This document shows, in pieces, positions 1-64,000 of a stretch of 64,000 nt of DNA. Source of the stretch: Bryobacterales bacterium (GTDB taxonomy: Bacteria; Acidobacteriota; Terriglobia; Bryobacterales; Bryobacteraceae); assembly GCA_963769205.1 (NCBI GenBank), contig CAVYKR010000004.1, positions 34,592-98,591 of the forward strand, written 5' to 3'. Numbering within the stretch: the first letter of the stretch is position 1; each line of letters opens with the position of its first letter. A program made the position numbers and the translations under genes. The notes under the pieces were generated by a model, which was not told where the DNA came from, made no database searches, and saw nothing but the letters and a program-made list of their open reading frames with translations.

Positions 1-49
1 GAAAGATAGCCGGACACCACGTCGTTACCTGCGCCTCGGCCCTTGCTAT

Positions 50-590
50 ATGGCGATCGCTCCGGCCCCAGCTGGCGAAGCCAAGCGCATCGATCATTTC
101 GCCGTCGGCATTGAAAATTTCAACGCGGCCGGCATGAAGCGTACGCTCGAAAACGCGGGATTGAAAGTGCGGGAATCGAATGTCGGGCTCTTTGTTCAGG
201 ACCCCGACGGCAACAGCGTGCAGATCTGGGCGGACCAATCGTGGAAACAACTCAGCAACGCCGCGCCCGAAGCCGGGCCCAAAACAGGAAGCTCTTTTTC
301 GTTCCCGCGGAATGCACCACCTGGCGATCCAGGTCAGCGACATGGCGCAGGCAACCGCATTTTATCGAAAGCTGTTCGGCGAACCGACTCCAGGACAGGG
401 TAATCCGCCGCAGCCGACCTTCCAGGCCGGCGAGACCAGAATCCTGCTCTACAACCCGGCGCCCAATAAGCCGCCTAAGATCGACCACTTCAGCGTGCTG
501 GTCGATAACTTCGACGCCCCTTCGGCCTTAAAGGTCGTTAAATCGCTCGGCGCCAATGCGGAGTTGTCGAAAGCAGGGAACTCTGAATGA
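50..590 (+). CDS. VOC family (glyoxalase/bleomycin-resistance/dioxygenase) protein with two half-domains; reading frame changes near 280-310 (ORFs 50-403 and 312-590)
   Basis: Both halves carry VOC-like motifs (RIDHFAVGIENF...DPDGNSVQIW; MHHLAIQVSD...IDHFSVLV). They sit in different frames, so this is either a frameshift or two small genes. Confidence 0.5.
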
Positions 591-649
591 GTTTTTCGAT
601 CCCGATGGCATCCGCCTGCAGGTGACGTTTCCGGGACAAACGTACGGGA

Positions 650-1906
650 CTACAACGCAGAAGTAGAAACTGCTGAATCGCCTTTCACACCAGACGAATA
701 CCTTCGCTGATTCGATGGCCGAATCAGATTCTGAAAGCGCTTCTCCGTTATGACCTTGATTTGATGCCCCCGTTCCCGTTCATGGTCCAGGTCCAGCAGT
801 TTCTGTCCTTTCTTTTCGGCCTTCCAGCGGGGCGACTGCTCGCCCACCACCAGGATGTCCGTGGTGCGGCTGACCTTCGATTGTGAAATCCCGCCAGCCC
901 GTTTTACGAGCAGCTTGGCGGCTTTCTTTCGCAGCATCTTCAGCCGTCCGGTGAACACTACGCGCTTGCCCTCAAGCGACCGCACCACCGTTCGTCCGGC
1001 TGAGGCGTCCGGCTGCGGTCTCTCCAGCGCCTTGAGCATTTCAGCCGCATTCGCGAAACGTCTTCTTCTTTCGCCGATGCAACGTTGGATTACGGCCTTA
1101 GCCCACGCGCTGCAGTCCAACGTCTTTACGACTCCGGGAGTGAGCCTGGATTTCTCACAACCCAGCAGCAGCAAAGCAAACAGCTTCCCGAGGTGGTAGA
1201 CATCATCGGCCGGGAGCCACGCGCGCGTCTTCCCTTCTTTGATAGCTGTTGGAGCGAACCACGGAGCAAAAATGTTAGCCTTGGCCTCTTGTTTGCCCAG
1301 GCGCTGCGCGGCAATTCCGAAATCTCCCAGCTTGAGCTCCCGGCCCGCCGTTACAAAAACGTTCCGGGGAGTGATGTCGCGATGAACCAATCCCGCGGCA
1401 TGGAGCAGCCGAAGAGACCCGAGTAACCGAACGATTTCGCGCCGCGCTTTCGATTCCGGCCAAGGCTCGGAATGCTCCTGAACATAATGCAGCAGATCCC
1501 CGCCTTCAACGAATTCTGAGACGAGACAGTAAAGGGGTTTGTGCTCGTTACCCCGCTGCGCCCAAGCGAAAGATTCATGCACTCGAACTATCCCAGGTGT
1601 GTCCCGCAGTAATTCGCCGAAATAAGCTTCCCGGTGCCAAGCTCCCACCTCGAGCGTAACCTTCAAGACGTACGTCCCAGGCAGAGCCGCACCGCCCGTA
1701 ACGTTTGTGACTCGATAGACTGCGCCGAATCCACCGGTCCCCAAGACTTCGCCTATTGGATACTGCCGGCCACTGGCCGCGCTTCTGACCACCGACCCGA
1801 ACTGCAACCGAAGGTCACGATTTTTCGGCGCAGGAATCCTTCCCGGGTTGTTGGCTTCAACAGTCAGCGACCGCGTAGCTATCGCCTGCTGCGTGGACAT
1901 CTTCAC
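650..1906 (-). CDS. Ser/Thr protein kinase fused to a C-terminal BRCT domain
   Basis: Hanks kinase motifs are present: GxGxxG (LGTGGFGAVY), a catalytic-loop HRD variant (HRDITPRN) and DFG. The C-terminal ~90 aa (KRVVFTGRL...AGG...TDILVVGE) reads as a BRCT fold. Confidence 0.8.
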   Translation of the reverse strand: MKMSTQQAIATRSLTVEANNPGRIPAPKNRDLRLQFGSVVRSAASGRQYPIGEVLGTGGFGAVYRVTNVTGGAALPGTYVLKVTLEVGAWHREAYFGELLRDTPGIVRVHESFAWAQRGNEHKPLYCLVSEFVEGGDLLHYVQEHSEPWPESKARREIVRLLGSLRLLHAAGLVHRDITPRNVFVTAGRELKLGDFGIAAQRLGKQEAKANIFAPWFAPTAIKEGKTRAWLPADDVYHLGKLFALLLLGCEKSRLTPGVVKTLDCSAWAKAVIQRCIGERRRRFANAAEMLKALERPQPDASAGRTVVRSLEGKRVVFTGRLKMLRKKAAKLLVKRAGGISQSKVSRTTDILVVGEQSPRWKAEKKGQKLLDLDHERERGHQIKVITEKRFQNLIRPSNQRRYSSGVKGDSAVSTSAL

Positions 1907-1991
1907 AGTCTATACCTCCCGGAATCGCGACGTCCCTACAAAAGGCTGCAGTAAGTTGCAACCGAACTTGGTCAGTTGGAATCCGATATAC

Positions 1992-2984
1992 ATGCCAAAG
2001 GTCATTCGTTTTCATGAGTTGGGCGGGCCGGACGTTTTGAAAATTGAAGAGAGCACGTCCAGGCAGCCCGGCCGGGGCGAAGTGCGCTTAAAAGTTCAGG
2101 CGGTGGGCTTGAATCGGGCGGAATTGATGTTCCTCCATGGCCAGTATCTCGAACAGCCCAAAATGCCAGCCGGGCTTGGTTATGAGGCGGCGGGCGTGGT
2201 GGACACCGTTGGCCCGGATGTGGACAAGACCTGGGTGGGCAAAACGGTCGCTACCATTCCATCCTTTTCCATGAATCAATACGCCATGCTGGGCGAAGAG
2301 GTAATTGCTCCGGCCGGTGCTCTGGGTGAGTATCCGGCGAAACTGTCCGCGGCGGAAGGCGCGGCTATCTGGATGCAGTATCTGACGGCATATGGGGCGC
2401 TGGTTGCAATTGCACATCTGGCAAAAGGAGATTTCGTCGTGATCCCGGCAGCGTCGAGCAGTGTGGGCATTGCCGCCATCGAGATCGCCAAAGCTGAGGG
2501 CGCTGTTTCAATTGCAACCACCCGCAAAAGCAATAAGAAATCTGAACTGCATTCTCTAGGGGCGAACCACGTGATTGCCACTGAGGAAGAAGATCTCGTT
2601 GCACGCATGCGGGAGATTACCGGTGGCCAGGGGGCGCGGGTGATCTTTGATCCCGTAGCCGGGCCGTTTCTGGAAAAGTTGGCCGAAGCTGCCGCGCCCG
2701 GCGGGATTATTTTCGAGTATGGAGCGCTTTCGATGCAGCCCACACCCTTTCCGCTGTTCGCGGCGCTGGGGAAGGGGTTAAGCGTTCGCGGCTACACCCT
2801 AATGGAAATCACATCCAATCCGCAGAAGCTCGAATTAGCGAAAAAGTACGTCTACGACCGGTTGGCCGATGGGCGGTTCCATCCCAAGATCGCAAAGACA
2901 TTTCCGTTTGCGCAGACCGTGGCGGCGTACAAATATCTGGAGTCGAACGCCCAGGTTGGCAAAGTTGTGATCACTGTTCCTTGA
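1992..2984 (+). CDS. NADPH:quinone oxidoreductase / zinc-type alcohol dehydrogenase (MDR superfamily)
   Basis: The MDR N-terminus is recognisable (MPKVIRFHELGGPDVLKIEE...RGEVRLKVQAVGLNRAEL) with a Rossmann AxxGxxG-like stretch. The start is set at the ATG at 1992 inside the longer ORF 1848-2984. Confidence 0.8.
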   Translation: MPKVIRFHELGGPDVLKIEESTSRQPGRGEVRLKVQAVGLNRAELMFLHGQYLEQPKMPAGLGYEAAGVVDTVGPDVDKTWVGKTVATIPSFSMNQYAMLGEEVIAPAGALGEYPAKLSAAEGAAIWMQYLTAYGALVAIAHLAKGDFVVIPAASSSVGIAAIEIAKAEGAVSIATTRKSNKKSELHSLGANHVIATEEEDLVARMREITGGQGARVIFDPVAGPFLEKLAEAAAPGGIIFEYGALSMQPTPFPLFAALGKGLSVRGYTLMEITSNPQKLELAKKYVYDRLADGRFHPKIAKTFPFAQTVAAYKYLESNAQVGKVVITVP

Positions 2985-3008
2985 GATGCGAACCGCCAAA
3001 ACTTCGCG

Positions 3009-4157
3009 TTAGCGCACGCCGATAGTCTTCGAGTGAACCGCCGGCTCGACTACCGCCGCGACCGACGTTTTTGAACGCTCGGCTGCGATCTTTGGAATCG
3101 TAAAGGAAAACGTCGATCCTGTGTCCGGCTTGGAATCCATCCAAATTCTTCCGCCGTTCCGTTCTACAACTGCTTTGCATGTTGCTAAACCGATTCCGCT
3201 GCCCTCGTATTCCTCCCCGCTGTGAAGCCGTTTGAACAAGCCGAAGATTTCGTCGGCGTGCTTCATGTCGATTCCGATGCCGTTGTCCTTAACCTGGAAG
3301 ATCCATTCCTTTGCGTTCTCCACCGCGGTGATCAGGATTTCAGGCTGTCGGCTCCCGCGATACTTGATCGCATTGGTGATCAGATTGGAAAAGACCTGAG
3401 CCAGGCGATCGCCGTTCGCTTGAACCACCGGTAGCTCATCGAAGGTTATAACGGCATTCTCGGCATCGATCATGTAATGCAGATTTTGTATGACTTGCTG
3501 CAGCACCGTGTGAGAGTTGCACGCAGCCCGGTCTTGCATATCGGAGCTAGCGCCGGCATAGTCCAACAAACCTTTAATCATCGATTCCATCCGTTTAACC
3601 CCACTGACGATAACGTGGGCATACTGTTTGGAATCGCTGTCCATAGTGTCGTTATTCCGCCGAACCAGCAGTGTCGCCATCGTCCCAATGTTTCGCAGTG
3701 GCGCTTGCAGGTCGTGGGAAACCCCATATGCGAATCTTTGCAGCTCTTCATTGGAACGCGACAATGCCTCGCTGCGCTGTGACAGCTCTTGGTTGGCCAG
3801 TACAAGTTGGGCTCTGGCCGCGACCAGTTTGGCGTTCGTACGATGCAGTAACTGCAAGACGCCGCTGATTGCTACGCCGAGCACCGCGAACAGCGCCAAA
3901 CTGGACTGGGATCGCGCTAGTAGGAAGACTGACTCTTGGAACAGCCAGCCCACCATGACCACGCTAAGAAACGTCGTAAGAAGACCTGCCCAAAGACCGC
4001 TATACGCGGCCGACACTACCACGGCGATGGTGAAAAAGGTTAGCGGGGCTTTGCCCCCGAATATAGGCTGGACCAAAAACGTTAGCAATGTCGCAATTCC
4101 GACCAAAATTATGGACGATACAAAATGCCTGATTGATCGGGGCACACGAGTAAGCAT
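3009..4157 (-). CDS. membrane sensor histidine kinase (HisKA + HATPase_c)
   Basis: There is an N-terminal TM region, an H-box (FAYGVSHDLQAPLRNI), an N-box (SNLITNAIKY) and a G-box (DNGIGID...GSGIGLA). Confidence 0.8.
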   Translation of the reverse strand: MLTRVPRSIRHFVSSIILVGIATLLTFLVQPIFGGKAPLTFFTIAVVVSAAYSGLWAGLLTTFLSVVMVGWLFQESVFLLARSQSSLALFAVLGVAISGVLQLLHRTNAKLVAARAQLVLANQELSQRSEALSRSNEELQRFAYGVSHDLQAPLRNIGTMATLLVRRNNDTMDSDSKQYAHVIVSGVKRMESMIKGLLDYAGASSDMQDRAACNSHTVLQQVIQNLHYMIDAENAVITFDELPVVQANGDRLAQVFSNLITNAIKYRGSRQPEILITAVENAKEWIFQVKDNGIGIDMKHADEIFGLFKRLHSGEEYEGSGIGLATCKAVVERNGGRIWMDSKPDTGSTFSFTIPKIAAERSKTSVAAVVEPAVHSKTIGVR

Positions 4158-4225
4158 TTATACTATGATCGCATTCCGAGCGGAGCGTGGCTCACATTGG
4201 TGATCTGCGCTACTGAGCGCGTCTT

Positions 4226-5365
4226 TCAATTCGTCGGCGGGCTGCTCGCGTACCCCCGCCAGATATATTCCAGAGCTTCCGGCAGCGTCTGTTGCTTCAC
4301 CGCGCGATCGGTATGGCCGGCATTGCGCGCAAATACAAACTGATAGTGATATCCCTTGGCGGCCAGCACTTTCGCCATGTTCTCGTTGGCGGCCACCCAG
4401 TCGTGCATGTTGTCGTGCATGACATTCGGATTGTAAAGGTCCCGGTCGCCAACCTCCATCCAGATCCGCAGCGGCTTGACCGGCGTATTAGGGATGAGGT
4501 GTTCGTGAAACTCCCACGCACCGTGGGGAGCCTCTGGATTTGAAGGCCACTGCTGGTTGACATAGGTGCCCGAGTATGTGAGAACGCGATGGTAAAGCTC
4601 GGGATGGTACCACGCCATGATCAAGGCGCATGAGCCGCCGGAACTGCCGCCCATTGTCGCCCGCCCCTCGGGATCTTTGGTAAGTTTCACGTTGTATTGC
4701 TTCTCCACCATAGGCAGCACTTCTTTCTCGACGAACTCCGCGTACCGGCCAGACATGGTGTCGTATTCCAGGCCGCGTTCGCTTCCCTGTGCATCGCCGC
4801 TGCCGTTGCCTATGGAAATCGCAATCATCGCGGGTACCCGGTGCTGGGCGATCAGGTTATCGAGAACCGTGAACAATAACGGGTCAGGTCCGTCTGCCCC
4901 GACAATGAATGGCGCGGCCGTGCCGGGGACGTATTGTTTCGGGACATACACAGCCACGCGCCGGGTATAAGATGCTGGATGGCTGGTGGTGACGACCAAC
5001 TTAGCCGGGTCGGACGGGTCTGCCGTGCCAAACGTGTTGGTCTCGCGTGCGATGCCGGGATAAATTTTGCTATCGGCCGATTCCATGTTGAAGGTTAAGA
5101 CCGCTCCTTGCGGCACGCCTTCCTGGACCGTCATCTCCGGTGCGGGATTGTGCGTCGGGCCGATGATGAAGTTTCCGTCGGAGTTGACAGGAGCGTTGGC
5201 GCCGTCCGCTAAGTCTTTCGCTGCGACATAGCCAGGCGTGTTGGGATCGCGGGTCGGCGGCGTCGGACGTGCCGGGCGCGAGATGGCGGCCGGAGCTTGA
5301 GCCATTGCCGGATGTAAGCCAACGATCAGGCCGATTAAGAGCGCGATGCTACGAGGACGAGGCAT
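4226..5365 (-). CDS. secreted esterase (putative esterase / enterochelin-esterase-like alpha/beta hydrolase)
   Basis: It has a signal peptide, a GGSSGG nucleophile-elbow-like motif and an overall esterase D-like layout. The start is close to the upstream genes. Confidence 0.7.
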   Translation of the reverse strand: MPRPRSIALLIGLIVGLHPAMAQAPAAISRPARPTPPTRDPNTPGYVAAKDLADGANAPVNSDGNFIIGPTHNPAPEMTVQEGVPQGAVLTFNMESADSKIYPGIARETNTFGTADPSDPAKLVVTTSHPASYTRRVAVYVPKQYVPGTAAPFIVGADGPDPLLFTVLDNLIAQHRVPAMIAISIGNGSGDAQGSERGLEYDTMSGRYAEFVEKEVLPMVEKQYNVKLTKDPEGRATMGGSSGGSCALIMAWYHPELYHRVLTYSGTYVNQQWPSNPEAPHGAWEFHEHLIPNTPVKPLRIWMEVGDRDLYNPNVMHDNMHDWVAANENMAKVLAAKGYHYQFVFARNAGHTDRAVKQQTLPEALEYIWRGYASSPPTN

Positions 5366-5456
5366 TTTGAAAATTTTATCACTACTCTCACGATTTAACC
5401 CGCAAATGAGAAGTTTTGATGCGATTTACCTACGCATTAAAATGGCCGCGCCGACT

Positions 5457-6798
5457 CTACAGCCTCTCCAGCCGCTCCCGGGCATCGCCAAACTGCTCCA
5501 GCTTCACGCCGAAACGATCCATCAGCGACAGGTACAGGCTGCACATCTTGCGTTTGTCCTCGCCCGCATCCAGATAGTTCAGCGTCCGTCCGGTTTCGAG
5601 CGTCCCGCCCAGTCCGCCGGCCAGCACCAGCGGCAATCTGAAATTGTCGTGCTTGCGGCCGATCCAGAGATTCGAAAGGAACATCAGGCAGGTATTGTCG
5701 AGCACCGTGCCATCGCCTTCCTTCATGCTGTCCAGCTTCGACGCCAGGTAGGCGTACTGGCTCACATGGAAGCGGGCGATGCGTTCGTATCCATCCGAGT
5801 TGTTGTTGTGCGACGCGGCATGATGCCCGTCCTTAACGTCCAGGAACGGATAATACATGGCCGAAAGATCGCGGGAGATGATCAGCGACGCGACGCGCGT
5901 CTTGTTAGTCTGAAATGCGATGGCGATGATGTCGCACATCAGGCGGGCGTGCTCGCGCAGGTCTTCCGGCAGTCCATTCGCCGGCCGGTCCATCGTGGCT
6001 GCTATCGTATTCTTCGCCTTGGCCGCAGTCGTCGGCCTGGTCTTTGCTTTTGCGCATCCCCTCGACGCGTTTTTCCACTTCGCGCACGCTGGTGAGATAC
6101 TCATCCAGCTTGCTCTTGTCGCCCGAGCTGATCTTGCGGTTCAGTTCTTCGGCGCGATCTTTCACGCGGTCGAGCAGACTCGAATTCAGCAGGCTGCCGC
6201 GGTTGTCGAACAGGTTGTCCCACGCCAGCGAAGGATAAACTTCCACCGGGACCGGCGAATCCGGAGTCTGCCAGGAGATATGCGAACTGTAGGCCAGCGA
6301 GAAGTTGGTCTCGTGATAGCCCGTCATGGGCTGATCGCATGCCAGCACGATGCTGGATTGCGGCGTATCTTCGCCGACGCGGTTGGCGATCATCTGATCC
6401 ACGCTGATGCCCGAGTGGATGATGGCGCCTTTGGAAATGTGCGCGCCCGACAGCAGGCTGCCCGTTTGCGCGGGGTGAATGCCCTGGCCGGTCAGCGCCT
6501 TGACGTACAGCCCATCGATCACATTGATTTTCTGTTTCAACGGCTCCAGCGGCTGCAGCGTCTTGCTGAGCTTCATCGCGGCGCCCGCGCCCTCGGCGCT
6601 CCAATGGTCTTCGTTGATGCCGCATCCCAGGAAAACGACGCCGAACCGTTTCGGGAACGCCGCCGGAGTGGCTGTATCGGCGAAAGCATCTAGCGACTCA
6701 AGCCACGGCAATGCCATGGTGCAGCCCATCCCCGCGAAGCACGGTGCGGCGGGAAAGGCGGGGTGCGTGGTTTTTGCTCGATGGGGCATCTTAATCAC
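5457..6798 (-). pseudogene. DUF1501 family protein with a frameshift
   Basis: ORFs 5905-6798 and 5457-6104 together match the N- and C-halves of the intact DUF1501 protein at 37258-38589 (KLDEYLTSVREVEKRVE... then ...DLREHARLMCDIIAIAFQTNKTRVASL). The frame switches near 6040-6080. Confidence 0.65.
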
Positions 6799-9700
6799 CT
6801 TCTTGATTGTAGCTCGGGCCGTTTCGCGCGTAAGTCAGGAACCCGCGTGTTCAGAAACTGCGGGCTTGTGACGATGGTCTCCACCAGCGCATCAAAGCGA
6901 TAATCTTCGGCCTGTAGCTTGGTCTTCATCCGTTCAATCACCGCTTCGTCGGAAAGCTGGAGCGAACGGTTCAGTGCATACGCGAGCAACTTACGGCTGA
7001 GATTATCCACGAAGTCGGCCTGGCGATGCTCGCGGATATAAGTCTCGACGCCCTCCACTCCCGGCGCCTTGGCTGCCGCCCGGAAAGACGGCCTTCGTAT
7101 CCACCGGCCGCCCTGCCAGATCATTGGTCCGCGCCTCGCCCACTGGTCCGTAGCCTTCAAACGCCAGACCGAACACGTCAAACCGCGCATGACAGCCAGC
7201 GCACACCGGATTCGAACGGTGCTTGGCCAGCATGTCGCGGAGCGGCAAGTCCGACTTCGCTTCGTCTGCCGGCAGTTCGGGAACGACCGGCGGCGGTGGA
7301 GGGATAATCTCGCCGAGAACCCGGTGGACTACCCAGTATCCTCGCTTTACCGGACTTGTTCTAAGGCCGGGCGAGTTTTGCGTGAGAAAGACCGCCATGG
7401 GTAGCAAGCCGCCGCGGCCGTACTTGTCGGCATCGTCCACGCGGACCCAAGTATCAGTGGTCCCCAGCCACGTCCGGCATCCCATAATGCTTCGCCAGGG
7501 CCGGATTCACAAACGTGTATTTGCCATACAGCATGTCGAGCACGGAGCGATCGTTGCGGACCATGTCCTCGATGAAACCGGACTGGTTCCTGAAACATGG
7601 CCTCGCGCAAATCGTTATTGAACGTGGGAAAGCGCTCCCGATCGACGGTGTTGTTGGTCTCGAAATGCCGGAAATCGAGCCAATTGCCCGCGAATTCCGT
7701 AGCCAGTCCGCGCGCTCGCGTCATCCTGCAGCATCCGCCGGGTTTCGCGCCAGCAATACATCTCGCTTTTCGAGATCGCCCGCGGCCGCGTGCCGCAACA
7801 GCTCGTCGTCGGGCATGCTGGACCATAGAAAATAGCTCAACCTGTTTGCCAGAGCGTAAGAAGATACCGGCCGGCTGGGGACCGCCGAAGAAAGTTTCGC
7901 CCCGGAGAATTTCGCCGCGTGATGGATAGACGATCCAGAGTGCTGTAACCCCGCGTCCAGAAGATCGATCCGGTACAGGAAATCGGGCGACATGAGCACG
8001 CCGGCAATCGATTCCCGCATGGCGTCTTCATGCGACAGGCCGTTCTTTTCTCGAAGGCGGTGGTAATACGTCACCACTTCGTCGCGATCGGCTTTTGTAA
8101 GCGGTCTCCGATAGGCGCGCGCGGCGAACCGCAGCAGCGCATCCAGATGCTTTGGCTCGGCCTCCGCATGCTCCTTCTCCAAGGCCCGCAAGGTGGCGTT
8201 GACGCCATCGAAGTGCGCCGCGGATTGCATCCGGAGCGACCGGGATCGTTCTGCGGATCAGCCAGAGCCTTGTCCAGATAGGCGTCCTTCAAGCCCATGA
8301 TGACCGGCTGGTCGGTGATCTCATGATCCAGCGGCCGCGCCGTGCCGGATTCAGCGCCCTTCCCTTGAACCTCGCCGCTCTGGTTAAAGAAATACTGAAT
8401 CCAGGTGCGAGCCGTGTAAGCCGGCGATGTAGTCGAATTCATTCCACAGGCGGTTGAGTTCCTTCTGGCCCTTTTCGTCGAGGATCAACTCCATGAGCGG
8501 CGTATCGTCGCGGAAATAACCCATGGTGTTGTGATAGCTCGCGCTTAGCAGACGTCCCTTGTCCTCCGAATCGTCCGGGAAATAACGGCCGCGCTCCTGT
8601 GACATAAAAAGTGTCCGGGAAAACCGAAGCAAAACGTGCAAACGCGGCTTCGTAGCGGCTTGCGCTCGGCGGCCGGCACCACCAGATCGGGATCGTCCGC
8701 GCGGGCTTTGGCCGAGAGAGCAGCCCAGCGCGGAGCGGCTTCCTGGTGGAGCCCCGGATACTCGGGATTTCGGGCACAACCGGCGGCGGATCGGTATCGT
8801 TCCGCAGATCCTTGCGGATCGCTATCGCGGCGATGCGAAGCGAACTCGCGCAGCTTCCAGTCCAGCAGGGCCTGCGATCCGGGCGGCAATCCCTTTACCA
8901 CCGGCGCGGCGAACTGCATGGCCGTGTGACTGCGGATCTTGACCACGAAATCGCGCATCTCGATGCATTTCGCTCTGCAGCCCGTCCTCCCCGCCTGAGC
9001 CCGGCGCCGGAAGTTCGCGCCACATCCGCTGCAGTTTCGCGATGGGACCAACCGCATCTTTCTCTTGCAGAATCCGCCACACCATCGGTAGATACTTGGC
9101 GCTGACCTTCGAATCCGCTGCGATGGACGCCAAGCTCGCCGCTGGCTTTCCCAGCGCGGCCCGATAACTGGAAGCGCCAGGCGGCCTGAAAATAATCCGC
9201 AAAATCGGTCGGCTGCCGGTGATAGAAGCTCACGATGCGCTGGATGGAATACTTGTCGCGATCCGTCTCCACCAGCATCGGATAGGCCGCGAAGTCGATT
9301 CCATCCGGGCGTCAGCACCATGTGATCCGCCACTCCGCGCGCGGCCTGCAGGTATTTATTCAGCAGCGCCGGACGACATCGTCAGCGATTCGCCGGAGTT
9401 GTCGAAGCCGGCCGTATTGGCCGGATCCACGGGAAACTCCCGCGCTGGGCTGCATATCCTGGCCGGTGAGGTCGCGAACGGTGTAGTCGTACTCGGCGTT
9501 GCTCAACCGGCGCGGCAGCACCAGTCCCGGATCGCCTGCACTTTTCCGCACCTCTTCCGCGCGTACGGCCTGAATCCAATCCATCACCTGCTCGCGGGCT
9601 TCCTCCGGCGGCGGCGGAACCGGCTTGGGAGGCATCTCCTTGCGCGGTCAGTCTCTCCAGCACCAGCGCCCAGCGCGGATAATCCCGGGTCACCATCTCC

Positions 9701-9885
9701 AGCGTGGAGTAGGCCTTCAGATCGAACTGTGCGGCCGGCGTTTGCCCGCTGTGGCACCCAACGCAATATTTTGCGACGAAAGGCCGGACGGTTTGCTGGA
9801 ACTGCCGGTCCAGTGCGGGTGCGGTGGCTCCCGGAGCGGGTAGGGCGGCCAACGCAAGTATGACGGGCAGGGCTCGAAACAGCAT
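6795..9885 (-). pseudogene. PSCyt1/DUF1587/DUF1592/DUF1588/DUF1585 family protein (planctomycete-type cytochrome-domain protein), fragmented by about 9 frameshifts
   Basis: Minus-strand ORFs 9382-9885 (signal peptide + CVGCHSG), 9360-9635 (LSNAEYDYTVRDL), 8545-9333, 8071-8442, 7721-8230 (LSYFLWSSMPDDELL), 7347-7826, 7003-7485 (CAGCHARFD) and 6795-7190 are collinear with the intact 816-aa paralog at 34824-37274. Confidence 0.7.
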
Positions 9886-9932
9886 AAGCTCATCAATATC
9901 ATACTGCGCCGGCGGTTTTCGGTTTTGGCTTA

Positions 9933-12342
9933 CTACTTCGGCCGCGCGATCGTAATGCTGTTCAACTCGTTGGCGCTGCCGATTTCCTTGGCGCCCGCCG
10001 GCAGGCCGTTCAGTTGAAATAGATACCCGACTATATCCAGAACAGTTTTCTCCGGAAGAGTGCCGGCGTCATTGGGAGGCATGGAGCTGATGATCGTGCT
10101 ATACAAAGCACGCGCCGCTTTCCCGTTCCACGCTGTCCAAAATGAATTGTCCTGCAGCACCGGCCCAAAGCCGTTTCCGTCATGGCAGGCCGCGCATTTC
10201 TCCTTGAAGACTGCCTCGCCGCGTTTGGCCTGAGCTGCAGTATAGATTGTCGGAGTGACGGCGTTATCGTCGATTCGTGCAGTCGCGTTGGTCAGGCTGA
10301 TACCCTCCGACGACGGCGCGACCGCCATTGCTACCCATCCGGCGCCGTAGCCTTTTCCGCCGATCGGTAGAACAATGTATTGCTTGCCGTTGGACAGATA
10401 AGTCACAGGACCGCCGGTAGTGCCGACCGGCAGTTCCTTTTCCCAGACCACCTGCCCAGTCGTCTTGTCATAGGCGCGAAATTTCGCCGCCCCAGGTATT
10501 CCAGCCCGTCCCATCACCGCATCGCTCGCCTCTCCTAAGAAAAAGAGGCTCTTGGTTACCAGCGGCGCCGGCCGGCCCGGCGTGCCGAGCGGAGGCAGAT
10601 GCAGGTCCTTGATCAACGGATGATCCCTCGGGCCGTCTCCGTTCGGAACCATCCACGCGATGGTGCCCTGGTTTAGATCGATCGCAGTGATTCGTCCGTA
10701 GGGTCCTTTATAAATCGGCAGCCCCTCGATGGCCAGTGCGCCGCCCTGCTGTTGTTGCCTTTGCCGTGGAGCGCCCGGCAGCGGACCCGTTCCATACAGC
10801 ATGGGATTCTTTGGGTCCGGGTTGGCGACCAATCCAAAGCTCCCCGCCTGTGTCATCGAAACCGCATAGTAAATACCAGTTTCAGGATCGAACGCCCCCG
10901 TGTTCCAGTTGCCTGCGCCCCAGCCGCCGGGCTGTACCAGCGTGCCCTTCTTGCCATCCGGCTCATCGCTGCGAACCGACGGCGGTGTAAACAGCGGACC
11001 CATCACGTAATGGCTCACCATCTCCAGCGCCTTCTTGTGCAATTCAGGCGTGTAGTCGATCAGATCTGCTTCGCTGAAGCCCTGACGGTCGAACGGCGGC
11101 GGCTTGGTCGGAAAGGGCTGCGTCGGCCAGGCTTCCTCGCCCGGAGCCGTCGATTTTGGTACCGGACGCTCCTCAATGGGCCACACCGGCTTGCCCGTTA
11201 CTCGATCGAATACGTACAAGAATGCAGTCTTATTGGATGCGATCACGGCTTTGATCCGCTTGCCATCCACCGTGATGTCCCCCAGAATCGGCGACGTGGC
11301 CGCATCGTACTCCCACAGATCGTGATGGATCAATTGGTAGTACCACACCAGTTTTCCAGTCTTGGTGTCCAGGCATACCAGGCTGTCGGAGTACAGATTT
11401 ATCCCGGGCCGGTGGCCGCCGTAATGCGAAGCCGTGGGTGCCGTTAGCGGGATGTAGACGTAACCTGTCTCTTCGTCCGCCGTCAGCGACGACCATGCCG
11501 CCATGTTGCCGACGTATTCCGCCGAGCCTTTACCCCAAGTGTCGTATCCGGGCTCTCCTTTTCGCGGCAAAATGTGGAACGTCCAAAGCTGCTTGCCGCG
11601 TCCGTACGTCAAAACCCCGGATATCCTCGGGCTCAGCTTTCGGATCGTACCCGCCGTCGCCGTATCCGCCGCTGGCCTTTCCGCCTCCATTGCCGCCGAT
11701 CACGATCACATCGTTTACGACGAATGGGCCCGGAAAGCCGAAGTACTTCGCCTCATCGAAAGTATGCCGGTTCAAAGAAATTCTGCCGTTTTCGCCGAAG
11801 TCTCGATTAGGCAGGCCGGTCTTGGCATTGATCGAATACAGATACTCCCCGCGTATCGAAACGATGCGCTCGTCCGCATCTTTGCGCCAATAAGCTACGC
11901 CTCGCGTGCTTTGCGCGGATGCCTCCTTCAACGTCGGTTCAACCGGCTGCTGCACCCACTTGGTTTTTCCATTCGCCGCGTCAAAAGCTTCGATCAATCC
12001 GACGCCGTCCGGTGCGTACAGCACTCCGTCGATCATGATGGGCGTTCCCCGGAAGTAGTTCGACGGGCTGAGATCAGGGAATTTATCCATGATGAGCGGA
12101 TCCACCGCCAGCCTGCGCCATACCACCTGGAGATTCTTTACGTTGTCACGATTAATCTGATCGAGTGGAGAGTATCTGGTGAAAGCCTTATCCCCGCCGT
12201 AGGTCCGCCAGTCGCCATTGGAGGATTTCGTGCGCGTGCTCGCTGCTGTGTCGCCGCTCGCGGCCTTGGGTTGAGCCTGGCCCAATGCAATCGTGCAGCC
12301 CGCGATCACTGCCGCTTTCATCCAGCTTTGAATCTTCATCAT
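9933..12342 (-). CDS. PQQ-dependent dehydrogenase (quinohemoprotein alcohol dehydrogenase-like; beta-propeller plus C-terminal cytochrome c) with one frameshift
   Basis: ORF 11530-12342 gives the signal peptide and first propeller blades. ORF 9933-11690 gives the rest plus a C-terminal CAACHDGNG heme site. The junction EDIRGFDVRT|GKQLWTFH is broken by a one-base insertion near 11615. Confidence 0.7.
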
Positions 12343-12378
12343 TCCTCCCTGTTGCTTCAGCCCGGCCAGCCTTCCTCT

Positions 12379-15300
12379 CTAGAATACGAGCTTAAGAGCG
12401 AGCTGTCCGATCCTCGAAGGGTTCGTTTGTGTCACTTGACCTATCAGCGCGGAGCGAACCGAAACCTGCCCCACCGGCGCCAGGAACTCGGTGTGGTTGA
12501 GGACGTTGAAGAATTCTGCCCGGAAGAGCAGCTTCACTCGCTCTCCCACCAGGTTCGTTCTCTTCTCCAGCGACAAGTCAAAGTTAGTCAGGCCGGGCCC
12601 GCGGAAAGTGTTGCGCTGTAGGTTGCCGTAAGTCGGCGCCGGGCATCCTCCGGGCGTTCCCGGCGGTGCGGTGCTCGCGTAGCAGGCGGGAATCACAAAA
12701 GCGCTCGGATCAAAGAAGAAATGGCCGGTTCGTTGCACTCCGTTCACCGTGAACGTCTCCACGCCGCGCGGGTCCAACGTGCTTTCGCTGCCGCCGGTCC
12801 AGTACGGCCGCACCAGCGCTGGAACACCGTCTCCTCCCGGACCGGGTACCGACGGACTGCGCGCCAGCCCTGAATTAAAGTCCACCGGAAAACCGGTTTG
12901 GGTGCTGAAGATCGGGTACAAACTCCACCCGCTGGTCAGCCGTTTCGGCCCCTTCTGCCAGAGATGCTCGAACGGAAGCTCCCACCCGCCGCTGAGTACG
13001 AACCGGTTGCGCACATCGTAAGCCGCCGGCGCATAAAACTGGTGCTGGTTGTAAGCGGAGATGGTCTGCAGGTATGCGTCCTGATCGCTCAATACTTTGG
13101 AAAAGGTGTAGGCCGCGGTAAAAAATGTTTCGCCGAAACGCGAGTTGCTGATCCGCTTCGTCAGGCTAGTCAACAGACCTTCGTAATTTGAGCTGCCCAA
13201 GGATTTGTCCACCGACATGTACGCGAACGCATTGGGATACTGCAACCCGGACTGGAGATTCAGCGGTCGCAGCGTTGTACCGGGGAAAAATGGGTTGTCC
13301 TCGACGTTAACAATCTGCTTATGGGAAGAACTGCCCACATATGCCACTTGCAGGCCCAGGCCGCTGCTGAGTGCCTGTTGCAGCGTTAGATTCCAGCCAT
13401 AGGTGTAAGGGTTTCGCTGATTGGGATCGATCAAAACGCTGTTGGGGCCGAATGGCAGAAACCCGGCCTTTTGAAAATTCAAACTCGGACTCAATGGCTT
13501 GGATGGAAATGGATTGATCACTCCGGCCGTTCCATAGGGATCGGACATGATCGTCGAAGGACCATTCGCCGGAACCATCGCCTTGGTAAACGTCAAGACT
13601 GCCGACGAGTAAAACGGCACGGTGCCATTCTGCCACTGCACATCCTGTCCATTCAGCACGTCGTAGAAGACGCCAAAGCCCCCGCGGATGCTGGTTCGCC
13701 CTTTGCCGAACGGATCATACGCGAACCCAAAGCGCGGCGCGAAATTGTTCTTGTCCGGGAAATATACGCCCGGACACGGCGCATGCGGATCGCACGGAAA
13801 ATTCAGACCCAATGGCGCCAGCGGAAATTTCGTCGATTGCTGCCCCGGAATAATCATATAATTCCGCTCTTGAGGATCGAACTTCGGCGTGTTGTATTCG
13901 TAGCGAAGGCCCAGCGTCAGCGTTAGATTCGGACGAATTTTCCATTCGTCCTGCCCGAAAGCGTTGTACTGGTGCCCGTGAGCCGCGCTGAACGCATTCG
14001 GCCACTGTGAAAAAGCATTGGGCAGGCCGAACAGAAAATCGGCCAGATCGTTGCCCGAGCCTATCCCTCCCGACGACGTGGGGCCGCTAAACGTCAGCGT
14101 GCCGTTCGTCTCATAGGCGAACTGCCCGTTGTTCTGCAGAATGGCGAACGATCCGCCGAATTTGAAATTGTGCCGGCCTTTGGTCCAGCTGACGTTGTCA
14201 GTCCAGAAGTAGGAAGTGTCCGCATACTTCCCGGGCACGCTGCCGCCGTTGTCTCCCAGCGTCAACCCGGCCACGCCAAACGAAACGATGGGTGGCGCGG
14301 TACTCAGATCCGGCGTAATCTGAAACCCGAGCGTTGGCGCTCCCGGCAGGCTGCTGGCATAGCCGCTCGTGCCCGTGACCACTCGTTGAGTCGTGAAGTG
14401 AGCTTCGTTCAAAAGAGCCGGCGTAATTACCGATGTCAATGTAATGCCGCCAAAATATTGGTCGGCAAGGCTCAACGTCGCATAGCCGGGAGCGGAGGCG
14501 CCCGGAAACGGATTCAACACTGGGTTGTGATTCCGGACCAGACTGATCGAAAGCCGCTCTTTCGGGCTGATGTTGAAATCCGTCTTCCCCAAAAACTCGT
14601 CGCGGTTGTCTTGAGCCGTTCCGTTGGGCGTCAGAATGCCGGTGGAACTCGTCGCGATCGGCGCGCCCGCGATAAAAGCTTTAGTCACCGGGTTGATCTT
14701 CGACGGATCAATGATGGCTTGCGAAGCCAGTTGCGAGTTCGATTGAAAATAGGGATGCGCCAGCAGGAATGCCGCTACGTTAGGATCGGGTCCGCCCTTC
14801 ACTGCTTGAGAGAAATCGCCGCCCAGTTCAGCCGGAGTGAAGGTGCCTATCTGGGGATTGACGGTCGTCGAATTCTGGCGTTGCCCCTGGTAGCCGATGA
14901 ACCAAAAGAAGCGATCCTTCCCGCTGACCACCTTCGGAATGCTGAGCGGTCCGCCCATCGTCACGCCAAATTGATTGCGGATCAACGTCGGCACCGGCGA
15001 ATAGTTGCCCGGCGTGCTCTGATTGAAGAAGTTGTTGGCGTTGAAATCCTTGTTCCGCAAATAGTCGTAAAGGCTGCCGTGAATTTCGTTAGTGCCCGAC
15101 TTCGTCACTACGTTCACGATGCCGCCGTTGCTGCGCCCATACTCGGCCGAATAGTTGTTCGTAAGAATCCGGAACTCATCGATCGTATCCGGATTCGGAT
15201 CCACCACCGCGGTGCCGTTCGAGACCGAGTTGTTGACGCCTCCATCCAGCATGTAGGTAACCGAGTTGGCGCGCGCCCCTGCGATGGAAAACCCATTTCC

Positions 15301-15825
15301 CGCGAAGCCGGTGGTAGTAATCGTCATCGGCGTCACTCCCGGCTGCGTCAATGCCAGCTGCAATGTGTCCCGCCCGTTCAGAGGCAGATCCTGAATCGGC
15401 GCTCCCGAAACTACCGAGCTGACCGTGGCTGACACCGTATTCACCAAAGGTTCCGCGGTCTCTACCGACACCGACTCTCTTACCGACCCAACTTCCAGTT
15501 GGAAATTCTGTTCCAGCCGGCTGCCCACGTCCACCGCCAGATTCTGCACTTCCCCTTGCTTGAAGCCCTCGCTCCGCACTACCAGCCGGTAATTGCCTGG
15601 CTGCACGCTGGGGAACACGTAAATGCCCACTTGGTTGGTCGGCGCGCTGCTGACCGTTCCGCGCTCAATGCTGGTGAGTTCGACATTTGCGCCCACAATG
15701 ATCGCGCCTCCGCTATCGATCACGCGGCCCGATATCGTTGCCGTGGATGTCTGCGCTCGCGCCATCACGGCCAAGCTGGCCGGCAGGAGCATCAAAACGA
15801 GAAATGACTTACACCGTCGAACCAT
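12379..15825 (-). CDS. TonB-dependent receptor with N-terminal carboxypeptidase-regulatory-like domain
   Basis: The protein is ~1150 aa and the likely start is at MVRRCKSFLVLMLLPASLAVMARAQ (signal peptide). It contains a CarbopepD_reg-like stretch (ISGRVIDSGGAIIVGANVEL...GNYRLVV), a plug (LPLNGRDTLQLALTQPGV) and a barrel, and ends ...LALKLVF. Confidence 0.85.
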   Translation of the reverse strand: MVRRCKSFLVLMLLPASLAVMARAQTSTATISGRVIDSGGAIIVGANVELTSIERGTVSSAPTNQVGIYVFPSVQPGNYRLVVRSEGFKQGEVQNLAVDVGSRLEQNFQLEVGSVRESVSVETAEPLVNTVSATVSSVVSGAPIQDLPLNGRDTLQLALTQPGVTPMTITTTGFAGNGFSIAGARANSVTYMLDGGVNNSVSNGTAVVDPNPDTIDEFRILTNNYSAEYGRSNGGIVNVVTKSGTNEIHGSLYDYLRNKDFNANNFFNQSTPGNYSPVPTLIRNQFGVTMGGPLSIPKVVSGKDRFFWFIGYQGQRQNSTTVNPQIGTFTPAELGGDFSQAVKGGPDPNVAAFLLAHPYFQSNSQLASQAIIDPSKINPVTKAFIAGAPIATSSTGILTPNGTAQDNRDEFLGKTDFNISPKERLSISLVRNHNPVLNPFPGASAPGYATLSLADQYFGGITLTSVITPALLNEAHFTTQRVVTGTSGYASSLPGAPTLGFQITPDLSTAPPIVSFGVAGLTLGDNGGSVPGKYADTSYFWTDNVSWTKGRHNFKFGGSFAILQNNGQFAYETNGTLTFSGPTSSGGIGSGNDLADFLFGLPNAFSQWPNAFSAAHGHQYNAFGQDEWKIRPNLTLTLGLRYEYNTPKFDPQERNYMIIPGQQSTKFPLAPLGLNFPCDPHAPCPGVYFPDKNNFAPRFGFAYDPFGKGRTSIRGGFGVFYDVLNGQDVQWQNGTVPFYSSAVLTFTKAMVPANGPSTIMSDPYGTAGVINPFPSKPLSPSLNFQKAGFLPFGPNSVLIDPNQRNPYTYGWNLTLQQALSSGLGLQVAYVGSSSHKQIVNVEDNPFFPGTTLRPLNLQSGLQYPNAFAYMSVDKSLGSSNYEGLLTSLTKRISNSRFGETFFTAAYTFSKVLSDQDAYLQTISAYNQHQFYAPAAYDVRNRFVLSGGWELPFEHLWQKGPKRLTSGWSLYPIFSTQTGFPVDFNSGLARSPSVPGPGGDGVPALVRPYWTGGSESTLDPRGVETFTVNGVQRTGHFFFDPSAFVIPACYASTAPPGTPGGCPAPTYGNLQRNTFRGPGLTNFDLSLEKRTNLVGERVKLLFRAEFFNVLNHTEFLAPVGQVSVRSALIGQVTQTNPSRIGQLALKLVF

Positions 15826-15965
15826 GCTGCCTCCTAATTTGCGTCTGGATCGTTCAACCCCGAGAACAATCGGACTGTAACGACAACCTGGTCTAGGAAC
15901 GTCCAGCATGTCGCATTGGTGAAGTACTTGTCAAGAAGTTCCGCCGATTTTTCCGGCCCTTCTCT

Positions 15966-16556
15966 TCAACGAGCCGGGAACCCAGCGGTGGACTTGATTT
16001 CCCTGATCTGCAAAATATGGCGCTGCGTGTGAGTGGAAATCATGAGCACCCACTGATACGTGTCCGTCCCCTCTTTTTCCAGCACGTGGGCGCGCAAGTC
16101 GTCAGTAGTAGTCCGCGCGTATTCCGTCATTTCGGCGTGCAGTTTACGGAAAGCCGCCAGGTGCGACTGCAAGTCGGCCACCGGGTTCTTGGGTACTTTG
16201 TCGGGCGACGTCTTCTGCCGTACCGTCCGGTCGATCCCATACCACAGGACATCGCCATCGGTCACGGCTAGTTTCTTTCCCGATGGCTTGTCCTTTAGTG
16301 CGTCGCGCAGCTGCTGCCAGTAAATGGGCTCCGCCAGGTTCAGGTGCTCCAGCACATCGATTACGCTCCATTGGCCCGGCCCCGGATGGTATTCCAGTTG
16401 AGCGGGCGACAGGTGCGCCGCCTCGTCTTCCAGCCAGCTCGCGGTCATTTGAAGATGCGCGACCAGGTGCTGCCTTTCATCCTTGGTCATGGACGCTGCA
16501 AGCGCTGGCGCAGCCAATGCCCACACGCCCGCCAGCACGCCTGCGATGATTTTCAA
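15966..16556 (-). CDS. DinB-like (DinB_2) family protein, secreted
   Basis: It has a signal peptide and a DinB-like helix-bundle motif region (DVLEHLNLAE...HTQRHILQIRE). Confidence 0.65.
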   Translation of the reverse strand: MKIIAGVLAGVWALAAPALAASMTKDERQHLVAHLQMTASWLEDEAAHLSPAQLEYHPGPGQWSVIDVLEHLNLAEPIYWQQLRDALKDKPSGKKLAVTDGDVLWYGIDRTVRQKTSPDKVPKNPVADLQSHLAAFRKLHAEMTEYARTTTDDLRAHVLEKEGTDTYQWVLMISTHTQRHILQIREIKSTAGFPAR

Positions 16557-16630
16557 GATTGCCTCCTGTTTGTCGTTGGACGCGCAGGAGCAGAAAAAGT
16601 CCCGGCCGGCTCTCCAGGACTGAAAGTCAA

Positions 16631-17365
16631 TCAGCTTTTGATCAACTTCAACTTAATATTCTTGAACTCGATCGGAAATTTTTGATATTGAAGCCGGATG
16701 CGCCCCGCCGGAAACTTTGAGTCGTGAACGTCCAAAGTTTTCGTTCCGTTGAGCACGATGACCATGTGATCGCCCTCAGCGGTGATCTCGTAATGATTCC
16801 ACTGGTCGGGTAGGAACTTGAATTCCCGCTCAGTTTTGGCCGTGCCTACGATCGAGCCGGTGTTGTAGCCCTGCGGCTGTGCTTTCCAGATCTGCACCTC
16901 GTAACCGCCGCTGCCCTCGGGAGCGCGAATAAACACGCCGCTGTTGGTATCTTCGCCCGTCCTGAAATCCACCTGCAGGACGAAATTCTGGTAGCTCTCT
17001 TTGGACGTCAGGTACCCCGCCGGCTCCCCGCACGGCTCAAGCAAGCCTCCCATAACTTCCCAGTGCGATGCGCCCGCCGGTACACTCGCTTGCCCCGCCG
17101 AGCTCGAACAGGCTTTGGGATTCGAGCCCACTTGAGGCGCGCTTCCGGACGCTGCTGCAGGTGCCTTGCCCTGTTTCGCTGCGCCGCTCGTCCCCGGTCC
17201 CCGCCCCACCGCCGGCGTAACCGCGGAGTCCCAGCCATTCAGGGTCTTGCCATCAAACAGGAGGACCCAACCCTGAGCCCTCTCTTGCTTCGTCAGGACA
17301 TTGTCCGCGCCGAAAATACTCGGCAGAGTCGTAACTAGTAAACCGATGAGGCGAAGCCGTTGCAT
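16631..17365 (-). CDS. DUF1080 (3-keto-disaccharide hydrolase-like) domain protein with internal low-complexity insert
   Basis: DUF1080 motifs are present (NGWDS...GYLTSKESYQNFVLQVDFR...NSGVFIRA...IEFKNIKLK). A ~55-aa Ala/Gly/Ser-rich insertion sits after the signal peptide. Confidence 0.65.
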   Translation of the reverse strand: MQRLRLIGLLVTTLPSIFGADNVLTKQERAQGWVLLFDGKTLNGWDSAVTPAVGRGPGTSGAAKQGKAPAAASGSAPQVGSNPKACSSSAGQASVPAGASHWEVMGGLLEPCGEPAGYLTSKESYQNFVLQVDFRTGEDTNSGVFIRAPEGSGGYEVQIWKAQPQGYNTGSIVGTAKTEREFKFLPDQWNHYEITAEGDHMVIVLNGTKTLDVHDSKFPAGRIRLQYQKFPIEFKNIKLKLIKS

Positions 17366-17400
17366 TCTTCCTAACCTCCCTCATCAGTTTATACAAGCGC

Positions 17401-20400
17401 TTATCTCGATTCGGTGATGTTCATCGTCACTCCGGCGATAACCACGGTGGCGGTGCGTGCCGCGCCTGTGGAATTGCTGGCAGCTTCATAGACTGCGTTT
17501 CCGTTCCCATTCCCCGTGGCTCCGCTGGTGAGGGTCAGCCAGGGTTGATTGCTGGTCGCCGTCCAGGAGCAGCCCGAGGCGATTACCACTGGAAAGGACA
17601 TCGAGAAACCGGCGCTGTTAGGAACCACAGTCGGACTTCCGACCGATCCGTTGCAGGGAACGCCGGCTTGACTTACTGTAAACGCGACACCGGCCACCGT
17701 GATCGTGCCGGTCCTGGGAGTCGGGCTGGTATTGGCGGCCACCGTATAACCGACGTTCTTGTTTCCCTGATTCGTGCCGCTCGACACCGTGATCCAACTC
17801 GCGTTGCTCACCGTGGTCCAGTTAGCCGTGGCTACTGACGCCGTCACCGCGATGATCCCCGTGCTGGCCGGCGCGCTGACACTAGCCGAGGCCGGGCTCA
17901 GCGAGAAGACCGGCGTGCCCGGCGCCGGTGCGGTCTGCATGACATTAACTGTCTTCCCGGCAACCGTGAGGGTTCCCGATCGGGCGCTCGAAGTATTCGG
18001 CGCCACCGAATAGGTGGCCACGCCGTTTCCGGAACCGGAGGCGCCGGAGATCACGTTCAGCGTCCAGCTATTGCTGCCTGCCGTCCAGGCGCAACCCGGG
18101 GTCGTCGTCACTTGGACCGTGTAATTGGCGCCCAAAGCGCCGACCGTCACACTCGTCGGATTCACGGAGTAGCTGCAAGCCGCGCCGCCTTGGCTGATGG
18201 TGTAGGTTAAGCCCGCGACCGTAACCGTGCCCGTGCGGGTCGTGGTTCCCGTATTGGCCGCCACCGAGTAACCGACGCTCTGGCTGCCTTTTCCGGAAGC
18301 CCCGCTGGTGATCGATACCCAGGCGGCACTGCTCACCGCGGTCCACGTCGCCGTAGACGACGCGGCCGTAACCGAAATGCTTCCAGTTGATGCCGCGGCC
18401 GCAACGCTAGCCGAAGTCGAGCCCAGAGCGAATGCCGCCGCGGCTTGGCTCACCGTGAGCGTGACCGGCGTGCTTTGCCCCGTGCCCGTTACTGTGATCG
18501 AGCCGGATCTCGGCGATGTAGCGGTATTCGCCGCCACCGCATACGCCACCGTTCCATTGCCGCTTCCCGTGGCTCCGCTGCTTAGGCTGATCCAGGTTGC
18601 CGTCGGAGCGGCCGCCCATGAGCAGCCGGCCGGAGCCGTCACTGAAACGCTGTAGCCCGCTGCCGCCGAAACCGCATTGGCAGCCGTGGGGCTGATGGTG
18701 TAGGTGCACTTCTGCATTACCGTCGTTTGAACCGCCAGCGTATTCGTTACTCCGCCGCCATTTCCGGAAATGTTGAAGCTGAACGTCGCCGGCGCGGCGT
18801 TCGTGGCGGCGCTCAACGTCAATGTGCTCGCACTGCTCCCCACCGGAATCGTAGCGGGCGAAAAGGCCGCCGTTACGCCGCTCGGTAAACTATTGGCCGA
18901 TAGCGTCACTGGAGAATTGAACCCTCCGCTCGCCGTCAGCTTTACCGCTGTGGTCGCGCTCGATCCCACTGTGACCGTCATAGACGTGGGTGTGGCGCTC
19001 AACTGAAAGGCCGGCCCGCCGGCGTCGTTCCAATGATTGATCAGCAATGCTGCATCCACCGTTCCGAGGCCGGTGGCGCGATCGTAACCCACGCCCGCGC
19101 TGAAGCCCGTTACGCCGGGGACTGTGTCGCTCCCCGCCGTAATGTCGTGAAACACAGCCGCTCCGCCGCCCGCTTGCCGCGTCGCGAAACCGTACAGCGC
19201 CGGATTCGCATTGCCCAGGCGCGTTCCTTTGCGCTGTGCCGCCAGTGCCATCAGACCGGCGAAAGAAGGAGTGGATGCCGAAGTTCCTCCCAACACATAG
19301 AACCCGCCATTCATGTAAATCAGATACCCGTCGTACGACGAAGCTGTCAGCGATACGTCGGGCACATCCCGCCACCCGTCCGCGGGCACTCCGGCGCCGG
19401 CTTGCCACAACGGTTTTTGATAAATCGCGCTGCTACCGCCGCCCCCGGCCCATAATCCCGATCCGCCTGTGACGCTGCCGCTCGAGTTCCAGACAGCCTC
19501 CGGAATATATTTCAATGCCGAAGTGTAAGTGGAGCTGTTAGTAGTCGACCAATAAAGCGACGGGTTCGCGCTATCGCTGAACTGCGTTCCTCCCACGCAA
19601 GTGCTGTACGGGCTGGAACACAGCGCGTTGACGCTGTTTCCGTAGACGGCCTTCGCCGAAGAGGGGTTATCGCAGCCCGCCGAGCCGCTATCGCCCGCTG
19701 CTACCAGCACCGTGATCCCCTGCGCGGCAGCCTGCTGCCACAAACTGTTCCAAAACTGATTGCCGCTCGTTCCCAGGGCCAGTTCGCAGCTTCCGTAGCT
19801 CAACGTGATTACCGGAGCTAAATTGTTGCTCACCGCGTATTGCGCCGACAGCGTAATCCCGTCGCTCGCCGACGTCGATGCCGACGCGATCAGTTTGACC
19901 GCCGCTTTGGGCGCCGTTGCTCCTGCCCATTCCACGTCCAGCGCCGCCTCCGTCTCATCGCCCGATACCAGCCCCGGATTCGGTCCGTTCAGCACTACCG
20001 TGGCATTGTTGGTCGGAAGGCCGAACGTGCTTCGGAACGCTTGGACGTCTGAAAGATTGATATTCGTCCGCCCGATCACTGCAATCGATTGTCCCGTTCC
20101 GTCGGTCGACCCCGCATACAGCGATGCTACGTCGTAAATGATGCCGAAATCGCCCGGTGTCAGGTAGTGGCTGCTGCCGTTGGTCCAATCCGCCCGGTTG
20201 CCCCCCGCCGCCGCTAAGGGCGCCGCCCGCAATCCGGCAAATAGCGGAGTGCTATGAAAGTCGTTGAGCGATGCCACTCCACGCACTACCGACGCCAGAG
20301 CCCGCGGGATTCGCGGCGCCGTCTGGTTCGCATAGTGCTTCGCGCCATTTACGTTGTACATGTGGATCTCGGTGTGAAAGGCCGCTGCCACCTGATCCGC

Positions 20401-20859
20401 CGATCCGCTGAAAATAATGAACCGCCGCGCCGCCGAGATTGGTTCTACGTCGAACCCGGAGGACCGCAGCCATCCGGCGATCTGTTCCACGTCGCCTTCC
20501 GATACGCCGAACCGCTCGCCGAATGCCTCGGGCGTGAGCCAGCGTTGATAATCCGGAGAGCTTAGATCCTGCTGCGCCGCCAGAAATTCTTCCAGGGCCT
20601 GTTCCTGAGCCGCATCCGGCTGCAGCACCAGTACCATGCGATCCATCCGCGTCTCCGCCGGCGCCCGGCCTTGTTCGTACTCCGCGCGCGCCAGCGGATG
20701 CACATCCCCGCCCCTTACCACCAGGTTGCGATTGTCAATGGATTCAGTAATTCGATTCGCGGCGCGGGTCTTTTCCTGTGCCACCGCTGCAAGACTCAAA
20801 AAGAGCAGAATGAAGATCAGGCCGACCAGTGGCCGTGAGATACTACGCAAGTATGCCAT
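17401..20859 (-). CDS. S53 (sedolisin/kumamolisin-type) serine peptidase with pro-domain and about 6 C-terminal tandem BACON/Ig-like repeats
   Basis: It has a signal peptide, a Pro-kumamolisin activation domain and an S53 catalytic region (SGTS...GGTS). Then ~90-aa units repeat: C.W.A....W......G.G.G.V.Y.V..N....R.G.ITV.G. Confidence 0.8.
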   Translation of the reverse strand: MAYLRSISRPLVGLIFILLFLSLAAVAQEKTRAANRITESIDNRNLVVRGGDVHPLARAEYEQGRAPAETRMDRMVLVLQPDAAQEQALEEFLAAQQDLSSPDYQRWLTPEAFGERFGVSEGDVEQIAGWLRSSGFDVEPISAARRFIIFSGSADQVAAAFHTEIHMYNVNGAKHYANQTAPRIPRALASVVRGVASLNDFHSTPLFAGLRAAPLAAAGGNRADWTNGSSHYLTPGDFGIIYDVASLYAGSTDGTGQSIAVIGRTNINLSDVQAFRSTFGLPTNNATVVLNGPNPGLVSGDETEAALDVEWAGATAPKAAVKLIASASTSASDGITLSAQYAVSNNLAPVITLSYGSCELALGTSGNQFWNSLWQQAAAQGITVLVAAGDSGSAGCDNPSSAKAVYGNSVNALCSSPYSTCVGGTQFSDSANPSLYWSTTNSSTYTSALKYIPEAVWNSSGSVTGGSGLWAGGGGSSAIYQKPLWQAGAGVPADGWRDVPDVSLTASSYDGYLIYMNGGFYVLGGTSASTPSFAGLMALAAQRKGTRLGNANPALYGFATRQAGGGAAVFHDITAGSDTVPGVTGFSAGVGYDRATGLGTVDAALLINHWNDAGGPAFQLSATPTSMTVTVGSSATTAVKLTASGGFNSPVTLSANSLPSGVTAAFSPATIPVGSSASTLTLSAATNAAPATFSFNISGNGGGVTNTLAVQTTVMQKCTYTISPTAANAVSAAAGYSVSVTAPAGCSWAAAPTATWISLSSGATGSGNGTVAYAVAANTATSPRSGSITVTGTGQSTPVTLTVSQAAAAFALGSTSASVAAAASTGSISVTAASSTATWTAVSSAAWVSITSGASGKGSQSVGYSVAANTGTTTRTGTVTVAGLTYTISQGGAACSYSVNPTSVTVGALGANYTVQVTTTPGCAWTAGSNSWTLNVISGASGSGNGVATYSVAPNTSSARSGTLTVAGKTVNVMQTAPAPGTPVFSLSPASASVSAPASTGIIAVTASVATANWTTVSNASWITVSSGTNQGNKNVGYTVAANTSPTPRTGTITVAGVAFTVSQAGVPCNGSVGSPTVVPNSAGFSMSFPVVIASGCSWTATSNQPWLTLTSGATGNGNGNAVYEAASNSTGAARTATVVIAGVTMNITESR

Positions 20860-21071
20860 TTGATCTTCATATCGGCGGTCGGGAAGCTTCAGAAGATCGA
20901 AAAGCTATGTAGTACTCAACCTCTTTTGTTGTAGCCAGATCGGAGCGACGGCGGTCCAGTACGAAAGACCCACTTTGACACAGTTCTTTCGGGCTACTCC
21001 CGGCAGTACCGACAACCCGTAAGTAACCCCCTTCCCCGCCCCCGCATCTCATCTATACAATTGGAGTCGAT

Positions 21072-22157
21072 GTGACCCTCACCCGCCGATGCCTGCTCAC
21101 TTCCGTCGCATTCGTTCCCGCCGCCCGCCTCCTGCGTGGCCAACAGCCTCCCTCCAACCCATCCGACGCCACCTTCTCTACCGAAGTCAAAGTGGTCATG
21201 GTGTTCGCCACCGTGCGCGACAAGCAAGGTACAGTTGTCCGCAATCTCACCAAAGACGACTTTGTTCTAGATGAAGACGGCCGGCCTCAAACCATCGGCT
21301 ATTTCTCCCAGGAAAGCAATCTGCCGCTCACCCTCGGCCTGCTGATCGACACTAGCGGTAGTACCCGCCGCGTTCTTCCCGATGAGCGCGATGCCAGCTA
21401 CAAATTTCTCCAGCAGGTGCTGCGCGAGGACAAGGACCAGGCGTTTCTCATTCATTTCGATCTCGAAGTAGAGCTGTTGCAGGATCTCACCTCTTCGCGC
21501 GCTCAGCTCGAAAAGGCGTTGAACCAGCTCGGAACGGCAGCGGGCCAGCGGCCGCAAATGTCCAGGCGCAATGGCGGCTCTTACCCCGGTGGTGGTGGCG
21601 GAGGCCAGTATCCCGGCGGCGGAGGTGGAGGCGGACGCCGTCGAGGAGGCACATCCCTCTATGACGCCGTATTTCTCGCCTCCGACGAGTTGATGAAGAA
21701 GCAGACCGGCCGGAAATCGCTCATCCTTCTCTCGGACGGCGTAGATAACGGCAGCCGGCTGACGCTTTCCGAATGCGTGGAATCGGCCCAGCGAGCCGAC
21801 ACCCTCGTCTATTCCATTCTCTTCGACGATCCGGAAGCCAACAACTTCGTTGGCTTTGGCGGCCCGGGCATGGGCCGGCATGGCGGATACGGCGGCGGTC
21901 GCAGACCCCAGATGAACCGTCCCGATGGAAAGAAAGTGCTGGAGCAGATCTCGCGCCAGACCGGCGGCCGCTTTTTCGAGGTCTCGAAGAAACAGCCCAT
22001 CGACAGGGTGTTCGCCGCCATCGAAGAAGATCTGCGCAATCAGTACAGCCTCGGCTATACACCCACTGCCGCCTCGCCAGGTTATCGCAGCATCCACCTG
22101 GCAGCCAAGCCGAAAAATCTTACCGTTCAGGCGCGCGAAGGATATTACGCACTGTAA
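21072..22157 (+). CDS. VWFA-related acidobacterial domain protein (TIGR03436-like), Gly-rich insert
   Basis: The N-terminus is characteristic (FSTEVKVVMVFATVRDKQGTVVRNLTKDDFVLDEDGRPQTI), it has a VWA MIDAS-like LLIDTSGS, and it ends ...REGYYAL. Confidence 0.75.
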   Translation: MTLTRRCLLTSVAFVPAARLLRGQQPPSNPSDATFSTEVKVVMVFATVRDKQGTVVRNLTKDDFVLDEDGRPQTIGYFSQESNLPLTLGLLIDTSGSTRRVLPDERDASYKFLQQVLREDKDQAFLIHFDLEVELLQDLTSSRAQLEKALNQLGTAAGQRPQMSRRNGGSYPGGGGGGQYPGGGGGGGRRRGGTSLYDAVFLASDELMKKQTGRKSLILLSDGVDNGSRLTLSECVESAQRADTLVYSILFDDPEANNFVGFGGPGMGRHGGYGGGRRPQMNRPDGKKVLEQISRQTGGRFFEVSKKQPIDRVFAAIEEDLRNQYSLGYTPTAASPGYRSIHLAAKPKNLTVQAREGYYAL

Positions 22158-22204
22158 GAATTCTGGCACTAACGCTTGAGCCTCGGCATGCGTCTTAACT
22201 TCCA

Positions 22205-23055
22205 ATGACAAGAATTCCTGTTGGCGCCAGTCTCGCGCTATTGACGGCCATTGGACTCTTCGGCCAGTCCAGCACCACGCCTCTCACCTTCGAAGTGGCA
22301 TCCATCAAACCGAGCAATGCCGATCTGCACCGCATCATGTTTCAGTTGCAGCCGGGCGGTGGCCTCCGAACCAGCGGCACCACGTTGAAAATGCTTCTCG
22401 CCTTTGCCTACGACGTCCGCGACGTCCAAATTTCAGGCGGCCCTGGCTGGATCAATACCGATCGCTTCGATGTAGTGGCGAAAGCAGGCGGCGCTGTTCC
22501 CGAAACTCCTGATGACCCGCGCAAAATGACGGACGAACAGCGCAAGACCGTCGGTGATCAAGCTCGGGAACGTCTCCGGGCCCTGCTAGCCGAGCGGTTT
22601 CAGTTAACCCTCCATCGTGAAGCCAAAGAACAATCGATCTACGCCCTGGTGGTCGCAAAAAACGGCCCTAAGCTCAAGGAATCTCAAGCACAGGTGGGCG
22701 ACGGCCCCAAAGGCCGGATGATGATGGGTCGCGGCCAGCTTTCCGGACAGGGCGTGCCACTGGAGCTGTTGACTAAGACACTATCCGACCAACTCGGCCG
22801 GCCCGTGATCGATCGCACCGGCCTGAAAGGGAATTTCGATTTCAAGCTGGAGTGGACGCCCGATCCCGGCCAGGGCGGCGGCGGTCCATTCGGCGGCGGG
22901 CCACCACCCGGCTGGATGCTCCACCCCCGCCCGATCCCAACGGCCCTTCGGTCTTCACCGCCCTTCAGGAGCAGCTCGGGCTCCGCTTGGAATCGCAGAA
23001 AGGTCCGGTAGAGATGCTGGTGATAGACCAAGTGGAGAAACCGACCGAAAACTAA
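22205..23055 (+). CDS. TIGR03435-like soil-associated family protein; C-terminus frameshifted
   Basis: It matches the intact paralog at 54817-55566 (FEVASIKPS... / ...FTALQEQLGLRLESQKGPVEMLVIDQVEKPTEN). The C-terminus is in ORF 22852-23055, a different frame, after a Gly-rich run. Confidence 0.65.
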
Positions 23056-23078
23056 CCCCGCGCAAGATTAGCGGTGCG

Positions 23079-26000
23079 ATGGCCAGCAAGCCCATCTTCG
23101 ATTGTCTGCGATACCTCGCCGTCGCCGCGCTCACCGCCCTTCTGCTCTGCGCCGCCGAGCACCATGGACAGGTAAAATTCGGCGGCTTGCCGGTCCCCGG
23201 CGCCACCGTGACCGCGACCCAGGCTGGCAAAATCTTCACCGCGATCACCGATCCGCGAAGGCGCATATTCTTTCCCCGATCTTCGCGGACGGTACCTGGA
23301 CCATTCAGATCGACATGCCGGGTTTTGCAGCGTTCCATCAGGACCTTGAAGTCGCGCGCGATGCGCCCGCCTCCGAATGGAATCTGCGCATGCTGCCTCT
23401 GAACGAAATGCATGCCGTCGCAGCGCCTCCTCCGGCTGCCGTCCTGCCGGCGCCTGCTCCCGCCGCCAATGCTGCTGAACCCGCCAGACCGAAGCCCCGC
23501 AATGCGAAAAATACCCCGCCGCCGCCCACCAACACGCCGACCGCCTTCCAACGGACCGACCTGAATGCCGCCAACCCGCCCGCCCCGGCTCCCGGAACAC
23601 CGTCGCAGCCCGATGCGACCATCCCCAGTACCGATGCATTCGCAAATCAAAACCCGTCCGAGCTCAGCCAGCGCGCCGCCGACGGTTTCCTCATCAACGG
23701 TACTGCCAACAATGCCGCCAGTTCGCCCTTCGCAATGGCGCAGGCCTTCGGCAACAGCCGAAAAGACTCCCGGTCCTGTATAACGGCAACCTCGGTCTCA
23801 TCTTCGATAACTCGTCCCTCGATGCCCGGCCATTTTCGCTGACCGGACAGGACACGCCGCGGCCCGACTACAACCATATCCAGGGCGTGTTCGCCTTCGG
23901 CGGTCCTATCAAGATTCCGCGCCTGCTCCGCAACGGCCCCAACCTCTTCATCAACTACCAATGGACCCGGAATCGCAATGCCAGCGTCGGAACCGGCCTC
24001 ATGCCCGACGCAGCCGAACGCAGCGGAGATTTCTCGCAGGTATTGAACGCGCAGGGTCAGCCCGTCCAGATTATCGATCCCGCAACCGGATCGCCTGTTC
24101 CCGGCAATCGCCTCGCACTCAGCCAGATCAGCCCCCAGGCCTTGGCGTTGTTGAACTTTTATCCGCTCCCCAATTTTCAGGGCGGAACGCGCTACAACTA
24201 TCAGATCCCCATTCTCGGCGTCACTCACCAGGACAGCCTGCAAACACGTCTCAATAAAACCATCGGACGAAAAAACCAGGTTTCCGGAATGTTCGCTCTG
24301 CAGATCCACTCGCTCGGACAATCCCAATCTGTTCGGATTTCTCGACACCAGCAACGTGCTCGGAATCAACCTGAACACAAATTGGCGCCATTACTTCACG
24401 CCGCGATTCTTCATCAACCTCGGTTACCAGTTCAGCCGCAGTTCATCGCGCTTCACGCCCTATTTCGAGAACCGCTCAGAATGTGTCGGGCCTGGCCGGA
24501 ATCTCGGGCAATAATCAGGAGCCAGGGAACTGGGGGCCACCCGACCTCACATTCGCCTCCGGATTCTCGGGCCTGTCCGACGGGCTGCCGGCCTTCACCC
24601 GTAATCAGACCAGCGGCGTATCGATGGATAATTTCTGGTCTCGCGGCGCGTCACAACATCTCTTATGGAGGTGACTTTCGCCGCCAGCAGTTCAACCTGC
24701 TCTCCCAGCAGGACCCTCGCGGCAGCTTCGCCTTCACCGGCGCGGCGGCCGGATACGATTTCGCCGGATTTCTTCTCGGCGTGCCCGATACCAGCTCCAT
24801 CGCCTTCGGCAACGCCGACAAATATTTCCGCGCATCCACGTCCGACGCCTATATCAACGACGATTGGAGAATGAATCCCGGCTTCACCTTGAACTTCGGC
24901 GTTCGCTGGGAGTACTGGTCGCCCATCACAGAAAAATACGGCCGCCTCGTGAATCTCGACATCGCCCCCGGTTTCACCGCCGAAGCTCCCGTGGTTGCCG
25001 GCCACCCCACCGGTCGCCTCACTGGCCAAGCTTATCCGGATTCGCTGATCCATCCCGACAAAGGCGCGGTTCAACCTCGTGTTGCTTTTTCCTGGCGGCC
25101 CCTTCCGGCGTCCTCCCTGGTGGTTCGCGCCGGTTACGGCGTCTACTACAACACTTCCGTGTACCTGCCCATCGCCACTCAAATGGCCCAGCAATATCCG
25201 TTGTCGAAAAGCCTCAGTGTGCAAAGCACGCCCGGCAATCTCGCTATCGCTCGCCGACGGCTTCAATGCCTCTCCTGGAATCACGCCGAATACCTACGGG
25301 GTTGATCCGCAATTTCCGCATCGGCTACTCGCAGAACTGGCAGATGTCCGTGCAGCGCGATCTGCCGAAAGCCCTGGTCGCCACCATTTTGTATCTCGGC
25401 AGCAAGGGAACCCACGAAATGCAGGAGTTTCTGCCCAACACATATCCTGCCGGCGCCGAATCCTTGTCCCGCCTGCCCCAGTCGGATTTGTGTATCTCGT
25501 CTCCAACGGAAACGCCGCCCGCAACGCCGGCCAGATCCAATTGCGCCGCCGCTTGCAGAGCGGATTTACCGCGAGCCTCAATTACACCTTCTCGAAATCC
25601 ATCGACGATGGCGCGCTGGGCGGAAGGAATCAGGGCGGCTATCTGATCGCTCAGAACTGGCTGAATCTCAACGCCGAGCGAGCGCCTGTCGAATTTCGAT
25701 CAGCGCCACCAGCTGAGTGTGCAGGCCCAGTACACCACCGGCATGGGAATTCACGGCGGCACACTGGTGAACGGATGGAAGGGCGCGCTCTTCAAGGAAT
25801 GGACCGTCGCCAGCCAGATCACTGCCGCCACCGGAATGCCGCTCACGCCCGTCGATTTCGCGGCCGTCGCCGGCACCGGCGTGACCGGAAGCATCCGTCC
25901 CGAGTACACCGGCGCGCCGCTCTACAACGCACCTGCCGGGCTCTTCCTGAATCCAGCCGCCTACGCCGCGCCTCCCCCGGGCCAGTGGGGCAATGCCGGC

Positions 26001-26229
26001 CGCAACTCCATCACCGGCCCCTCGCAGTTCACCCTCAACGCTTCTCTCGGACGCGCCTTCCGGCTGACGGAGCGATTCGGTCTCGACTTTCGCGTAGACG
26101 CGACCAATGCGCTCAACCACGTCACCTTTCCGAGTTGGAACACCACCTTTAACAGCTCGCAGTTCGGGTTGCCGAATGCCGCCAATGCCATGCGCAGCTT
26201 GCAGACCAGCGCTGCGCTTGAGGTTCTGA
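23079..26229 (+). pseudogene. TonB-dependent receptor-like outer-membrane protein (carboxypeptidase-regulatory-like N-terminus) with multiple frameshifts
   Basis: Successive ORFs 23079-, 23102-, 23887-25305, 25079-, 25719- carry receptor-like sequence (signal peptide, GQVKFGGLPVPGATVTA, DGTWTIQIDMPGF, ...YSQNWQMSVQRDL..., NHVTFPSWNTTF). The true C-terminus ...LRLRF* is in yet another frame and ends at 26229. Confidence 0.65.
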
Positions 26230-26232
26230 CCC

Positions 26233-28336
26233 ATGCGATCTCTTCTTGCCATCTTCCTCTCGTTCGTTCTCGCCGCCGCGCGCAGCAGATCGGACAAAAC
26301 ACATCGTCTCCTTCCGCCGCCGCGCCTACTTTCCAAAGCAACAGCCAATTGGTGATCGAGACCGTCTCGGTAAAGACCAAGGATGGCAAGCCGGTCGAAA
26401 ACCTGACCGCCAAGCGATTTCACCGTCACCGAAGATGGCGCGCCGCAGACCATCCGGTTTTTCGAATATCAAAAACTGCAGGAAGTTGCGCCCGATGCCG
26501 CCGACGCGGCTCCATCTTCGCGTGCTGCGCCGTTCCCTAAACTGCCCAAGAGCCAGATCACGCCCGAATCGCCCGGTAGCGTGAAGTATCAGGACCGTCG
26601 TCTGCTGGCGCTCTATTTCGACATGAGCGCCATGCCGGAGCCCGATCAGTTGCGCGCCTTCACCGCCGCGCGCAACTTCATCCAAACGCAAATGACGCCA
26701 TCCGATCTGGTGGCCCTCATGGTTTACCAGTCCGGCGCCGTGCAGATCTTGCAGGATTTCACCGCTGATCGCGACCGTCTGCTCAGCATCGTCGAAACCC
26801 TGGTGGTAGGCGAAGACCAGAATTCCGCTGACGCCGCCAACGACGCTATCTGCTGCCGACACCGGCGCTGCCTTCGGCCAGGATGATTCGGAATTCAACA
26901 TCTTTAATACCGACCGCCAGTTGTCCGCTCTGCAGACTGCCGCGAAGATGCTGGGTGCGCTGAGCGAGAAGAAGGCGCTCATCTATTTCGCCAGCGGGCT
27001 GCGCCTGAACGGCGTCGACAATCAGGCGCAATTGCACGCCACCATCAATGCCGCTATACGAGCCGGCGTTTCGTTCTGGCCTATCGACGCGCGCGGCCTC
27101 GTTGCTCAAGCGCCCCTGGGCGACGCTACTCACGGTTCGCCCGGCGGAATCGCCATGTACAACGGGGCCTCCGCTATGGCCGCCCAAGATAGCTTTCAGC
27201 GCTCCCAGGACACTCTCTGGGCGCTTGGCCGCCGATACCGGTGGCAAGGCTCTGCTCGACTACAACGACCTCACCAAAGGCATGACCGCAAGCTCAGCAG
27301 GCCATTTCGAGTTACTACCTCATCGGTTACTACGCCAGCAACGCTGCGCTGGACGGCAAATTCCGCCGCATCAAGATTTCGCTCGCCAACGGCCTCGCTG
27401 CCACCATCGACTACCGCCAGGGTTACTTCGCCGGCAAGCAGTTCGGGAAATTTTCGGCAGCCGAAAAGGAGCGCCAGCTTGAGGACGCGCTGCTGCTGGG
27501 CGATCCGATCACCGAACTTACCGTCGCCGTTGAAGTGGATTATTTCCAGCTCAACCGTGCCGAGTACTTCGTGCCGCTGATAGTCAAGGTCCCCGGCAGC
27601 GAGCTGGCTCTCGCCAAGCGCGGCGGCGCCGAGCACACCCTGCTCGATTTCATCGGCGAAATCAAAGATGACTTTGGCACCACCGTCTCCAACGTGCGCG
27701 ACAAAGTGGATATCAAGCTGAGCGACGCCACCGCCGCCGAATTGGCCAAGCGGCCCATTCAATATGACACCGGATTCACGCTGCTTCCCGGCAAGTACAA
27801 GATCAAGTTCCTGGCGCGCGACGCCGAGACTGGCCGCATCGGCACCTACGAAACTCCCTTCGTGATCCCCAATCTGAACAAGGAAGACAAGCGCATCCCG
27901 ATCAGTTCGGTAGTCTTGAGCAGCCAGCGCGTGGAGCTGAAAGATGCGCTGTACAATGCCGCCAAAGATAAAGGCAAGGCCGAAATTGTCAATCCACTGG
28001 TACAAGAAGGCCAGAAGCTGATTCCCAGCGTGACGCGAGTCTTCAGCAAAGGCCGCGATATGTACGTCTACTTGCAGGCCTATCAACCGGGCGTCGAGAG
28101 CGCGCAGCCGCTGGTGGCGTTCGTCACGTTCTATCGTGGCCAAGCCAAGGCGTTCGAGACGCCGCCGCTCCAGGTAACTGAGGCGCTGAATAATCGGTTG
28201 AAGACTATGCCCCTCAAATTCAGCCTCTCGCTCGCTAAGCTCCCGCCCGGCCACTATAACTGCCAGGTGACGATTCTCGATCCGAGCGGGTCAGAAAGCC
28301 GCGTTCTGGCAAGCGCCCGTCATGCTGATCCCGTAG
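26233..28336 (+). pseudogene. second VWFA-related acidobacterial domain protein (TIGR03436-like), about 5 frameshifts
   Basis: It starts MRSLLAIFLSFVLAAAR 4 nt after the upstream stop. Its sequence (SNSQLVIETVSVKTKDGKPVENLTAK, VKYQDRRLLALYFDMSAM, ALIYFASGLRLNGVDNQ, FVPLIVKVPG..., final AAFWQAPVMLIP*) is distributed over ORFs 26246-, 26581-, 26921-, 27535-. Confidence 0.65.
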
Positions 28337-28341
28337 AGGCG

Positions 28342-30510
28342 CTACGGCAACCCAAAGACATACAACGCCTGGCCGCTCTGCGGGATCTTGATGTCCGGCG
28401 CGATCGCCGCCGGCACATTTCGCGGGCTGCCGCCGCCCAGCCCGGTCATCACCGCGATGTACTGCTTTCCATCCACGCTGTAGGTAACCGGGAAGCCCTG
28501 CACCGACGTGCCTAGCCGCGTTTCCCACAACATCTGTCCGGTCTTCACGTCCAGAATGTGCACGCCGCGGTTGATGTCGCCGACCAGCACCCAGCCGCCG
28601 GCGGTCGAAAGCGCGGCCGTGAGGAACGGCGCGCGCTGCTCGTATTTCCAGACCTCGTTCATGGTCTTCACATCGTAAGCCGCCAGCTTGCCGATGTTGC
28701 CATTGCTGCCCGGCATCGGCAGGAATTTGCGGTCGCCGCCCGACCCTCCGCCCCTGCCGCTGAAGTCCACCTCGCGCGCCGTAAAATCCATGCACGACTG
28801 GCTGAGCGGAACGATCAGCAGTCCCGTCGGCTGGATTGTAGCTCATCGCCTGCCAGTTCTTCCCGCCTTCCGTGCTGGGACACACATTGATCGGCTTATT
28901 GAGTCTGCATCTCAAGAATGTCCGTCCGATACCTCGGCGTTCCCGTCTTGGGATCGATGTGGTCCCACACCGTCTGCTTCACCATCTCCTTGCTGCCGAG
29001 ATATTGTCCCGGTCCGCCGATCCAGCTTCCACAGGATGCCCGCCTTGCCGGCGTTGAACGAAACTTTCTGATCGCCGATATCGACCAGCACGCGCTCGAA
29101 TACTTCGTCCAGATCGAACGACTCGCCCGGCGCATGCTGGAAATACCAGACCAGTTTGCCCGTGTCCGGATTCAGCGCCACCGTCGAGTTCGCGTAAAGA
29201 GTCTTATCGAACGGCGTCAGCTTGCGGCTCAGGAAATTCCAGGGCTTCGATTGCGCGACGCCCCAGTACGTAATGTTGAGCTCGGGATCGTAGCTTCCCG
29301 CCAGCCAGGTCTCCGCGCCCGCGCGATTGTTCATCGGCAGATTGCCCCATGTTTCGCTGCCGGGCTGCCCTTCGCGCGGAATCGTGTAGAACCGCCAAGC
29401 CCGCTGCCCGGTGTGGATGTCGAAAGCGGAAATGTAGCAGCCTTCGCCGTCGAAACGCGCGCAGCCCGTCAGACCCATCAGCACTTTGTCGCCGATGACG
29501 ATCGTCGCCGCTGGTGGAAACATGCGGCTTGTCGGAAGCCGGCGTGTCCCAGAGAATCTGCCCGTTGCGCGCATTGATCGCCACCATGTGCGCGTCGCTG
29601 GTGGGCAGAAAAACCTTGTCTTCGGCGATCGCGATGCTGCGGATGCCGCCGTATCCCGGCGCCTGATCCGGACCCACGCGCGTCTCCCAGATCAGATCGC
29701 CCGTCTTGCGCATCCAGCGCCTGAACAATGTTGCTGGGGCTCGCCAGATAAATGATGCCGTTGTGCACGATCGGCGTGGTCTGGTTCGCCCCCGAGTCGT
29801 TCATCGCCCAGGTCCACTTCAACTGCAGGTTCTTGACGTTGTCGCGCGTGATCTGATTGAGCGGACTGTAGCTGTGTCTCTGATAATTGCGTCCGAAGAT
29901 CAGCCAGTCCTCCGCGGGCGGATTCCTGAAGCATTTCGGTCGTCACCGGAACATAGTTCTTGACCTCGCCCGGCACGTTGACGCCAGCGTTGCCGCCAGC
30001 ACCGCCGCGTCCGTCTACCCGTGCCAGCGCCCACCACCATCGACCCGCCGCCCCGTCCGCCGCGCCCTTGAGCCGGTGCATTCGCCGGCCGGCGCCTGCC
30101 CGTTGGCAACCGCCCGGATTAACGTGGAGACACTTCCCGCGAGTGCCTGCTGGCCCGCCTGAGCGCCGTTGCGCTGCAGAATATATGCGGTCGCGTTCAG
30201 CGCCGCCGCTTCGCCCAGCGATCCCGGATTCGTGGGCGGCATCGTTTGCAGGATCTCGCCGAATAGCTCGCTCACCATCTTGGGCCCCCACTTGAGCAGG
30301 AACGTGCCCCCCGACAAGCGCCGGCGCATCGCCCGAGCCTTCGAAGTTCGCGCCGTGACAAGCCGAACAATTCTGATCGTAAATGGCCCGCCCGGACTGA
30401 GCCTGCGCGGCGGTAAAAATGCCCGCGGGCTGGGCCCAAACCAAGCCAAAGGTCGCTGCTCCAAACGCAGTGAGCGCGAACAATCGAGAAGGTAGTGCTA
30501 AACGATGCAT
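28342..30510 (-). pseudogene. second PQQ-dependent dehydrogenase with N-terminal cytochrome c domain, heavily frameshifted
   Basis: ORF 29692-30510 has a signal peptide and a CSACHG heme site. PQQ propeller pieces follow in ORFs 29478-29822, 29204-29728, 28912-29574 (GCYISAFDIHTGQRAWRFYTIP), 28235-28915 and 28342-28791 ([14 protein letters not shown]... C-terminus). Confidence 0.65.
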
Positions 30511-30655
30511 GCCGGATCTCCTACACCAAATGCCTGAGCATCATAATTATACGATGGTGAAGCCACGCATCATTAACCTGTTCCTTCTGGCCGCTTCCGG
30601 AGCCGCGCGGCTTTCCGCGTGATATCCTTAGCTCCAATAACAGAAGGATGATTCT

Positions 30656-31195
30656 ATGCCGATCTTCTCGGACATATCCGCGTTTACTGTGTTCCTGGCA
30701 ATCGCGGCGGTCGGATTTATTTTCCTCCTGGTCTCGCTGATATTTGGAGAAGTCTTCGGCCACTTCGGCGATGCACATTTCGACACCCTGGATCATGGCG
30801 GCCCCAGCTTTTTTAGCCCGCGTATCCTCAGCGTTTTCATTACTTCGTTTGGAGGATTCGGCGCGGTTGGGATTCATTATGGTCTGTCCGTTCTGGCTGC
30901 TTCGGGTCTGGGCTTCCTGAGCGGTGTTTTCTTCGGCGGCCTGATCTTTCTGTTCGCACGATTCCTGCACGGACAACAGGCTTCCACTGACGTTCGCGGC
31001 GCTGACCTGATCGGAAAACCGGCCCGGGTGGTGGTCGCGATTCCCGCCGGCGGCGTCGGCCAAGTGCGCTGCCGGGTGGGCGAGGAGATGTTCGACAAGA
31101 TTGCCCAGTCGCGCGAAGATACGCCCATTCCGGAAAACACCCTGGTGCGCGTGGAAGAGACGCTGGGCGACATGGTGATCGTTCGTAAACAGTAG
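30656..31195 (+). CDS. NfeD-like membrane protein (OB-fold C-terminus), partner of the downstream flotillin
   Basis: It has 3-4 TM helices followed by a beta-rich C-terminus (ARVVVAIPAGGVGQVR...VRVEETLGDMVIV). The downstream SPFH gene is 17 nt away. Confidence 0.75.
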   Translation: MPIFSDISAFTVFLAIAAVGFIFLLVSLIFGEVFGHFGDAHFDTLDHGGPSFFSPRILSVFITSFGGFGAVGIHYGLSVLAASGLGFLSGVFFGGLIFLFARFLHGQQASTDVRGADLIGKPARVVVAIPAGGVGQVRCRVGEEMFDKIAQSREDTPIPENTLVRVEETLGDMVIVRKQ

Positions 31196-31211
31196 TCTTT
31201 CGAGGTGAAGT

Positions 31212-32789
31212 ATGTTTTCGGATCTGGCGGGATTGCTGCTTCCTTTAATCATCCTCGCCGTCGTACTCGCGCTCATCATCGCTGCCGCGCTATTCAGCCG
31301 CAACTACCTCAAGGTGTCGCCGAACATGGTGGCTGTCTTGAGCGGACGCAAGCGCAAGCTCGCCGACGGACATTACGTCGGCTACCGGATGGTGCGCGGG
31401 GGTGCCGCGCTCAGAATTCCGCTGCTCGAAAAGGTCGAGTATCTCTCGCTGAATGTGATGACCATCCCGCTCGAGATCAAGCGGGCCTATACCGTCCAGG
31501 GCGTCCCGGTATCCGTCAAGGCCGTGGCCAACGTGAAGATTCGCGGCGATGAAACGTCGCTGCATGCCGCCGCGGAACGGTTCCTCGGCATGACCCACGT
31601 CGATATTCAAAAGGTCATTTTCCAGACGTTGGAAGGGCATCTGCGTTCCATCCTCGGCACCCTGACCGTGGAGGAAGTCAATAGCGACCGCCAAAGCTTC
31701 GCGCAGAAGCTTACCACCGAGGCCGCCATGGACCTCGAGAAAATGGGGCTGGGCGTGGACGTCCTGACCATTCAGGAAGTCAGTGACGAAGAGGATTACC
31801 TCAACGCGCTCGGCAAACGCCGGACGGCCGAGGTGAAGCGCGACGCCACCATCGGCGAGGCCGATGCGAACCGCGATGCCAAGATCCGGTCCGCCAGCGC
31901 CATGCAGGAAGGCGAGAAGGCCAAGCTTGGCTCGGAAGCCGATATATCCCAGTCCCAACGTGACCTCGCTCTTCGCCAAGCCCAGTATCAGGCCGAGATC
32001 GAGGCGGAAAAGGCGCGAGCCGCGCAAGCCGGTCCCCTGGCGCAGGCCAAAGCCCGGCAGGCGGTCGTTGCCGAAGAAGTGAAAATCGACCGCACCCGCA
32101 CCCAGGAGCAGATCGCTGTCCAGGAACAGGAAGTGTTGCGCAAGCAGCGCGAACTCGAAGCCACCGTCATCAAACCCGCCGACGCCGAGCGCCAGGCCGT
32201 GATCGTTCGTGCCGAAGCCGCTAAGTCCGCCGCAGTTTTGGAAGCGGAAGGCAAGCGCTCTGCGCTGATCGCCATGGCCGAGGCCGAACAGCAGAAGCTG
32301 CGCATGGAAGGCGCCGGGCGCGCCGCCGCCGTCGAGTCGGAAGGCCGTGCCGAGGCCGCTAAGATCGAGGCCATCGGCCTGGCGCAGGCCAAGGCGATTG
32401 AGGCGCAGGGCGTGGCCGAAGCCGCCGCCATTTTGCGCAAGGCCGAAGCCTGGAAGCAGTTCAACGAGGCGGCGCGTCTGCAGACGGTGCTGGAAAAACT
32501 GCCGGCCATCCTCCAGGCCTCCAGCGGAATTTTCGGCGCGGTCGCTGCGCCGCTCGGCAATATCGACAAGCTGGTGGTCATCGATCAGGGCTCCGGTGAC
32601 GGCGCGTCCAGCGGCATCGGCAAGCTGGCGAGAGCCGGCCCGACCGTGGTGTTCGGCCTGTTACAGCAACTCGAAGCGTTGGGACTCAACGTGCCCTCTT
32701 TGCTCCAGCAATTGGGCGTACACCAATCCAATGGCGGTGCCCCGCCGGACAGCACCGTGGCGAAGAACATTCCGGAACGCACCGACTGA
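31212..32789 (+). CDS. flotillin-like SPFH/band-7 protein (YqiK-like)
   Basis: It has an N-terminal TM helix, an SPFH domain and a long Ala/Glu/Gln-rich coiled coil (AEIEAEKARAAQAG...). Confidence 0.85.
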   Translation: MFSDLAGLLLPLIILAVVLALIIAAALFSRNYLKVSPNMVAVLSGRKRKLADGHYVGYRMVRGGAALRIPLLEKVEYLSLNVMTIPLEIKRAYTVQGVPVSVKAVANVKIRGDETSLHAAAERFLGMTHVDIQKVIFQTLEGHLRSILGTLTVEEVNSDRQSFAQKLTTEAAMDLEKMGLGVDVLTIQEVSDEEDYLNALGKRRTAEVKRDATIGEADANRDAKIRSASAMQEGEKAKLGSEADISQSQRDLALRQAQYQAEIEAEKARAAQAGPLAQAKARQAVVAEEVKIDRTRTQEQIAVQEQEVLRKQRELEATVIKPADAERQAVIVRAEAAKSAAVLEAEGKRSALIAMAEAEQQKLRMEGAGRAAAVESEGRAEAAKIEAIGLAQAKAIEAQGVAEAAAILRKAEAWKQFNEAARLQTVLEKLPAILQASSGIFGAVAAPLGNIDKLVVIDQGSGDGASSGIGKLARAGPTVVFGLLQQLEALGLNVPSLLQQLGVHQSNGGAPPDSTVAKNIPERTD

Positions 32790-32806
32790 TACGTGCCTCC
32801 ATCGGC

Positions 32807-33967
32807 TTAAGCAAACCGCGCCGGACGAAACGGCCTCAGCAAATCCACCTCCGCGCCGTCCAAAATCTCCAGAGCGGCCGCTTGCCCGATCAACGGCGAG
32901 AGCGTGATTCCGCTGTGCATAGCCGTGATGTAAAGATTCCGGCAGCGCTCGGTGAAACCGACCACAGGATGACCATCCTGTGGCAGCACGCGATGACCCA
33001 GCGTAACCGTCTCCAGCTTGGCGCCTTTCAACTGGTCGAGAAATTTTCCGGCATTGTGCAGCAGCTTCATGCCGAACTCCTGGCTGGTATCGAAAGTCGC
33101 CGACGCCTCGAAGTCCGTGCCTGTAACGATTCGTCCGTCCGGGTTCTGCTTGATATTCGTGCCGGGAGCGAGTGCGATCCTATCCAGCATCCGCGGCTGC
33201 GGAGTAGTATGCGCCAGCAATCCAGGTGATTCCTTCAGCGGTACATTCACTCCCGCCAGCTTGGCCAGCCGCGGCGTATCCACGCCCGAAGCCAGCACCA
33301 GAAAATCCGCGGCAATCGGCCCGTTACTGGTCTCGACGCCGCGCACCCGATCGCCCGAAATCGAAATTCCCGTAACTTCGCACGGGTATTCCACCTTCGC
33401 GCCCGCCTGTTGAGCACGCTTGAGCAGCACACCCAGTGCATGCATTGGATCCACCGTCCCCTCAATTTCGCTGTAGCACGCCGCGCCGACTGGTCCGCTC
33501 GCAATCGATGGCAGCAGGCGGCGGATCTCGGCGTCGTCGATCATGTGCGCAGGATAGCCCCAGCGTTGATGCGCTCGCACTCTGTCCGCCAATTTTGCCC
33601 CGTCGGGGTTTCCCGGCTCGAACCATTGCACGCTGCCGCCCCACTGAATTTGCAGATCGCCCGCAAGCTCCACCGTCAGGCGCCGCCACCCGGCAATGCC
33701 CAGCAGATTCAGGTCGTAATATGGGCGCGGCTGCTTGGAGAACGTCGCATTGATCCAGGCGAACGATTTTTCCGTCGCACCATTTCCCGGACGCCGCTTT
33801 TCAAGAATCGTGACCTGCGCACCGCGTTTGGCGATATGATAGCCGATCGACGCGCCCATGATGCCTGCGCCGGCGATCACCACCCGATCTTTAGCGGCCG
33901 CCGCCCTGGCCGGTAGTCCGGTCACGATCGGCACCGAGAGAATCTTCAACAGTGTTCGCCTGTCCAT
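32807..33967 (-). CDS. FAD-dependent oxidoreductase (DAO family), Tat-signal
   Basis: It has a twin-arginine motif (MDRRTLLKIL...AAAAKD) and a GxGxxG dinucleotide-binding motif (VVIAGAGIMGASIGYHIAKRGAQVTILEK). Confidence 0.75.
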   Translation of the reverse strand: MDRRTLLKILSVPIVTGLPARAAAAKDRVVIAGAGIMGASIGYHIAKRGAQVTILEKRRPGNGATEKSFAWINATFSKQPRPYYDLNLLGIAGWRRLTVELAGDLQIQWGGSVQWFEPGNPDGAKLADRVRAHQRWGYPAHMIDDAEIRRLLPSIASGPVGAACYSEIEGTVDPMHALGVLLKRAQQAGAKVEYPCEVTGISISGDRVRGVETSNGPIAADFLVLASGVDTPRLAKLAGVNVPLKESPGLLAHTTPQPRMLDRIALAPGTNIKQNPDGRIVTGTDFEASATFDTSQEFGMKLLHNAGKFLDQLKGAKLETVTLGHRVLPQDGHPVVGFTERCRNLYITAMHSGITLSPLIGQAAALEILDGAEVDLLRPFRPARFA

Positions 33968-34102
33968 GCCCTTAATCATGACCCACAAATAACCCTTTCT
34001 GTTCGCATTTTATTCTCAATCCTTTCACAGCTCATCCCGAGGCTACCCACATCCAATGAGTGAAAGCAAAACGCAACAACTAAGAAATGGAGAACAAGAA
34101 AG

Positions 34103-34750
34103 ATGACTTACAAACTTGCTCAGCTGTTCGCAACCGCGCTCGCCCTCGGATGCGCATTTTCCACTGCCGCCCCCGCGGCGGCGCAGACCATCACGCCGCC
34201 AACCACTCCTTCCGCCATCACGCCGCCTCACGGAAACTCGGCGTTTTTGTTGGGCCACGGAGTGGGCACTCAAGGTTATGTGTGTCTCCCTAAAGGCAGC
34301 GGCGCTTCCTGGACCGTCAATAATGCCCGCCCCGAAGCTACCCTTTTTGGAAACTTCTTCGGACAGGAGATCCAGATCATTACCCACTTCCTCAGTCCCG
34401 ATACAAATCCCAACGAGTTCGCTCCTAACCCCGTACCCTTCGGTAGCGCAACGTGGCAGAGTTCGTTCGATAGCAGCATGGTCTGGGCCAGTGCCGTCGC
34501 GCCGATCGCCGCCGGCTCCGACTCGAGTTGTCCCAATACTGGCTCGATCAGCTGCCTTTTGCTGCAGTCCATCGGGTCGCAAAAGGGACCGACTGGCGGC
34601 AAGCTCATGACCCAAACCACCTTCATCCAACGCTTGAACACCAACGGGGGATCTGCCCCGAATGACGGCTGCTCCGTCACAGCCGACGTGGGCAAGCAAA
34701 CGCTGGTGCCGTACTCCGCCGACTACTACTTCTTTCGAAAGGACGAATAA
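34103..34750 (+). CDS. secreted protein of unknown function (DUF3455-like)
   Basis: It has a signal peptide (MTYKLAQLFATALALGCAFSTAAPAAAQ) and a GTQGYVC motif, and is Cys-containing. The family assignment is from memory only. Confidence 0.45.
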   Translation: MTYKLAQLFATALALGCAFSTAAPAAAQTITPPTTPSAITPPHGNSAFLLGHGVGTQGYVCLPKGSGASWTVNNARPEATLFGNFFGQEIQIITHFLSPDTNPNEFAPNPVPFGSATWQSSFDSSMVWASAVAPIAAGSDSSCPNTGSISCLLLQSIGSQKGPTGGKLMTQTTFIQRLNTNGGSAPNDGCSVTADVGKQTLVPYSADYYFFRKDE

Positions 34751-34823
34751 ACCCCTAACGCTAAGCCTGATATAATGCACTTGTCCGGAAGGCACTACGA
34801 ATCCCGGCTGATGGGAGGGTGAA

Positions 34824-37257
<2,434 letters not shown>

Positions 37258-37274
<17 letters not shown>

Positions 37275-38589
37275 GAAATCGTTGCCGAGGAGGACTCTGC
37301 TGCAGGGTCTCGGCACCACGATGGCACTGCCGTTTCTGGACGCTATGTTTGCGCCTTTCGCGCGCGCGTCTACCAAGCCCGTTAACAGATTCCAGGCATT
37401 CTATGTTCCCAATGGCATGGCGATGGAATATTGGGTGCCGAAAGGCGAAGGCAGCGCCTTCGAGCTGTCGCCGATCCTGGAGCCGCTGGCGGCGTTCCGA
37501 AATCAGATGCTGGTGCTGTCGGGCATCAAAGCCAACTGGAATTACATCCATGCAGGGGCCTCTGGATCGTTCCTTACGGGCACCACACACGGCGGCCGCA
37601 ACGAAGTCGAAATCATTGCCGACGTCTCCATGGATCAGCTGCTGGCCAGGCATTTCGCCAAGGAGACGCAAGTTGCATCGCTGGAACTTTCCATGGATGC
37701 CCCCGCCAACGCGGGCGCTTGCACGGGCAATCTGAGCTGCGTATACACTCATACGCTGTCTTGGCGCAGCCCCACGCAGCCGCTGCCGATGGAATGGAAT
37801 CCGCGAGCCGTTTTCGAAAAGCTGTTCGGAGACAGCGGCAGCACGGACCATGCCGCCCGCGAAGCGAGATTGCAGCAGCACAAGAGCATTCTGGACTCGG
37901 TGACGGCGAAGCTGACGGACTTGAAGCGGGAGCTTGGTCCGCAGGACCAGGTTAAAGTGGACGAATACGCCGAGGCGATTCGCGATGTCGAGCGCCGCAT
38001 CCAGAGAGCCGAGGAACAGAGCGACATCGAACTGCCCTCGATGGAGCAGCCGCAAGGCGCGCCGCCGGTCTTCGAAGATCATCTGGCGCTGATGCTGGAC
38101 CTGCAGTTGCTGGCATTCCAATCGGATCTCACGCGAGTGATCTCGTTCATGATCGGCAAGGAGCAGAGCGCCCGGCCCTATCCGCAGATCGGCGTGCCCG
38201 AGGCCCATCATCCGCTCTCGCACCATAACGACATGCCGGAGTTGATCGCGCACATGTCGAAGATCAATCGGTATCACACCCAGTTGTTCTCGCAATATCT
38301 GACGAAGCTGCGCGCCACGCCCGACGGCGACGGCTCGCTGCTGGATCATATGACCATCCTTTATGGATCCGGGATTTCCAACAGCACCCGGCACTCCGGA
38401 GAGAACCTGCCGTTGCTGGTGCTGGGCGGCGCGGGCGGACGGCTCAAAGGCGGCCGTCATATCACTTACTCCGACAAGCCCACCATGGCGAATCTGCTGG
38501 TGACCTTGATGGACAAGCTGGACGTGCCGGTGGAGCATCTGGGCGGCAGCACGGGCCGGCTTCCACTCGACACGCTGCCGGGAGTCTAA
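37258..38589 (+). CDS. DUF1501 family protein (intact), Tat-type signal
   Basis: It starts MTFLTKKSLPRRTLLQGLGTTMALPFL and has the sulfatase-like DUF1501 fold. It overlaps the upstream DUF1592 gene by ~17 nt, consistent with an operon. Confidence 0.85.
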
Positions 38590-38598
38590 TAAGGAACG

Positions 38599-40470
38599 AT
38601 GGCGATGACAGCGGTTGCGCGATACCTCATCTTTGCGGGGCTCGCCGTGTTTGTTATGCGAGCCGACGTGGACGTCAACGCAACGGAGCCCGACGGGTCG
38701 ACAGCGCTGCATCGGGCCAGTTACCGGGATGATCTGGAAGGCGCCGACCGGCTGATTCGCGCCGGCGCGAACGTGAACGCGGCCAACGATCTCGGCGTGA
38801 CACCGCTCTGGTCGGCCAGTCAAAACGGAAGCGTAGCGATGGTGAAGAGACTGCTGGATGCGGGCGCCAATCCGAACCTGGCGCTGCTGGCCGGCGAGAC
38901 GCCCGTGATGGTGGCCGCACGCTCGGGGTATCCCGACATCGTAGAAATGCTGCTCGCCAAGAAAGCCAACCCCAACGCCCACGGCACACGCGGCCAGACG
39001 GCGCTCATGTGGGCGGTGGCGGAGAAGCACCCCGAAGTAGTGAAGGTGCTGCTCGCACACGGCGTGGACATCCAGGCTCGCTCGGATGTCTGGACCGATG
39101 TGATGGCCGTGCCTCCGCACAGCATTCTGGCCTATAACAAGGCCATTCCGCATGGCGGCGAGACCGCATTGATGTTCGCCGCGCGCGTGGGCGATCTGGA
39201 ATCGGCGAAGCTTCTGGTGGCGGCCGGCGGCAATGTGAACGACGCGGACGCGTGGGGTGTCAGCGCAACAGTGCTGGCGGTTCATGCCGGCTACCGGGAC
39301 TTGGCGCTCTTCCTGCTCGACAAAGGCGCTGACCCGAACCTGGCCGCGGCAGGATTTACAGCACTGCACGAAGCGATCATGCGCCGCGATGAAAAGCTGG
39401 TGACCGCGCTGCTGGATCACGGAGCTGATGCCAACGCTCCGCTGCGCACCTGGACGCCGACACGGCGCTCGTCGAAGGACTACCATTTTGATCCCGCCAT
39501 CGTGGGGGCGACTCCTTTCTGGCTGGCTGCCCGTTTCGTTCAACCCAACGTTATGCGCCTGCTGGTGAAACATGGCGCAGATCCTTTATTCGTTCTACAT
39601 TCCGACTACATCGCAGAGGCCCGCTTGCAACACCGCGTGGAAGCGACGACGGCGGCGATGGCAGCCACCGGCATGGGCGGCGGCACGCCCTGGGTTCAAC
39701 CGGCCCGCTCGGAACGCGAAGCTCTCACGCTGGAAGCTGTGAAGCTGTCGGCCGAGCTGGGCGTCGATCTGAATGCCGCTAACAAGGACGGCCGCACCGC
39801 GCTGGACGCGGCCAAGACGCTGAAATACGACAGCGTGGTTAAGTTTCTAGTCGAAAAGGGCGTGAAATCCGGGCAAGCCCGGTGTTCAGGAAGCCGAACA
39901 GACCTCGCCCAAGTATCCCCCGCCGCCGCAGTAACTCACATCCTGAATCTGCATCAGGATTCCGTCGGGATCGGTGAAATAAAGTTCCGGCGTACCGCCT
40001 TTGGCTCCGCCGCGATTCTCCATCCGCATACTCACGTAGGACACCAGCGGACCGGGCGGCCCGGACGCGTCGCCTCTGGGCTTGATTCCGTAATCGGCCA
40101 GGGCCTTCAGCACTTTGTCAGGGTTGAAGCCCTCCATCGTGAAGCAGCCGTGCGCAATGTTGGAGACGCGCGCTTGCGCGCCATTCACTCCGCCGATAGC
40201 AATGAACTGGCGCTTCGAACCGATCCCGAGCAGAGTCGTCACGCCCTGTTGGGCTTGAACCGGCATGCCGAAGAGGTCCTGATAAAAGGCGACCGAGCGC
40301 TCGCGATTGGAAACGCCCAGGGTGAAGTGGCTGAGATCCTGGAGCGCGATGAGGCCCTTGGTGGGCGCGGGCTCAATCGGCTTACACATGCTGCCGAGCG
40401 GGCCGGCCCCGCCACAATAGGTGACATCTTGAAGCTGAACGTTGATGCCGTCAGGGTCGCCGACATATAG
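38599..40470 (+). CDS. ankyrin-repeat protein; ORF probably over-extended at the 3' end
   Basis: There are about 9 ANK repeats (TALHRAS...GADVNA..) through ~39850. The rest of the ORF is antisense to the well-supported VOC gene 39886-40911 and looks like stop-less GC-rich read-through or a lost stop. Confidence 0.6.
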   Translation: MAMTAVARYLIFAGLAVFVMRADVDVNATEPDGSTALHRASYRDDLEGADRLIRAGANVNAANDLGVTPLWSASQNGSVAMVKRLLDAGANPNLALLAGETPVMVAARSGYPDIVEMLLAKKANPNAHGTRGQTALMWAVAEKHPEVVKVLLAHGVDIQARSDVWTDVMAVPPHSILAYNKAIPHGGETALMFAARVGDLESAKLLVAAGGNVNDADAWGVSATVLAVHAGYRDLALFLLDKGADPNLAAAGFTALHEAIMRRDEKLVTALLDHGADANAPLRTWTPTRRSSKDYHFDPAIVGATPFWLAARFVQPNVMRLLVKHGADPLFVLHSDYIAEARLQHRVEATTAAMAATGMGGGTPWVQPARSEREALTLEAVKLSAELGVDLNAANKDGRTALDAAKTLKYDSVVKFLVEKGVKSGQARCSGSRTDLAQVSPAAAVTHILNLHQDSVGIGEIKFRRTAFGSAAILHPHTHVGHQRTGRPGRVASGLDSVIGQGLQHFVRVEALHREAAVRNVGDARLRAIHSADSNELALRTDPEQSRHALLGLNRHAEEVLIKGDRALAIGNAQGEVAEILERDEALGGRGLNRLTHAAERAGPATIGDILKLNVDAVRVADI

Positions 40471-40911
40471 TTCGGGCGCGCCTTCAGCGCCTCCGCCCGC
40501 ATTAGCGCCGCGCGTCCTCACCCAGGTTTTGAGAGGGCCCGGGCTGCCTTTGGCCACGCCATGATCGATAAGAGCCTGCGTGATTCCGTCGACACTGAAA
40601 TTCTGGACAGTCATGCAGAAGTGCGCGATGCCCGGCTTGGCGTTGGGGCCGCCTTGCGACAAGCTGATGTATTGGAGACCGGGACCAATGCGGAGGCCTG
40701 TAGACACGTCCTGGCGATGTTGAACCGGCAGCCCGAACAAGCCCTGATAAAAATCCACCGAGCGCTGGCGGTCGGAAACCGTAAGCGTCATGTGGCTGAG
40801 CGAACGCACCCGGATGGGCGTCTTGCCCGATTGCGCGCCTGCTGCGCGGGGCAGGGCCAGGGCGGGAAGCGCGGAGAGAAGCTGTCGGCGGGTGAATTGA
40901 TATTCGCTCAT
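39886..40911 (-). CDS. Tat-secreted tandem VOC/glyoxalase-domain protein
   Basis: It has a Tat signal (TRRQLLSALPALALPRAAGAQ) and two repeats of HMTLTVSD...FYQGLFG / HFTLGVSN...FYQDLFG with GDPDGI motifs. Confidence 0.75.
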   Translation of the reverse strand: MSEYQFTRRQLLSALPALALPRAAGAQSGKTPIRVRSLSHMTLTVSDRQRSVDFYQGLFGLPVQHRQDVSTGLRIGPGLQYISLSQGGPNAKPGIAHFCMTVQNFSVDGITQALIDHGVAKGSPGPLKTWVRTRGANAGGGAEGAPELYVGDPDGINVQLQDVTYCGGAGPLGSMCKPIEPAPTKGLIALQDLSHFTLGVSNRERSVAFYQDLFGMPVQAQQGVTTLLGIGSKRQFIAIGGVNGAQARVSNIAHGCFTMEGFNPDKVLKALADYGIKPRGDASGPPGPLVSYVSMRMENRGGAKGGTPELYFTDPDGILMQIQDVSYCGGGGYLGEVCSAS

Positions 40912-41875
40912 TTGTCTTCGGCCCGAGCGCCGGCGAGTGTGCCCAGCATCGGAAGATTCCCTTCATGACAAGCGAACTCATAGAGCTTGTCCTTAGTCTG
41001 GTTGAGGCGAACCTGGACGGTCCACGGCCGGGTCCAGGTGGTGGGGTCGTCAATCGTAACTTCGTAGTTAATGACGTCAGGGGCGATGCGGGTGAAGCGT
41101 TCGACCAGATGCAGATTCTCGGCGGCGCCCATAAAACTGGCCTTTCCGAAAAGTTGGTGGTATCCACGACCAGGGTCTTTCCTTCCCAATGCCCGCGCGA
41201 GTCGCCGTTCCAGGAGCGAATTTGCGGCGGCAGGTGCGGGCTGCCATCGAGGGGAAATATCCGGGCGTCGTGGAATGCCTCCATAAAGAAGATGACGTAA
41301 CCGCGAGACTGCATGATCTGGTAATAGCCGTCGTTACCGGCGCCAAAGCGTCCGCCGATGCGCGGAACGCCGGGCGTGATGCAGCGCATGTAACTGCTCA
41401 AATCCCGCGGACTGGCGGGCGGGCGCTGGAAGGTGACGGCTGCGATAGCCGCGGCCTGCCGACGCTTTCCGTCGGGAGTGAAGGGAGGGATCTTTCCATC
41501 CGGCGGATCGATGATGAGAGAAGTTCTGTTATCGAAAACGCGGTCCACCATTTCGGTGGAGCTGGAAGTGGTGGCGGGGTTCTTGTATTGTCCGACGTCC
41601 CTCAAAGCGGCCAGGAAGAAATTATCTCCGCCGGCGAAATCGCTATAGCCGTTTTTGAAAAGCCGGTCGGCCCGCTGCTTGAGCTGGGCGACTTCGGCGT
41701 CAGTGAGAAACTGGCGGCCTTCTAATTCCTTGGGGCGTTCCAGAGGGGTAGCGCTGTTGTCGAGCCAGGTGCCGCGCAGGTCGGGCTGTCCATCGGGAGT
41801 GAGGGCAGACTGCGCGGCGAGAGAGGCGACAGCCATCGCCAGGCCTGCTAGTGACGCTGGAAAGCGCGGTGTCAT
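40908..41875 (-). CDS. secreted protein of unknown function, paralog B, one frameshift
   Basis: It has a signal peptide (MTPRFPASLAGLAMAVASLAAQS) and shares sequence with paralog A (PDLRGTWLDNSATPLERPK; LIIDPPDGKIPP). The C-terminus (NLHLVERFTRI...YEFACHEGN) is in ORF 40908-41189 after a shift near 41195. Confidence 0.55.
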
Positions 41876-42880
41876 TTCTTGTTCGAACCCGCGTCAGCTT
41901 TGCGAGCGCCGCCCAGAATGTCGCTCATTGCGTAGTTCCCCTCATGGCAGGCGTATTCAAAGACCGGACCCGACGCGGAGCGGAATGGATATTCGACCGT
42001 CCAGATTTTGGTGAAGGTGGAGGGATCGTCGATGGTGGCGCGGTAGAGGATGGTATTGGCGTCGATACGCTTAAAGCGCTCGGTGACATGCAGGTCCGGG
42101 AGACGCTCCTTCGAAGCGGGTCTGATCGGTGAAATTGGTGGTATCGACCACCAGCGTGTCGTCTTCCCAATGACCGACGGAATCACCGAGCCATTGGCGA
42201 ACATTGGGCGGCGCGTGCTCGGCGTTCATGCGGATGATGCGCACATCGTGGACCATCTCCACCAAAATCATAATCGCGCCGGGGGTCTGGACGATCTGGT
42301 AGTTGTTGTTGTAGAGCACCGGAAGCATGGGCGGACCGGAAGTGGAACCGAACCCGACCAGGCAGCGCTCGGACAGCGGCCGATCCTTGACCTTGTTGAA
42401 GGTGATGTAGCTCTGGAATGTTTCGGCATTCCTTTTCTTGGCGTCGCGCGTGGTGGGAGGCATTTTTCCATCGGGCGGATCGATGATGAGCGAGGTTCGC
42501 TTGACTCCATCCACGCGGGCCAGTTCGGATCCGCGGTCGATGAACAGGATGTTATAACCGCCGGTGCCGTTGGAGCCCGCGGCGGCCAACAGCGGGCTTT
42601 CCGATTTGCCATCGACGTCCTGCAGCTCCTTAGCGGCGTTCTTTTCAAACTCAGCAGCTTCGGCGTCGGTGAGGGTGGCTTTTCCGGCCAGCGCCTTGGG
42701 GCGCTCGAGCGGGGTGATAGTTGCATTGGTCCAGACACCCTGGAGATCGGGATGGCCATCGGCGGTTCGAAGCGATTTGGCGGACTTGGACGGGGCGGCG
42801 CTTCCCTTGTTCTGACCGGCGGCCGGGAGCGCGATCAACATGGCCAGGGCGGCAACAATCGGGAGAAATCGAGAGCTCAT
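41872..42880 (-). CDS. secreted protein of unknown function, paralog A, one frameshift
   Basis: The start is MSSRFLPIVAALAMLIALPAAGQ. The C-terminus (DLHVTERFKRI...FEYACHEGNY) is in ORF 41872-42204. It is a tandem duplicate of 40908-41875. Confidence 0.55.
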
Positions 42881-42968
42881 TGCACTCCTCTTCCTGTTGC
42901 TAGCAATTCTACCGCTGACGGCAGGGGCGCGGTTGCGAGGCCTGGTAACAAGCACTATAATCCGATCC

Positions 42969-43247
42969 ATGATCAAAACTCGAGTTGTTGCTGCTGCTCT
43001 TGGTTCCCTGCTCCTAATTGGAGGCGTGGCGGTCGCGCAGAGGCCCAAGGATAACGTGAACCCCGGCCGCCATCCGAACCTGGCCGCCGCGCAACGGTTG
43101 AGCCGGAATGCCTGGGAGAAGATCGTAGCCGCTCAGGAAGCCAATGAATGGGACTTGCAGGGTCACGCTCAAAAAGCCAAGAATCTGCTGGATGAAGTCA
43201 ACAACGAGCTGAAGCTGGCGGCAGAAGCGTCGAACCGGAGGAAATAG
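42969..43247 (+). CDS. small secreted protein (about 92 aa) of unknown function
   Basis: It has a signal peptide (MIKTRVVAAALGSLLLIGGVAVAQ) and a helical Lys/Glu-rich mature part. The coding signal is weak. Confidence 0.4.
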   Translation: MIKTRVVAAALGSLLLIGGVAVAQRPKDNVNPGRHPNLAAAQRLSRNAWEKIVAAQEANEWDLQGHAQKAKNLLDEVNNELKLAAEASNRRK

Positions 43248-43268
43248 CAGCGGCGCGAGCTGGTTTAC

Positions 43269-44006
43269 TCAAGCGGTGGCATAAAAATCTCGAGTCTCGG
43301 CACGGTCGCTACGTTCGTGGCGGCGGATGAAGGCCTCGATTTCAGCATTCGAAAAAACGAAGCCATCCTCGGCAGGTAGATAGGGGATGTGATCGGCCTT
43401 GTGCATCTTCAAAATCTTGGCGGCTTTGTGAAGTTGAGCTTCCTCATTGGCGCGGCGCTCGGCTTGGATCTGGCGGAGCTGATTTAGAGTTCGTTCGAAC
43501 TGGCGGGTGAGGCGCTGCCGATAAATGCTGATGTTGGCGAAGGCCCGGTCGTTTTCGCGATAGGTTAAGGCCATGGCGAGGGCGTCTTCGGCCTGGGGAT
43601 GGGTGGCGCGGATGCGGTCGTGGGCTTCGGTGATGCCGAGCGCGAAAAGGTTGGTCTCGACGGCGGAGGCGCGGTTGAGCTGCCAGGAAGTATCGAGGAG
43701 GGACTGGACGAGCTGAGTCTCGACGGCGCCTTTTGGCCGGCATTCATCGAGGAAAGATTGGGAGTGGCGCTGGTAAGCGGAGAGGTCCTCGGTGGGCAGG
43801 ACGATGGTATGGCCAGTTAATCCGTGACGCAAAGCATTCAGCTTGGAGCGCTGTTTACCGGCGTCGGAACGGGGGCCGGTGGATTTTTGGGCATTGGCTT
43901 TATTCACGGCGGCGCGGAGGGTGGCGGCTGCGGGGTCGTGGATATTGGGGCGGAATGCGGCATGGCTGGTTTTTGAATCGGGCATATCGGTTTTTGAAGC
44001 GGGCAT
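43269..44006 (-). CDS. hypothetical protein
   Basis: The start MPASKTDMPDSKTS is preceded by GGAGAAATCGAT. A conserved-looking core runs LNALRHGLTGHTIVLPTEDLSAYQRH. The alternative upstream start at 44417 would add a Pro/Ser-rich low-complexity N-terminus. Confidence 0.5.
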   Translation of the reverse strand: MPASKTDMPDSKTSHAAFRPNIHDPAAATLRAAVNKANAQKSTGPRSDAGKQRSKLNALRHGLTGHTIVLPTEDLSAYQRHSQSFLDECRPKGAVETQLVQSLLDTSWQLNRASAVETNLFALGITEAHDRIRATHPQAEDALAMALTYRENDRAFANISIYRQRLTRQFERTLNQLRQIQAERRANEEAQLHKAAKILKMHKADHIPYLPAEDGFVFSNAEIEAFIRRHERSDRAETRDFYATA

Positions 44007-44012
44007 ATCGAT
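43971..44012. repeat. imperfect tandem 21-nt duplication at the 5' end of hypothetical gene
   Basis: The units are tttttgaatcgggcatatcgg / tttttgaagcgggcatatcga. They encode MPASKTD / MPDSKTS. Confidence 0.7.
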
Positions 44013-44049
44013 TTCTCCTACCTCGGGTTTAGCATGCGGGTTTGGGGCG

Positions 44050-44215
44050 CGGCGGGGCGGAAGCTGGGAAGTTGGTGAGGGGGAAGAGAAGAAAGAGGGT
44101 GAAGTGGTGTGATTGGGTTGAGGGAAGACGGAGAAAGTTGGTGGGGGCGGATGGGGTGGGCTGGGTTGCTGGGGTTGTTTGAAGCCGGTCGGGGGGACCT
44201 TGAGGGGGAGGGCCG
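44050..44215. repeat. about 165-nt polypurine (G/A-rich, C-poor) tract
   Basis: The plus strand is almost devoid of C (gggggaagagaagaaagagggtgaagtgg...gggggagggcc). On the minus strand it is a polypyrimidine stretch just upstream of gene 43269-44006. Confidence 0.6.
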
Positions 44216-44536
44216 TGATGGTGGCACTGCGCTCTTGTGGTTTGCGATGCCCGGTCCCTAGCGCGTTTCCCGTTAGGAGATTCAGCTGTTTGATTCTTTC
44301 CCAGGACCGGCGTGAACACACCTGGGACAGTGTTTCCGAAATTGGCAGACCCTCGGCGAGACCTCGCTCCAAAAGCATTCCCAACCTACTTGACGTGCGC
44401 CCCGTCGGCCGCCGCACCCGGTGTTGCCGGATGGTGTTGCCGATAGGTCAACGCCCCGCCGAAACACGCCGGGCCGGCGCTAGCCAATCGTAACCGCCCC
44501 TCTCAAGGTCGGCGTGGAGATTCTGTGTTGAACCGA

Positions 44537-45482
44537 TTAATTCAGCTTCAGAGTGAGGCCGAGAACCAACGTGTTGCCCTTTAAGAGGTTCGTCACCTCG
44601 AATTCATTCACCCAGCGGAGTTGAACAATCACGCCGGGCTTCTCTAATTTCGCAACGTAAAGCACGATCGGGCCGACGCCCCAGGCCCGGCCTTCGAAGC
44701 CATGCAGTACACTGGCTACGGGTCCCGTATCGTTTGTGATCTGTGTGAGGTTGGAACCGATCGCACCGAACCCGACCCTCTTGGAAAAATATCGTATGAC
44801 CATGCCATCCCAATGAAACATGGTGCCACTGGTGTACTTGGTGGTGAGATTCTGGCTATAGATATCAAAGCCCACGAAATTGTCGAATTCAAGGCCGCGC
44901 TTCTCCCACAGGTAGGTGTGCGCGACATTCGGCATGATGGTCCACTCGCCCATGCCCAGGTTCGAAAGGTTGCCCGGCCTGAATTGTCCAGTCGGGGCGA
45001 AGATCAAGGTACTGATTGCAAGATTATTGCTGTCGCTGAAATGTATACCGGCCGTTAGCGGCACAATAACAACGTCGCCGATGCCAGCATTTGAAGAGCT
45101 CGTGCTTCGCGAGAAGTTATTAAACTGGAGGGAACCGTTGGAGCCTACCCAATTGACAACTCCCATAAACGACGACGCGAAGCTCACCTTTGGAGTCTCA
45201 GTCTTGTAAACGTACTGGGGCACCAGGTAGTTGCTGTTGATGTTGGCATCGACGTTTGTAAAGATCGAGCCCCCGATTGGAACTAGGCGGCTTCCCCCGA
45301 TAGTAACCGATAGGCATCATGGTGAAGCTAAACCCCGCCGCCGGCCCTACCACGGCGCCCTGAGGCTGTATCCAAACGCCTGGCAGAGTTCGGCCGAGGC
45401 CGCCCTCGACAGCCACAGCCGGCACAGCGGCTACAGCAAGTGCGATTCCGCTGAGCACATGTCTCATTATATTGACCATCAC
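44537..45482 (-). CDS. outer-membrane beta-barrel protein of the MetA-pathway/phenol-degradation-like transporter family; N-terminus frameshifted
   Basis: The signal peptide is in ORF 45198-45482 (MMVNIMRHVLSGIALAVAAVPAVA) and the barrel body in 44537-45223. GC is lower than the flanks. Confidence 0.5.
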
Positions 45483-46242
45483 TACTCTGAACCCTTTTTG
45501 CAGCAGATTTCGGACATCCCCGCCGAATGATTTCCACGACAGAGCGTTGACGTAGTTTTTTCGCGGCCGTTGTCGTGAAGGAGCCGGCTCGGGAATAGCC
45601 TAAAAATAGTCCAGAGACGGTCCGGCTACATCAATTAAACACAGGTTAGGAAGTCTACGATGAACCGTCTAACGAATTTTCTGTGGCTGGCAGTCCTACA
45701 ACCTGACTCAGGTTATTGAACAGGTCAAGAAAGCCCAAACGGCGAGTCACGCGGGCGCCTAGCTGAAAACGCGAATGTAAGAGACTCCATGCGGCTGAAC
45801 GTAGGAGGCGAGAAGGTGGAGGGAAGTCAGTCTCCCATTGCGTTTATCTCTGCTTTGGTGGCATTTGGCAACTGCACCGGTCACGCAGCGGGCGTCTTTC
45901 AAAGTCGGTTCAACCGCCCGGAGACTGAATTAGAAGTCTCGGAATGCTGTTGTTCTTGTGTGTTTTTCATTCATCGGAACCTTGCGAAAATTGTACTCAA
46001 TGCTGAACGCTGGTCCATAGAATAAAGTTAAGGTAGATCCGCTGCCCGAGTTCCGAAAGAAAGAGATGAGAGGACGGCCGTTGATCCGGCATTCTCTTTG
46101 CCATCTGTGCGGTCGGATGTACCGGTCGGCATCCGAAAAGTCCACGTACTTATAGATTCCTCGGCCGAGGCAAATAGTGAGGTCCTGCATTTAAAGAAGA
46201 GCCCAGAACCAGCCTTCCGGCATCGGGCCTTATAGGAAAGAC

Positions 46243-46355
46243 AAAGAGGTATGGACATGAGAGTATGGCCCTTTCTCGCGTTTTTAGTAGCGGTGTTGCT
46301 CGGCTCGAGCGGCATCGCCAGCGCGCAGGACAAGCCTTTGCTTTGCAACCAGCAA
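46243..46355. repeat. copy 1 of duplicated RBS + signal-peptide leader
   Basis: The sequence runs aagaggtatggacatgagagtatgg...ggctcgagcggcatcgccagcgcgcaggacaagcctttgctttgcaaccagcaa. Confidence 0.7.
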
Positions 46356-46838
46356 TTTGCACTCTGCACGAGCGCCCGGTGCATCCCGGAGCCCGGCAAT
46401 CCGAAGGTGGCGCTCTGTACCTGCGATGTGTGGAACGGCAAGGGTATGACGGGGTTTGTTGCGTCGTGCGATGCCGTCAAGCCGAGCACCGACGCCAATG
46501 GCTGGCGCACCGTTTATTCCTATTTCGCGCTCACGCAATCCTATCAGGGCAAACGCTTGATGAAATGCTCGGCTAATACGCCGTGGGCGGAGTGCCTCAA
46601 CGCGAAGTGCACTGTCGACCCTGCCGATCCGTCAAAAGCAATCTGTGCCTGCGAAACTAAGTTCCAAACCGGCGAATGGGTCACGTGGGCGGGCAATTGC
46701 AACACGCAGAGTTGCAGTAAGGGCTTTTTGAACGGCACTACTGTCGTTGAAGTGACTCCGGGGATCGATTTCTTGGTGAAGGAGCTCGACCTGAAGAAGT
46801 CCCCGGTCAAATCGTGCAGTCCGGCCGACGCTCGGTAA
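46251..46838 (+). CDS. secreted Cys-rich protein (16 Cys) of unknown function
   Basis: It has a signal peptide (MDMRVWPFLAFLVAVLLGSSGIASA) and repeated C..C spacing (CNQQFALCTSARC...CTC...C). There is an RBS-like GGAAAGACAAAGAGG upstream. Confidence 0.6.
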   Translation: MDMRVWPFLAFLVAVLLGSSGIASAQDKPLLCNQQFALCTSARCIPEPGNPKVALCTCDVWNGKGMTGFVASCDAVKPSTDANGWRTVYSYFALTQSYQGKRLMKCSANTPWAECLNAKCTVDPADPSKAICACETKFQTGEWVTWAGNCNTQSCSKGFLNGTTVVEVTPGIDFLVKELDLKKSPVKSCSPADAR

Positions 46839-47186
46839 AACGTCGTAGCGTCGTAGTATTTACTCGCACCATTGCAGTCAGCAGTCCGCGAGCTTCTCTT
46901 CGGAGCCGAAGAGAACCCTCCGGGATCGGGTCGGAAGATCGAGCGTGAGAGGGAGGGGCGCAATCCGCCTTTGCGCTTACGGCTCCCGTCATGGGAGGTG
47001 TCAATCTTGCCAGTTTCGGAAGCTAAGCGGTGTTCTTAAGATTAGCCAGGACCATCCCAAATTTCTGGTAACGAGAAAAGGAACTTTCACATGAGTGACC
47101 GAGACAAGATGCGGGATCAAAGGTCCGGAAATGTAGGTCTCTTGACCCCGCTCTTTTGCTTCTGATAATTCACTTATCGGGACGAC

Positions 47187-47324
47187 AAGGAGGATGGACA
47201 TGAGATTATGGCTTTTTTCGCGTCCCTAATAGCAGTACTGCTTGGCGGCCTGTTTTTTGAGATATCGTATCTCGGCTCGAGCCGCATCGTCAGCGCGCAG
47301 GACAAGCTGCTTTGCGACCAGCAA
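47187..47324. repeat. copy 2 of duplicated leader, fused to arylsulfatase gene (about 24-nt insertion, original ATG frame now hits TAA)
   Basis: The sequence runs aaggaggatggacatgagattatgg...ggctcgagccgcatcgtcagcgcgcaggacaagctgctttgcgaccagcaa. It is ~80% identical to copy 1. Confidence 0.7.
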
Positions 47325-49655
47325 TCGGATCGAACTGTTCTGCCGCCGCCCGAGTGCCCGTTCAAGGGCAACATTGAGACCGCCATGAAGAACTCAACGC
47401 AGGACTGGCCGCAGCCGCTCAAGGCCCCGGAAGGTGCTCCCAACGTCCTCATGATCATTGGCGACGACATCGGCTTCGGCACTCCGAGCGCATTCGGCGG
47501 CCCGGTGAATACGCCGGTTTTCGATCGGATCGCGAAGGAAGGATTGCGCTACACCGATTTTCATACGACCGCCGTTTGCGCCGCGTCGCGGGCTGCTTTC
47601 CTCACGGGGCGCAACGCCCACTCCGTGGGCTTTGGCTTCATCCCGGATGGCGCTGTCGGATTCCCGGGTTATAACTGCATGCTCCCGCCCAGCGCAGCAA
47701 GCGTGCTCGAAATCCTGCGCATGAACGGTTACGGCACCGCCTGGATCGGCAAGGCCGACAACACCCCCGTCTGCGAAGCCACCCCGGCTGGCCCGTTTGA
47801 TCGGTGGCCGACCAGAGGAGCAGAGTATTTTTATGGCTTCTTCGGAGCGGGAGTTACCCAATACTACACTCCGCTTTGGCGCAACCACACGCCGGTAAGG
47901 CCGCCTAGAACGCCGGAAGAAGGCTATATCTTCGACGACGACATGGCCAACGAGGCGATCGGCTGGATTCAGCGGCAAAAATCAACCCATCCCGACAAGC
48001 CGTGGATCATGTATTACGCCCCGTCTTCGGCCAAGCCGCCGGTCGCCTCGCCAAAGGAGTTCAGCGACAGATACCGCGGCAAATTCGATGACGGGTATGA
48101 CAAGCTACGCGAGCGCATCGTGGCGCGGCAGCTGAAAATGGGGATTGTGCCCCCCGGCACGAAACCTGCGCCGGGACCCGACACCATACCAGCTTGGGAC
48201 AAGCTCAGCGACATCGACAAGAAGGTTGGCACCCGCATGATGGAAGTCTTCAGCGGCGCGGTCGAGCACATTGATTTCCAGATCGGGCGCGTCATCAAAG
48301 CGATTGATCAATTGGGTGACTTGGACAACACGCTAATCATCTACGTCATTGGCGACAACGGCCCGACTCCCGAAGGCGGTATGCACGGCGTGATGAACAA
48401 GCTGACCTACGCCAACGGCGTCCCGGAGTCGCTTGACGAGGTCGCGAAACATCTGGACGAATTCGGCGGCCCGAACTCCATGGGCGGCATTCCTGCTGCC
48501 TGGGCCTTCGCCACAAGCGGTCCATACAACTATGGCAAAATGGTGACCTCGGGGGGCGGTTGCAGCACCGCAATTGCGGTTTCCTGGCCGGCGCGCATCA
48601 AGGACAAGGGCGCTATGCGCCGGCAGTTCACCCATCTCATTGACATCGTCCCGACCATCCTGGAAGCCGCCGGTGTGCCCGCGCCGAAGGTTGTCAATGG
48701 TGTCGTCCAGAAACCGATGGAAGGCGTAAGCATGACCTACACGTTCGACGATGCACAGGCGATGGACCGTCACACGACTCAGTACTTCGAGCTTACCGGC
48801 TCGCGTGCCATCTACCGCGACCGCTGGTGGGCTGGCACACGGCATGGCCTGGACGGCACAACCGTGATACAAGCCAAGCCGATCGTACCTTTCGACGAGG
48901 ACATCTGGGAGCTCTCCGATCGGAGGAGCGATTTCAGCCTCGCCACCAACCTCGCGGCCAAGTATCCGGAAAAGCTCAAGGAACTGCAGGCGCTCTTCAA
49001 GGAAGAGGCACGCAAATACAACGTCTATCCGATGGCTAACAACGGTATTGAAATGTATGAGACCGGCACGCGGCCGAGGCTTGTCGCCGGCAATAAGGCA
49101 ACCTATGGCCCGGGCACTATCCGGCTCCCGGAGGAAGGAGTCATCGACATCAAGAACCGGTCGTTCTCCATTATTGCCGAGGTCGAAAACCCGGACGGCA
49201 AAGCCGAAGGCATGATCGTGACCGAGGGCGGGATGACCGGCGGCTACGCGCTCTTGGTTCAGAATGGCAAGCCAACCTTCATCTACAACTGGCTCGCGTA
49301 TGAGCGTTACACGATCGCCTCTCCCGATCCACTGCCGAAAGGCAAGAGCACGATTCGGCTGGACTTCGCTTACGACGGCGGCGGCTTGGGCAAGGGCGGC
49401 GTGGCCACGCTCTCCGTCAACGACAGGAAGGTGGCCGAAGGGCGCGTCGCTCACACAGTGCCAATTCTCTTCTCGTTTGGCGACACATTTGATGTGGGCG
49501 AGGACTGGTGCACACCGGTGTCGCCAACCTACAAGGTGCCGTTCAAGTTCACGGGAAACATCAAGTCGGTGACGATCGAAGCCAAGCAGGGAAATCTGAG
49601 TGTAGAGGATGTGAACAACCTCCATGAAATGCGCCTCGCTGGCGCACACGACTAG
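47208..49655 (+). CDS. arylsulfatase (formylglycine-dependent sulfatase) with long C-terminal extension
   Basis: It has a sulfatase signature with CxAxR (TAVCAASRAAFLTGRNAHSVGFG) and metal-binding DD residues (MIIGDDIGFG). It is 815 aa, versus ~500 for a typical arylsulfatase. Confidence 0.8.
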   Translation: MAFFASLIAVLLGGLFFEISYLGSSRIVSAQDKLLCDQQSDRTVLPPPECPFKGNIETAMKNSTQDWPQPLKAPEGAPNVLMIIGDDIGFGTPSAFGGPVNTPVFDRIAKEGLRYTDFHTTAVCAASRAAFLTGRNAHSVGFGFIPDGAVGFPGYNCMLPPSAASVLEILRMNGYGTAWIGKADNTPVCEATPAGPFDRWPTRGAEYFYGFFGAGVTQYYTPLWRNHTPVRPPRTPEEGYIFDDDMANEAIGWIQRQKSTHPDKPWIMYYAPSSAKPPVASPKEFSDRYRGKFDDGYDKLRERIVARQLKMGIVPPGTKPAPGPDTIPAWDKLSDIDKKVGTRMMEVFSGAVEHIDFQIGRVIKAIDQLGDLDNTLIIYVIGDNGPTPEGGMHGVMNKLTYANGVPESLDEVAKHLDEFGGPNSMGGIPAAWAFATSGPYNYGKMVTSGGGCSTAIAVSWPARIKDKGAMRRQFTHLIDIVPTILEAAGVPAPKVVNGVVQKPMEGVSMTYTFDDAQAMDRHTTQYFELTGSRAIYRDRWWAGTRHGLDGTTVIQAKPIVPFDEDIWELSDRRSDFSLATNLAAKYPEKLKELQALFKEEARKYNVYPMANNGIEMYETGTRPRLVAGNKATYGPGTIRLPEEGVIDIKNRSFSIIAEVENPDGKAEGMIVTEGGMTGGYALLVQNGKPTFIYNWLAYERYTIASPDPLPKGKSTIRLDFAYDGGGLGKGGVATLSVNDRKVAEGRVAHTVPILFSFGDTFDVGEDWCTPVSPTYKVPFKFTGNIKSVTIEAKQGNLSVEDVNNLHEMRLAGAHD

Positions 49656-49724
49656 CCAACGAGGATGTCATTGCGCTTATTGCGATTGCGATCAAAGCAA
49701 ACTAGCTCGGAAGCTTTTCACGAG

Positions 49725-49752
49725 GTGCAGGTCATTTGCGAGCGACCTGCAC
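49725..49752 (+). terminator. perfect 9-bp stem hairpin downstream of arylsulfatase (possible terminator or regulatory hairpin)
   Basis: The hairpin is gtgcaggtc-(10 nt)-gacctgcac. It lies 70 nt after the stop. No U-tract follows, so it is weak as an intrinsic terminator. Confidence 0.3.
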
Positions 49753-50422
49753 TTCACATCCCAAAGTTTCGCGTGACGATAACCCGCAGTCCGAACGCGT
49801 GCAAGGAGGCGCCCCCGGTATGTATCCGCTGCGCACGGGCATGATCCTGCCGCAGCTCCCTGGCAGCCCGTCGTACTTGAGACCCGGCACCCGAGCCGCC
49901 GAGCCCTTCATAATGACATTGTCCCGAGGTGAACTGACCGTGGAAGGCCAAATTCGGACGCAAAAAGGCGATCCGCGGCTGGAACCGCGCATTCCAGTCG
50001 TTCTCGCTGAGAGGCTTGGTCGCGAAAGATCCGGGGTTGCTCGGCTGGATAGGTACCGGCATGTCGGCTTGCGTCATCTAATCGCGACACCGGTCACTGG
50101 GCTGAGTAAAGGCCAAGCAGTGGAAGTGGTGCCATAAGTAGGGGATTAGCCGATCAAATGCCGCTCTCTTCAGACGAGAAACTCGCCCGCTGCGAACGAT
50201 CCGACGCAAGTGTTGGTGTTGGCGGATATCAGCTGGCTCGGCCAGAACGGCCAAATCTTAAGGTTTTGGTTTACGTCGGTTTCGAGGCTCAGCTTTGCTT
50301 TTCTTGGCGGCCACAACCGGTACGGAGGGGCGCGCGGTGGTCTTCTTCGCCGCCGTGGCCCTCTTTTGCTTCTTGTCAAACGTCAGTTTCCCGGGCTTCA
50401 CACCGGCCCCGCCCGCTAGCCT

Positions 50423-50668
50423 CTAGTTGATATCGTCCGCGCCCATCTGGGCAACGCGGTCGGCGGTCCATTCAGCGTCCTGAAGCGTTGATTGCCGCTT
50501 AAGATCTTCTTGAGTAACCGGTTTCGCCCATCTGGCGGCGGCGGCGGTCTTGGCGACTGCCACGCGTTGCTCTGGCGTGAGCTTTTCCATCCGGGCCTTG
50601 CCGCTGGCTTTCCCTCCCTTGCGGCCGATCCCAGCCAAGTATTTCGATACCGTCGTCTTACGAGCCAT
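50423..50668 (-). CDS. small basic protein (KGG-like motif); same frame continues past a TAG into a Lys/Ala-rich tail to 50258
   Basis: It starts MARKTTVSKYLAGIGRKGGKASGKARMEKLTPEQR... After the TAG at 50423-50425 the same frame reads RLAGGAGVKPGKLTFDKKQKRATAAKKTTARPSVPVVAAKKSKAEPRNRRKPKP*. Confidence 0.4.
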   Translation of the reverse strand: MARKTTVSKYLAGIGRKGGKASGKARMEKLTPEQRVAVAKTAAAARWAKPVTQEDLKRQSTLQDAEWTADRVAQMGADDIN

Positions 50669-51289
50669 TGGTATCAATGCTAGCTGTTTCAATTGCCGAT
50701 TGACATTGCTGAAGCGGAGTCAGCATAATCGTCTGTGTGATGCTGAAGCGGCATCAGGATAGGCAAAGGAGAGGATAGAGTAGAGAGGGTCTTCCAGTCT
50801 TTTTCTCGAGTTCAGCCTGTTCAGTGTCTGCCTGTGAGTGGCCCATGCTACATAATTGCTGTCTGCCTCGATCCTCCTTTAGCTGCGCGCACGCTCACTT
50901 CGCGTTCGGCAGACTTGGTGGCCCTGTTCGAAGCCGAGGAACGGGGTTAGAAAGGGCAGTGGGAGCGGCGATAGGTTTTTTTTAGATGCTATGTGCAGAG
51001 CGCGACTCGTTGCGACACGAGCATCAGGCAGCCGCTCGAGAACTTTCGTGCGTCCATCCGCGACTTAGTCATACTTGTCGAGAATTCAGTCGCAGACTCG
51101 GACTTCAATCTGGCTCATCGGCGAATGAGAATCGCTCGCCGCGCTTACGAAGTGGCACGTGACGCTTTGGAACATCACCAAGCGGAACATGGGTGCTGAA
51201 ATTGAAACGAAGCCGAGACTGCCATTGGGTCACGACTCCATCGCATTGCCGTATGGCGCAGGGACGGCAAAGAGATCCTATACTTTAGC

Positions 51290-51411
51290 CGAGATCCAAA
51301 CAAATGGAGGGCATTGCCCCGGGCTTCGTTTTTCATGTAGCGGCGGGCCATGAGCCGCAGTTCCGGATAGACGCGCTCCGAGAGACGGGCGAAGGCGGCT
51401 TCGTCACACCG
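51290..51411 (-). pseudogene. remnant of an ECF sigma factor (TIGR02999-like N-terminal region only)
   Basis: The minus strand reads DEAAFARLSERVYPELRLMARRYMKNEARGNALH, which matches the ...VYDELRRLARRYLRRERPGHTLQ region. There is no start, and the downstream sequence diverges into non-sigma sequence. Confidence 0.35.
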
Positions 51412-51574
51412 CTACGGGATGTTCGTCGATTTCGCCCGCTTCGGGATGGAAAGTCCCTCCGCGATACCTCCTGGCGCAACATCGCGAATGGCCGGTAACT
51501 TGGCGTATCACGTCCACCCCGTGGTCGATTCCTGAACGAGTTGAATCTCGATGGCGCCCGTGGGCCGCATTTGC

Positions 51575-54389
51575 CTACGAGGACAGGGTCTTCCGAAGAC
51601 TCTGCACGAGATCACTTAACTGAAATGGCTTGCGAACAAAACCGCAGACTTGCGGAGCGCTCAATGTTGCTCTTACCATCTCTTCGCTGTACGCGCTGGT
51701 CAAGATTACCTTCACGTCCGGCCGGAGTCGCGCGGCCTCGGCGATTACCTCCCCGCTGGAGCGCCCAGGGAGGGTCATGTCCAGCAGAATCGCGTCAATT
51801 CTGTCACTATTTGCACAAAACAGATCGATTGCGGTAGTCCCATTCGCAGCTTCGAGTACCTCAAATCCCTTCATGCGCAGCATCTTCGCGACAGCTTGCC
51901 GAAGTGGATCTTCATCTTCCACAACCAGGATGGTGGCCTCCTGCGAGGGGCGAGCCGCCTGCTCGGCGCTGCGGATGTTGCCGGCGGCTGCTCCAACCCC
52001 GGCTTCGGAAGGCAGCAATATCTGAAATGTAGTGCCCTGACCTGGCTCGCTGACAAGATGGATCGCGCCACGGAGCTTCCGAACGTTCCCTTGGACCACG
52101 GCGAGTCCGAGGCCGCGGCCGGCAGCCTTGGTGGTGAAGAATGGGTCGAACATCCTGGTCTGGGTTTCCACCGGCATGCCGTCCCCAGTGTCGGAGACCG
52201 CCAGTTGCACATAATCACCCTCAGTCACACCTTTCGAGCACGCCGCATCCCGGCCCATGGTGACGCGCGCCGTGGTCAGCCGGATTACTCCATCTCGATC
52301 GCCGATCGCTTCAGACGCGTTCGTGACGAGGTTCATAACGATTTGACGAATTTGCGCGCCATTGGCCCGGACGGCCGGAAGATCCTCCAGATCGGTTTCT
52401 ATTACAGCGCGCTTAGACACTGAAACCTTGAGCAATTCAAGCATGTCCTGGACGGTCCACGAGACGTCAACCAGTTCGACACCTGCATCCTCTTTTCCCG
52501 CATAGATCATCAACTGACGAACGATTTCCGAGCCGCGGAGGGACGCGTTTCGGATCCTCTCCAGTTCTTCTTCGGGAGATGATCCAGCGGCACACTCCGC
52601 CAGCGCCACATCTGCTTGAGCAAGCACGGCACCCAAAAGGTTGTTGAAATCGTGAGCAATTCCGTTCGCTAGTGTTCCCAGAGTCTCCAGCTTCTGCCTG
52701 GCAAAGGACTCTTCCTGCGCTCGTCTAAGATCTGTGATGTCCTGAGCGGCGCCAAACATCCGTACGGTCCCGCCCTCCTCATCCAGCACTACCTCGGATA
52801 CGGACTTCACGATCCGGACATCACCGTCAGGCCGGCCAATCCGATATTCGATCGAGGTTCCATTCTTCCCGGCAAGACGTTCTCTTTGCGCTCGCTCGAC
52901 CAACTCTCTGTCTGGTGGAAGGACCGCGTTGAGAAACTCTTCGTAACTGGGTTGGAAATCCAGCGGGCGCCCGAAGATTCGAAAACATTCTTCGGACCAG
53001 ATTACTTGCTTGCTCTTCGCGTCCCAGCTCCAATGACCCAAATGCGCGAGGCGTTCCGCACTCTTTAGCCGCCCTTCGCTTTCGCGCAAAAGCTCCCCGG
53101 CCGTCACCTGCTCGGTAATGTCCTGGCTTGCTCCCACGACTCGAACCGCCAGGCCTTGACCATTTCTTAGCGCTTCGAACACGGAGTGAACAAACCGAAC
53201 TTCGCCATCGGGTCGGAGGATGCGGTAATGCACATCTCCAGGTCCACCGGTCGTACGGACTTGGCGATCGACTTCCAAGACCTTTTCCCGATCTTTCGGA
53301 TGGACACGGTCGATGAAGGTAGAGAAGTTTGCCGGTGCATCATTCGAGCACACCCAAAATCCGGCGGTTCTCATCCGACCATTGACTGATAGCAGTGTCA
53401 ATGCGTCGCTCCCAACTTCCGACTTTGGCGAGCCGCTGCGCGTCTTGGAGCTGGATCTGGCTAGTCCGCAGCCTCTCTTCTCTATCCTTCAGCGCGGCTT
53501 CGGCTCGTTTGCGCTCGGTGATATCGTGAACCGATCCAACCAGATGCGTACAATTCCCTTTGTTGTCAAATAAGGGTACAACGCTGACTTCGCCAGTCAA
53601 CCGCCCGGCTGGGTAATCCGACGTTTCTTCCCAAACCACGGTAGTGTTTTCTTCGATCGCCTGCCGGTACTTTCCGAGGGCCATGGTAAGGGACGGCTCC
53701 GGGATGACCTCGTTCACCGTTTTGCCGATCACCGCTTCCCGGCTCAGTCCGGTGACTCTCAGAAAAGCCGCGTTGACAGAAACGAAGCGGAATCGACCTT
53801 CGGGTTCGACAGCCAGGTGGAAAATGACATCCCGGACGGTGTCGTAAATCGAGACCAGTTGCTGTTCGCTTTCGCGCAAGGCTTCGGCGGTCTCTTCCAA
53901 TGTGAGGTTCGCCTTCGATACCCGGTCGATGGTGGCACGGAGGTCGAAAACGTTTCTTTGGGCATCGCTGGCGATCCGGCTGCCGATCATGGCAAAGACC
54001 AGCAGGTTCAGGTCTACGAAGAATATCGAATCGTATGTTGTGGAACTGCGCACGTGCGGTATGGCTCGGGTGAGGCCTTGCTTTTCGGCGATCCCCAGCG
54101 CCGCCACCGCCACCAGGACCATGCCTGCAGTGATCATATAAGAGGCCCGATCCAGCAACATCACAGAAAGCAACAGCATGCCTGGGAACACGAGCATCGC
54201 GAGACTGCGGAATCCATCACGCGCTTCAAAAACCAGCAGCATTGCGGTCAACAGCACGGCCAAGAAGGCGGTCCGCGCCGCCCATTCCCAGTTCCCTGCG
54301 CGATTCATTACCATGGCCGCGACCAAGCCCGCCGCGGCGAAAACCAGTATCGGTGTTTCTGCCGACGGCTCCCCGCTAATGACATTCAA
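51575..54389 (-). CDS. hybrid sensor histidine kinase (membrane N-terminus, PAS domains, HisKA, HATPase_c, C-terminal receiver) with one frameshift
   Basis: ORF 53340-54389 covers TM + PAS. ORF 51575-53401 covers PAS, the H-box HDFNNLLGAV, HATPase, and REC (ILVVEDEDPLR...LLDMTLPG). The junction is inside a PAS WSDE..RIFG motif near 53390. Confidence 0.75.
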
Positions 54390-54816
54390 AATCGCGACCG
54401 CGCTGAGCGGCGAAAGCTAACAGGAAGCAAGCGAATTGGACAGTGCGGGCGTTGCGGTCACGGCCCGGATCGCCGGTTGGCTTGGGATAAAACCAGGACC
54501 TCGATTTCCAACCCAACATGGGCTTAACCTCCATTTGCGCTTCATCGAAGCGGTGTATTCGCCACTTGACTGAGGCTTCGGACATTTTACTCCGATTCGT
54601 CAGTTGGGTATCGTGACTTCCAACCACGCCAACTTCCGTGTTGGTCCCATCAAGCGGGCTTGGAAACTGGCACTCGCAACCAACTTGACGCCTCCAACCG
54701 GAATTCAGGGTCACCACGAATCGACTACGGGGGGACGCGATACGCCAAGTTGCCGAACGTTTGCGATGGCACTACGGCGTTCGGAAGGATGCATCCCGTG
54801 CACGCCGAACGATCCG

Positions 54817-55566
54817 TTAATTCTCCGAGGGCCTCTCAACGCTATCGATTACGAGAGTCTCCATTTGACCTTTTTGAGCCTGCAGTCTGAGTCCCAGCTG
54901 TCCCTGCAACGCGGTAAAAAGTGATGGACGACTTGAGTCCACCATCAGGTCGGGATTCCACTCCAGCATCCAATCATAGACGCCGTGTAAGCCAGTCTTA
55001 TCCAGCACGATTCGGCCGAGTTGGTTCCCCAGGTTGCCGGCGAGAATCGAAATAGGCTCCCGGGTACCCTTCATCTGGGCGCTGCCCGGTCCTTTCTTCG
55101 TGTTGATGCCTGGTTCCCGCACCTCCGCGCTCTCTCTGAATTTTGGCCCGTTCTTGTCTAACACCAGCGCGTAAACCGACGTTTTCCGCGTCTCCCAGTG
55201 AACCTTCAGCCGGAACCTGTCGGCCAACAGATTCTGCAACAACACCTTCAACTGTTCTGGTGAGATTTTCTGGCTGCCGCCGGTCGTCGCCACAACATCG
55301 TACATCTCCGTATCGAGCCAGCGTGGCTCACCGGCTAATTGAAAGCTCAGGATACCGTAGGCGTTCCGGATCATAGTCTTCGCCGAGGCATTGGTCATAG
55401 TGAGCCTTCCCCCGGAAACGTCTATACCGGTGTTCGGCCCGGCGCTAAGATTGCGTCGAATCGAAGCGGCCTCGAATGCCGGCGGCAATTGCGCCCGCGC
55501 CTCCTGTGAAAGAGCAAGGCCTGCCATCGCGCTAATCAGCGCCAACCGTTCTAAGTTTGAAGCCAC
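54817..55566 (-). CDS. TIGR03435-like soil-associated family protein (intact)
   Basis: It has a signal peptide and reads FEAASIRRN...SLFTALQGQLGLRLQAQKGQMETLVIDSVERPSEN. It lies directly downstream of the sigma/anti-sigma pair. Confidence 0.7.
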   Translation of the reverse strand: MASNLERLALISAMAGLALSQEARAQLPPAFEAASIRRNLSAGPNTGIDVSGGRLTMTNASAKTMIRNAYGILSFQLAGEPRWLDTEMYDVVATTGGSQKISPEQLKVLLQNLLADRFRLKVHWETRKTSVYALVLDKNGPKFRESAEVREPGINTKKGPGSAQMKGTREPISILAGNLGNQLGRIVLDKTGLHGVYDWMLEWNPDLMVDSSRPSLFTALQGQLGLRLQAQKGQMETLVIDSVERPSEN

Positions 55567-55616
55567 AGATCGCCTCGAAAGAGTTTACCGCCGCTCCGCA
55601 ATTTGGTTACGGGAAG

Positions 55617-56346
55617 TTAGAGGCAACCACCACGACCGCCGCCGATGTGCAATCTGCGATTTCCTAAAAAACGCCCGATGAGTGCTCCTAAGATCACTGT
55701 GGCGATGATCGCTGCTCCGTGCGCTCCCAGCGCATGCCAGGGGGTCGAAAACGGGCATGCAATGCGCCAACCGGCATTGATCGCGAGACCCGCGCCTGCG
55801 CCATAGAGGGCACCCGCTACAGTTGGCCGGGTCGCGAGCGAGTTTCGAAACACCCAACTGAAGAACAGGACCAGGATTCCCCCGGCTAGCGTGCTGCCGA
55901 TCCCGCAGGCGAGGCCCATGATCCATGGCGAGACACGCAGGGTTTCGTTGATCCATGGCGGGACGGGCAGGGTTGCGGTCCCAGGACTAGTCGAGAAGGT
56001 TAGCAGGGTGACAAATACGACAACCAAAGATGCCGCGACCGCCGCGGAGTAAACCATCTGCCTCGGCAGCCTGCCAGCCGGTGTGCTTTCGTGCGCGGCG
56101 ATCCAGACGAGCGCGATCGCCAACACGAACTGCGCGGCGGAGGCGCCCCACGTCAAGAGCGGTCCTAATATCCCTGAGTCCTGACGGGGGCCGATAGCCA
56201 GCAGAATCACCGACGAAACCAGGAGAGCGAGAGGGACCATTCGCAACGCCAGGTGGAGCGGTTGCGGCGAAGGTCTGACGGGTTTGAGATCCTGGGCGAT
56301 CGCCCGCAGTCAGCGCTTCCGGTGGCTTCGGTGAACGATCCATCAT
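55617..56346 (-). CDS. putative anti-sigma factor, NrsF/DUF1109-like 6-TM membrane protein; N-terminal frameshift
   Basis: The start ATGATGGAT overlaps the sigma stop by 4 nt. The frame switches near 56295, then ORF 55617-56246 is the multi-TM body. Confidence 0.5.
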
Positions 56347-56897
56347 GCACGAGCCCTTTGAAGACTGTTCAGCGCCACGCGCAGGTCTGCCATTCCCCGG
56401 CTGGCGCGCGCGCGAGCCGCCGCGGCACTAATGCCCAGCATCCCGGCGATCTCCTCGAAACTGAACCCCCACTCATGGTGCAGCAGCAGCGCTTCGGCCT
56501 GATCCGGGGGTAAATGCGCAATACCTCTGCGGATCTCGTCCTGAGAGCCGAGCCTGTCGGCTTCCGGAAGCACGGGGAATTCAGGCAAATCCTCGCGCGA
56601 CTCATGAACCTTTGCCCATCGCCGGGCCGCACGCCGATTCATCAGAAAAACGTTTCGCGCCAAACCGAACACCCAGGGTCTAACCGCATATGTCGGGTTG
56701 TATGCGGCTCTCGACCGGTGCATTTGAAGAAACGTTTCCTGAAGCAGATCATCGGCGATTTCGGAGCCGCCTGCCAAATGCGACAGATACCGGCGCACTC
56801 CCGGCGCGAGCTGCGCGTAGATCTCCTGAAATGCTTCCAGTGATCCGCCCTGATAGCGGATCATCAGGGCGCGAAGTTCCTGATCTCCTTCGCTCAC
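56343..56897 (-). CDS. ECF (sigma-70 family, group 4) RNA polymerase sigma factor
   Basis: It has region 2 (DDLLQETFLQMHR) and a region 4 HTH (ALLLHHEWGFSFEEIAGMLGIS). Confidence 0.8.
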   Translation of the reverse strand: MSEGDQELRALMIRYQGGSLEAFQEIYAQLAPGVRRYLSHLAGGSEIADDLLQETFLQMHRSRAAYNPTYAVRPWVFGLARNVFLMNRRAARRWAKVHESREDLPEFPVLPEADRLGSQDEIRRGIAHLPPDQAEALLLHHEWGFSFEEIAGMLGISAAAARARASRGMADLRVALNSLQRARA

Positions 56898-57047
56898 TAT
56901 TTAAACTCTTTGCCGCGCGAGGCGCGATTTGTGACCGGTTTCCTGCCAGAAATCGATCATTCGTAATCGTGTCACAGGCCGGGTGCCGCGGGCAAATATC
57001 AGGACAGGCGAGCGAAACGCCGCCAGCGAACTGAATCGAGGTAAACC

Positions 57048-57461
57048 ATGAAACTACTCTTCCCCCTGCTTATGTCTGTGCTTCCGGTGGCATCCGTGCT
57101 GGCGCAAACCCAGGGCTCACCCCAGCCGCCTTCCGGCGCGCCATCACCTAAGACCACCGAAGTGATGGTCATCCTGACTGTCAAACAGGGAGTGACTCGT
57201 CAGCAGATCATGCAAATCATGCCGGACGAGATTCGGGCAACGGTGAAGCTCTATCTCGACGGTAAGATTCGCCAGTGGTACTCAAGGGGCGACGGCCGAG
57301 GCGTGATTCTTTTTCTGGACGTGAAGACCGTGGACGAAGCCCACGCCGTCATGGACACGCTGCCGCTGTCGAAAGAGAACCTGATGGACCACGAGTACAT
57401 TCCCGTCGGTCCGCTCATGCCGCTCGGTGCCTTGATTGGCGGTGGGCCGGCTCGGCAATAA
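57048..57461 (+). CDS. small secreted protein, muconolactone-isomerase-like/Dabb-type fold
   Basis: It has a signal peptide, then ...GKIRQWYSRGDGRGVILFLDVKTVDEAHAVMDTLPLSKENLMDHEYIPVGPL, which parallels the MLI family pattern. Confidence 0.45.
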   Translation: MKLLFPLLMSVLPVASVLAQTQGSPQPPSGAPSPKTTEVMVILTVKQGVTRQQIMQIMPDEIRATVKLYLDGKIRQWYSRGDGRGVILFLDVKTVDEAHAVMDTLPLSKENLMDHEYIPVGPLMPLGALIGGGPARQ

Positions 57462-57471
57462 AGGATCGATC

Positions 57472-57977
57472 ATGCCATTTCCAGCTTTGTTCGGAATCAG
57501 CGTAGCGTTCGGCTTGGCTGTTTGGGGAGCAGTGGCGTGGCACTATATTTGGCCAGCGCTAAAAGAACGCCCCAGCCCCGAGAACCTGAAGCCCATCCTA
57601 CTGCTGCATGGGTTCAGGTTCCTCGGATTGGCATTTGTGGTGCCGGGTGTTGTGTCTCCAGAGTTACCTGCGGCATTTGCTCAACCAGTAGCTTACGGTG
57701 ATCTCATAACCGCCCTTCTGGCTTTGCTCGCTCTGGCTACCCTGGGAACCCGTGCTGGGACAGTGGTGACCTGGGTTTTCAATACCTTCGGAACGGCGGA
57801 CCTGCTCTTCGGCTTTTTACCAGGGAGCCCGCATATCACTCCCAGATACGCAAGGCTTGTTAGGCGCTGGTTATTTTATCCTGACTGCCTACGTGCCTCT
57901 TCTTCTCATAACGCATGGCTTGGCGTTTCGAATACTGCTGCGAACGAAGGTTGTCGCCCCGTCCCGCAGCAAACTGA
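57472..57977 (+). CDS. membrane protein of unknown function, C-terminus frameshifted
   Basis: It starts MPFPALFGISVAFGLAVWGAV and has 4 predicted TM helices. The last helix continues in another frame (GAGYFILTAYVPLLLITHGLAF) after ~57840. Confidence 0.4.
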
Positions 57978-57999
57978 GTACCGCTTGAGGTTACGCCGT

Positions 58000-58533
58000 C
58001 TACTTGGGTTCGTCGGATTTCAGAATCCGCAACACTGAGAGGATTGTGCTCCAACTGCGCGTGGTCGCCCGCGCCCCAAAGAGCCTGTCGATCTGGCCGA
58101 GACAGCCAATTGTTTTCATGTGGCGGCGGTACACCCCATACACGAGACGATTCTTCGAGCCAATGATTCGCACCAGCCAGTCCCCACCTTCGGGAAGAGC
58201 AACAGGAAGAGAAACTCTGCGGCGGCCAGCCTCCGACAGGATGCTTACAAACCGAACAACATCTGCCGGCGGTGGCTCAGTTCCAAACGGATTGTCCAGC
58301 GCTAGTCGAATCAGGTCACGGCCGTCGCAAGAGGCGATGGTTGCTTCAAACGGCAGCTTCCGGCGCAACTCGGCCAGGAACTTTGCGCGCAACCCAGGTT
58401 TGCGAATGACAAGCGTGCCCGCGGCGCCCACGTTCACGGCATCGTAGACGCCCAGTTCTTTGGCGAGCACGCTCGGACGAAAAGCCCTGTGTCCTCCGAC
58501 GTTGATGCCCCGGAAGAAAACAATCAAAGCCAT
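58000..58533 (-). CDS. DUF1697 family protein
   Basis: It reads MALIVFFRGINVGGHR...VNVGAAGTLVI..., the typical DUF1697 N-terminus. Confidence 0.6.
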   Translation of the reverse strand: MALIVFFRGINVGGHRAFRPSVLAKELGVYDAVNVGAAGTLVIRKPGLRAKFLAELRRKLPFEATIASCDGRDLIRLALDNPFGTEPPPADVVRFVSILSEAGRRRVSLPVALPEGGDWLVRIIGSKNRLVYGVYRRHMKTIGCLGQIDRLFGARATTRSWSTILSVLRILKSDEPK

Positions 58534-58593
58534 GCTGCCCATTGTTGCAGCACCGAAGTACCGAGGAGAAGCGGAAGCGGCCGGTTCTCTTGA

Positions 58594-59802
58594 TTACTCG
58601 TCGCCGGATTTGCGTTGGGCTTGGTCGGCATCCGCAGCCAAGTCCTTTAGCAGCTCGGTAAACTCCGGCGTCTGGCCGATGAAGAGTCCGTCACTCGTGA
58701 GAGCGTTGGCTGCTCCCATCGCAATGCCCTTGGTCCCGGTTGGACGAATAATTGAACAAAGCGGGAAGCTGCGGCTTAGGAATGGGCATGGCTCGGGCAT
58801 GATGAGGTTGGCTTGCAACGTTTCCGGCTGGCCGAAGTGGAGGTCGAAGAACGTAACATCTGAGTTGTTTATCGGATCATGGACCGTAAACGGCGGATTG
58901 GCTGGGGGCCCATTCGGGTTTGTGTTCGCATTCCCGGCTTTGTCTTGCCAAGTCTGAAAGTGCATGGTCTCAGTTGGACCGATACTGAGAAGGATTCTCA
59001 ATACTTCCGGGTCGCTTACTCTCTGAGCAAGCCCCGGATAGAGGCTGGTGCCACCTTGCTCAATAAAGCAAAAGTGGAAGCCCGCCGTGAAGGCGATCGC
59101 ATTGATCAAGTTAGCGTTGTTCGCATCAGCATCGTTTCTGGGAATTGCCGTATGCTTCCCGATGTTCAAACTCGGGACTGCTTGAGCGAATGAGGTATCA
59201 CCGAGATCGGGGTTCTCATTGTTGGAGCGATACCGGCCCCAAAAACTCGTATCCACGGTGAGCTGGGTGAGATTGGTCAGCCGGCCTTTCTTAGTTGACC
59301 CGGTTGCCACGCTACCTGGTAACGTGCGGAAATGCGGGCCGACAAGAAGATCAAGCTCTGCCGTGTTAGCCCCTTTCGACTTCAGGTACGCAAGCAGGAA
59401 GTTTGCGTGACTGAATTCATCATCGGTATTGTCGTTAATGTACTGGGGCATGTCGCCATCCAGGATCTCGAGAGCGGTGGTGTACGGTGCGTTCCCTCCG
59501 GTGGGAGTTGGCTTAGTGCCGGTTGCCGGATTAGCAGCTTCGAAACCGCTGGTGACCGCCGGACCTGAAATAAGTTCCCAGTATTGTTCCCAGAGATCAC
59601 TTTCGAGGATTTCGGCTGCGGCCACGAACCGCAGAATTGCGGCATCGCCGGTACTGAGCTTGCCGGGCGGGTCACCGAACGCTGGTTGGGAATTGGACAG
59701 GAGTCCGGCACCGACACCGGCCGTGCCTACTGCCGCCAGTCCTCTTTGGATGAAAGAGCGCCGGTCGGTTGCACGCTTGATACGATTCGTTAAATCTTTC
59801 AT
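58594..59802 (-). CDS. Tat-exported ferritin-like domain protein
   Basis: It has a Tat signal (DRRSFIQRGLAAVGTAGVGAGL) and Ferritin_2-like AAAEILESDLWEQY / TETMHFQTW helices. Confidence 0.6.
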   Translation of the reverse strand: MKDLTNRIKRATDRRSFIQRGLAAVGTAGVGAGLLSNSQPAFGDPPGKLSTGDAAILRFVAAAEILESDLWEQYWELISGPAVTSGFEAANPATGTKPTPTGGNAPYTTALEILDGDMPQYINDNTDDEFSHANFLLAYLKSKGANTAELDLLVGPHFRTLPGSVATGSTKKGRLTNLTQLTVDTSFWGRYRSNNENPDLGDTSFAQAVPSLNIGKHTAIPRNDADANNANLINAIAFTAGFHFCFIEQGGTSLYPGLAQRVSDPEVLRILLSIGPTETMHFQTWQDKAGNANTNPNGPPANPPFTVHDPINNSDVTFFDLHFGQPETLQANLIMPEPCPFLSRSFPLCSIIRPTGTKGIAMGAANALTSDGLFIGQTPEFTELLKDLAADADQAQRKSGDE

Positions 59803-60006
59803 ACGTTCCCTCCTATTTATAGGTCACAAAGTGACAATTGATCGGAAAAGAGCCTTGTGCTCGACTGATCGTAAACCGGATAGGGAGGAATGTCTGTAGG
59901 AATGCGGCTAAATCTTGGTAAATGAATTGTAAAAAGGCGTTTGAAATAGCTGCTGCCGGTTAACCCGCGCAAAGCGGGAGTAAACTACAGTACGGAAACG
60001 GCACTT

Positions 60007-61119
60007 ATGAGCGACGGCGAGCCTCAGGCTTTTTTCTCATACAGCCGCAGCGACTCACCTTTCGTCACTCGCTTGGCGGCCGACCTTAAGGCAGCCGGCG
60101 TCAGCGCCTGGCTGGATACGCGAGACATCGCACCGGGACACGAGTGGGACCGAGCGATCGAAGCCGCCCTCGCCAAAATCCCTCGCATGATTTTGATTCT
60201 GTCGCCGGCTTCGGCGGCGTCTCGAAACGTACGTGATGAAATCTCGTTCGCAATCGATTCCGGCAAAGAAATATATCCGGTGCTGTACGGAACTTGTGAA
60301 TTGCCTCTTCAGGTTCGCCGGCTGCAGTATGTGGATTTTCGCGACGACTACGAAGCCGGCCGCGCCACTCTGATAGCGAAACTGACCGGCGCCGGCGCGC
60401 CGACCCGCGAATCGCCTGTCGCGGTTCGCCGCCGCTGGCCGTTTGTGGCCGCCGCTCTCAGCCTCTTAGCCATCGCTGTGCTGTTCTGGGTACTGCGGCC
60501 AAAGCCGGTTGTTCGACAATCGGCCAGGTTGCTCGAGTCCACAGAAGTGCAGTCTTCGAGCACGGCGCCTGGGACCGCCGAAGCCGGCCTGCGGCTCGAA
60601 ATTCAGAATATGAAGCAGGCAACGCCGATCCTTGCGCCGAATCAGCCTCGCTGGAACGGCGAGCCGATCTGGTGCGAGACTGCTGTTTTTGACTTATTGG
60701 TCGCGCATAATCGCGCTGCCCCCGATGCGCTACTGGTTAACGATCTGGGTATCCGCACAGAAGCAGTTGCCGCCAAGCCTCCGGATCCTGTCGATTGTTC
60801 CATTGACACGCTCAACAGCAAACCCTTTGGCATCGTGGTGGTCAATCAATACTCATTCGATCTTTCGGCTGCCGGATTGTCGGGCCGCTTCATCAAATCG
60901 GGCCGCGTGGGAGACGCAAGCCCTGTAAATCCCGACAGCCTGCTTCAGGTGGGCGGCGAAAAACTTGCCATCACGCTTCAGCCGAACGAAACGGCTACGC
61001 CTTTCAACATCTCAGTTCATACCCGCGCGCCAGGCTTGTATCGCGTCTGGTTCACCGCGGCCTATGACGAATCCGGCCCTCGCAGAGCCAAATCTCAATC
61101 CTTCCTGCTCGCAAAGTGA
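60007..61119 (+). CDS. TIR-domain membrane protein: cytoplasmic N-terminal TIR (TIR_2-like), one TM helix, about 205-aa extracytoplasmic C-terminal domain
   Basis: The TIR region reads FFSYSRSDSPFVTRLAADLKAAGVSAWLDTRDIAPGHEWDRAIEAALAKIPRMILILSPASAASRNVRDEISFA...IYPVL. The TM helix is WPFVAAALSLLAIAVLFWVL. The C-terminal domain is beta-rich and matches nothing I recognise. Confidence 0.8.
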   Translation: MSDGEPQAFFSYSRSDSPFVTRLAADLKAAGVSAWLDTRDIAPGHEWDRAIEAALAKIPRMILILSPASAASRNVRDEISFAIDSGKEIYPVLYGTCELPLQVRRLQYVDFRDDYEAGRATLIAKLTGAGAPTRESPVAVRRRWPFVAAALSLLAIAVLFWVLRPKPVVRQSARLLESTEVQSSSTAPGTAEAGLRLEIQNMKQATPILAPNQPRWNGEPIWCETAVFDLLVAHNRAAPDALLVNDLGIRTEAVAAKPPDPVDCSIDTLNSKPFGIVVVNQYSFDLSAAGLSGRFIKSGRVGDASPVNPDSLLQVGGEKLAITLQPNETATPFNISVHTRAPGLYRVWFTAAYDESGPRRAKSQSFLLAK

Positions 61120-61137
61120 GAGAGAAATGAGGCAACT

Positions 61138-62902
61138 ATGCCGCGACAAGTTCATCAATCCATTTTTCCAGCCGCACTGGTTTTAGCATGTGCCGGGTCG
61201 CTATGCGGCCAGCAGGAGCTTACCGGTTCCGACTATCTCCGGTGGTACCAAGCCAAATATCTTTCGGGCCAGGGCGTGTCGTACACGCCGGAAGAACTTC
61301 TGCCGGTGATGCAGGACAAGCAGAAGCACGCCTATGCAAATGTAATTCGCGAGACGACGGAGTTGATTAATCGGGATGCTAAGTCGTTTTACAGCCCTCC
61401 CTATGTCAACTGGGTGAAGTCGCTGGCCTATATCGAAAGAGGAGCTGCTAAAGCTGCACTCAGCGGAAAGCCCGAAGACGATGCGCCGGATCTCGCCGAG
61501 GCCGGCAAACTCGGTAATTTGCGGGCGGCGACGACTCTAAGCTCGCGTCTTTTCGAGAAGATGAACGCGGGTTCGGGAGACGCGGCGGCGCGCGTGAATT
61601 TGGATGACTTAGTGAAATATTTGCGCATCGGGGCCGAATTGGGCGAGCCATGGTCTGCGGCGCACATCGTTCAAGTTCCGAAAAGCATGACGCTGGCGGA
61701 GGGAACGTACTGGACCCTGCTGAGTATCGGTAAGGACAGCGACCCGGATGCCGATTTCAGAAACCGCCTGGTCAACTGGCTGTATTCAAAAGTCGGCGCC
61801 GAGGGAGTTGAGAATGCTTTGAAGCAACTTTCTCCTCTGGGCGGCACGATCAAAGGCGGAGTGGTCTCCGGACTTCCCGGCCGCGGCGCGATGGCAACCG
61901 TTTATGGCGACGCCATTCTCAGACGGGAATACTCCTTCAACTATGGGAAGCGGCAGCCGAAGGAACATAACTCGGAGAGCCCCTCGACGCTGGAAGTGTT
62001 CAAGGCCGAGCGAGCAATCTGCCGACCTGGTCGGCCACGCTTCGGTCTATATGCTGGTACCCGGTTCCCGTAAGTTCAGTGACCCGGCGATTATTTCCGT
62101 CCCAGCGGCCCAAATCGCAACTTACATGAGTCCCAGCGACATGATCGTGGTCGGCTGCGGAGATCTCGTTCACATGGCTCGCATTTACCGCGTCGACCGG
62201 ACGGCCGGCACGGTTGATTTCGTCGATGGGCTGTTTGAATACTGGCAATCGAGCCACAATTCCTGCATTTCCAGCTTTCAGTTCGTTCCCTTTATTCATG
62301 GCGGTTACCTCATTCGGGTTCCACTGCGCGATGTGGCAGCGATCGTGCAGGCTGTGATGACGTTTCGTGATCGCGTGTTACCGCCACCCACGGGGAATGC
62401 CGGGCCGGCCGATGGCTACGTAACGCTGGCTGGATTCACTGCTTCGGAATTCTTCAAGGCTCGTAATATTCAGCAGGTAAACGTCGAGCCGTTGGATCGG
62501 GGCGAGCAACTGGTCCGTTACATGACGGGGGCCGACCAGGACAAGATCTTCATTAGCGTGCGAGTGGATCGGGCGTATCGAATCACCGAAGCTTTCATTA
62601 GCGTCGATAGAGACTGGCTCGGAGCGCTCGGCAAGTTCAACCCGGATGGCAGCGAGGTCGTGAAGTCGTTTATCGGCGCCGTAACTCCGAAGGCTTCAGT
62701 CGGGGCGGTACAGCCGTTAGTGCGGGCCCTTGGGAGCAAGACCCAACCCGATACTTCCGGCATCGGCGAATTGCTGCAGGTCTATGACGGAACCGGGCCC
62801 CATGCTTCGCTCGATCTTTCAACCGGCAAGCTCCTGCTGGAGAGCCTAAAAGAGAGTTCGGGCATTGTTCTGAAGGCGACCATGGAGACGAACGCGCGCT
62901 GA
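61138..62902 (+). CDS. secreted/periplasmic protein of unknown function (about 588 aa), one frameshift near 62020
   Basis: It has a signal peptide (MPRQVHQSIFPAALVLACAGSLCGQQ). ORFs 61138-62073 and 61904-62902 overlap. The N-terminal half is helical (possible Sel1/TPR-like). It starts 18 nt after the TIR gene. Confidence 0.55.
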
Positions 62903-63020
62903 AAGACCGGTCTGTTTTCCGATCGAGTATATTAAGTTAAATCAGTATCGAACTACGGATCATAGTCGCGTTTGGCGCTTCACAATCCGACGACGACGAT
63001 GATCCAGGAGGACGCCGATT

Positions 63021-63874
63021 ATGGATTCGACCCGACGCAGCATACTGGCAGTGGGCGCCGCCGCAGCGGCAACGGCCGCCGTACCGCGCGTATTTGGACA
63101 GCAGGGGGAAAAAGAGGAGCCGGCAAGTTCTATGAACACGGCCCCGTTCGCATCTACTATGAGGAGGCCGGGGCCGGTTTCCCGCTGCTGCTGATTCCCG
63201 GCGGGGGATTGAACTCGACCATATCTTTCTTTAGCGGCAACTCGCCTTTCAACGCCATCGAGGAGTTCAAGGGACAGTATCGCTGCATCACGGCAGATCT
63301 CCGCAACGCCCCCAGCGGACAATCCACAGGCCCGGTCGAGGTGGATCGGCCGTGGGAATCCTACGCCGACGACCAACTTGGCCTAATGGATCATCTGGGG
63401 ATCGACAAGTTCATGGTGATGGGTTTCTGCATCGGCGGGCCCTTCATCTGGAGTCTCTTGAAGCGCGCACCCAATCGTATTTCCGCCGCGGTGCTGGCGC
63501 AGCCCGTGGGCTGGCGTCCGGAGATGCGCGACCCGAAGTACCCGGGCACATTTTGGAAGAGCTGGGGTGCGACGCTGATTGCGAAGCGACCCGAAATCAC
63601 GATGCAGACGACCGATCAATTTGTGACCAAGATGTTCGAGACCAACCCCGACTTCGTTTTCACGGTGACACGCGATTTCGTGCGCAGTTGTCAAAACCCG
63701 GTGCTGGTGATGCCGGACGAGGTCCCCGCGCACCCATACGCCGTCGCAATGGAGTGCGCGATGCTGGCGCCGAAAGCGGAAGTGAGCATTTTTCCGTGGA
63801 AAGAGCCCAAGGAACGGATTCCTCTGGCAGTGCGCCAAGTCCATTCGTTCCTCAAGGCTCATCAATCGGCTTGA
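63021..63874 (+). CDS. alpha/beta hydrolase, probable Tat signal; frameshift near 63110
   Basis: It starts MDSTRRSILAVGAAAAATAAVPRVFGQQ in one frame. The body (ORF 62972-63874) has FPLLLIPGGG...MGFCIGG, a nucleophile elbow. Confidence 0.6.
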
Positions 63875-64000
63875 TATTTACCAGACCTTGCAGGCCGTGA
63901 TGTAAGTTTTCCGAAGGGATCGGCCACTACCGGCTGGCGGGCGGGACAATGCCGTTCATGCGCAAGTACTCGATGACCTGGCCGTAATGATCATATGCGT

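Follow-up and report, generated by a model that had tools for sequence, protein, structure and literature searches.

Frameshift-dense genes in a Bryobacterales contig probably reflect local consensus errors

The pseudogenes of Mycobacterium leprae and of recent host-restricted pathogens carry nonsense codons, varied deletions, IS insertions and elevated non-synonymous change. PacBio continuous-long-read noise, stretches of single-read depth and gap fills in hybrid or metagenome assemblies are characterised by insertion-dominated, positionally random errors. In long-read assemblies, gene-fragmenting indels have been documented, and the published residual consensus errors are mostly associated with homopolymers, with C or G deletions in GC-rich genomes (Kastor, PMC12007338; ARAMIS, PMC8574707). 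Here, we analysed a 64 kb stretch (the window) of a contig that is public (NCBI, ENA), unannotated and 274,777 bp long, in which a run of genes shows disrupted frames. The locus resembles M. leprae-type pseudogene clusters in that many neighbouring genes are affected, but it shows none of their nonsense codons, varied deletions, IS insertions or elevated non-synonymous change. With the errors of long-read or poorly polished assemblies it shares disruption by frameshift only, a disregard for gene boundaries, a large share of genes resembling pseudogenes, and the recovery of full-length, ortholog-like genes by single-base correction; it differs from the published residual errors because 87% of the indels are insertions, homopolymers are avoided and the sites are confined to two kilobase-scale patches instead of being evenly spread. 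Raw PacBio-like noise or single-read stretches would match the insertion-dominated, random and Poisson-spaced character of the indels and a patch size of about one read, whereas the depletion of neighbour-matching insertions observed here is no established property of such noise.

A codon-usage frame model confirmed that the dense frame disruption reported in a preliminary description of this DNA is real, nearly all frame switches falling within 5464-9943 and 22221-30309. Altogether, the seven broken genes hold 52 tiny indels, of which 45 are insertions of a single base and 7 are deletions of one or two bases; they are distributed over two patches and a lone site (Table 1); the patch lengths, 3.6 and 7.4 kb, are each about that of one long read. 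The preliminary description had counted at least twelve broken genes, but twelve is the total for 5457-30510, of which seven are broken and five intact. Its estimate of about nine pieces for the DUF1592-type gene was an undercount, as this gene carries 18 frameshifts, and the label DUF1501 given to the adjacent gene has to be replaced by HXXSHH/DUF1552, the ortholog of this gene at locus L022 matching Pfam PF07586. For the one-base insertion that it had resolved in PQQ1, where the Pfam PQQ profile is divided over two ORFs (1-199 and 200-595), the context ACG-C-GGC-AAG was exact but the position is 11598 and not 11615. The segment from 12.4 to 21 kb is indeed intact as described, and the five genes of 12379-22157, VWFA-1 included, are all single ORFs. 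Broken frames are, however, not limited to 5457-30510: other frameshifts lie at ~42100, ~41140 and ~568 and probable additional ones at ~306 and ~45300, with the result that roughly a quarter of the genes in the window appear broken. At the start of the window, a broken gene (1-662) is only 26% identical to its in-window paralog, which is too distant for placing the shifts. An Rfam scan of the whole window returned no matches.

Table 1. Genes and indel-dense patches between positions 5457 and 30510 of the window
Feature	Position (nt)	Strand	State	Details
HXXSHH/DUF1552-family gene	5457-6798	-	broken	3 window-specific indels: +1 at 6027, +1 at ~6729, -1 at ~6781
PSD/PSCyt3 (DUF1592/DUF1588-type) gene	6795-9885	-	broken	18 indels: 17 single-base insertions, 1 single-base deletion at ~8760
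PQQ1, PQQ-dependent dehydrogenase with C-terminal cytochrome c domain	9933-12342	-	broken	single +1 at 11598 (ACG-C-GGC)
TonB-type receptor	12379-15909		intact	single ORF, full-length Pfam match
DinB	15966-16556		intact	single ORF, full-length Pfam match
3-keto-disaccharide hydrolase/DUF1080	16631-17365		intact	single ORF, full-length Pfam match
S53 peptidase with BACON domains	17401-20859		intact	single ORF, full-length Pfam match
VWFA-1	21072-22157		intact	single ORF, full-length Pfam match
TIGR03435/DUF3738-family gene	22205-23052	+	broken	one single-base deletion at ~22912
CarboxypepD_reg + OMP_b-brl_4 outer-membrane barrel (TonB-receptor-like; domains assigned by Pfam)	23079-26229	+	broken	12 indels: ten +1, -1 at ~23775, -2 at ~25456
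Acidobacterial VWFA (TIGR03436) gene (family assigned by NCBIfam)	26233-28336	+	broken	6 indels: five +1, -1 at ~26277
PQQ2, cytochrome c + PQQ-type beta-propeller dehydrogenase	28342-30510	-	broken	11 indels: ten +1, -1 at ~29986
Putatively error-dense patch A	6027-9642			21 small indels over 3.6 kb, spaced 181 nt apart on average (CV 0.91)
Putatively error-dense patch B	22912-30318			30 small indels over 7.4 kb, spaced 255 nt apart on average (CV 0.91)

The broken genes were then compared with syntenic metagenome contigs of related Bryobacteraceae (77-87% nucleotide identity, the nearest orthologs at ~85%). All seven are intact in the orthologous loci examined, and the shared breaks that the preliminary description had linked to ancient pseudogenes were not found in these loci. 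Multi-alignment with the syntenic contigs revealed 44 insertions of one base and 6 deletions of one or two bases that are unique to the window, and in the aligned orthologs no gene-internal indel other than multiples of three; the +1 at 11598 and the -1 at ~22912 fall outside this tally. Single-base correction restored full-length ORFs colinear with the orthologs in 7/7 genes, and once the stray bases are removed, 5079 codons can be aligned over their full length to intact orthologs, with no in-frame stop. Larger gene-internal differences specific to the window are all in-frame (multiples of 3, at most 12 nt). In a frameshift-aware alignment, the DUF1552 gene is 93.0% identical to its intact L022 ortholog over 442 aa. 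The DUF1592-type gene, in which the window-unique one-base insertions span 7060 to 9642, reaches 86.4% against the intact P0001 (1047 aa), and identities to intact L024 orthologs are 85.1% for the outer-membrane barrel gene (1053 aa), 89.1% for the broken VWFA gene (699 aa) and 89.5% for PQQ2 (734 aa); none of these five genes contains an in-frame stop. PQQ1 is 85-88% identical to the intact P0241, P0121 and P0122 with its one +1, and the TIGR03435 gene is 73.5% identical to its L024 ortholog with one -1.

Divergence does not set the broken genes apart. Protein identity to orthologs is 73.5-93% for the repaired genes versus 80-96% for intact neighbours compared with the same contigs, nucleotide identity is 85.1-85.7% for broken genes versus 84.0-84.4% for the adjacent intact esterase, and no excess divergence over intact neighbours was detectable, with power to see an excess of ~1% or more. 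Substitutions on the window branch are distributed over codon positions as 45/38/225 and 147/99/481, a retained third-position bias that matches that of the orthologs and of the intact control; the power of these tests is limited, since a further 0.5-1% of substitutions in the patches would be invisible against a branch divergence of ~7%. For the S53 peptidase, a scan of reference genomes yielded only relatives at ≤57% identity and without synteny, which are of no use for orthology, and frameshift counts in its orthologs in relatives (protein-to-DNA, ~55% identity) are noisy at the variable C-terminus and are qualitative only. A conspecific independent assembly was not found.

The indels bear a distinct signature. 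Insertions outnumber deletions 6:1 (binomial P = 7e-8 for 45:7), and no frame-breaking indel exceeds 2 nt. The inserted base equals a neighbouring base in 10 of 45 cases (22%) when 21 would be expected (P about 0.0005), 34 of 44 insertions are not in any run, and neither a common sequence motif nor a +/-2 repeat pattern was found at the insertions. Slippage mutation would enrich neighbour-matching insertions, and their depletion therefore counts toward an artefact. Anchored on the orthologs, the insertions occupy the three codon-phase slots uniformly (19:13:12). We also considered that both alleles of a strain polymorphism had been kept in the consensus, but this predicts sites beside third codon positions and was rejected on the basis of the uniform slots.

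The sites show a Poisson-like spacing and cross gene boundaries and both strands, patch B spanning four genes. They follow two physical stretches of the contig and not individual genes: over its terminal ~570 nt the DUF1552 gene is free of indels, and PQQ1 holds only one. Between the two patches lies the block 12379-22157, in which alignment with loci L044 and L024 revealed no gene-internal indel of a length other than a multiple of three. The 19.3 kb of flanking and intervening coding sequence assessed contain zero frame-breaking indels, an outcome with a probability of ~5e-40 at the rate of the dense patches. The clustering of indels far exceeds chance.

Judging from these sequence comparisons, the broken genes are probably an artefact, namely a local consensus error of the deposited contig (probability close to 0.9), and in the organism itself all seven most likely remain intact, working genes. 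Two stretches (~6.0-9.7 kb and 22.9-30.3 kb) together with scattered single sites would hold uncorrected consensus errors, nearly all of them spurious single extra bases at roughly one per 200-250 nt. In a draft or metagenome-assembled contig, such stretches would most likely be backed by a very small number of noisy long reads, or have been gap-filled or left without polishing. Local assembly indel errors were one of two alternatives offered by the preliminary description and are strongly supported by the insertion excess and by the absence of stops in the repaired codons. Among contigs with MFD-prefixed isolate names, which we take to be long-read MAGs, two loci show a similar excess of frame switches (patchy in L014), and this excess is absent from the comparison contigs that are presumably short-read assemblies. 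We infer a technical origin of the indels. Insertion-dominated and homopolymer-avoiding at about 60% GC, their signature nevertheless departs from published residual consensus errors and lacks the homopolymer association and deletion excess typical of residual Nanopore, HiFi or high-coverage PacBio errors.

The other alternative offered, decay under relaxed selection, holds that the seven genes are genuine pseudogenes, drifting neutrally because further members of their families make them redundant. The disruption of seven adjacent genes would suit decay, as would the presence of same-family genes at 34824-38589 and 54820-55584 of the window and the large genomes and expanded paralog families found in the Bryobacteraceae/Solibacter-like clade. 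The supposed redundant copies are, however, only 30-38% identical at the protein level in the DUF1592, DUF1552 and TIGR03435 pairs, and the two VWFA genes do not match each other at E<=1e-3; the in-window paralogs possess their own orthologs in relatives (91-94% identical), where both copies are intact on one contig. A random substitution creates a stop in about 3.1% of cases, and bacteria usually accumulate 5-10 substitutions per indel in mutation-accumulation studies, so that 52 indels imply 8-16 nonsense codons, against none in the repaired genes. Bacterial pseudogenes have a known deletional bias, which is opposite to the 45:7 ratio, and neither large deletions nor IS elements occur here. 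As the broken genes also could not be distinguished from genes under selection by divergence or codon-position pattern, decay is unsupported and, in our view, highly improbable.

The extra bases could also be real, a tract-limited, insertion-biased and homopolymer-avoiding burst having recently inactivated seven conserved genes with no detectable substitution excess; we give this about as little credence as decay and know of no described mutational process of this type. A more specific version, a very recent burst of single-base insertions by a localised process acting on two 4-7 kb tracts, appears to us slightly less probable still. Error-prone long-patch repair, recombination-associated synthesis and repeated Ku/LigD end-joining with single-nucleotide addition are its candidates, and the patch sizes are indeed like repair or recombination tracts. 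Yet ~50 independent end-joining events within 11 kb are implausible, and non-templated addition predicts a neighbour match of ~47%, templated fill-in even more, when 22% is observed. The lack of a detectable substitution excess would agree with such a burst, but to our knowledge no polymerase or repair pathway yields +1 insertions at about 0.5% without also raising the number of substitutions. A very recent lineage-specific event would also be compatible with nearest orthologs that are only about 85% identical, and the signature is unlike textbook long-read consensus errors; the extra frameshifts elsewhere in the window point instead to general sequence quality. Finally, the genes could be expressed despite the extra bases by programmed ribosomal frameshifting, transcriptional slippage or RNA-level deletion editing, and since the repaired frames are fully conserved, such a correcting mechanism would give normal proteins. 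But with up to 18 sites per gene, random in codon phase and sharing neither a motif nor a slippery or homopolymer context, and with the same proteins encoded by single uninterrupted ORFs in the orthologs, recoding has a negligible probability, and no system of this sort is known to us in bacteria.

If the indels are consensus errors, the contig would deserve a quality flag, since gene calling would turn about one in four genes of the 64 kb window into apparent pseudogenes or fragmented ORFs. One such fragment, the 523-aa P0176, already sits in public protein collections with 100% identity. Correctors centred on homopolymers would overlook the patchy +1, homopolymer-avoiding signature, which may for this reason interest builders of polishing tools. 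The error signature itself says nothing new on biology. Studies that draw on this assembly to assess gene loss, the load of pseudogenes or the redundancy of paralogs in the acidobacterial lineage concerned would be misled.

The window's long intact ORFs served to train a codon-usage model of all six frames, with which same-strand frame switches were mapped. Nearly all fell within 5464-9943 and 22221-30309, with a further switch near 11617 and none in 12413-22152 or 30639-39877. The preliminary description was thus right about disrupted frames and an intact middle block, but 7 of the 12 genes within 5457-30510 are broken, not at least twelve, and the gene labeled DUF1501 belongs to the HXXSHH/DUF1552 family. 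In the first PQQ-type dehydrogenase (PQQ1), ORFs 11530-12342 and 9933-11690 each hold part of the Pfam profile, which is divided at positions 199/200; the gene's break is a single one-base insertion as described, although at 11598 and not 11615.

Features of the window and alignments of relatives' contigs (L-numbers) to it
Feature	Window position (strand)	Identity to intact ortholog	Indels
HXXSHH/DUF1552 gene	5457-6798	93.0%	3
DUF1592/DUF1588-type gene, its partner	6795-9885	86.4%	18
PQQ-type dehydrogenase, PQQ1	9933-12342	87.9%	1
TIGR03435/DUF3738 protein	22205-23052	73.5%	1
CarboxypepD_reg + OMP_b-brl_4 barrel	23079-26229	85.1%	12
TIGR03436 VWFA protein	26233-28336	89.1%	6
PQQ-type dehydrogenase, PQQ2	28342-30510	89.5%	11
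Intact DUF1592-type + DUF1552 pair	34824-38589
Two-domain glyoxalase/VOC gene, running off window start	1-662 (+)
Two tandem paralogs	40912-42866 (minus)
Phenol_MetA_deg-type outer-membrane protein	44538-45555 (minus)
Two long overlapping ORFs	61120-62899 (+)
L021 and L022, aligned	4226-9906
L024, aligned	21043-30447
L025, aligned	22206-26955 and 32802-40013
L026, aligned	22206-30446 and 32802-40013
L044, aligned	17400-32277

Because identity between the in-window paralogs and the broken genes is only 30-38%, and neither VWFA gene matches the other at E<=1e-3, orthologs were sought instead. The DUF1592-type gene, conceptually repaired, has more than 100 intact full-length homologs (best ~82-86% identical), on contigs locally syntenic with the window (DUF1592-type gene, then HXXSHH, one or several other genes, and an esterase). 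Querying metagenomes with the barrel protein, likewise repaired, yielded contigs that align to the window at 77-87% nucleotide identity over many kb. In the relatives, each of the seven genes forms one uninterrupted ORF, so that the shared breaks envisaged for orthologous loci do not exist there; PQQ1 orthologs (801-804 aa) include one on a contig also bearing the TonB-type neighbour. In L021 (8206-10001), one 351-aa gene lies between the DUF1592-type gene and a nearby DUF1080 hydrolase; in the window (9933-16556), PQQ1, a TonB-type receptor and DinB lie between them, and the TonB-PQQ1 pair is conserved on another contig, L104. At window 33983-34766, ~740 nt are missing from L025 and L026, including segment 34098-34745, predicted to be coding and located between conserved genes.

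Multiple DNA alignments were used to tell window-specific changes from those of the relatives. Over 5457-9906, 19 one-base insertions and two one-base deletions are unique to the window, and neither ortholog has any gene-internal indel other than multiples of three. Over 22205-30447, we counted 25 window-unique one-base insertions and four gene-internal deletions of 1-2 nt, with essentially no gene-internal indel other than multiples of three in three orthologs. A custom frameshift-tolerant protein-to-DNA aligner, run gene by gene, gave the same picture, the seven genes totaling 45 one-base insertions and 7 deletions (P = 7e-8 for the surplus of insertions). Larger window-specific differences within genes are all in frame (multiples of three, up to 12 nt). 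With the same methods, the controls (the intact esterase, 17400-22150, 30618-32277 and 32802-40013) show no such indel within genes.

Inserted bases equal a neighbouring base in 10 of 45 cases, whereas random bases placed at random sites would do so in about 21 (P about 0.0005). The spurious insertions tend not to form homopolymers, an unusual signature for errors and one that homopolymer-focused polishers would leave in place; the depletion could be a residue of run-length-aware consensus or polishing. Sites are uniform over codon phase (19:13:12), Poisson-like in spacing (CV 0.91) and extend over four genes and both strands, their density tracking two physical stretches (3.6 and 7.4 kb) and not particular genes.

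Between the two explanations originally offered, we favour local assembly indel errors, and give a probability of about 0.88 to the broken frames being a technical artefact. Ordinary pseudogenisation, mutation followed by neutral decay under relaxed selection, appears very unlikely: nucleotide identity to orthologs is 85.1-85.7% for broken genes versus 84.0-84.4% for the adjacent intact esterase, and, intact genes being 80-96% identical in protein to the same contigs, the broken ones show no detectable extra divergence, in a test blind to an excess below about 1%. Along the window branch, substitutions also remain strongly concentrated at third codon positions (45/38/225 and 147/99/481). In bacteria, each indel is usually accompanied by 5-10 substitutions, and in genes like these about 3.1% of random substitutions produce a stop, so that 8-16 stops are due with 52 neutral indels; none occurs in frame across the 5079 aligned codons of the seven repaired genes.

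Bacterial pseudogenes are moreover deletion-biased, whereas the spectrum here is inverted, and slippage would enrich neighbour-base matches, whose depletion has no mutational rationale; nor do sites respect codon phase, gene boundaries or strand. A real burst of insertions of some unknown kind seems slightly less credible still, and recoding is negligible. The premise of redundancy does not hold either: the pair of intact DUF1592-type and DUF1552 genes, taken for a spare copy, has its own 91-94% identical orthologs, and the single contig L026 carries these along with undamaged orthologs of the window's disrupted barrel, VWFA and PQQ2 genes.

A crude count of frame switches across the relatives' contigs gave ~0.1 per kb in those presumed to be short-read assemblies. 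It was much higher in two of the loci with MFD-prefixed isolate names, presumably long-read MAGs from the same clade (related Terriglobia/Bryobacterales): 0.75 per kb in L019, and in L014 8 events over 7 kb. For the error reading, this excess is supportive only. Frame switches are dense over L019 1743-20916 and, patchily, L014 4278-11289, and in the S53 gene of both loci -1 events outnumber +1. Residual errors of Nanopore/PacBio assemblies are mainly homopolymer-associated and, in GC-rich genomes, mainly deletions (PMC12007338; PMC8574707). In contrast, the window signature is +1, outside homopolymers and patchy, and looks more like raw insertion noise (near-single-read depth) or gap fill than systematic consensus error.

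Broken frames also occur outside the reported region, as the glyoxalase/VOC gene changes frame at ~568 (the Pfam Glyoxalase domain being uninterrupted over this junction in a stitched translation) and probably again at ~306. The tandem paralogs, conserved '...TLVVDTTNF...YEYACHEGN' proteins of unknown function, carry one frameshift each (+1 at ~42100, -1 at ~41140), only 7 residues apart in alignment to an L008 homolog, which may be chance, or the trace of local misjoining or conversion involving the two copies. In the Phenol_MetA_deg-type gene, signal peptide and barrel domain lie in different frames, and the switch at ~45300 is probably another single-base error. The two long ORFs, both of unknown function, share ~250 nt that each reads in its own frame, and coding potential switches at ~62009. 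They may represent either a single frameshifted gene or two genes; no Pfam family matches the stitched protein. The ~2 kb at 49630-51671 match no Rfam family and lack convincing coding potential; the only ORFs there are small, such as 50423-50692 (minus; 89-aa product rich in lysine and alanine).

The window's proteins appear in the public protein collection solely as unnamed products of one 274,777-bp contig (NCBI, ENA), among them a 523-aa cut-off PQQ1 fragment, consistent with a draft or metagenome-assembled genome that lacks annotation. Altogether, the broken frames are real as sequence but very probably absent from the organism itself, and their value is as a flag on the assembly and on the fragmentary proteins derived from it.

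What the first reader, a model, noticed from the sequence alone, without database searches (positions are those of the whole stretch)
46243..47324. Arylsulfatase has acquired the ribosome-binding site, signal peptide and first mature residues of the neighbouring Cys-rich gene by a local duplication
About 110-140 nt at 47187-47324 is an ~80% identical copy of 46243-46355. The copy runs from the RBS (aagaggtATGgacATGaga vs aaggaggATGgacATGaga) through the signal peptide to AQDK(P)LLC(N/D)QQ. In copy 2 the original ATG frame runs into TAA after 10 codons. The sulfatase is read from an ATG 14 nt downstream in the +1 frame, and a 24-nt insertion restores a hydrophobic core. This looks like fresh evolution of a secretion leader by segmental duplication. 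The two genes probably share expression signals.
Basis: seen in the sequence. Interest (0 to 1): 0.55.

Follow-up and report, generated by a model that had tools for sequence, protein, structure and literature searches.

The report
Sulfatase captured a neighbour's secretion leader
A normally cytoplasmic-type sulfatase gene gained a ribosome-binding site, start codon and secretion signal when the front end of a Cys-rich secreted-protein gene was copied into its 10th codon, and the old start codon still sits as a fossil just upstream.

Summary
The repeat is real. Window 46229-46356 and 47173-47325 are direct copies, 82-90% identical. Their local alignment score is 118, against 20 +/- 2.5 for shuffles.

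The nearest sulfatase orthologues (90-95% identical) have no leader and start MSDRDIQNQPDRTV. The window keeps that old start (MSDRDKMRDQ, 47091-47120) as a relic just upstream of copy 2. The enzyme body resumes at the next ancestral residue (SDRTV, 47325).

So a copy of the Cys-rich gene's 5' region was inserted at codon 10/11, with a CAAT microhomology at the right junction. The copy carried upstream DNA with a promoter-like site, the 5' UTR, the SD, the signal peptide and 10 mature residues.

The event is not fresh. The same junction occurs in 10 independent contigs.

Three details are wrong or secondary:
- The frame break and downstream ATG come from a 1-nt deletion found only in this window.
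- The extra hydrophobic stretch is a 30-nt insertion shared by all long-leader relatives. It is not a repair.
- The present neighbour is only probably the donor.

All fused enzymes also gained a Cys 13 residues after the leader's Cys. A related sulfatase seems to have captured the same leader independently.

The parts
46229..46356 (+). Repeat copy 1. It covers the 5' UTR of the Cys-rich gene, the SD (46244-46249), ATGs at 46251 and 46257, the signal peptide (to ASA|Q, 46325|46326) and the first 10 mature codons, ending CAGCAA|T.
   Evidence: The SD is 7 nt from ATG 46257 and 1 nt from ATG 46251, and relatives are called from MRVWP.
46257..46838 (+). Cys-rich secreted protein gene (193 aa from the SD-spaced ATG; the ORF's first ATG is 46251). 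The mature protein has 14 Cys. It has no Pfam or NCBIfam family.
46894..46915 (+). 10-bp hairpin (TTCTCTTCGG-AG-CCGAAGAGAA) downstream of the Cys-rich gene, with no U-tract. It lies within a 31-nt stretch (from about 46892) that is absent in L007.
   Evidence: no canonical terminator on the + strand between the two genes
47052..47090 (+). Ancestral upstream region of the sulfatase. It is homologous to the DNA just before the start of leaderless orthologues.
   Evidence: window 47052-47106 matches L005, L016 and L017 at 76-82% across their MSDRD start codons
47091..47120 (+). Relic of the ancestral sulfatase start, ATGAGTGACCGAGACAAGATGCGGGATCAA = MSDRDKMRDQ. It now runs into unrelated sequence and stops at TGA 47163-47165.
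   Evidence: Compare the leaderless orthologues MSDRDIQNQPDRTV and MNDQDLMRQDQRDRTI. The same relic is in L002, L007 (ATG>CTG), L009, L011 (ATG>GTG) and L012, and is mostly deleted in L013.
47118..47123 (+). Scar of a window-specific deletion of about 117 nt. The segment X, present in L002, L007, L009, L012 and L013, is missing here.
47121..47172 (+). Captured upstream DNA (U'). It contains a sigma-70-like site, TTGACC (47142-47147), 16 nt, GATAAT (47164-47169).
   Evidence: 10 of 12 matches. It is homologous at 84% to the region upstream of the Cys-rich gene in L005, 2440-2515.
47173..47325 (+). Repeat copy 2. It covers the 5' UTR, SD GGAGG (47189-47193), ATGs at 47194, 47200 and 47208, the signal-peptide coding region, and AQDKLLCDQQ.
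47200..47229 (+). Short dead-end ORF (MRLWLFSRP*) read from the SD-spaced ATG. It was created by the window-specific frameshift.
   Evidence: SD spacing is 6 nt to ATG 47200 and 14 nt to ATG 47208
47212..47219 (+). Site of the 1-nt deletion. The window has CTTTTTTC; L011 and L012 have CTTTGTTTC, L007 has CTTGGTTTC and L002 has CTTTTTTTG.
47241..47270 (+). 30-nt insertion in the leader (LGGLFFEISY). It is shared by all long-leader sulfatases and by one mosaic Cys-rich gene (L004).
47322..47325 (+). Right junction, a CAAT microhomology. The Cys-rich gene reads CAGCAA|TTT; the ancestral sulfatase read GATCAA|TCG.
   Evidence: junction identical in all 10 fused contigs
47313..47315 (+). Cys36 codon, the first Cys of the Cys-rich protein, brought in with the leader.
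47355..47357 (+). Cys50 codon (PPPE-C-PF). It is Cys in all fused enzymes and Ser, Thr, Ala or Gly in all 12 orthologues compared that lack this junction.
   Evidence: alignment column 9
47208..49655 (+). Sulfatase ORF as it stands in the window (815 aa). It has an S1-type sulfatase domain, with the formylglycine motif C-A-A-S-R at 47577-47591.

Best explanation
The sulfatase at 47208-49655 descends from a leaderless, cytoplasmic-type arylsulfatase whose protein began MSDRDKMQDQ-SDRTVLPPPE.

In an ancestor shared with at least nine other metagenomic contigs, about 320 nt was copied from the front of a Cys-rich secreted-protein gene. The copied segment comprised:
- about 195 nt of upstream DNA, including a promoter-like TTGACC-16-GATAAT site
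- the 5' UTR and the Shine-Dalgarno sequence
- the start codon and a Sec-type signal peptide
- the first 10 mature codons

It was inserted between codons 10 and 11 of the sulfatase. The right junction lies in a 4-nt microhomology (CAAT).

Translation then started at the captured SD and ATG. The product was a sulfatase with a cleavable-looking signal peptide (..VSA|QDK), so export to the periplasm or outside is inferred. The old promoter-proximal region and start codon were left upstream as a decaying relic.

Later steps:
- A Ser-to-Cys change 13 residues after the imported Cys is found in every fused enzyme examined. It is inferred to be a disulfide partner.
- A 30-nt insertion lengthened the leader in one subclade.
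- Lineage-specific deletions eroded the relic and the captured upstream DNA.
- The shared leader served as a homology tract for 5'-end swapping and gene conversion with Cys-rich genes.

The window's own copy carries two private lesions. One is a 117-nt deletion at 47120/47121. The other is a 1-nt deletion that puts the SD-spaced ATG out of frame. The long ORF now begins at ATG 47208, which lies 14 nt from the SD and encodes no charged n-region, so expression and export in this strain are probably impaired.

Shown: the homology, the junctions, the relic, the leaderless orthologues, and the distribution across contigs.
Inferred: export, the disulfide, promoter activity, and the molecular mechanism of the insertion.
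For: 1. The repeat is significant and occurs only twice in the window.

2. Within one 90%-identity protein cluster, leaderless 785-aa enzymes (MSDRDIQNQPDRTVLPPPE[S/T]PF) coexist with 810-820-aa enzymes carrying the Cys-rich leader. Further leaderless relatives exist at 81-86% identity. Leaderless N-termini show no hydrophobic segment: the maximum 12-aa Kyte-Doolittle mean is -0.41, against 2.3-2.9 in the fused forms.

3. The relic start MSDRDKMRDQ at 47091-47120 has upstream DNA homologous to that of leaderless orthologues. The relic ends exactly one residue before the enzyme body resumes (SDRTV). That is the expected result of a single-point insertion.

4. The relic decays differently in each lineage: ATG>CTG in L007, ATG>GTG in L011, mostly deleted in L013, and intact with its SD in L009.

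5. The junction CAGCAA|TCGGATCGA is identical in all 10 fused contigs, which come from NCBI, JGI and Logan assemblies.

6. The captured upstream DNA matches the region upstream of the Cys-rich gene in L005 at 84-86%. There the leaderless sulfatase and the Cys-rich gene are divergent neighbours.

7. The leader plus the mature N-terminus xLCxQQFALCTSAPC is conserved across the Cys-rich family, so that family is the donor.

8. Cys50 is present in 6 of 6 aligned fused proteins and 0 of 12 orthologues without this junction.

9. The window's 1-nt gap is unique among seven long-leader loci, and it is the only indel in the gene.
Against: - Export was not tested and no signal-peptide predictor was available. 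The long leader has an unusually long c-region containing Glu and Arg (..FFEISYLGSSRIVSA).
- The DNA upstream of copy 1 (46081-46228) is not homologous to the captured upstream DNA. So the present neighbour cannot be shown to be the physical donor.
- Gene order differs among relatives: divergent in L005, sulfatase then Cys-rich gene in L015, and Cys-rich gene then sulfatase here. The ancestral arrangement is therefore unresolved.
- The promoter-like site is not kept in all lineages. Its -35 is deleted in L011, and the site is altered in L009 and L013.
- The 1-nt deletion could be an assembly error.
Confidence: 0.85

Rival explanations
1. The outcome is the same but the route is different. A tandem duplication of about 1.1 kb ran from upstream of the Cys-rich gene to sulfatase codon 10. 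An internal deletion then removed the second Cys-rich body and the second copy of the sulfatase start, leaving leader fused to enzyme.
For: The two copies are direct repeats 943-972 nt apart, and the Cys-rich gene lies between them. The CAAT microhomology could equally have mediated a deletion.
Against: The deletion would have to end exactly at the nucleotide where the duplication ended, because relic end and body start are contiguous codons. That is an unforced coincidence. The model also predicts that copy 1 is preceded by the same X-U DNA as copy 2. It is not, in the window, L002, L007 or L009.
Confidence: 0.15
2. The donor was not the gene now next door. It was another Cys-rich gene copy or allele, possibly incoming DNA from a related strain. 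The present tandem adjacency would then be secondary.
For: - DNA upstream of copy 2 matches the Cys-rich upstream region of L005, not the DNA upstream of copy 1.
- The two-gene module sits in unrelated flanks in the window, L002, L007 and L009. Homology starts at 46081, 46229 or 46251 and ends at 49657-49711.
- Fused genes carry at least four different 5' ends, each resembling a different Cys-rich gene.
- Recombinant alleles exist: the P0252 enzyme and the L004 leader.
Against: In window-type genomes both copies share a derived 5' UTR (CTTATxGG...AAGGAGGATGGAC, which creates the extra upstream ATG). Other Cys-rich genes have GGATCGAC instead. Cys-rich genes and these sulfatases are neighbours in four different arrangements, so a local donor was available.
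Confidence: 0.3
3. The frame break at 47212-47219 is a sequencing or assembly error. The real gene in this organism would read in frame from ATG 47200, as in its relatives.
For: It is a single-base difference that creates a T6 run. Everything else in the 2.45-kb gene is free of indels and stops relative to four relatives.
Against: - The missing base is a G inside CTTTGTTTC, so this is not a change in the length of an existing homopolymer.
- The same window has other private lesions nearby that are not error-like: an 8-nt deletion splitting the Phenol_MetA_deg gene (intact in L012), a 117-nt deletion, and a weakened SD of the Cys-rich gene.
Confidence: 0.3
4. The direction is reversed. The fused form would be ancestral, and the leaderless enzymes arose by precise deletion of the leader.
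For: Signal-peptide losses outnumber gains among bacterial orthologues (PMC5952966).
Against: Leaderless N-termini homologous to the relic occur in outgroups at 79-86% identity (P0122-P0124, P0126), whereas the LLCDQQ|SDRTV junction is confined to the 90% cluster of P0121. A deletion would also have to recreate an upstream in-frame start that matches those outgroups.
Confidence: 0.03
5. The similarity is due to chance, to convergence of signal peptides, or to a chimeric assembly.
For: None found.
Against: The alignment score is far above every shuffle. Identity extends into non-coding 5' UTR and synonymous sites. The same architecture appears in independent assemblies from four sources.
Confidence: 0.01

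Closest known systems
Signal-peptide gain by insertion of a whole leader among bacterial orthologues (Honigschmid et al., Genome Biol Evol 2018, PMC5952966)
   Same: Close orthologues differ by the presence or absence of a complete N-terminal signal peptide, with the rest of the protein conserved. That paper counted 34 such gains in Enterobacterales.
   Different: The paper did not identify a source for the inserted leaders, and its test for transposable elements was negative. Here several things are visible that the paper does not report:
- the donor gene family
- both junctions, with a 4-nt microhomology at the right one
- the captured upstream DNA and SD
- a relic of the old start
Promoter capture by local duplication, such as the rnk-citT module of the E. 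coli long-term evolution experiment (from my own knowledge, not checked here)
   Same: A short local duplication places a gene behind a neighbour's expression signals.
   Different: Here the captured piece also includes the start codon, the signal peptide and 10 mature residues. It therefore rewrites the protein's N-terminus and probably its location, not only its transcription.
Protein subcellular relocalization after N-terminal change, described mainly in eukaryotes (for example PMC7456531 and PMC12501140, listed)
   Same: An enzyme gains a targeting sequence and is sent to a new compartment.
   Different: This is a bacterial Sec-type leader. It was acquired by in-situ insertion into a single-copy gene, not after duplication of the whole gene.
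Pseudomonas aeruginosa arylsulfatase AtsA (PDB 1HDH)
   Same: It is the closest solved structure by sequence (E = 1e-53 over residues 77-544). Both are formylglycine-type S1 sulfatases. From my own knowledge, AtsA is a leaderless cytoplasmic enzyme, like the unfused orthologues here.
   Different: The window enzyme is about 280 residues longer at the C-terminus, has C-A-A-S-R instead of C-x-P-x-R, and carries the captured leader.

Membership tests
S1 (formylglycine-dependent) sulfatase | Sulfatase catalytic domain (Pfam PF00884) | tested here: met
   E = 6.7e-44 over residues 78-490, covering the full profile. PDB arylsulfatases match at E = 1e-53.
S1 (formylglycine-dependent) sulfatase | C/S-x-P/A-x-R formylglycine motif near the start of the domain | tested here: met
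   C-A-A-S-R at residues 124-128, with the context TTAVCAASRAAFLTGR. This is the Ala variant of the motif.
S1 (formylglycine-dependent) sulfatase | A maturation enzyme (FGE or anSME) is available | tested here: inconclusive
   tblastn with the FGE C-terminal fragment encoded in L015 finds nothing in the 64-kb window. FGE lies directly upstream of the fused sulfatase in L014 and L015. The rest of the genome was not seen.
Sec-type (signal peptidase I) signal peptide | Positively charged n-region | tested here: not met
   The window ORF starts MAFFASLIAV with no Lys or Arg before the hydrophobic core. The feature is met in relatives (MRVW..., MDMRLW...) and in the Cys-rich gene (MRVWPF).
Sec-type (signal peptidase I) signal peptide | Hydrophobic h-region of about 10-15 residues | tested here: met
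   The maximum 12-residue Kyte-Doolittle mean is 2.68 for the window sulfatase and 2.63 for the Cys-rich protein, against -0.41 for a leaderless orthologue.
Sec-type (signal peptidase I) signal peptide | Small residues at -3 and -1 (AxA-like site) | tested here: met
   ASA|QDK in the Cys-rich protein and VSA|QDK in the sulfatase. In the long leader the c-region is about 13 residues, which is longer than usual.
Sec-type (signal peptidase I) signal peptide | Actual export and cleavage | not testable with these tools
   No SignalP-type predictor and no experiment was available.
Signal-peptide gain by whole-leader insertion | Close orthologues lack the leader while the mature part is conserved | tested here: met
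   785-aa leaderless members and 810-820-aa fused members share one 90% cluster, and their bodies are 87-96% identical.
Signal-peptide gain by whole-leader insertion | Polarity is gain rather than loss | tested here: met
   The relic start lies upstream. Outgroups at 79-86% identity are leaderless with a homologous N-terminus.
Local segmental duplication with the neighbour as donor | The two copies are direct, close together, and each other's closest relatives | tested here: inconclusive
   The copies are direct and 943-972 nt apart, and they share a derived 5' UTR. But the DNA upstream of copy 2 matches the Cys-rich gene of L005, not the DNA upstream of copy 1.
Transposable element or MITE insertion | Terminal inverted repeats, a target-site duplication, or a transposase | tested here: not met
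   The repeat search reports no inverted repeat flanking the insert. Only CAA is repeated at both ends, and it is native to both parent genes. No Rfam family matches.

The most novel reading that the evidence does not exclude
The captured leader may be more than a one-off fusion. It could act as a portable homology tract through which unrelated genes (Cys-rich genes and sulfatases) repeatedly exchange promoters, 5' UTRs and N-termini.

Support for repeated exchange:
- Four different 5' ends are attached to one invariant junction.
- One Cys-rich gene (L004) has a mosaic, converted leader.
- One sulfatase allele (P0252) is recombinant.

The Cys-rich gene would also be a recurrent leader donor. 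A second sulfatase lineage (the P0125 type, seen in L018) appears to have captured its SD and first ~12 codons independently, at a different junction.

In addition, the exported enzyme may have adapted through a new Cys that pairs with the imported orphan Cys.
Probability: 0.35. Interest if true: 0.65.

Novelty: new variant of a known kind. Interest (0 to 1): 0.55.

Why it matters
Orthologous bacterial proteins are known to gain and lose signal peptides. For gains by insertion of a whole leader, the source of the leader was not identified (PMC5952966).

This locus shows one complete route at nucleotide resolution:
- a donor gene family
- a microhomology junction
- capture of upstream DNA, SD, start codon and signal peptide in a single piece
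- a fossil of the old start
- follow-up changes: a candidate compensatory Cys, leader lengthening, decay of the relic, and recombination through the shared leader

It gives a concrete, testable natural example of how a cytoplasmic-type enzyme can be sent outside the cell in one mutational step. It also offers natural leader variants (short, long, N-extended, and truncated as in this window) that could be compared experimentally.

For annotation, the sulfatase start in this window is atypical, and the gene may be impaired in this strain.

Tried and rejected
- **Other copies in the window:** none found.
- **RNA families:** Rfam scan of 45000-50500 at E <= 1 gave no match, so a shared riboswitch or leader RNA is not supported.
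- **Identity of the Cys-rich protein:** no Pfam or NCBIfam family. PDB sequence hits were only at E >= 0.2. An AlphaFold model built on a 40-sequence alignment failed (mean pLDDT 36, pTM 0.23), so I ran no fold search.
- **Taxonomy and complete-genome context:** the junction pattern and the Cys-rich protein both found nothing in the GTDB species representatives. The gene content resembles genomes I know from Acidobacteriota or Planctomycetota: CarboxypepD_reg-type outer-membrane proteins, PSD/PSCyt proteins and kumamolisin. I did not test this.
- **Deriving the gene order by one inversion:** I tried to derive the window's order from the divergent arrangement in L005 by a single inversion or by circle excision and reintegration. 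No single event reproduces the + orientation of the relic directly upstream of the captured DNA. I rejected these by reasoning.
- **Origin of the spacer:** I asked whether the spacer between the Cys-rich gene and the relic is the reverse complement of the captured upstream DNA. BLAST found no match.
- **Transposable-element origin:** rejected. There are no terminal repeats and no transposase in the module. Transposase or integrase genes occur only in the flanks of some relatives, L002 and L017.
- **Frameshift rescue:** I considered programmed frameshifting or transcriptional slippage at the T6 run as a rescue of the window's frame break. The sequence is not a canonical X_XXY_YYZ heptamer, and I did not pursue it.
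Full report
**1. The observation**

The window holds a 195-aa ORF for a Cys-rich protein (46251-46838). An 815-aa sulfatase ORF (47208-49655) lies 370 nt downstream on the same strand.

Window 46229-46356 and 47173-47325 are direct copies (coordinates checked).
- Ungapped blocks are 95% identical over 37 nt, 94% over 18 nt and 81% over 31 nt.
- Identity over ungapped columns is 82% with MAFFT and 90% with a gap-permissive alignment.
- The local alignment score is 118, against 20 +/- 2.5 (maximum 37) for dinucleotide shuffles.
- There are only these two copies in the window.

The copy covers about 22 nt of 5' UTR, the SD, ATGGACATGAGA, the signal peptide and AQDK(P)LLC(N/D)QQ.

Copy 2 has a 1-nt deletion, a 30-nt insertion (47241-47270) and a 3-nt deletion. 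In copy 2 the SD-proximal ATGs (47194, 47200) run into TAA at 47227-47229, and the long ORF starts at ATG 47208. The one correction is that the insertion is 30 nt, not 24.

**2. Which gene is the recipient**

The sulfatase is an S1 formylglycine-type enzyme. It matches PF00884 at E = 7e-44 and carries the motif C-A-A-S-R at residues 124-128. Its nearest solved relative is P. aeruginosa arylsulfatase 1HDH.

Its nearest relatives in the 5.8-billion-protein set form one 90%-identity cluster of 95 members. That cluster contains two classes:
- 785-aa proteins that begin MSDRDIQNQPDRTVLPPPE[S/T]PF and have no hydrophobic N-terminus
- 810-820-aa proteins that begin with the Cys-rich leader joined as ...LLCDQQ|SDRTVLPPPECPF

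More distant relatives at 81-86% identity (P0122-P0124) are also leaderless, with a homologous N-terminus such as MNDQDLMRQDQRDRTILPPPE.

By contrast, the leader plus the mature N-terminus xLCxQQFALCTSAPC is conserved throughout the Cys-rich family down to 50% identity. The sulfatase is therefore the recipient.

**3. The relic**

Thirty nucleotides at 47091-47120 read ATGAGTGACCGAGACAAGATGCGGGATCAA, which is MSDRDKMRDQ. The DNA before them is homologous to the DNA upstream of the start codon of leaderless orthologues.

After the relic comes DNA unrelated to the sulfatase, and then copy 2. The enzyme resumes at 47325 with SDRTVLPPPE.

Relic plus body reconstruct an ancestral N-terminus, MSDRDKM(R/Q)DQ-SDRTV. 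It aligns with the leaderless relatives with no residue lost or duplicated. So the foreign segment was inserted at a single point, between codons 10 and 11.

The right junction lies in a CAAT shared by both parents. The Cys-rich gene has CAGCAA|TTT, and the ancestral sulfatase had GATCAA|TCG.

The relic is present in relatives and decays differently in each:
- intact with its SD in L009
- ATG>CTG in L007
- ATG>GTG in L011
- mostly deleted in L013

That pattern is what a non-functional remnant should show.

**4. What was inserted**

Relatives L002, L007, L009, L012 and L013 carry 196 nt between the relic and the captured start codon. I call these X plus U'.
- Positions 66-170 of this stretch match, at 86%, the region upstream of the Cys-rich gene in L005. 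There a leaderless sulfatase and the Cys-rich gene are divergent neighbours.
- The window has lost the first 117 nt of it. The scar is at 47120/47121.
- L011 has a different, larger deletion.
- The retained part contains a sigma-70-like site, TTGACC-16-GATAAT, at 47142-47169. The site is also present in L005. It reads TTGACC-16-AATAAT in L002 and L007, is altered in L009 and L013, and has lost its -35 in L011.

Homology between copy 1 and copy 2 begins just after the -10 element. The captured piece was therefore about 320 nt: upstream DNA with a candidate promoter, 5' UTR, SD, start, signal peptide and 10 mature codons. Promoter activity is inferred, not shown.

**5. Age and spread**

A scan of metagenome contigs for the junction found five more loci. 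With those from protein look-ups, ten distinct contigs carry the identical junction: the window, L002/L003, L007/L008, L009 and L010-L015. They come from NCBI, JGI and Logan assemblies.

Their enzymes are 91-98% identical. In every genome that holds both genes, the two leader copies are 76-84% identical, except L015, whose N-extended leader aligns only over its 3' part. The event therefore predates these lineages. It is not fresh.

**6. The window's private changes**

Of seven long-leader loci, only the window has the 1-nt gap. L011 and L012 read CTTTGTTTCGCG where the window reads CTTTTTTCGCG. This is the only indel in the whole 2.45-kb gene relative to L002, L007, L009 and L012.

Relatives are in frame from the SD-spaced ATG, for example MRVWLFLASLVAVLLGGLFFEISHLGSSRIVSA|QDK.

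In the window the SD (GGAGG, 47189-47193) is 6 nt from ATG 47200, which now gives a 9-residue dead end. It is 14 nt from ATG 47208, whose product MAFFASLIAV... has no charged n-region. Expression and export are thus probably reduced in this strain, unless the deletion is an assembly error.

Three other private lesions nearby argue that it is real:
- an 8-nt deletion that splits the Phenol_MetA_deg gene, which is intact at 316 aa in L012
- the 117-nt deletion
- a weakened SD of the Cys-rich gene (AAGGAGG to AAAGAGGT)

The 30-nt insertion is shared by all long-leader relatives, whose frames are intact. It cannot be a repair of the frameshift.

**7. Follow-up evolution**

All six aligned fused proteins have Cys at PPPE-C-PF, residue 50 in the window. 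All twelve orthologues without this junction have Ser, Thr, Ala or Gly there. The four other fused loci that I read as DNA also have TGC at that position.

The imported segment brings one Cys (residue 36), which is the first of 14 in the Cys-rich protein. A new partner 13 residues downstream is a plausible adaptation to an oxidising compartment. This is inference only.

Short-leader fused genes (L010, L014, L015) keep the same junction but have Cys-rich-type leaders and unrelated upstream DNA.
- In L014 and L015 a formylglycine-generating-enzyme gene lies directly upstream.
- The L015 leader carries an N-terminal extension also found on the Cys-rich gene of L018.

One Cys-rich gene (L004) has a mosaic leader with a sulfatase-type middle. 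One sulfatase (P0252) is a recombinant of fused and leaderless alleles.

Together these indicate recombination and gene conversion through the shared leader.

**8. A probable second capture**

In L018 a Cys-rich gene is followed, 110 nt later, by a sulfatase of the P0125 type, which is 81% identical to the window enzyme.

Its SD and first ~12 codons (GGAGGATCGACATGAGAAAATGGCCCTTTCT) match Cys-rich leaders at 84-88% over 43-45 nt. But it joins the enzyme at a different point (..PAPDQP|DRTV) and lacks LLCDQQ.

Leaderless lineages lie between the two clades in identity. This looks like an independent event, but a proper phylogeny was not made.

**9. Mechanism and rivals**

A single duplicative insertion best fits the exact contiguity of relic end and body start. 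It could have arisen by two template switches during replication, or by capture of a fragment at a break.

Tandem duplication followed by deletion needs a coincidence of end points, and it predicts X-U DNA upstream of copy 1, which is absent.

Whether the present neighbour was the donor is open.
- For: the shared derived 5' UTR.
- Against: the differing upstream DNA, and the fact that the two-gene module sits in unrelated flanks in the window, L002, L007 and L009.

Reverse polarity, chance and assembly artefact are excluded by sections 1-5.

**10. Comparison with what is known**

Gains of whole signal peptides among Enterobacterales orthologues have been counted: 34 events, with no source identified and a negative test for transposable elements (PMC5952966).

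This locus is a case of that kind in which the donor, the junctions, the captured upstream DNA and SD, and a relic start are all visible. It resembles promoter capture by local duplication, but it also rewrites the N-terminus.

I rate it a new variant of a known kind, of moderate interest.

Noticed in passing
L018:889-1000 (contig Ga0599165_0370958): A second sulfatase lineage (P0125 type, 81% identical to the window enzyme) lies 110 nt downstream of a Cys-rich gene. It starts with an SD and about 12 codons that match the Cys-rich leader. It joins the enzyme at a different point (..PAPDQP|DRTV). This is probably an independent capture of the same leader.
   Followed up: partly
window 44537-45482 (- strand): The Phenol_MetA_deg-family outer-membrane gene is split into 228-aa and 94-aa ORFs by an 8-nt deletion at about 45304, relative to L012, where the gene is an intact 316-aa ORF. 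It is probably a pseudogene in this strain. The same neighbourhood holds the other private lesions (SD change at 46245-46250, 117-nt deletion at 47120/47121, 1-nt deletion at about 47215).
   Followed up: partly
window 47577-47591: The formylglycine motif is C-A-A-S-R (Ala in place of the usual Pro). The Cys is conserved in all 18 relatives compared.
   Followed up: no
L015:5692-6103 and L014:1297-1377: A formylglycine-generating-enzyme gene ends directly upstream of the short-leader fused sulfatase. In L015 (a 410-kb contig) the order is FGE, fused sulfatase, 113 nt, Cys-rich gene. tblastn with that FGE fragment finds nothing in the 64-kb window.
   Followed up: partly
L005:50-3249: A leaderless sulfatase and a Cys-rich gene are divergent neighbours sharing about 280 nt of intergenic DNA. 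On this nanopore contig the sulfatase is broken into several small called genes, probably by read errors. Cys-rich genes and these sulfatases are adjacent in four different arrangements overall, which suggests a functional link.
   Followed up: partly
window 46257-46838 and homologues P0001-P0120: The Cys-rich protein belongs to an uncharacterised secreted family with 217 hits, 14 conserved Cys and the motif LCxQQFALCTSAPCIPEPGNPK. It has no Pfam, NCBIfam or PDB relative, and AlphaFold2 with 40 sequences gave pLDDT 36.
   Followed up: partly
L004:556-740: The leader of this Cys-rich gene is a mosaic. Its ends are Cys-rich-type, and its middle carries the sulfatase-type 24-30-nt insertion and the GAGCCGCATCGTC variant. 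That looks like gene conversion from a sulfatase leader. It also has a 12-nt internal duplication (AQAKPQDKP).
   Followed up: partly
protein P0252 (NCBI HJY47206.1, labelled Stellaceae bacterium MAG): This fused sulfatase has a first half closest to the short-leader fused P0245 and a second half closest to the leaderless P0247 (1-3 differences per 100 residues, against 6-15). It is a recombinant between fused and leaderless alleles.
   Followed up: partly
L009:7532-7663: A second Cys-rich gene start (92% identical to the window's copy 1) lies downstream of the fused sulfatase and a BON-domain gene. This contig therefore holds three copies of the leader.
   Followed up: no
window 46081 and 49657-49711; L002, L007, L009: The two-gene module is 94-99% identical between contigs, but the flanks are unrelated. 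L002 has a phage-type integrase and Fic, L007 has toxin-antitoxin genes and DUF7933, and L009 has a CoA-transferase. The left limit of homology to L007 falls exactly at the start of the repeat (46229). The module may be mobile or may sit in a variable island.
   Followed up: partly
window 46894-46915: A 10-bp perfect hairpin without a U-tract lies between the two genes. It falls within a 31-nt stretch that is absent in L007.
   Followed up: no
window 34824-37274, 38599-40470, 60007-61119, 43269-44417: Other genes in the window include a PSCyt/PSD multi-domain protein (planctomycete-type cytochrome), a 623-aa ankyrin-repeat protein, a TIR-domain protein and a 382-aa proline-rich ORF with no family.
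   Followed up: no

Follow-up and report, generated by a model that had tools for sequence, protein, structure and literature searches.

A transmembrane TIR protein and its secreted Sel1-repeat partner in a Bryobacterales genome: a candidate envelope sensor module

The window, a 64,000-nucleotide stretch of contig CAVYKR010000004.1 from a soil bacterium of the Bryobacterales (Acidobacteriota), encodes a single-pass membrane protein with an N-terminal TIR domain and a C-terminal domain of Ig-like type, designated here as Y, together with a second, co-oriented gene for a secreted partner that has Sel1-like repeats and a domain with an invariant Arg/His/Asp constellation. What is conserved is the combination of Y with the partner, and not that of TIR with the partner. 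Y and the secreted protein are two undescribed families that form a strictly linked pair, and by the evidence of sequence comparison a TIR domain has been joined to this pair on two independent occasions. The arrangement suggests that extracellular events may control an intracellular TIR enzyme, and our tentative reading, held with somewhat less than even confidence and by analogy with ExoR and ExoS, is that an envelope sensor module governs the clustering and NADase activity of the cytoplasmic TIR domain. To our knowledge, every bacterial TIR system characterised so far detects its trigger intracellularly, whether this is a nucleotide second messenger, a phage protein or a nucleic acid. If the reading is correct, the envelope can be a site of control for bacterial TIR enzymes, exerted by a sole attached sensor outside the cytoplasmic membrane and a dedicated secreted partner; a cell could then respond to an attacking phage or a damaged envelope before any genome enters, and the layout would parallel, in bacteria, the membrane topology of the animal IL-1R/TLR receptors. 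The features of the locus are collected in Table 1.

Table 1. Features of the TIR-TM-Y and partner genes in window coordinates (TM, transmembrane helix)
Feature	Position	Strand	Basis or remark
TIR-TM-Y membrane protein gene	60007..61119	+	370 aa, intact ORF
TIR_2 domain, residues 9-122, predicted cytoplasmic	60031..60372	+	Pfam PF13676, E=2.7e-27
Candidate catalytic Glu78 in NVRDEIS	60238-60240	+	Motif position
Single transmembrane helix, residues 144-163, WPFVAAALSLLAIAVLFWVL	60436..60495	+	Kyte-Doolittle
Ser/Thr/Pro/Ala-rich flexible linker (putative periplasmic stalk)	60496..60576	+	Length varies among close homologues
Domain Y, ~175-aa Ig-like beta-sandwich, predicted extracytoplasmic	60577..61116	+	Always C-terminal
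Intergenic spacer, 18 nt, with Shine-Dalgarno GAGG at 61129-61132	61120..61137	+	Sequence read
Partner 5' part, residues 1-294: signal peptide (~1-24), Sel1-like repeats, start of core (LPGRG motif)	61138..62019	+	In frame
Extra base (T), +1 shift of partner frame	62020..62020	+	Protein and DNA alignments
Partner 3' part, residues 295-587 and stop	62021..62902	+	Frame of ORF 61904-62902
Novel beta-rich conserved domain of partner	to ~62383	+	
Optional C-terminal ~160-aa domain of partner	~62426-62899	+	

The product of the first gene is also encoded, with 100% identity (P0001), on a 274,777-bp contig (NCBI/JGI/ENA), and it has full-length homologues at 80-89% (P0002-P0004). A preliminary description of this DNA had assigned its N-terminus to a TIR domain of the TIR_2 type with a conserved Glu in NVRDEIS, and the Pfam search bears this out, with a match that scores 96.1 bits where the cut-off is 28 and that covers 120 of the 122 profile positions. 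PADLOC TIR models match the protein at up to 2e-17, and matches in the PDB include the TIR domain of TRR-2 (4w8g, E=7e-8) and TIR-SAVED (7qqk). In our own reading of the motif, Glu78 (in SRNVRDEI) would correspond to the catalytic Glu of the NADase motif S-x-W-C-x-x-E-L, after beta-C. P0002-P0007 and P0014 keep the residue, and the second, distant TIR-TM-Y protein, at locus L014, has a Glu aligned with it (VRHEIA); in P0012 and P0013 it is replaced by Asn (SRNVRNEV and SRNVRNEI). With its catalytic-type Glu, the TIR domain is a candidate NADase.

The predicted topology likewise agrees with the preliminary description, which called for a single transmembrane helix followed by a C-terminal domain. 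Only one segment of the Kyte-Doolittle profile exceeds 1.6, with a 19-residue maximum of 2.49 at residues 144-163, and the positive-inside rule does not discriminate, there being 4 K/R on either side of the helix. The linker that follows carries insertions of 13-40 residues in P0002-P0004. Domain Y is predicted to lie outside the cytoplasm, as had been proposed, and we count this placement as shown by homology, because the same domain is preceded by a cleavable signal peptide in P0008, P0036, P0039, P0042 and L008. Further support comes from its two conserved cysteines (C223 and C264, invariant among close homologues and nearly so across the 23 clusters of the family) and from the signal peptide of the partner. 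Y has no sequence match in Pfam, NCBIfam or the PDB, in keeping with the earlier statement that it belongs to no nameable family, and its fold corresponds only to a generic beta-sandwich.

The start codon of the partner gene stands 18 nt downstream behind a Shine-Dalgarno sequence, and its product begins with a signal-peptide-like N-terminus, both in line with the preliminary description; at related loci the spacers between the Y and partner genes are likewise short (4-50 nt). The layout of an inward TIR domain, a transmembrane helix and an outward ectodomain with a co-oriented secreted partner is real. The description of the partner as a protein of unknown fold stands only in part: it falls into no named family overall, and its N-terminal third consists of Sel1-like repeats, which match in both sequence and fold. 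The beta-rich central domain contains an Arg/His/Asp constellation, R249/H345/D363 in window numbering, that is invariant among 63 homologues, and no structural or sequence relative of this domain was found; it could for that reason be an enzyme that plays no part in signalling. The C-terminal domain is missing in homologues of 414 and 357 aa, and also occurs as a stand-alone family of ~175 aa. A tblastn search of plasmids with the partner gave no match.

The central domain was also considered as a cysteine hydrolase of the papain-like, NlpC/P60 or transglutaminase-like type, since its motifs (PGDxVxVRCGxxxH...D...HNSC) resemble a permuted NlpC/P60 or LRAT site. This reading was rejected because, of the 7 sequences without Cys342 or Cys378, 5 have lost both, whereas His347 and Asp365 are invariant, and because there is no fold or family match; the Cys pair behaves as a disulfide and not as a nucleophile. 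One CHAP match, with E=0.1 and in a single one of the 63 members, can be dismissed as noise.

The module was defined as a gene ending in Y followed by a co-oriented gene for a signal-peptide protein with Sel1-like repeats and the Arg/His/Asp domain. In each of the 11 independent DNA loci that have upstream sequence (this window, L001, L002, L003, L005, L008, L009, L010, L011, L014 and L017), a Y gene immediately precedes the partner in the same orientation, and two more JGI contigs of 12,654 and 9,875 bp show this order too. No partner locus without Y was found among the loci with upstream DNA, and the pairing seen here recurs wherever a homologous locus allowed the test. The loci span at least three phyla (Acidobacteriota, Proteobacteria and Armatimonadota), and the Y family is rare and patchy, with 23 clusters in 5.8e9 proteins. 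A scan of 185,579 genomes, a set of species representatives outside which the source genome lies, gave loci in only three of them, and a metagenome scan with a narrow alignment yielded 10 loci. Most Y proteins have only a cytoplasmic tail of ~20 residues and a transmembrane helix, and others have a signal peptide followed by a CarboxypepD_reg domain or a lipase-like alpha/beta hydrolase, these N-terminal domains being periplasmic. Because most tails are short and several N-terminal domains are periplasmic, the module works without a cytoplasmic output, and its ancestral job cannot be 'signalling to TIR'.

The TIR domains of the window protein and of L014 share 21% identity, and their Y domains fall into separate clades, each nested among Y proteins without TIR, a distribution which indicates that the two fusions to TM-Y arose independently. 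In L008 and L009 it is a DUF676/PGAP1-like lipase fold that is fused to Y, with a match to LmuA at 7e-8, and together the TIR and lipase fusions provide the first functional handle on the Y-partner pair. Relatives of the window TIR at 52-61% identity carry a transmembrane helix with CHASE2, with a Ycf48-like beta-propeller or with TPR repeats; because of these domains behind the helix we consider this TIR subfamily to be habitually wired to extracytoplasmic domains. CHASE2 is a bona fide sensor domain, and such ectodomains favour a receptor-like reading. The earlier proposal of a transmembrane receptor system made of the TIR protein and its secreted partner survives in modified form: the two TIR acquisitions and the CHASE2-bearing relatives speak for it, but the conserved tie is between Y and partner, and other TIR-TM-X proteins occur without any partner.

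We propose that the locus would encode a two-gene envelope module in which the anchored Ig-like Y domain and the secreted Sel1/Arg-His-Asp protein are made from the same transcript. The secreted protein would bind Y in the periplasm and set its oligomeric state, the cytoplasmic tail being, in this lineage, a TIR_2 domain with a catalytic-type Glu. An envelope event in which the partner is lost, cleaved or loaded with ligand, as might happen on envelope damage or phage attack, would cause the single-pass receptors to cluster, and clustering would bring their TIR domains together. TIR NADase activity requires the TIR domains to come together, through sensor-driven oligomerisation, and the outcome here would be depletion of NAD+ or a nucleotide signal, followed by growth arrest or death. 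Clustering is preferred to a piston-like conformational relay because the linker is long and variable in length. Domain make-up, gene order, the conserved pairing of Y with the partner and the independent TIR fusions are observed, as is, by homology, the outside location of Y; the steps of this scheme that we infer are that the partner binds Y, what serves as the cue, that the TIR domain is catalytic and what follows for the cell.

Mechanistically, the partner finds its best precedent in the ExoR-ExoS/ChvI system (the RSI switch of Rhizobiales), in which ExoR, also a secreted Sel1 protein, acts on the periplasmic domain of ExoS and the signal is relayed by ExoR proteolysis (PMC4550343). That system differs in its histidine kinase output, its two-TM receptor and the Sel1-only composition of ExoR (268 aa), to which the partner adds the conserved beta-rich domain and often the C-terminal domain; sequence kinship is limited to the repeat type. 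LapD also binds a dedicated periplasmic protein, LapG, through its periplasmic domain (PMC5231407). LapD, however, signals inside-out, from c-di-GMP to the periplasm, and LapG is a Cys-His-Asp protease, whereas the cysteines of the partner behave as a disulfide and no similarity of the partner to LapG was found. Conflict genomics has described caspase/metacaspase-TM-CHASE2 proteins with the order effector, transmembrane helix and extracellular sensor (Kaur et al. 2021, PMC8195603); the CHASE2 relatives of the window TIR share this arrangement with TIR in place of the caspase, and neither Y nor the secreted protein dedicated to it belongs to a described family.

The bacterial TIR effectors TIR-SAVED and TIR-STING (CBASS), PycTIR (Pycsar), ThsB (Thoeris) and the TIR-APAZ protein of SPARTA are, like the window protein, of the TIR_2 type with a catalytic-type Glu, and they supply its best PADLOC and PDB matches; sensor-driven oligomerisation is the logic expected to be common to both. 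In the window protein, by contrast, the predicted sensor lies outside the cytoplasm behind a single transmembrane helix, there is no APAZ or Argonaute domain and, in the vicinity, no ThsA or pAgo gene, and the neighbour is the secreted Sel1 protein. Membership of Thoeris was rejected on score, ThsB_TIR reaching 15.5 bits against a cut-off of 21.2 and ThcB4 (type III) 27 bits, far below 220, and no ThsA-like neighbour (SIR2 or Macro/SLOG) was found near the window gene. CBASS and Pycsar were likewise rejected, the protein having no SAVED, STING or cNMP-binding domain and no cyclase lying nearby.

IL-1R/TLR receptors resemble the window protein in being single-pass, with an Ig-like ectodomain (in IL-1R), a cytosolic TIR domain, a soluble or accessory extracellular partner and clustering as a plausible trigger, and the nearest solved TIR domain by sequence is that of Hydra Toll-receptor-related 2 (the 4w8g match above). 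The likeness is one of analogy and not of membership, as the order here is TIR-TM-ectodomain, as opposed to the type I order of N-terminal LRR or Ig ectodomain, transmembrane helix and C-terminal TIR. No paper describing a bacterial TIR-TM-ectodomain protein with a secreted partner was found in the literature, in agreement with the earlier remark that no characterised bacterial system is known to have this layout. A speculative and rather doubtful extension is that bacteria possess a family of single-pass transmembrane TIR receptors, expanded in Acidobacteriota, in which a TIR-TM cassette is combined with interchangeable ectodomains (Y with its secreted Sel1 co-receptor, CHASE2, beta-propeller or TPR) and would report phage adsorption, envelope damage or a diffusible ligand by NADase clustering, as a prokaryotic counterpart of IL-1R/TLR.

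The leading alternative to envelope sensing, which we consider unlikely but take seriously, is that Y and partner form a housekeeping envelope module, an Arg/His/Asp enzyme that its Ig-like anchor keeps at the membrane or on the cell surface and that acts, for example, on peptidoglycan, exopolysaccharide or a surface protein. N-terminal additions would then be accessory, the TIR domain would be either a scaffold or oligomerisation domain without catalysis or an unrelated enzyme simply tethered to the membrane, and no signal would cross the membrane. The majority of Y proteins without a cytoplasmic domain, the CarboxypepD_reg-Y forms, which are typical of secreted or surface proteins, and the active-site-like character of the invariant constellation of the partner all agree with such a role. 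So does the genomic context, which at the window locus is metabolic and regulatory (a Ferritin_2 protein, DUF1697, an ECF sigma factor and an alpha/beta hydrolase, with no defence genes) and in which defence genes are sparse elsewhere. On the side of the sensor reading, one locus (L008) adjoins QatA (1e-214) and a caspase-helicase, the 12,654-bp JGI contig has SduA_C and T1RH-like genes beside the module, but PADLOC returned only one AAA/IetA-type, one HEAT and one CARF match among 41 neighbours of five other loci, an essentially negative result; this defence context is anecdotal. Also in favour of the sensor reading, TM-containing TIR systems of E. coli have antiphage activity (PMC11350192). 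Against housekeeping, two TIR acquisitions that keep the catalytic-type Glu, together with a lipase-like fusion, are hard to call neutral, the rarity and patchiness of the family are unusual, and the gene neighbourhoods are not conserved.

The partner gene raises a separate question. It had been described as a single ORF of ~590 aa, which fails because 61138-62902 spans 1765 nt and is not a multiple of 3: as sequenced there are two ORFs, 61138-62073 (311 aa) and a second in the +1 frame that ends at 62902. The gene is frameshifted as the sequence stands, and the ~590-aa partner is a reconstruction. Alignment of a repaired fusion to ten intact homologues (589-606 aa) puts one surplus base of the window sequence at ~62020, a position supported by protein alignment across the junction FKAERAI|ADLVGHASVY and by DNA alignment to L021 and L022, which shows one extra column (window GAGCGAGC-A-ATCTGCC versus GAGCGAGC-GTTCGCG). 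A programmed +1 frameshift was rejected, there being no slippery or stop context, the close homologues at 81-85% identity being single ORFs, and the splits in L002 and L012 falling at other positions.

That the partner is a true pseudogene, so that the module is decaying, non-functional or rewired in this genome, appears distinctly unlikely. The inserted base does break the frame outside any homopolymer, the public annotation holds the 311-aa fragment (P0065), and the partners of L002 and L012 are also split. The two halves, however, retain gap-free full-length similarity (85%) to intact homologues with no other lesion, and the L002 split is itself likely an error because its coverage is 0.7. 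Two further frame breaks lie within 10 kb of the partner gene. A single PAS domain is split across frames at ~53.34-53.49 kb, and the gene at 57436-57988 has 553 nt here versus 552 nt (183 aa) in an independent JGI assembly of what is, at strain level, the same sequence, a frameshift call made solely by coordinate arithmetic; exact look-up of eight repaired versions of this 183-aa protein found none. Because this density of frame breaks is typical of assembly indels, faulty assembly is the most likely cause of the break in the partner.

A conflict system of another kind, in which the N-terminal TIR or lipase-like hydrolase is a toxin, Y a constant targeting or regulatory domain and the Sel1 protein serves for immunity, as a chaperone or in processing, on the model of polymorphic effector-immunity pairs, would account for the combination of constant and variable parts with effector-type domains, for the occurrence of Sel1/TPR folds among immunity proteins (PA5087/PA5086 are among the weak matches) and for mobile or toxin genes near L009 and L005, but is very improbable, given that a TIR domain preceding a signal-anchor helix stays in the producer cytoplasm and is not exportable, that most members have no toxin domain, that polymorphic toxins vary at the C-terminus and not the N-terminus, and that no secretion-system genes are consistently linked.

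The genes beside L009 are an integrase and an SpvB/Tc-like fragment, named by sequence reading with no domain search, and those beside L005 are eCIS genes and IS21. In the window, the Ferritin_2 neighbour has a Tat-type RR motif, as read by eye.

The TIR-TM-Y gene encodes a protein assigned to the TIR_2 family by a Pfam match over residues 9–122 (E=2.7e-27; score 96 bits, with the gathering threshold at 28), and PADLOC TIR models match it down to 2e-17, with the SPARTA-type Aga_TIR at the top. Among TIRs of known structure, those of Hydra Toll-receptor-related 2 (4w8g, 7e-8) and of a TIR-SAVED protein (7qqk) are nearest in sequence. E78 (SRNVRDEI), the glutamate singled out in the preliminary description, lies at what we take, from reading the motif S-x-W-C-x-x-E-L, to be the position of the TIR NADase catalytic glutamate. 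The protein has a single hydrophobic segment, spanning residues 144–163, followed by a Ser/Thr/Pro-rich linker whose length differs by 13–40 residues among homologues 80–89% identical. The last ~175 residues, an Ig-like domain designated Y, matched nothing by sequence in Pfam, NCBIfam or the PDB. The N-terminal TIR domain, the single helix and a C-terminal domain without strong family match all agree with the preliminary description.

Coordinates of the TIR-TM-Y and partner genes and of nearby genes with frame breaks
Feature	Position	Strand	Remarks
TIR-TM-Y gene	60007-61119	+	intact ORF, 370 aa
Partner 5' ORF	61138-62073	+	311 aa
Partner 3' ORF	ends 62902	+	+1 frame
Membrane-protein gene with frame change	57436-58038	+	break near 57813-57826 (T5 and G3/C3 runs)
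Split PAS domain, sensor-kinase-like gene	~53340-53490	-	two reading frames

The partner gene starts 18 nt past the TIR-TM-Y stop, preceded by GAGG at 61129–61132, and its product has a signal-peptide-like N-terminus. At 1765 nt, the span 61138–62902 does not form a single open reading frame. A search with the fused reconstruction recovered ten homologues, eight of them single proteins of 589–606 aa (the remaining two comprise a fragment of 386 aa and a protein of 491 aa), and these homologues align gap-free over the junction between ...FKAERAI and ADLVGHASVY.... DNA alignment with two contigs encoding an 81% identical intact partner shows that the window has a single additional base at ~62020. 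The ~590-aa signal-peptide protein noted earlier is therefore real as a family, and its spacing and N-terminus stand, but it is frameshifted in the window sequence.

An independent JGI contig carries an identical TIR protein and neighbors of the same length; there the gene beginning at window position 57436 measures 552 nt (183 aa), against 553 nt with a frame change in the window, and any single-base deletion within 57770–57861 restores a 183-aa product. The PAS domain is likewise split, with ORF 53340–54389 ending in WSDENRRILGVLE at its stop codon and the domain running on in ORF 51578–53488. Since these three breaks within 10 kb of window sequence resemble assembly indels, we do not think that the partner is a pseudogene, and its break is probably an assembly indel. 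The JGI contig stops short of 62020, and exact look-up of the repaired proteins gave no match; that the partner is truly decaying here, an issue separate from the functional alternatives below, is unlikely.

Linkage was assessed by profile searches over all ORFs of the fetched loci. Wherever a locus includes upstream DNA, the gene directly before the partner contains Y and has the same orientation; the Y/partner loci are the window, L001, L002, L003/4, L005-7/13, L008, L009, L010, L011, L014 and L017; two more JGI contigs, known from gene tables alone, have the same order. Their sources are soil contigs of Acidobacteriota-like character and three MAGs, one from Burkholderiales, one from other Proteobacteria and one from Armatimonadota, and the window's neighbor proteins cluster with Bryobacteraceae proteins. 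The co-location sought in homologous loci is thus found, as Y plus partner. No partner gene lies downstream of P0005-7, which have an 84% identical TIR-TM part and another ectodomain, or of P0014. Since Y adjoins the partner in all of these loci while P0005-7 and P0014 lack one, the conserved unit is Y plus partner, with TIR added on. One lineage of TIR-less pairs has a gene for a cNMP_binding protein of 162 aa some 500 bp before Y (L002 3809–4297; gene 1285–1773 of the 9,875-bp JGI contig).

TIR was joined to the Y module twice. Locus L014 encodes a TIR_2 (E=1e-14)-TM-Y protein and, after it, a partner of the short form. The L014 TIR shares just 21% identity with that of the window, with the Glu aligned, and the L014 Y clusters with TIR-less Y proteins (58% to P0044/L005). 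The window Y belongs to a separate clade, beside TIR-less and CarboxypepD_reg forms. At L008 and L009 a DUF676/PGAP1-like alpha/beta hydrolase, also matching the Lamassu effector model LmuA (7e-8), takes the place of TIR. Metagenome relatives of the window TIR at 52–61% identity carry a TM with CHASE2 (P0012/13), a Ycf48-like BNR propeller (P0015) or TPR (P0016); in P0018 the fused part is a multi-pass membrane domain. This TIR subfamily is habitually wired to the outside of the cell, and it looks like a repertoire of membrane-bound TIRs whose outer domains can be exchanged. At L023 (1222–3714) two TIR genes lie inside 2.5 kb, one for a soluble TIR_2 protein of 274 aa and one for P0007, a TIR-TM-X2 protein, and flank an opposite-strand DnaB_C fragment.

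With four K/R residues on either side of the helix, the positive-inside rule leaves orientation undecided. Among relatives, Y follows a classical cleavable signal peptide in P0008, P0036, P0039 and P0048 (signal peptide-CarboxypepD_reg-Y), in P0042/L003 (signal peptide-helical-Y) and at L008 and L009 (signal peptide-alpha/beta hydrolase-Y), and a signal-anchor helix in the remaining members. Given these arrangements, two nearly invariant cysteines in Y and the signal peptide on its gene partner, Y is predicted to be extracytoplasmic, as first proposed, and the 143-residue TIR part, which has no signal peptide, is predicted to be cytoplasmic (N-in, type II).

The partner, modelled on P0024 from 10 sequences (pLDDT 78), has a signal peptide, a beta-rich domain and, at its C-terminus, an alpha/beta domain. 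Scanning 1.84e9 representative proteins in full with HMMER yielded 376 relatives, mostly ~400–430 aa and spanning the Sel1 region and beta-rich domain only; the presence of Sel1 repeats amends the earlier view of a protein of unknown fold, which holds for the beta-rich domain, for which family and fold searches gave no assignment. The C-terminal domain (~170 aa in the partner) is optional and also forms a stand-alone ~175-aa family (P0161-P0212, representative proteins) that is widespread, sometimes fused to TPR repeats, and without Pfam or NCBIfam match; the two members inspected lack a signal peptide. Arg251, His347 and Asp365 are invariant in 63 diverse partner members, and Asp336, Trp371 and Arg412 nearly so (P0024 numbering). 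The two conserved cysteines are lost jointly in five of the seven sequences missing either, which points to a predicted disulfide rather than a nucleophile, and we reject a cysteine-hydrolase reading. In the Armatimonadota-type pairs (L010 8976–10966 and L017) the partner lacks both cysteines (S/D) and Y lacks its second (C to Y), so that the predicted disulfides are gone from both proteins in the same lineage.

We class TIR-TM-Y as a sensor-fused TIR effector resting on two undescribed protein families. Membership of Thoeris, CBASS, Pycsar and SPARTA was ruled out, their defining partners and domains being absent. In plan it resembles IL-1R/TLR receptors, with an Ig-like domain outside, one TM, TIR inside and an extracellular accessory protein, although both the order of the chain and its topology are reversed, with no sign of common ancestry of the architecture. 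Comparative-genomic papers mention caspase-TM-CHASE2 proteins (PMC8195603) and, from E. coli, antiphage TIR systems that contain a TM (PMC11350192). In the literature searched, we came across no TIR that combines an extracytoplasmic domain with a secreted partner of its own, in keeping with the initial impression of a layout uncharacterized in bacteria.

A precedent is ExoR/ExoS, in which a membrane sensor is controlled at its periplasmic domain by a secreted Sel1 protein, and proteolysis of ExoR frees the sensor (PMC4550343). Starting from the observed parts and their linkage, we propose by analogy that the partner would bind Y and fix its oligomeric state, and that receptors would cluster when it is lost, cleaved or ligand-loaded, the binding, cue, catalysis and outcome all being postulated. 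TIR NADases must self-associate to build active sites, as established for SARM1, AbTir, TIR-SAVED and TIR-STING, so clustering would switch on cytoplasmic NAD+ cleavage; the flexible stalk of variable length fits control by clustering over a rigid relay. The architecture behind the transmembrane receptor originally envisaged is real, recurrent and suggestive, while its function we infer, and most organisms clearly use the core Y-partner module with no TIR attached. This partner-Y switch of a TIR NADase is a tentative proposal, at somewhat less than even chances. A rival reading, a housekeeping envelope enzyme-anchor pair to which TIR is accessory, we consider rather unlikely.

Another type of toxin or immunity arrangement is improbable. 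Defense genes are absent around the window locus and defense context at other loci is weak, but the surroundings of L008 (3514–7747, minus strand; Burkholderiales MAG) are a defense-island context, with a QatA homologue (PADLOC 1e-214) beside the hydrolase-Y/partner pair together with a caspase-like/HamB-like helicase fusion of 1003 aa; the 12,654-bp JGI contig carries SduA_C and T1RH-like genes. Divergent from the window TIR gene is a gene (58594–59802, minus strand) for a 402-aa Ferritin_2-like protein with a twin-arginine-type signal (RRSFIQRGLAAVG). The intergenic region (59803–60006) gave no sigma-70-like promoter or terminator in a simple scan and exceeds its JGI counterpart by 2 nt (coordinate offset 55530 vs 55532). 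An ECF sigma factor (Sigma70_r2/r4_2) and an adjacent NrsF-type anti-sigma membrane protein are encoded 3–4 kb upstream of the TIR gene (55617–56897, minus strand).
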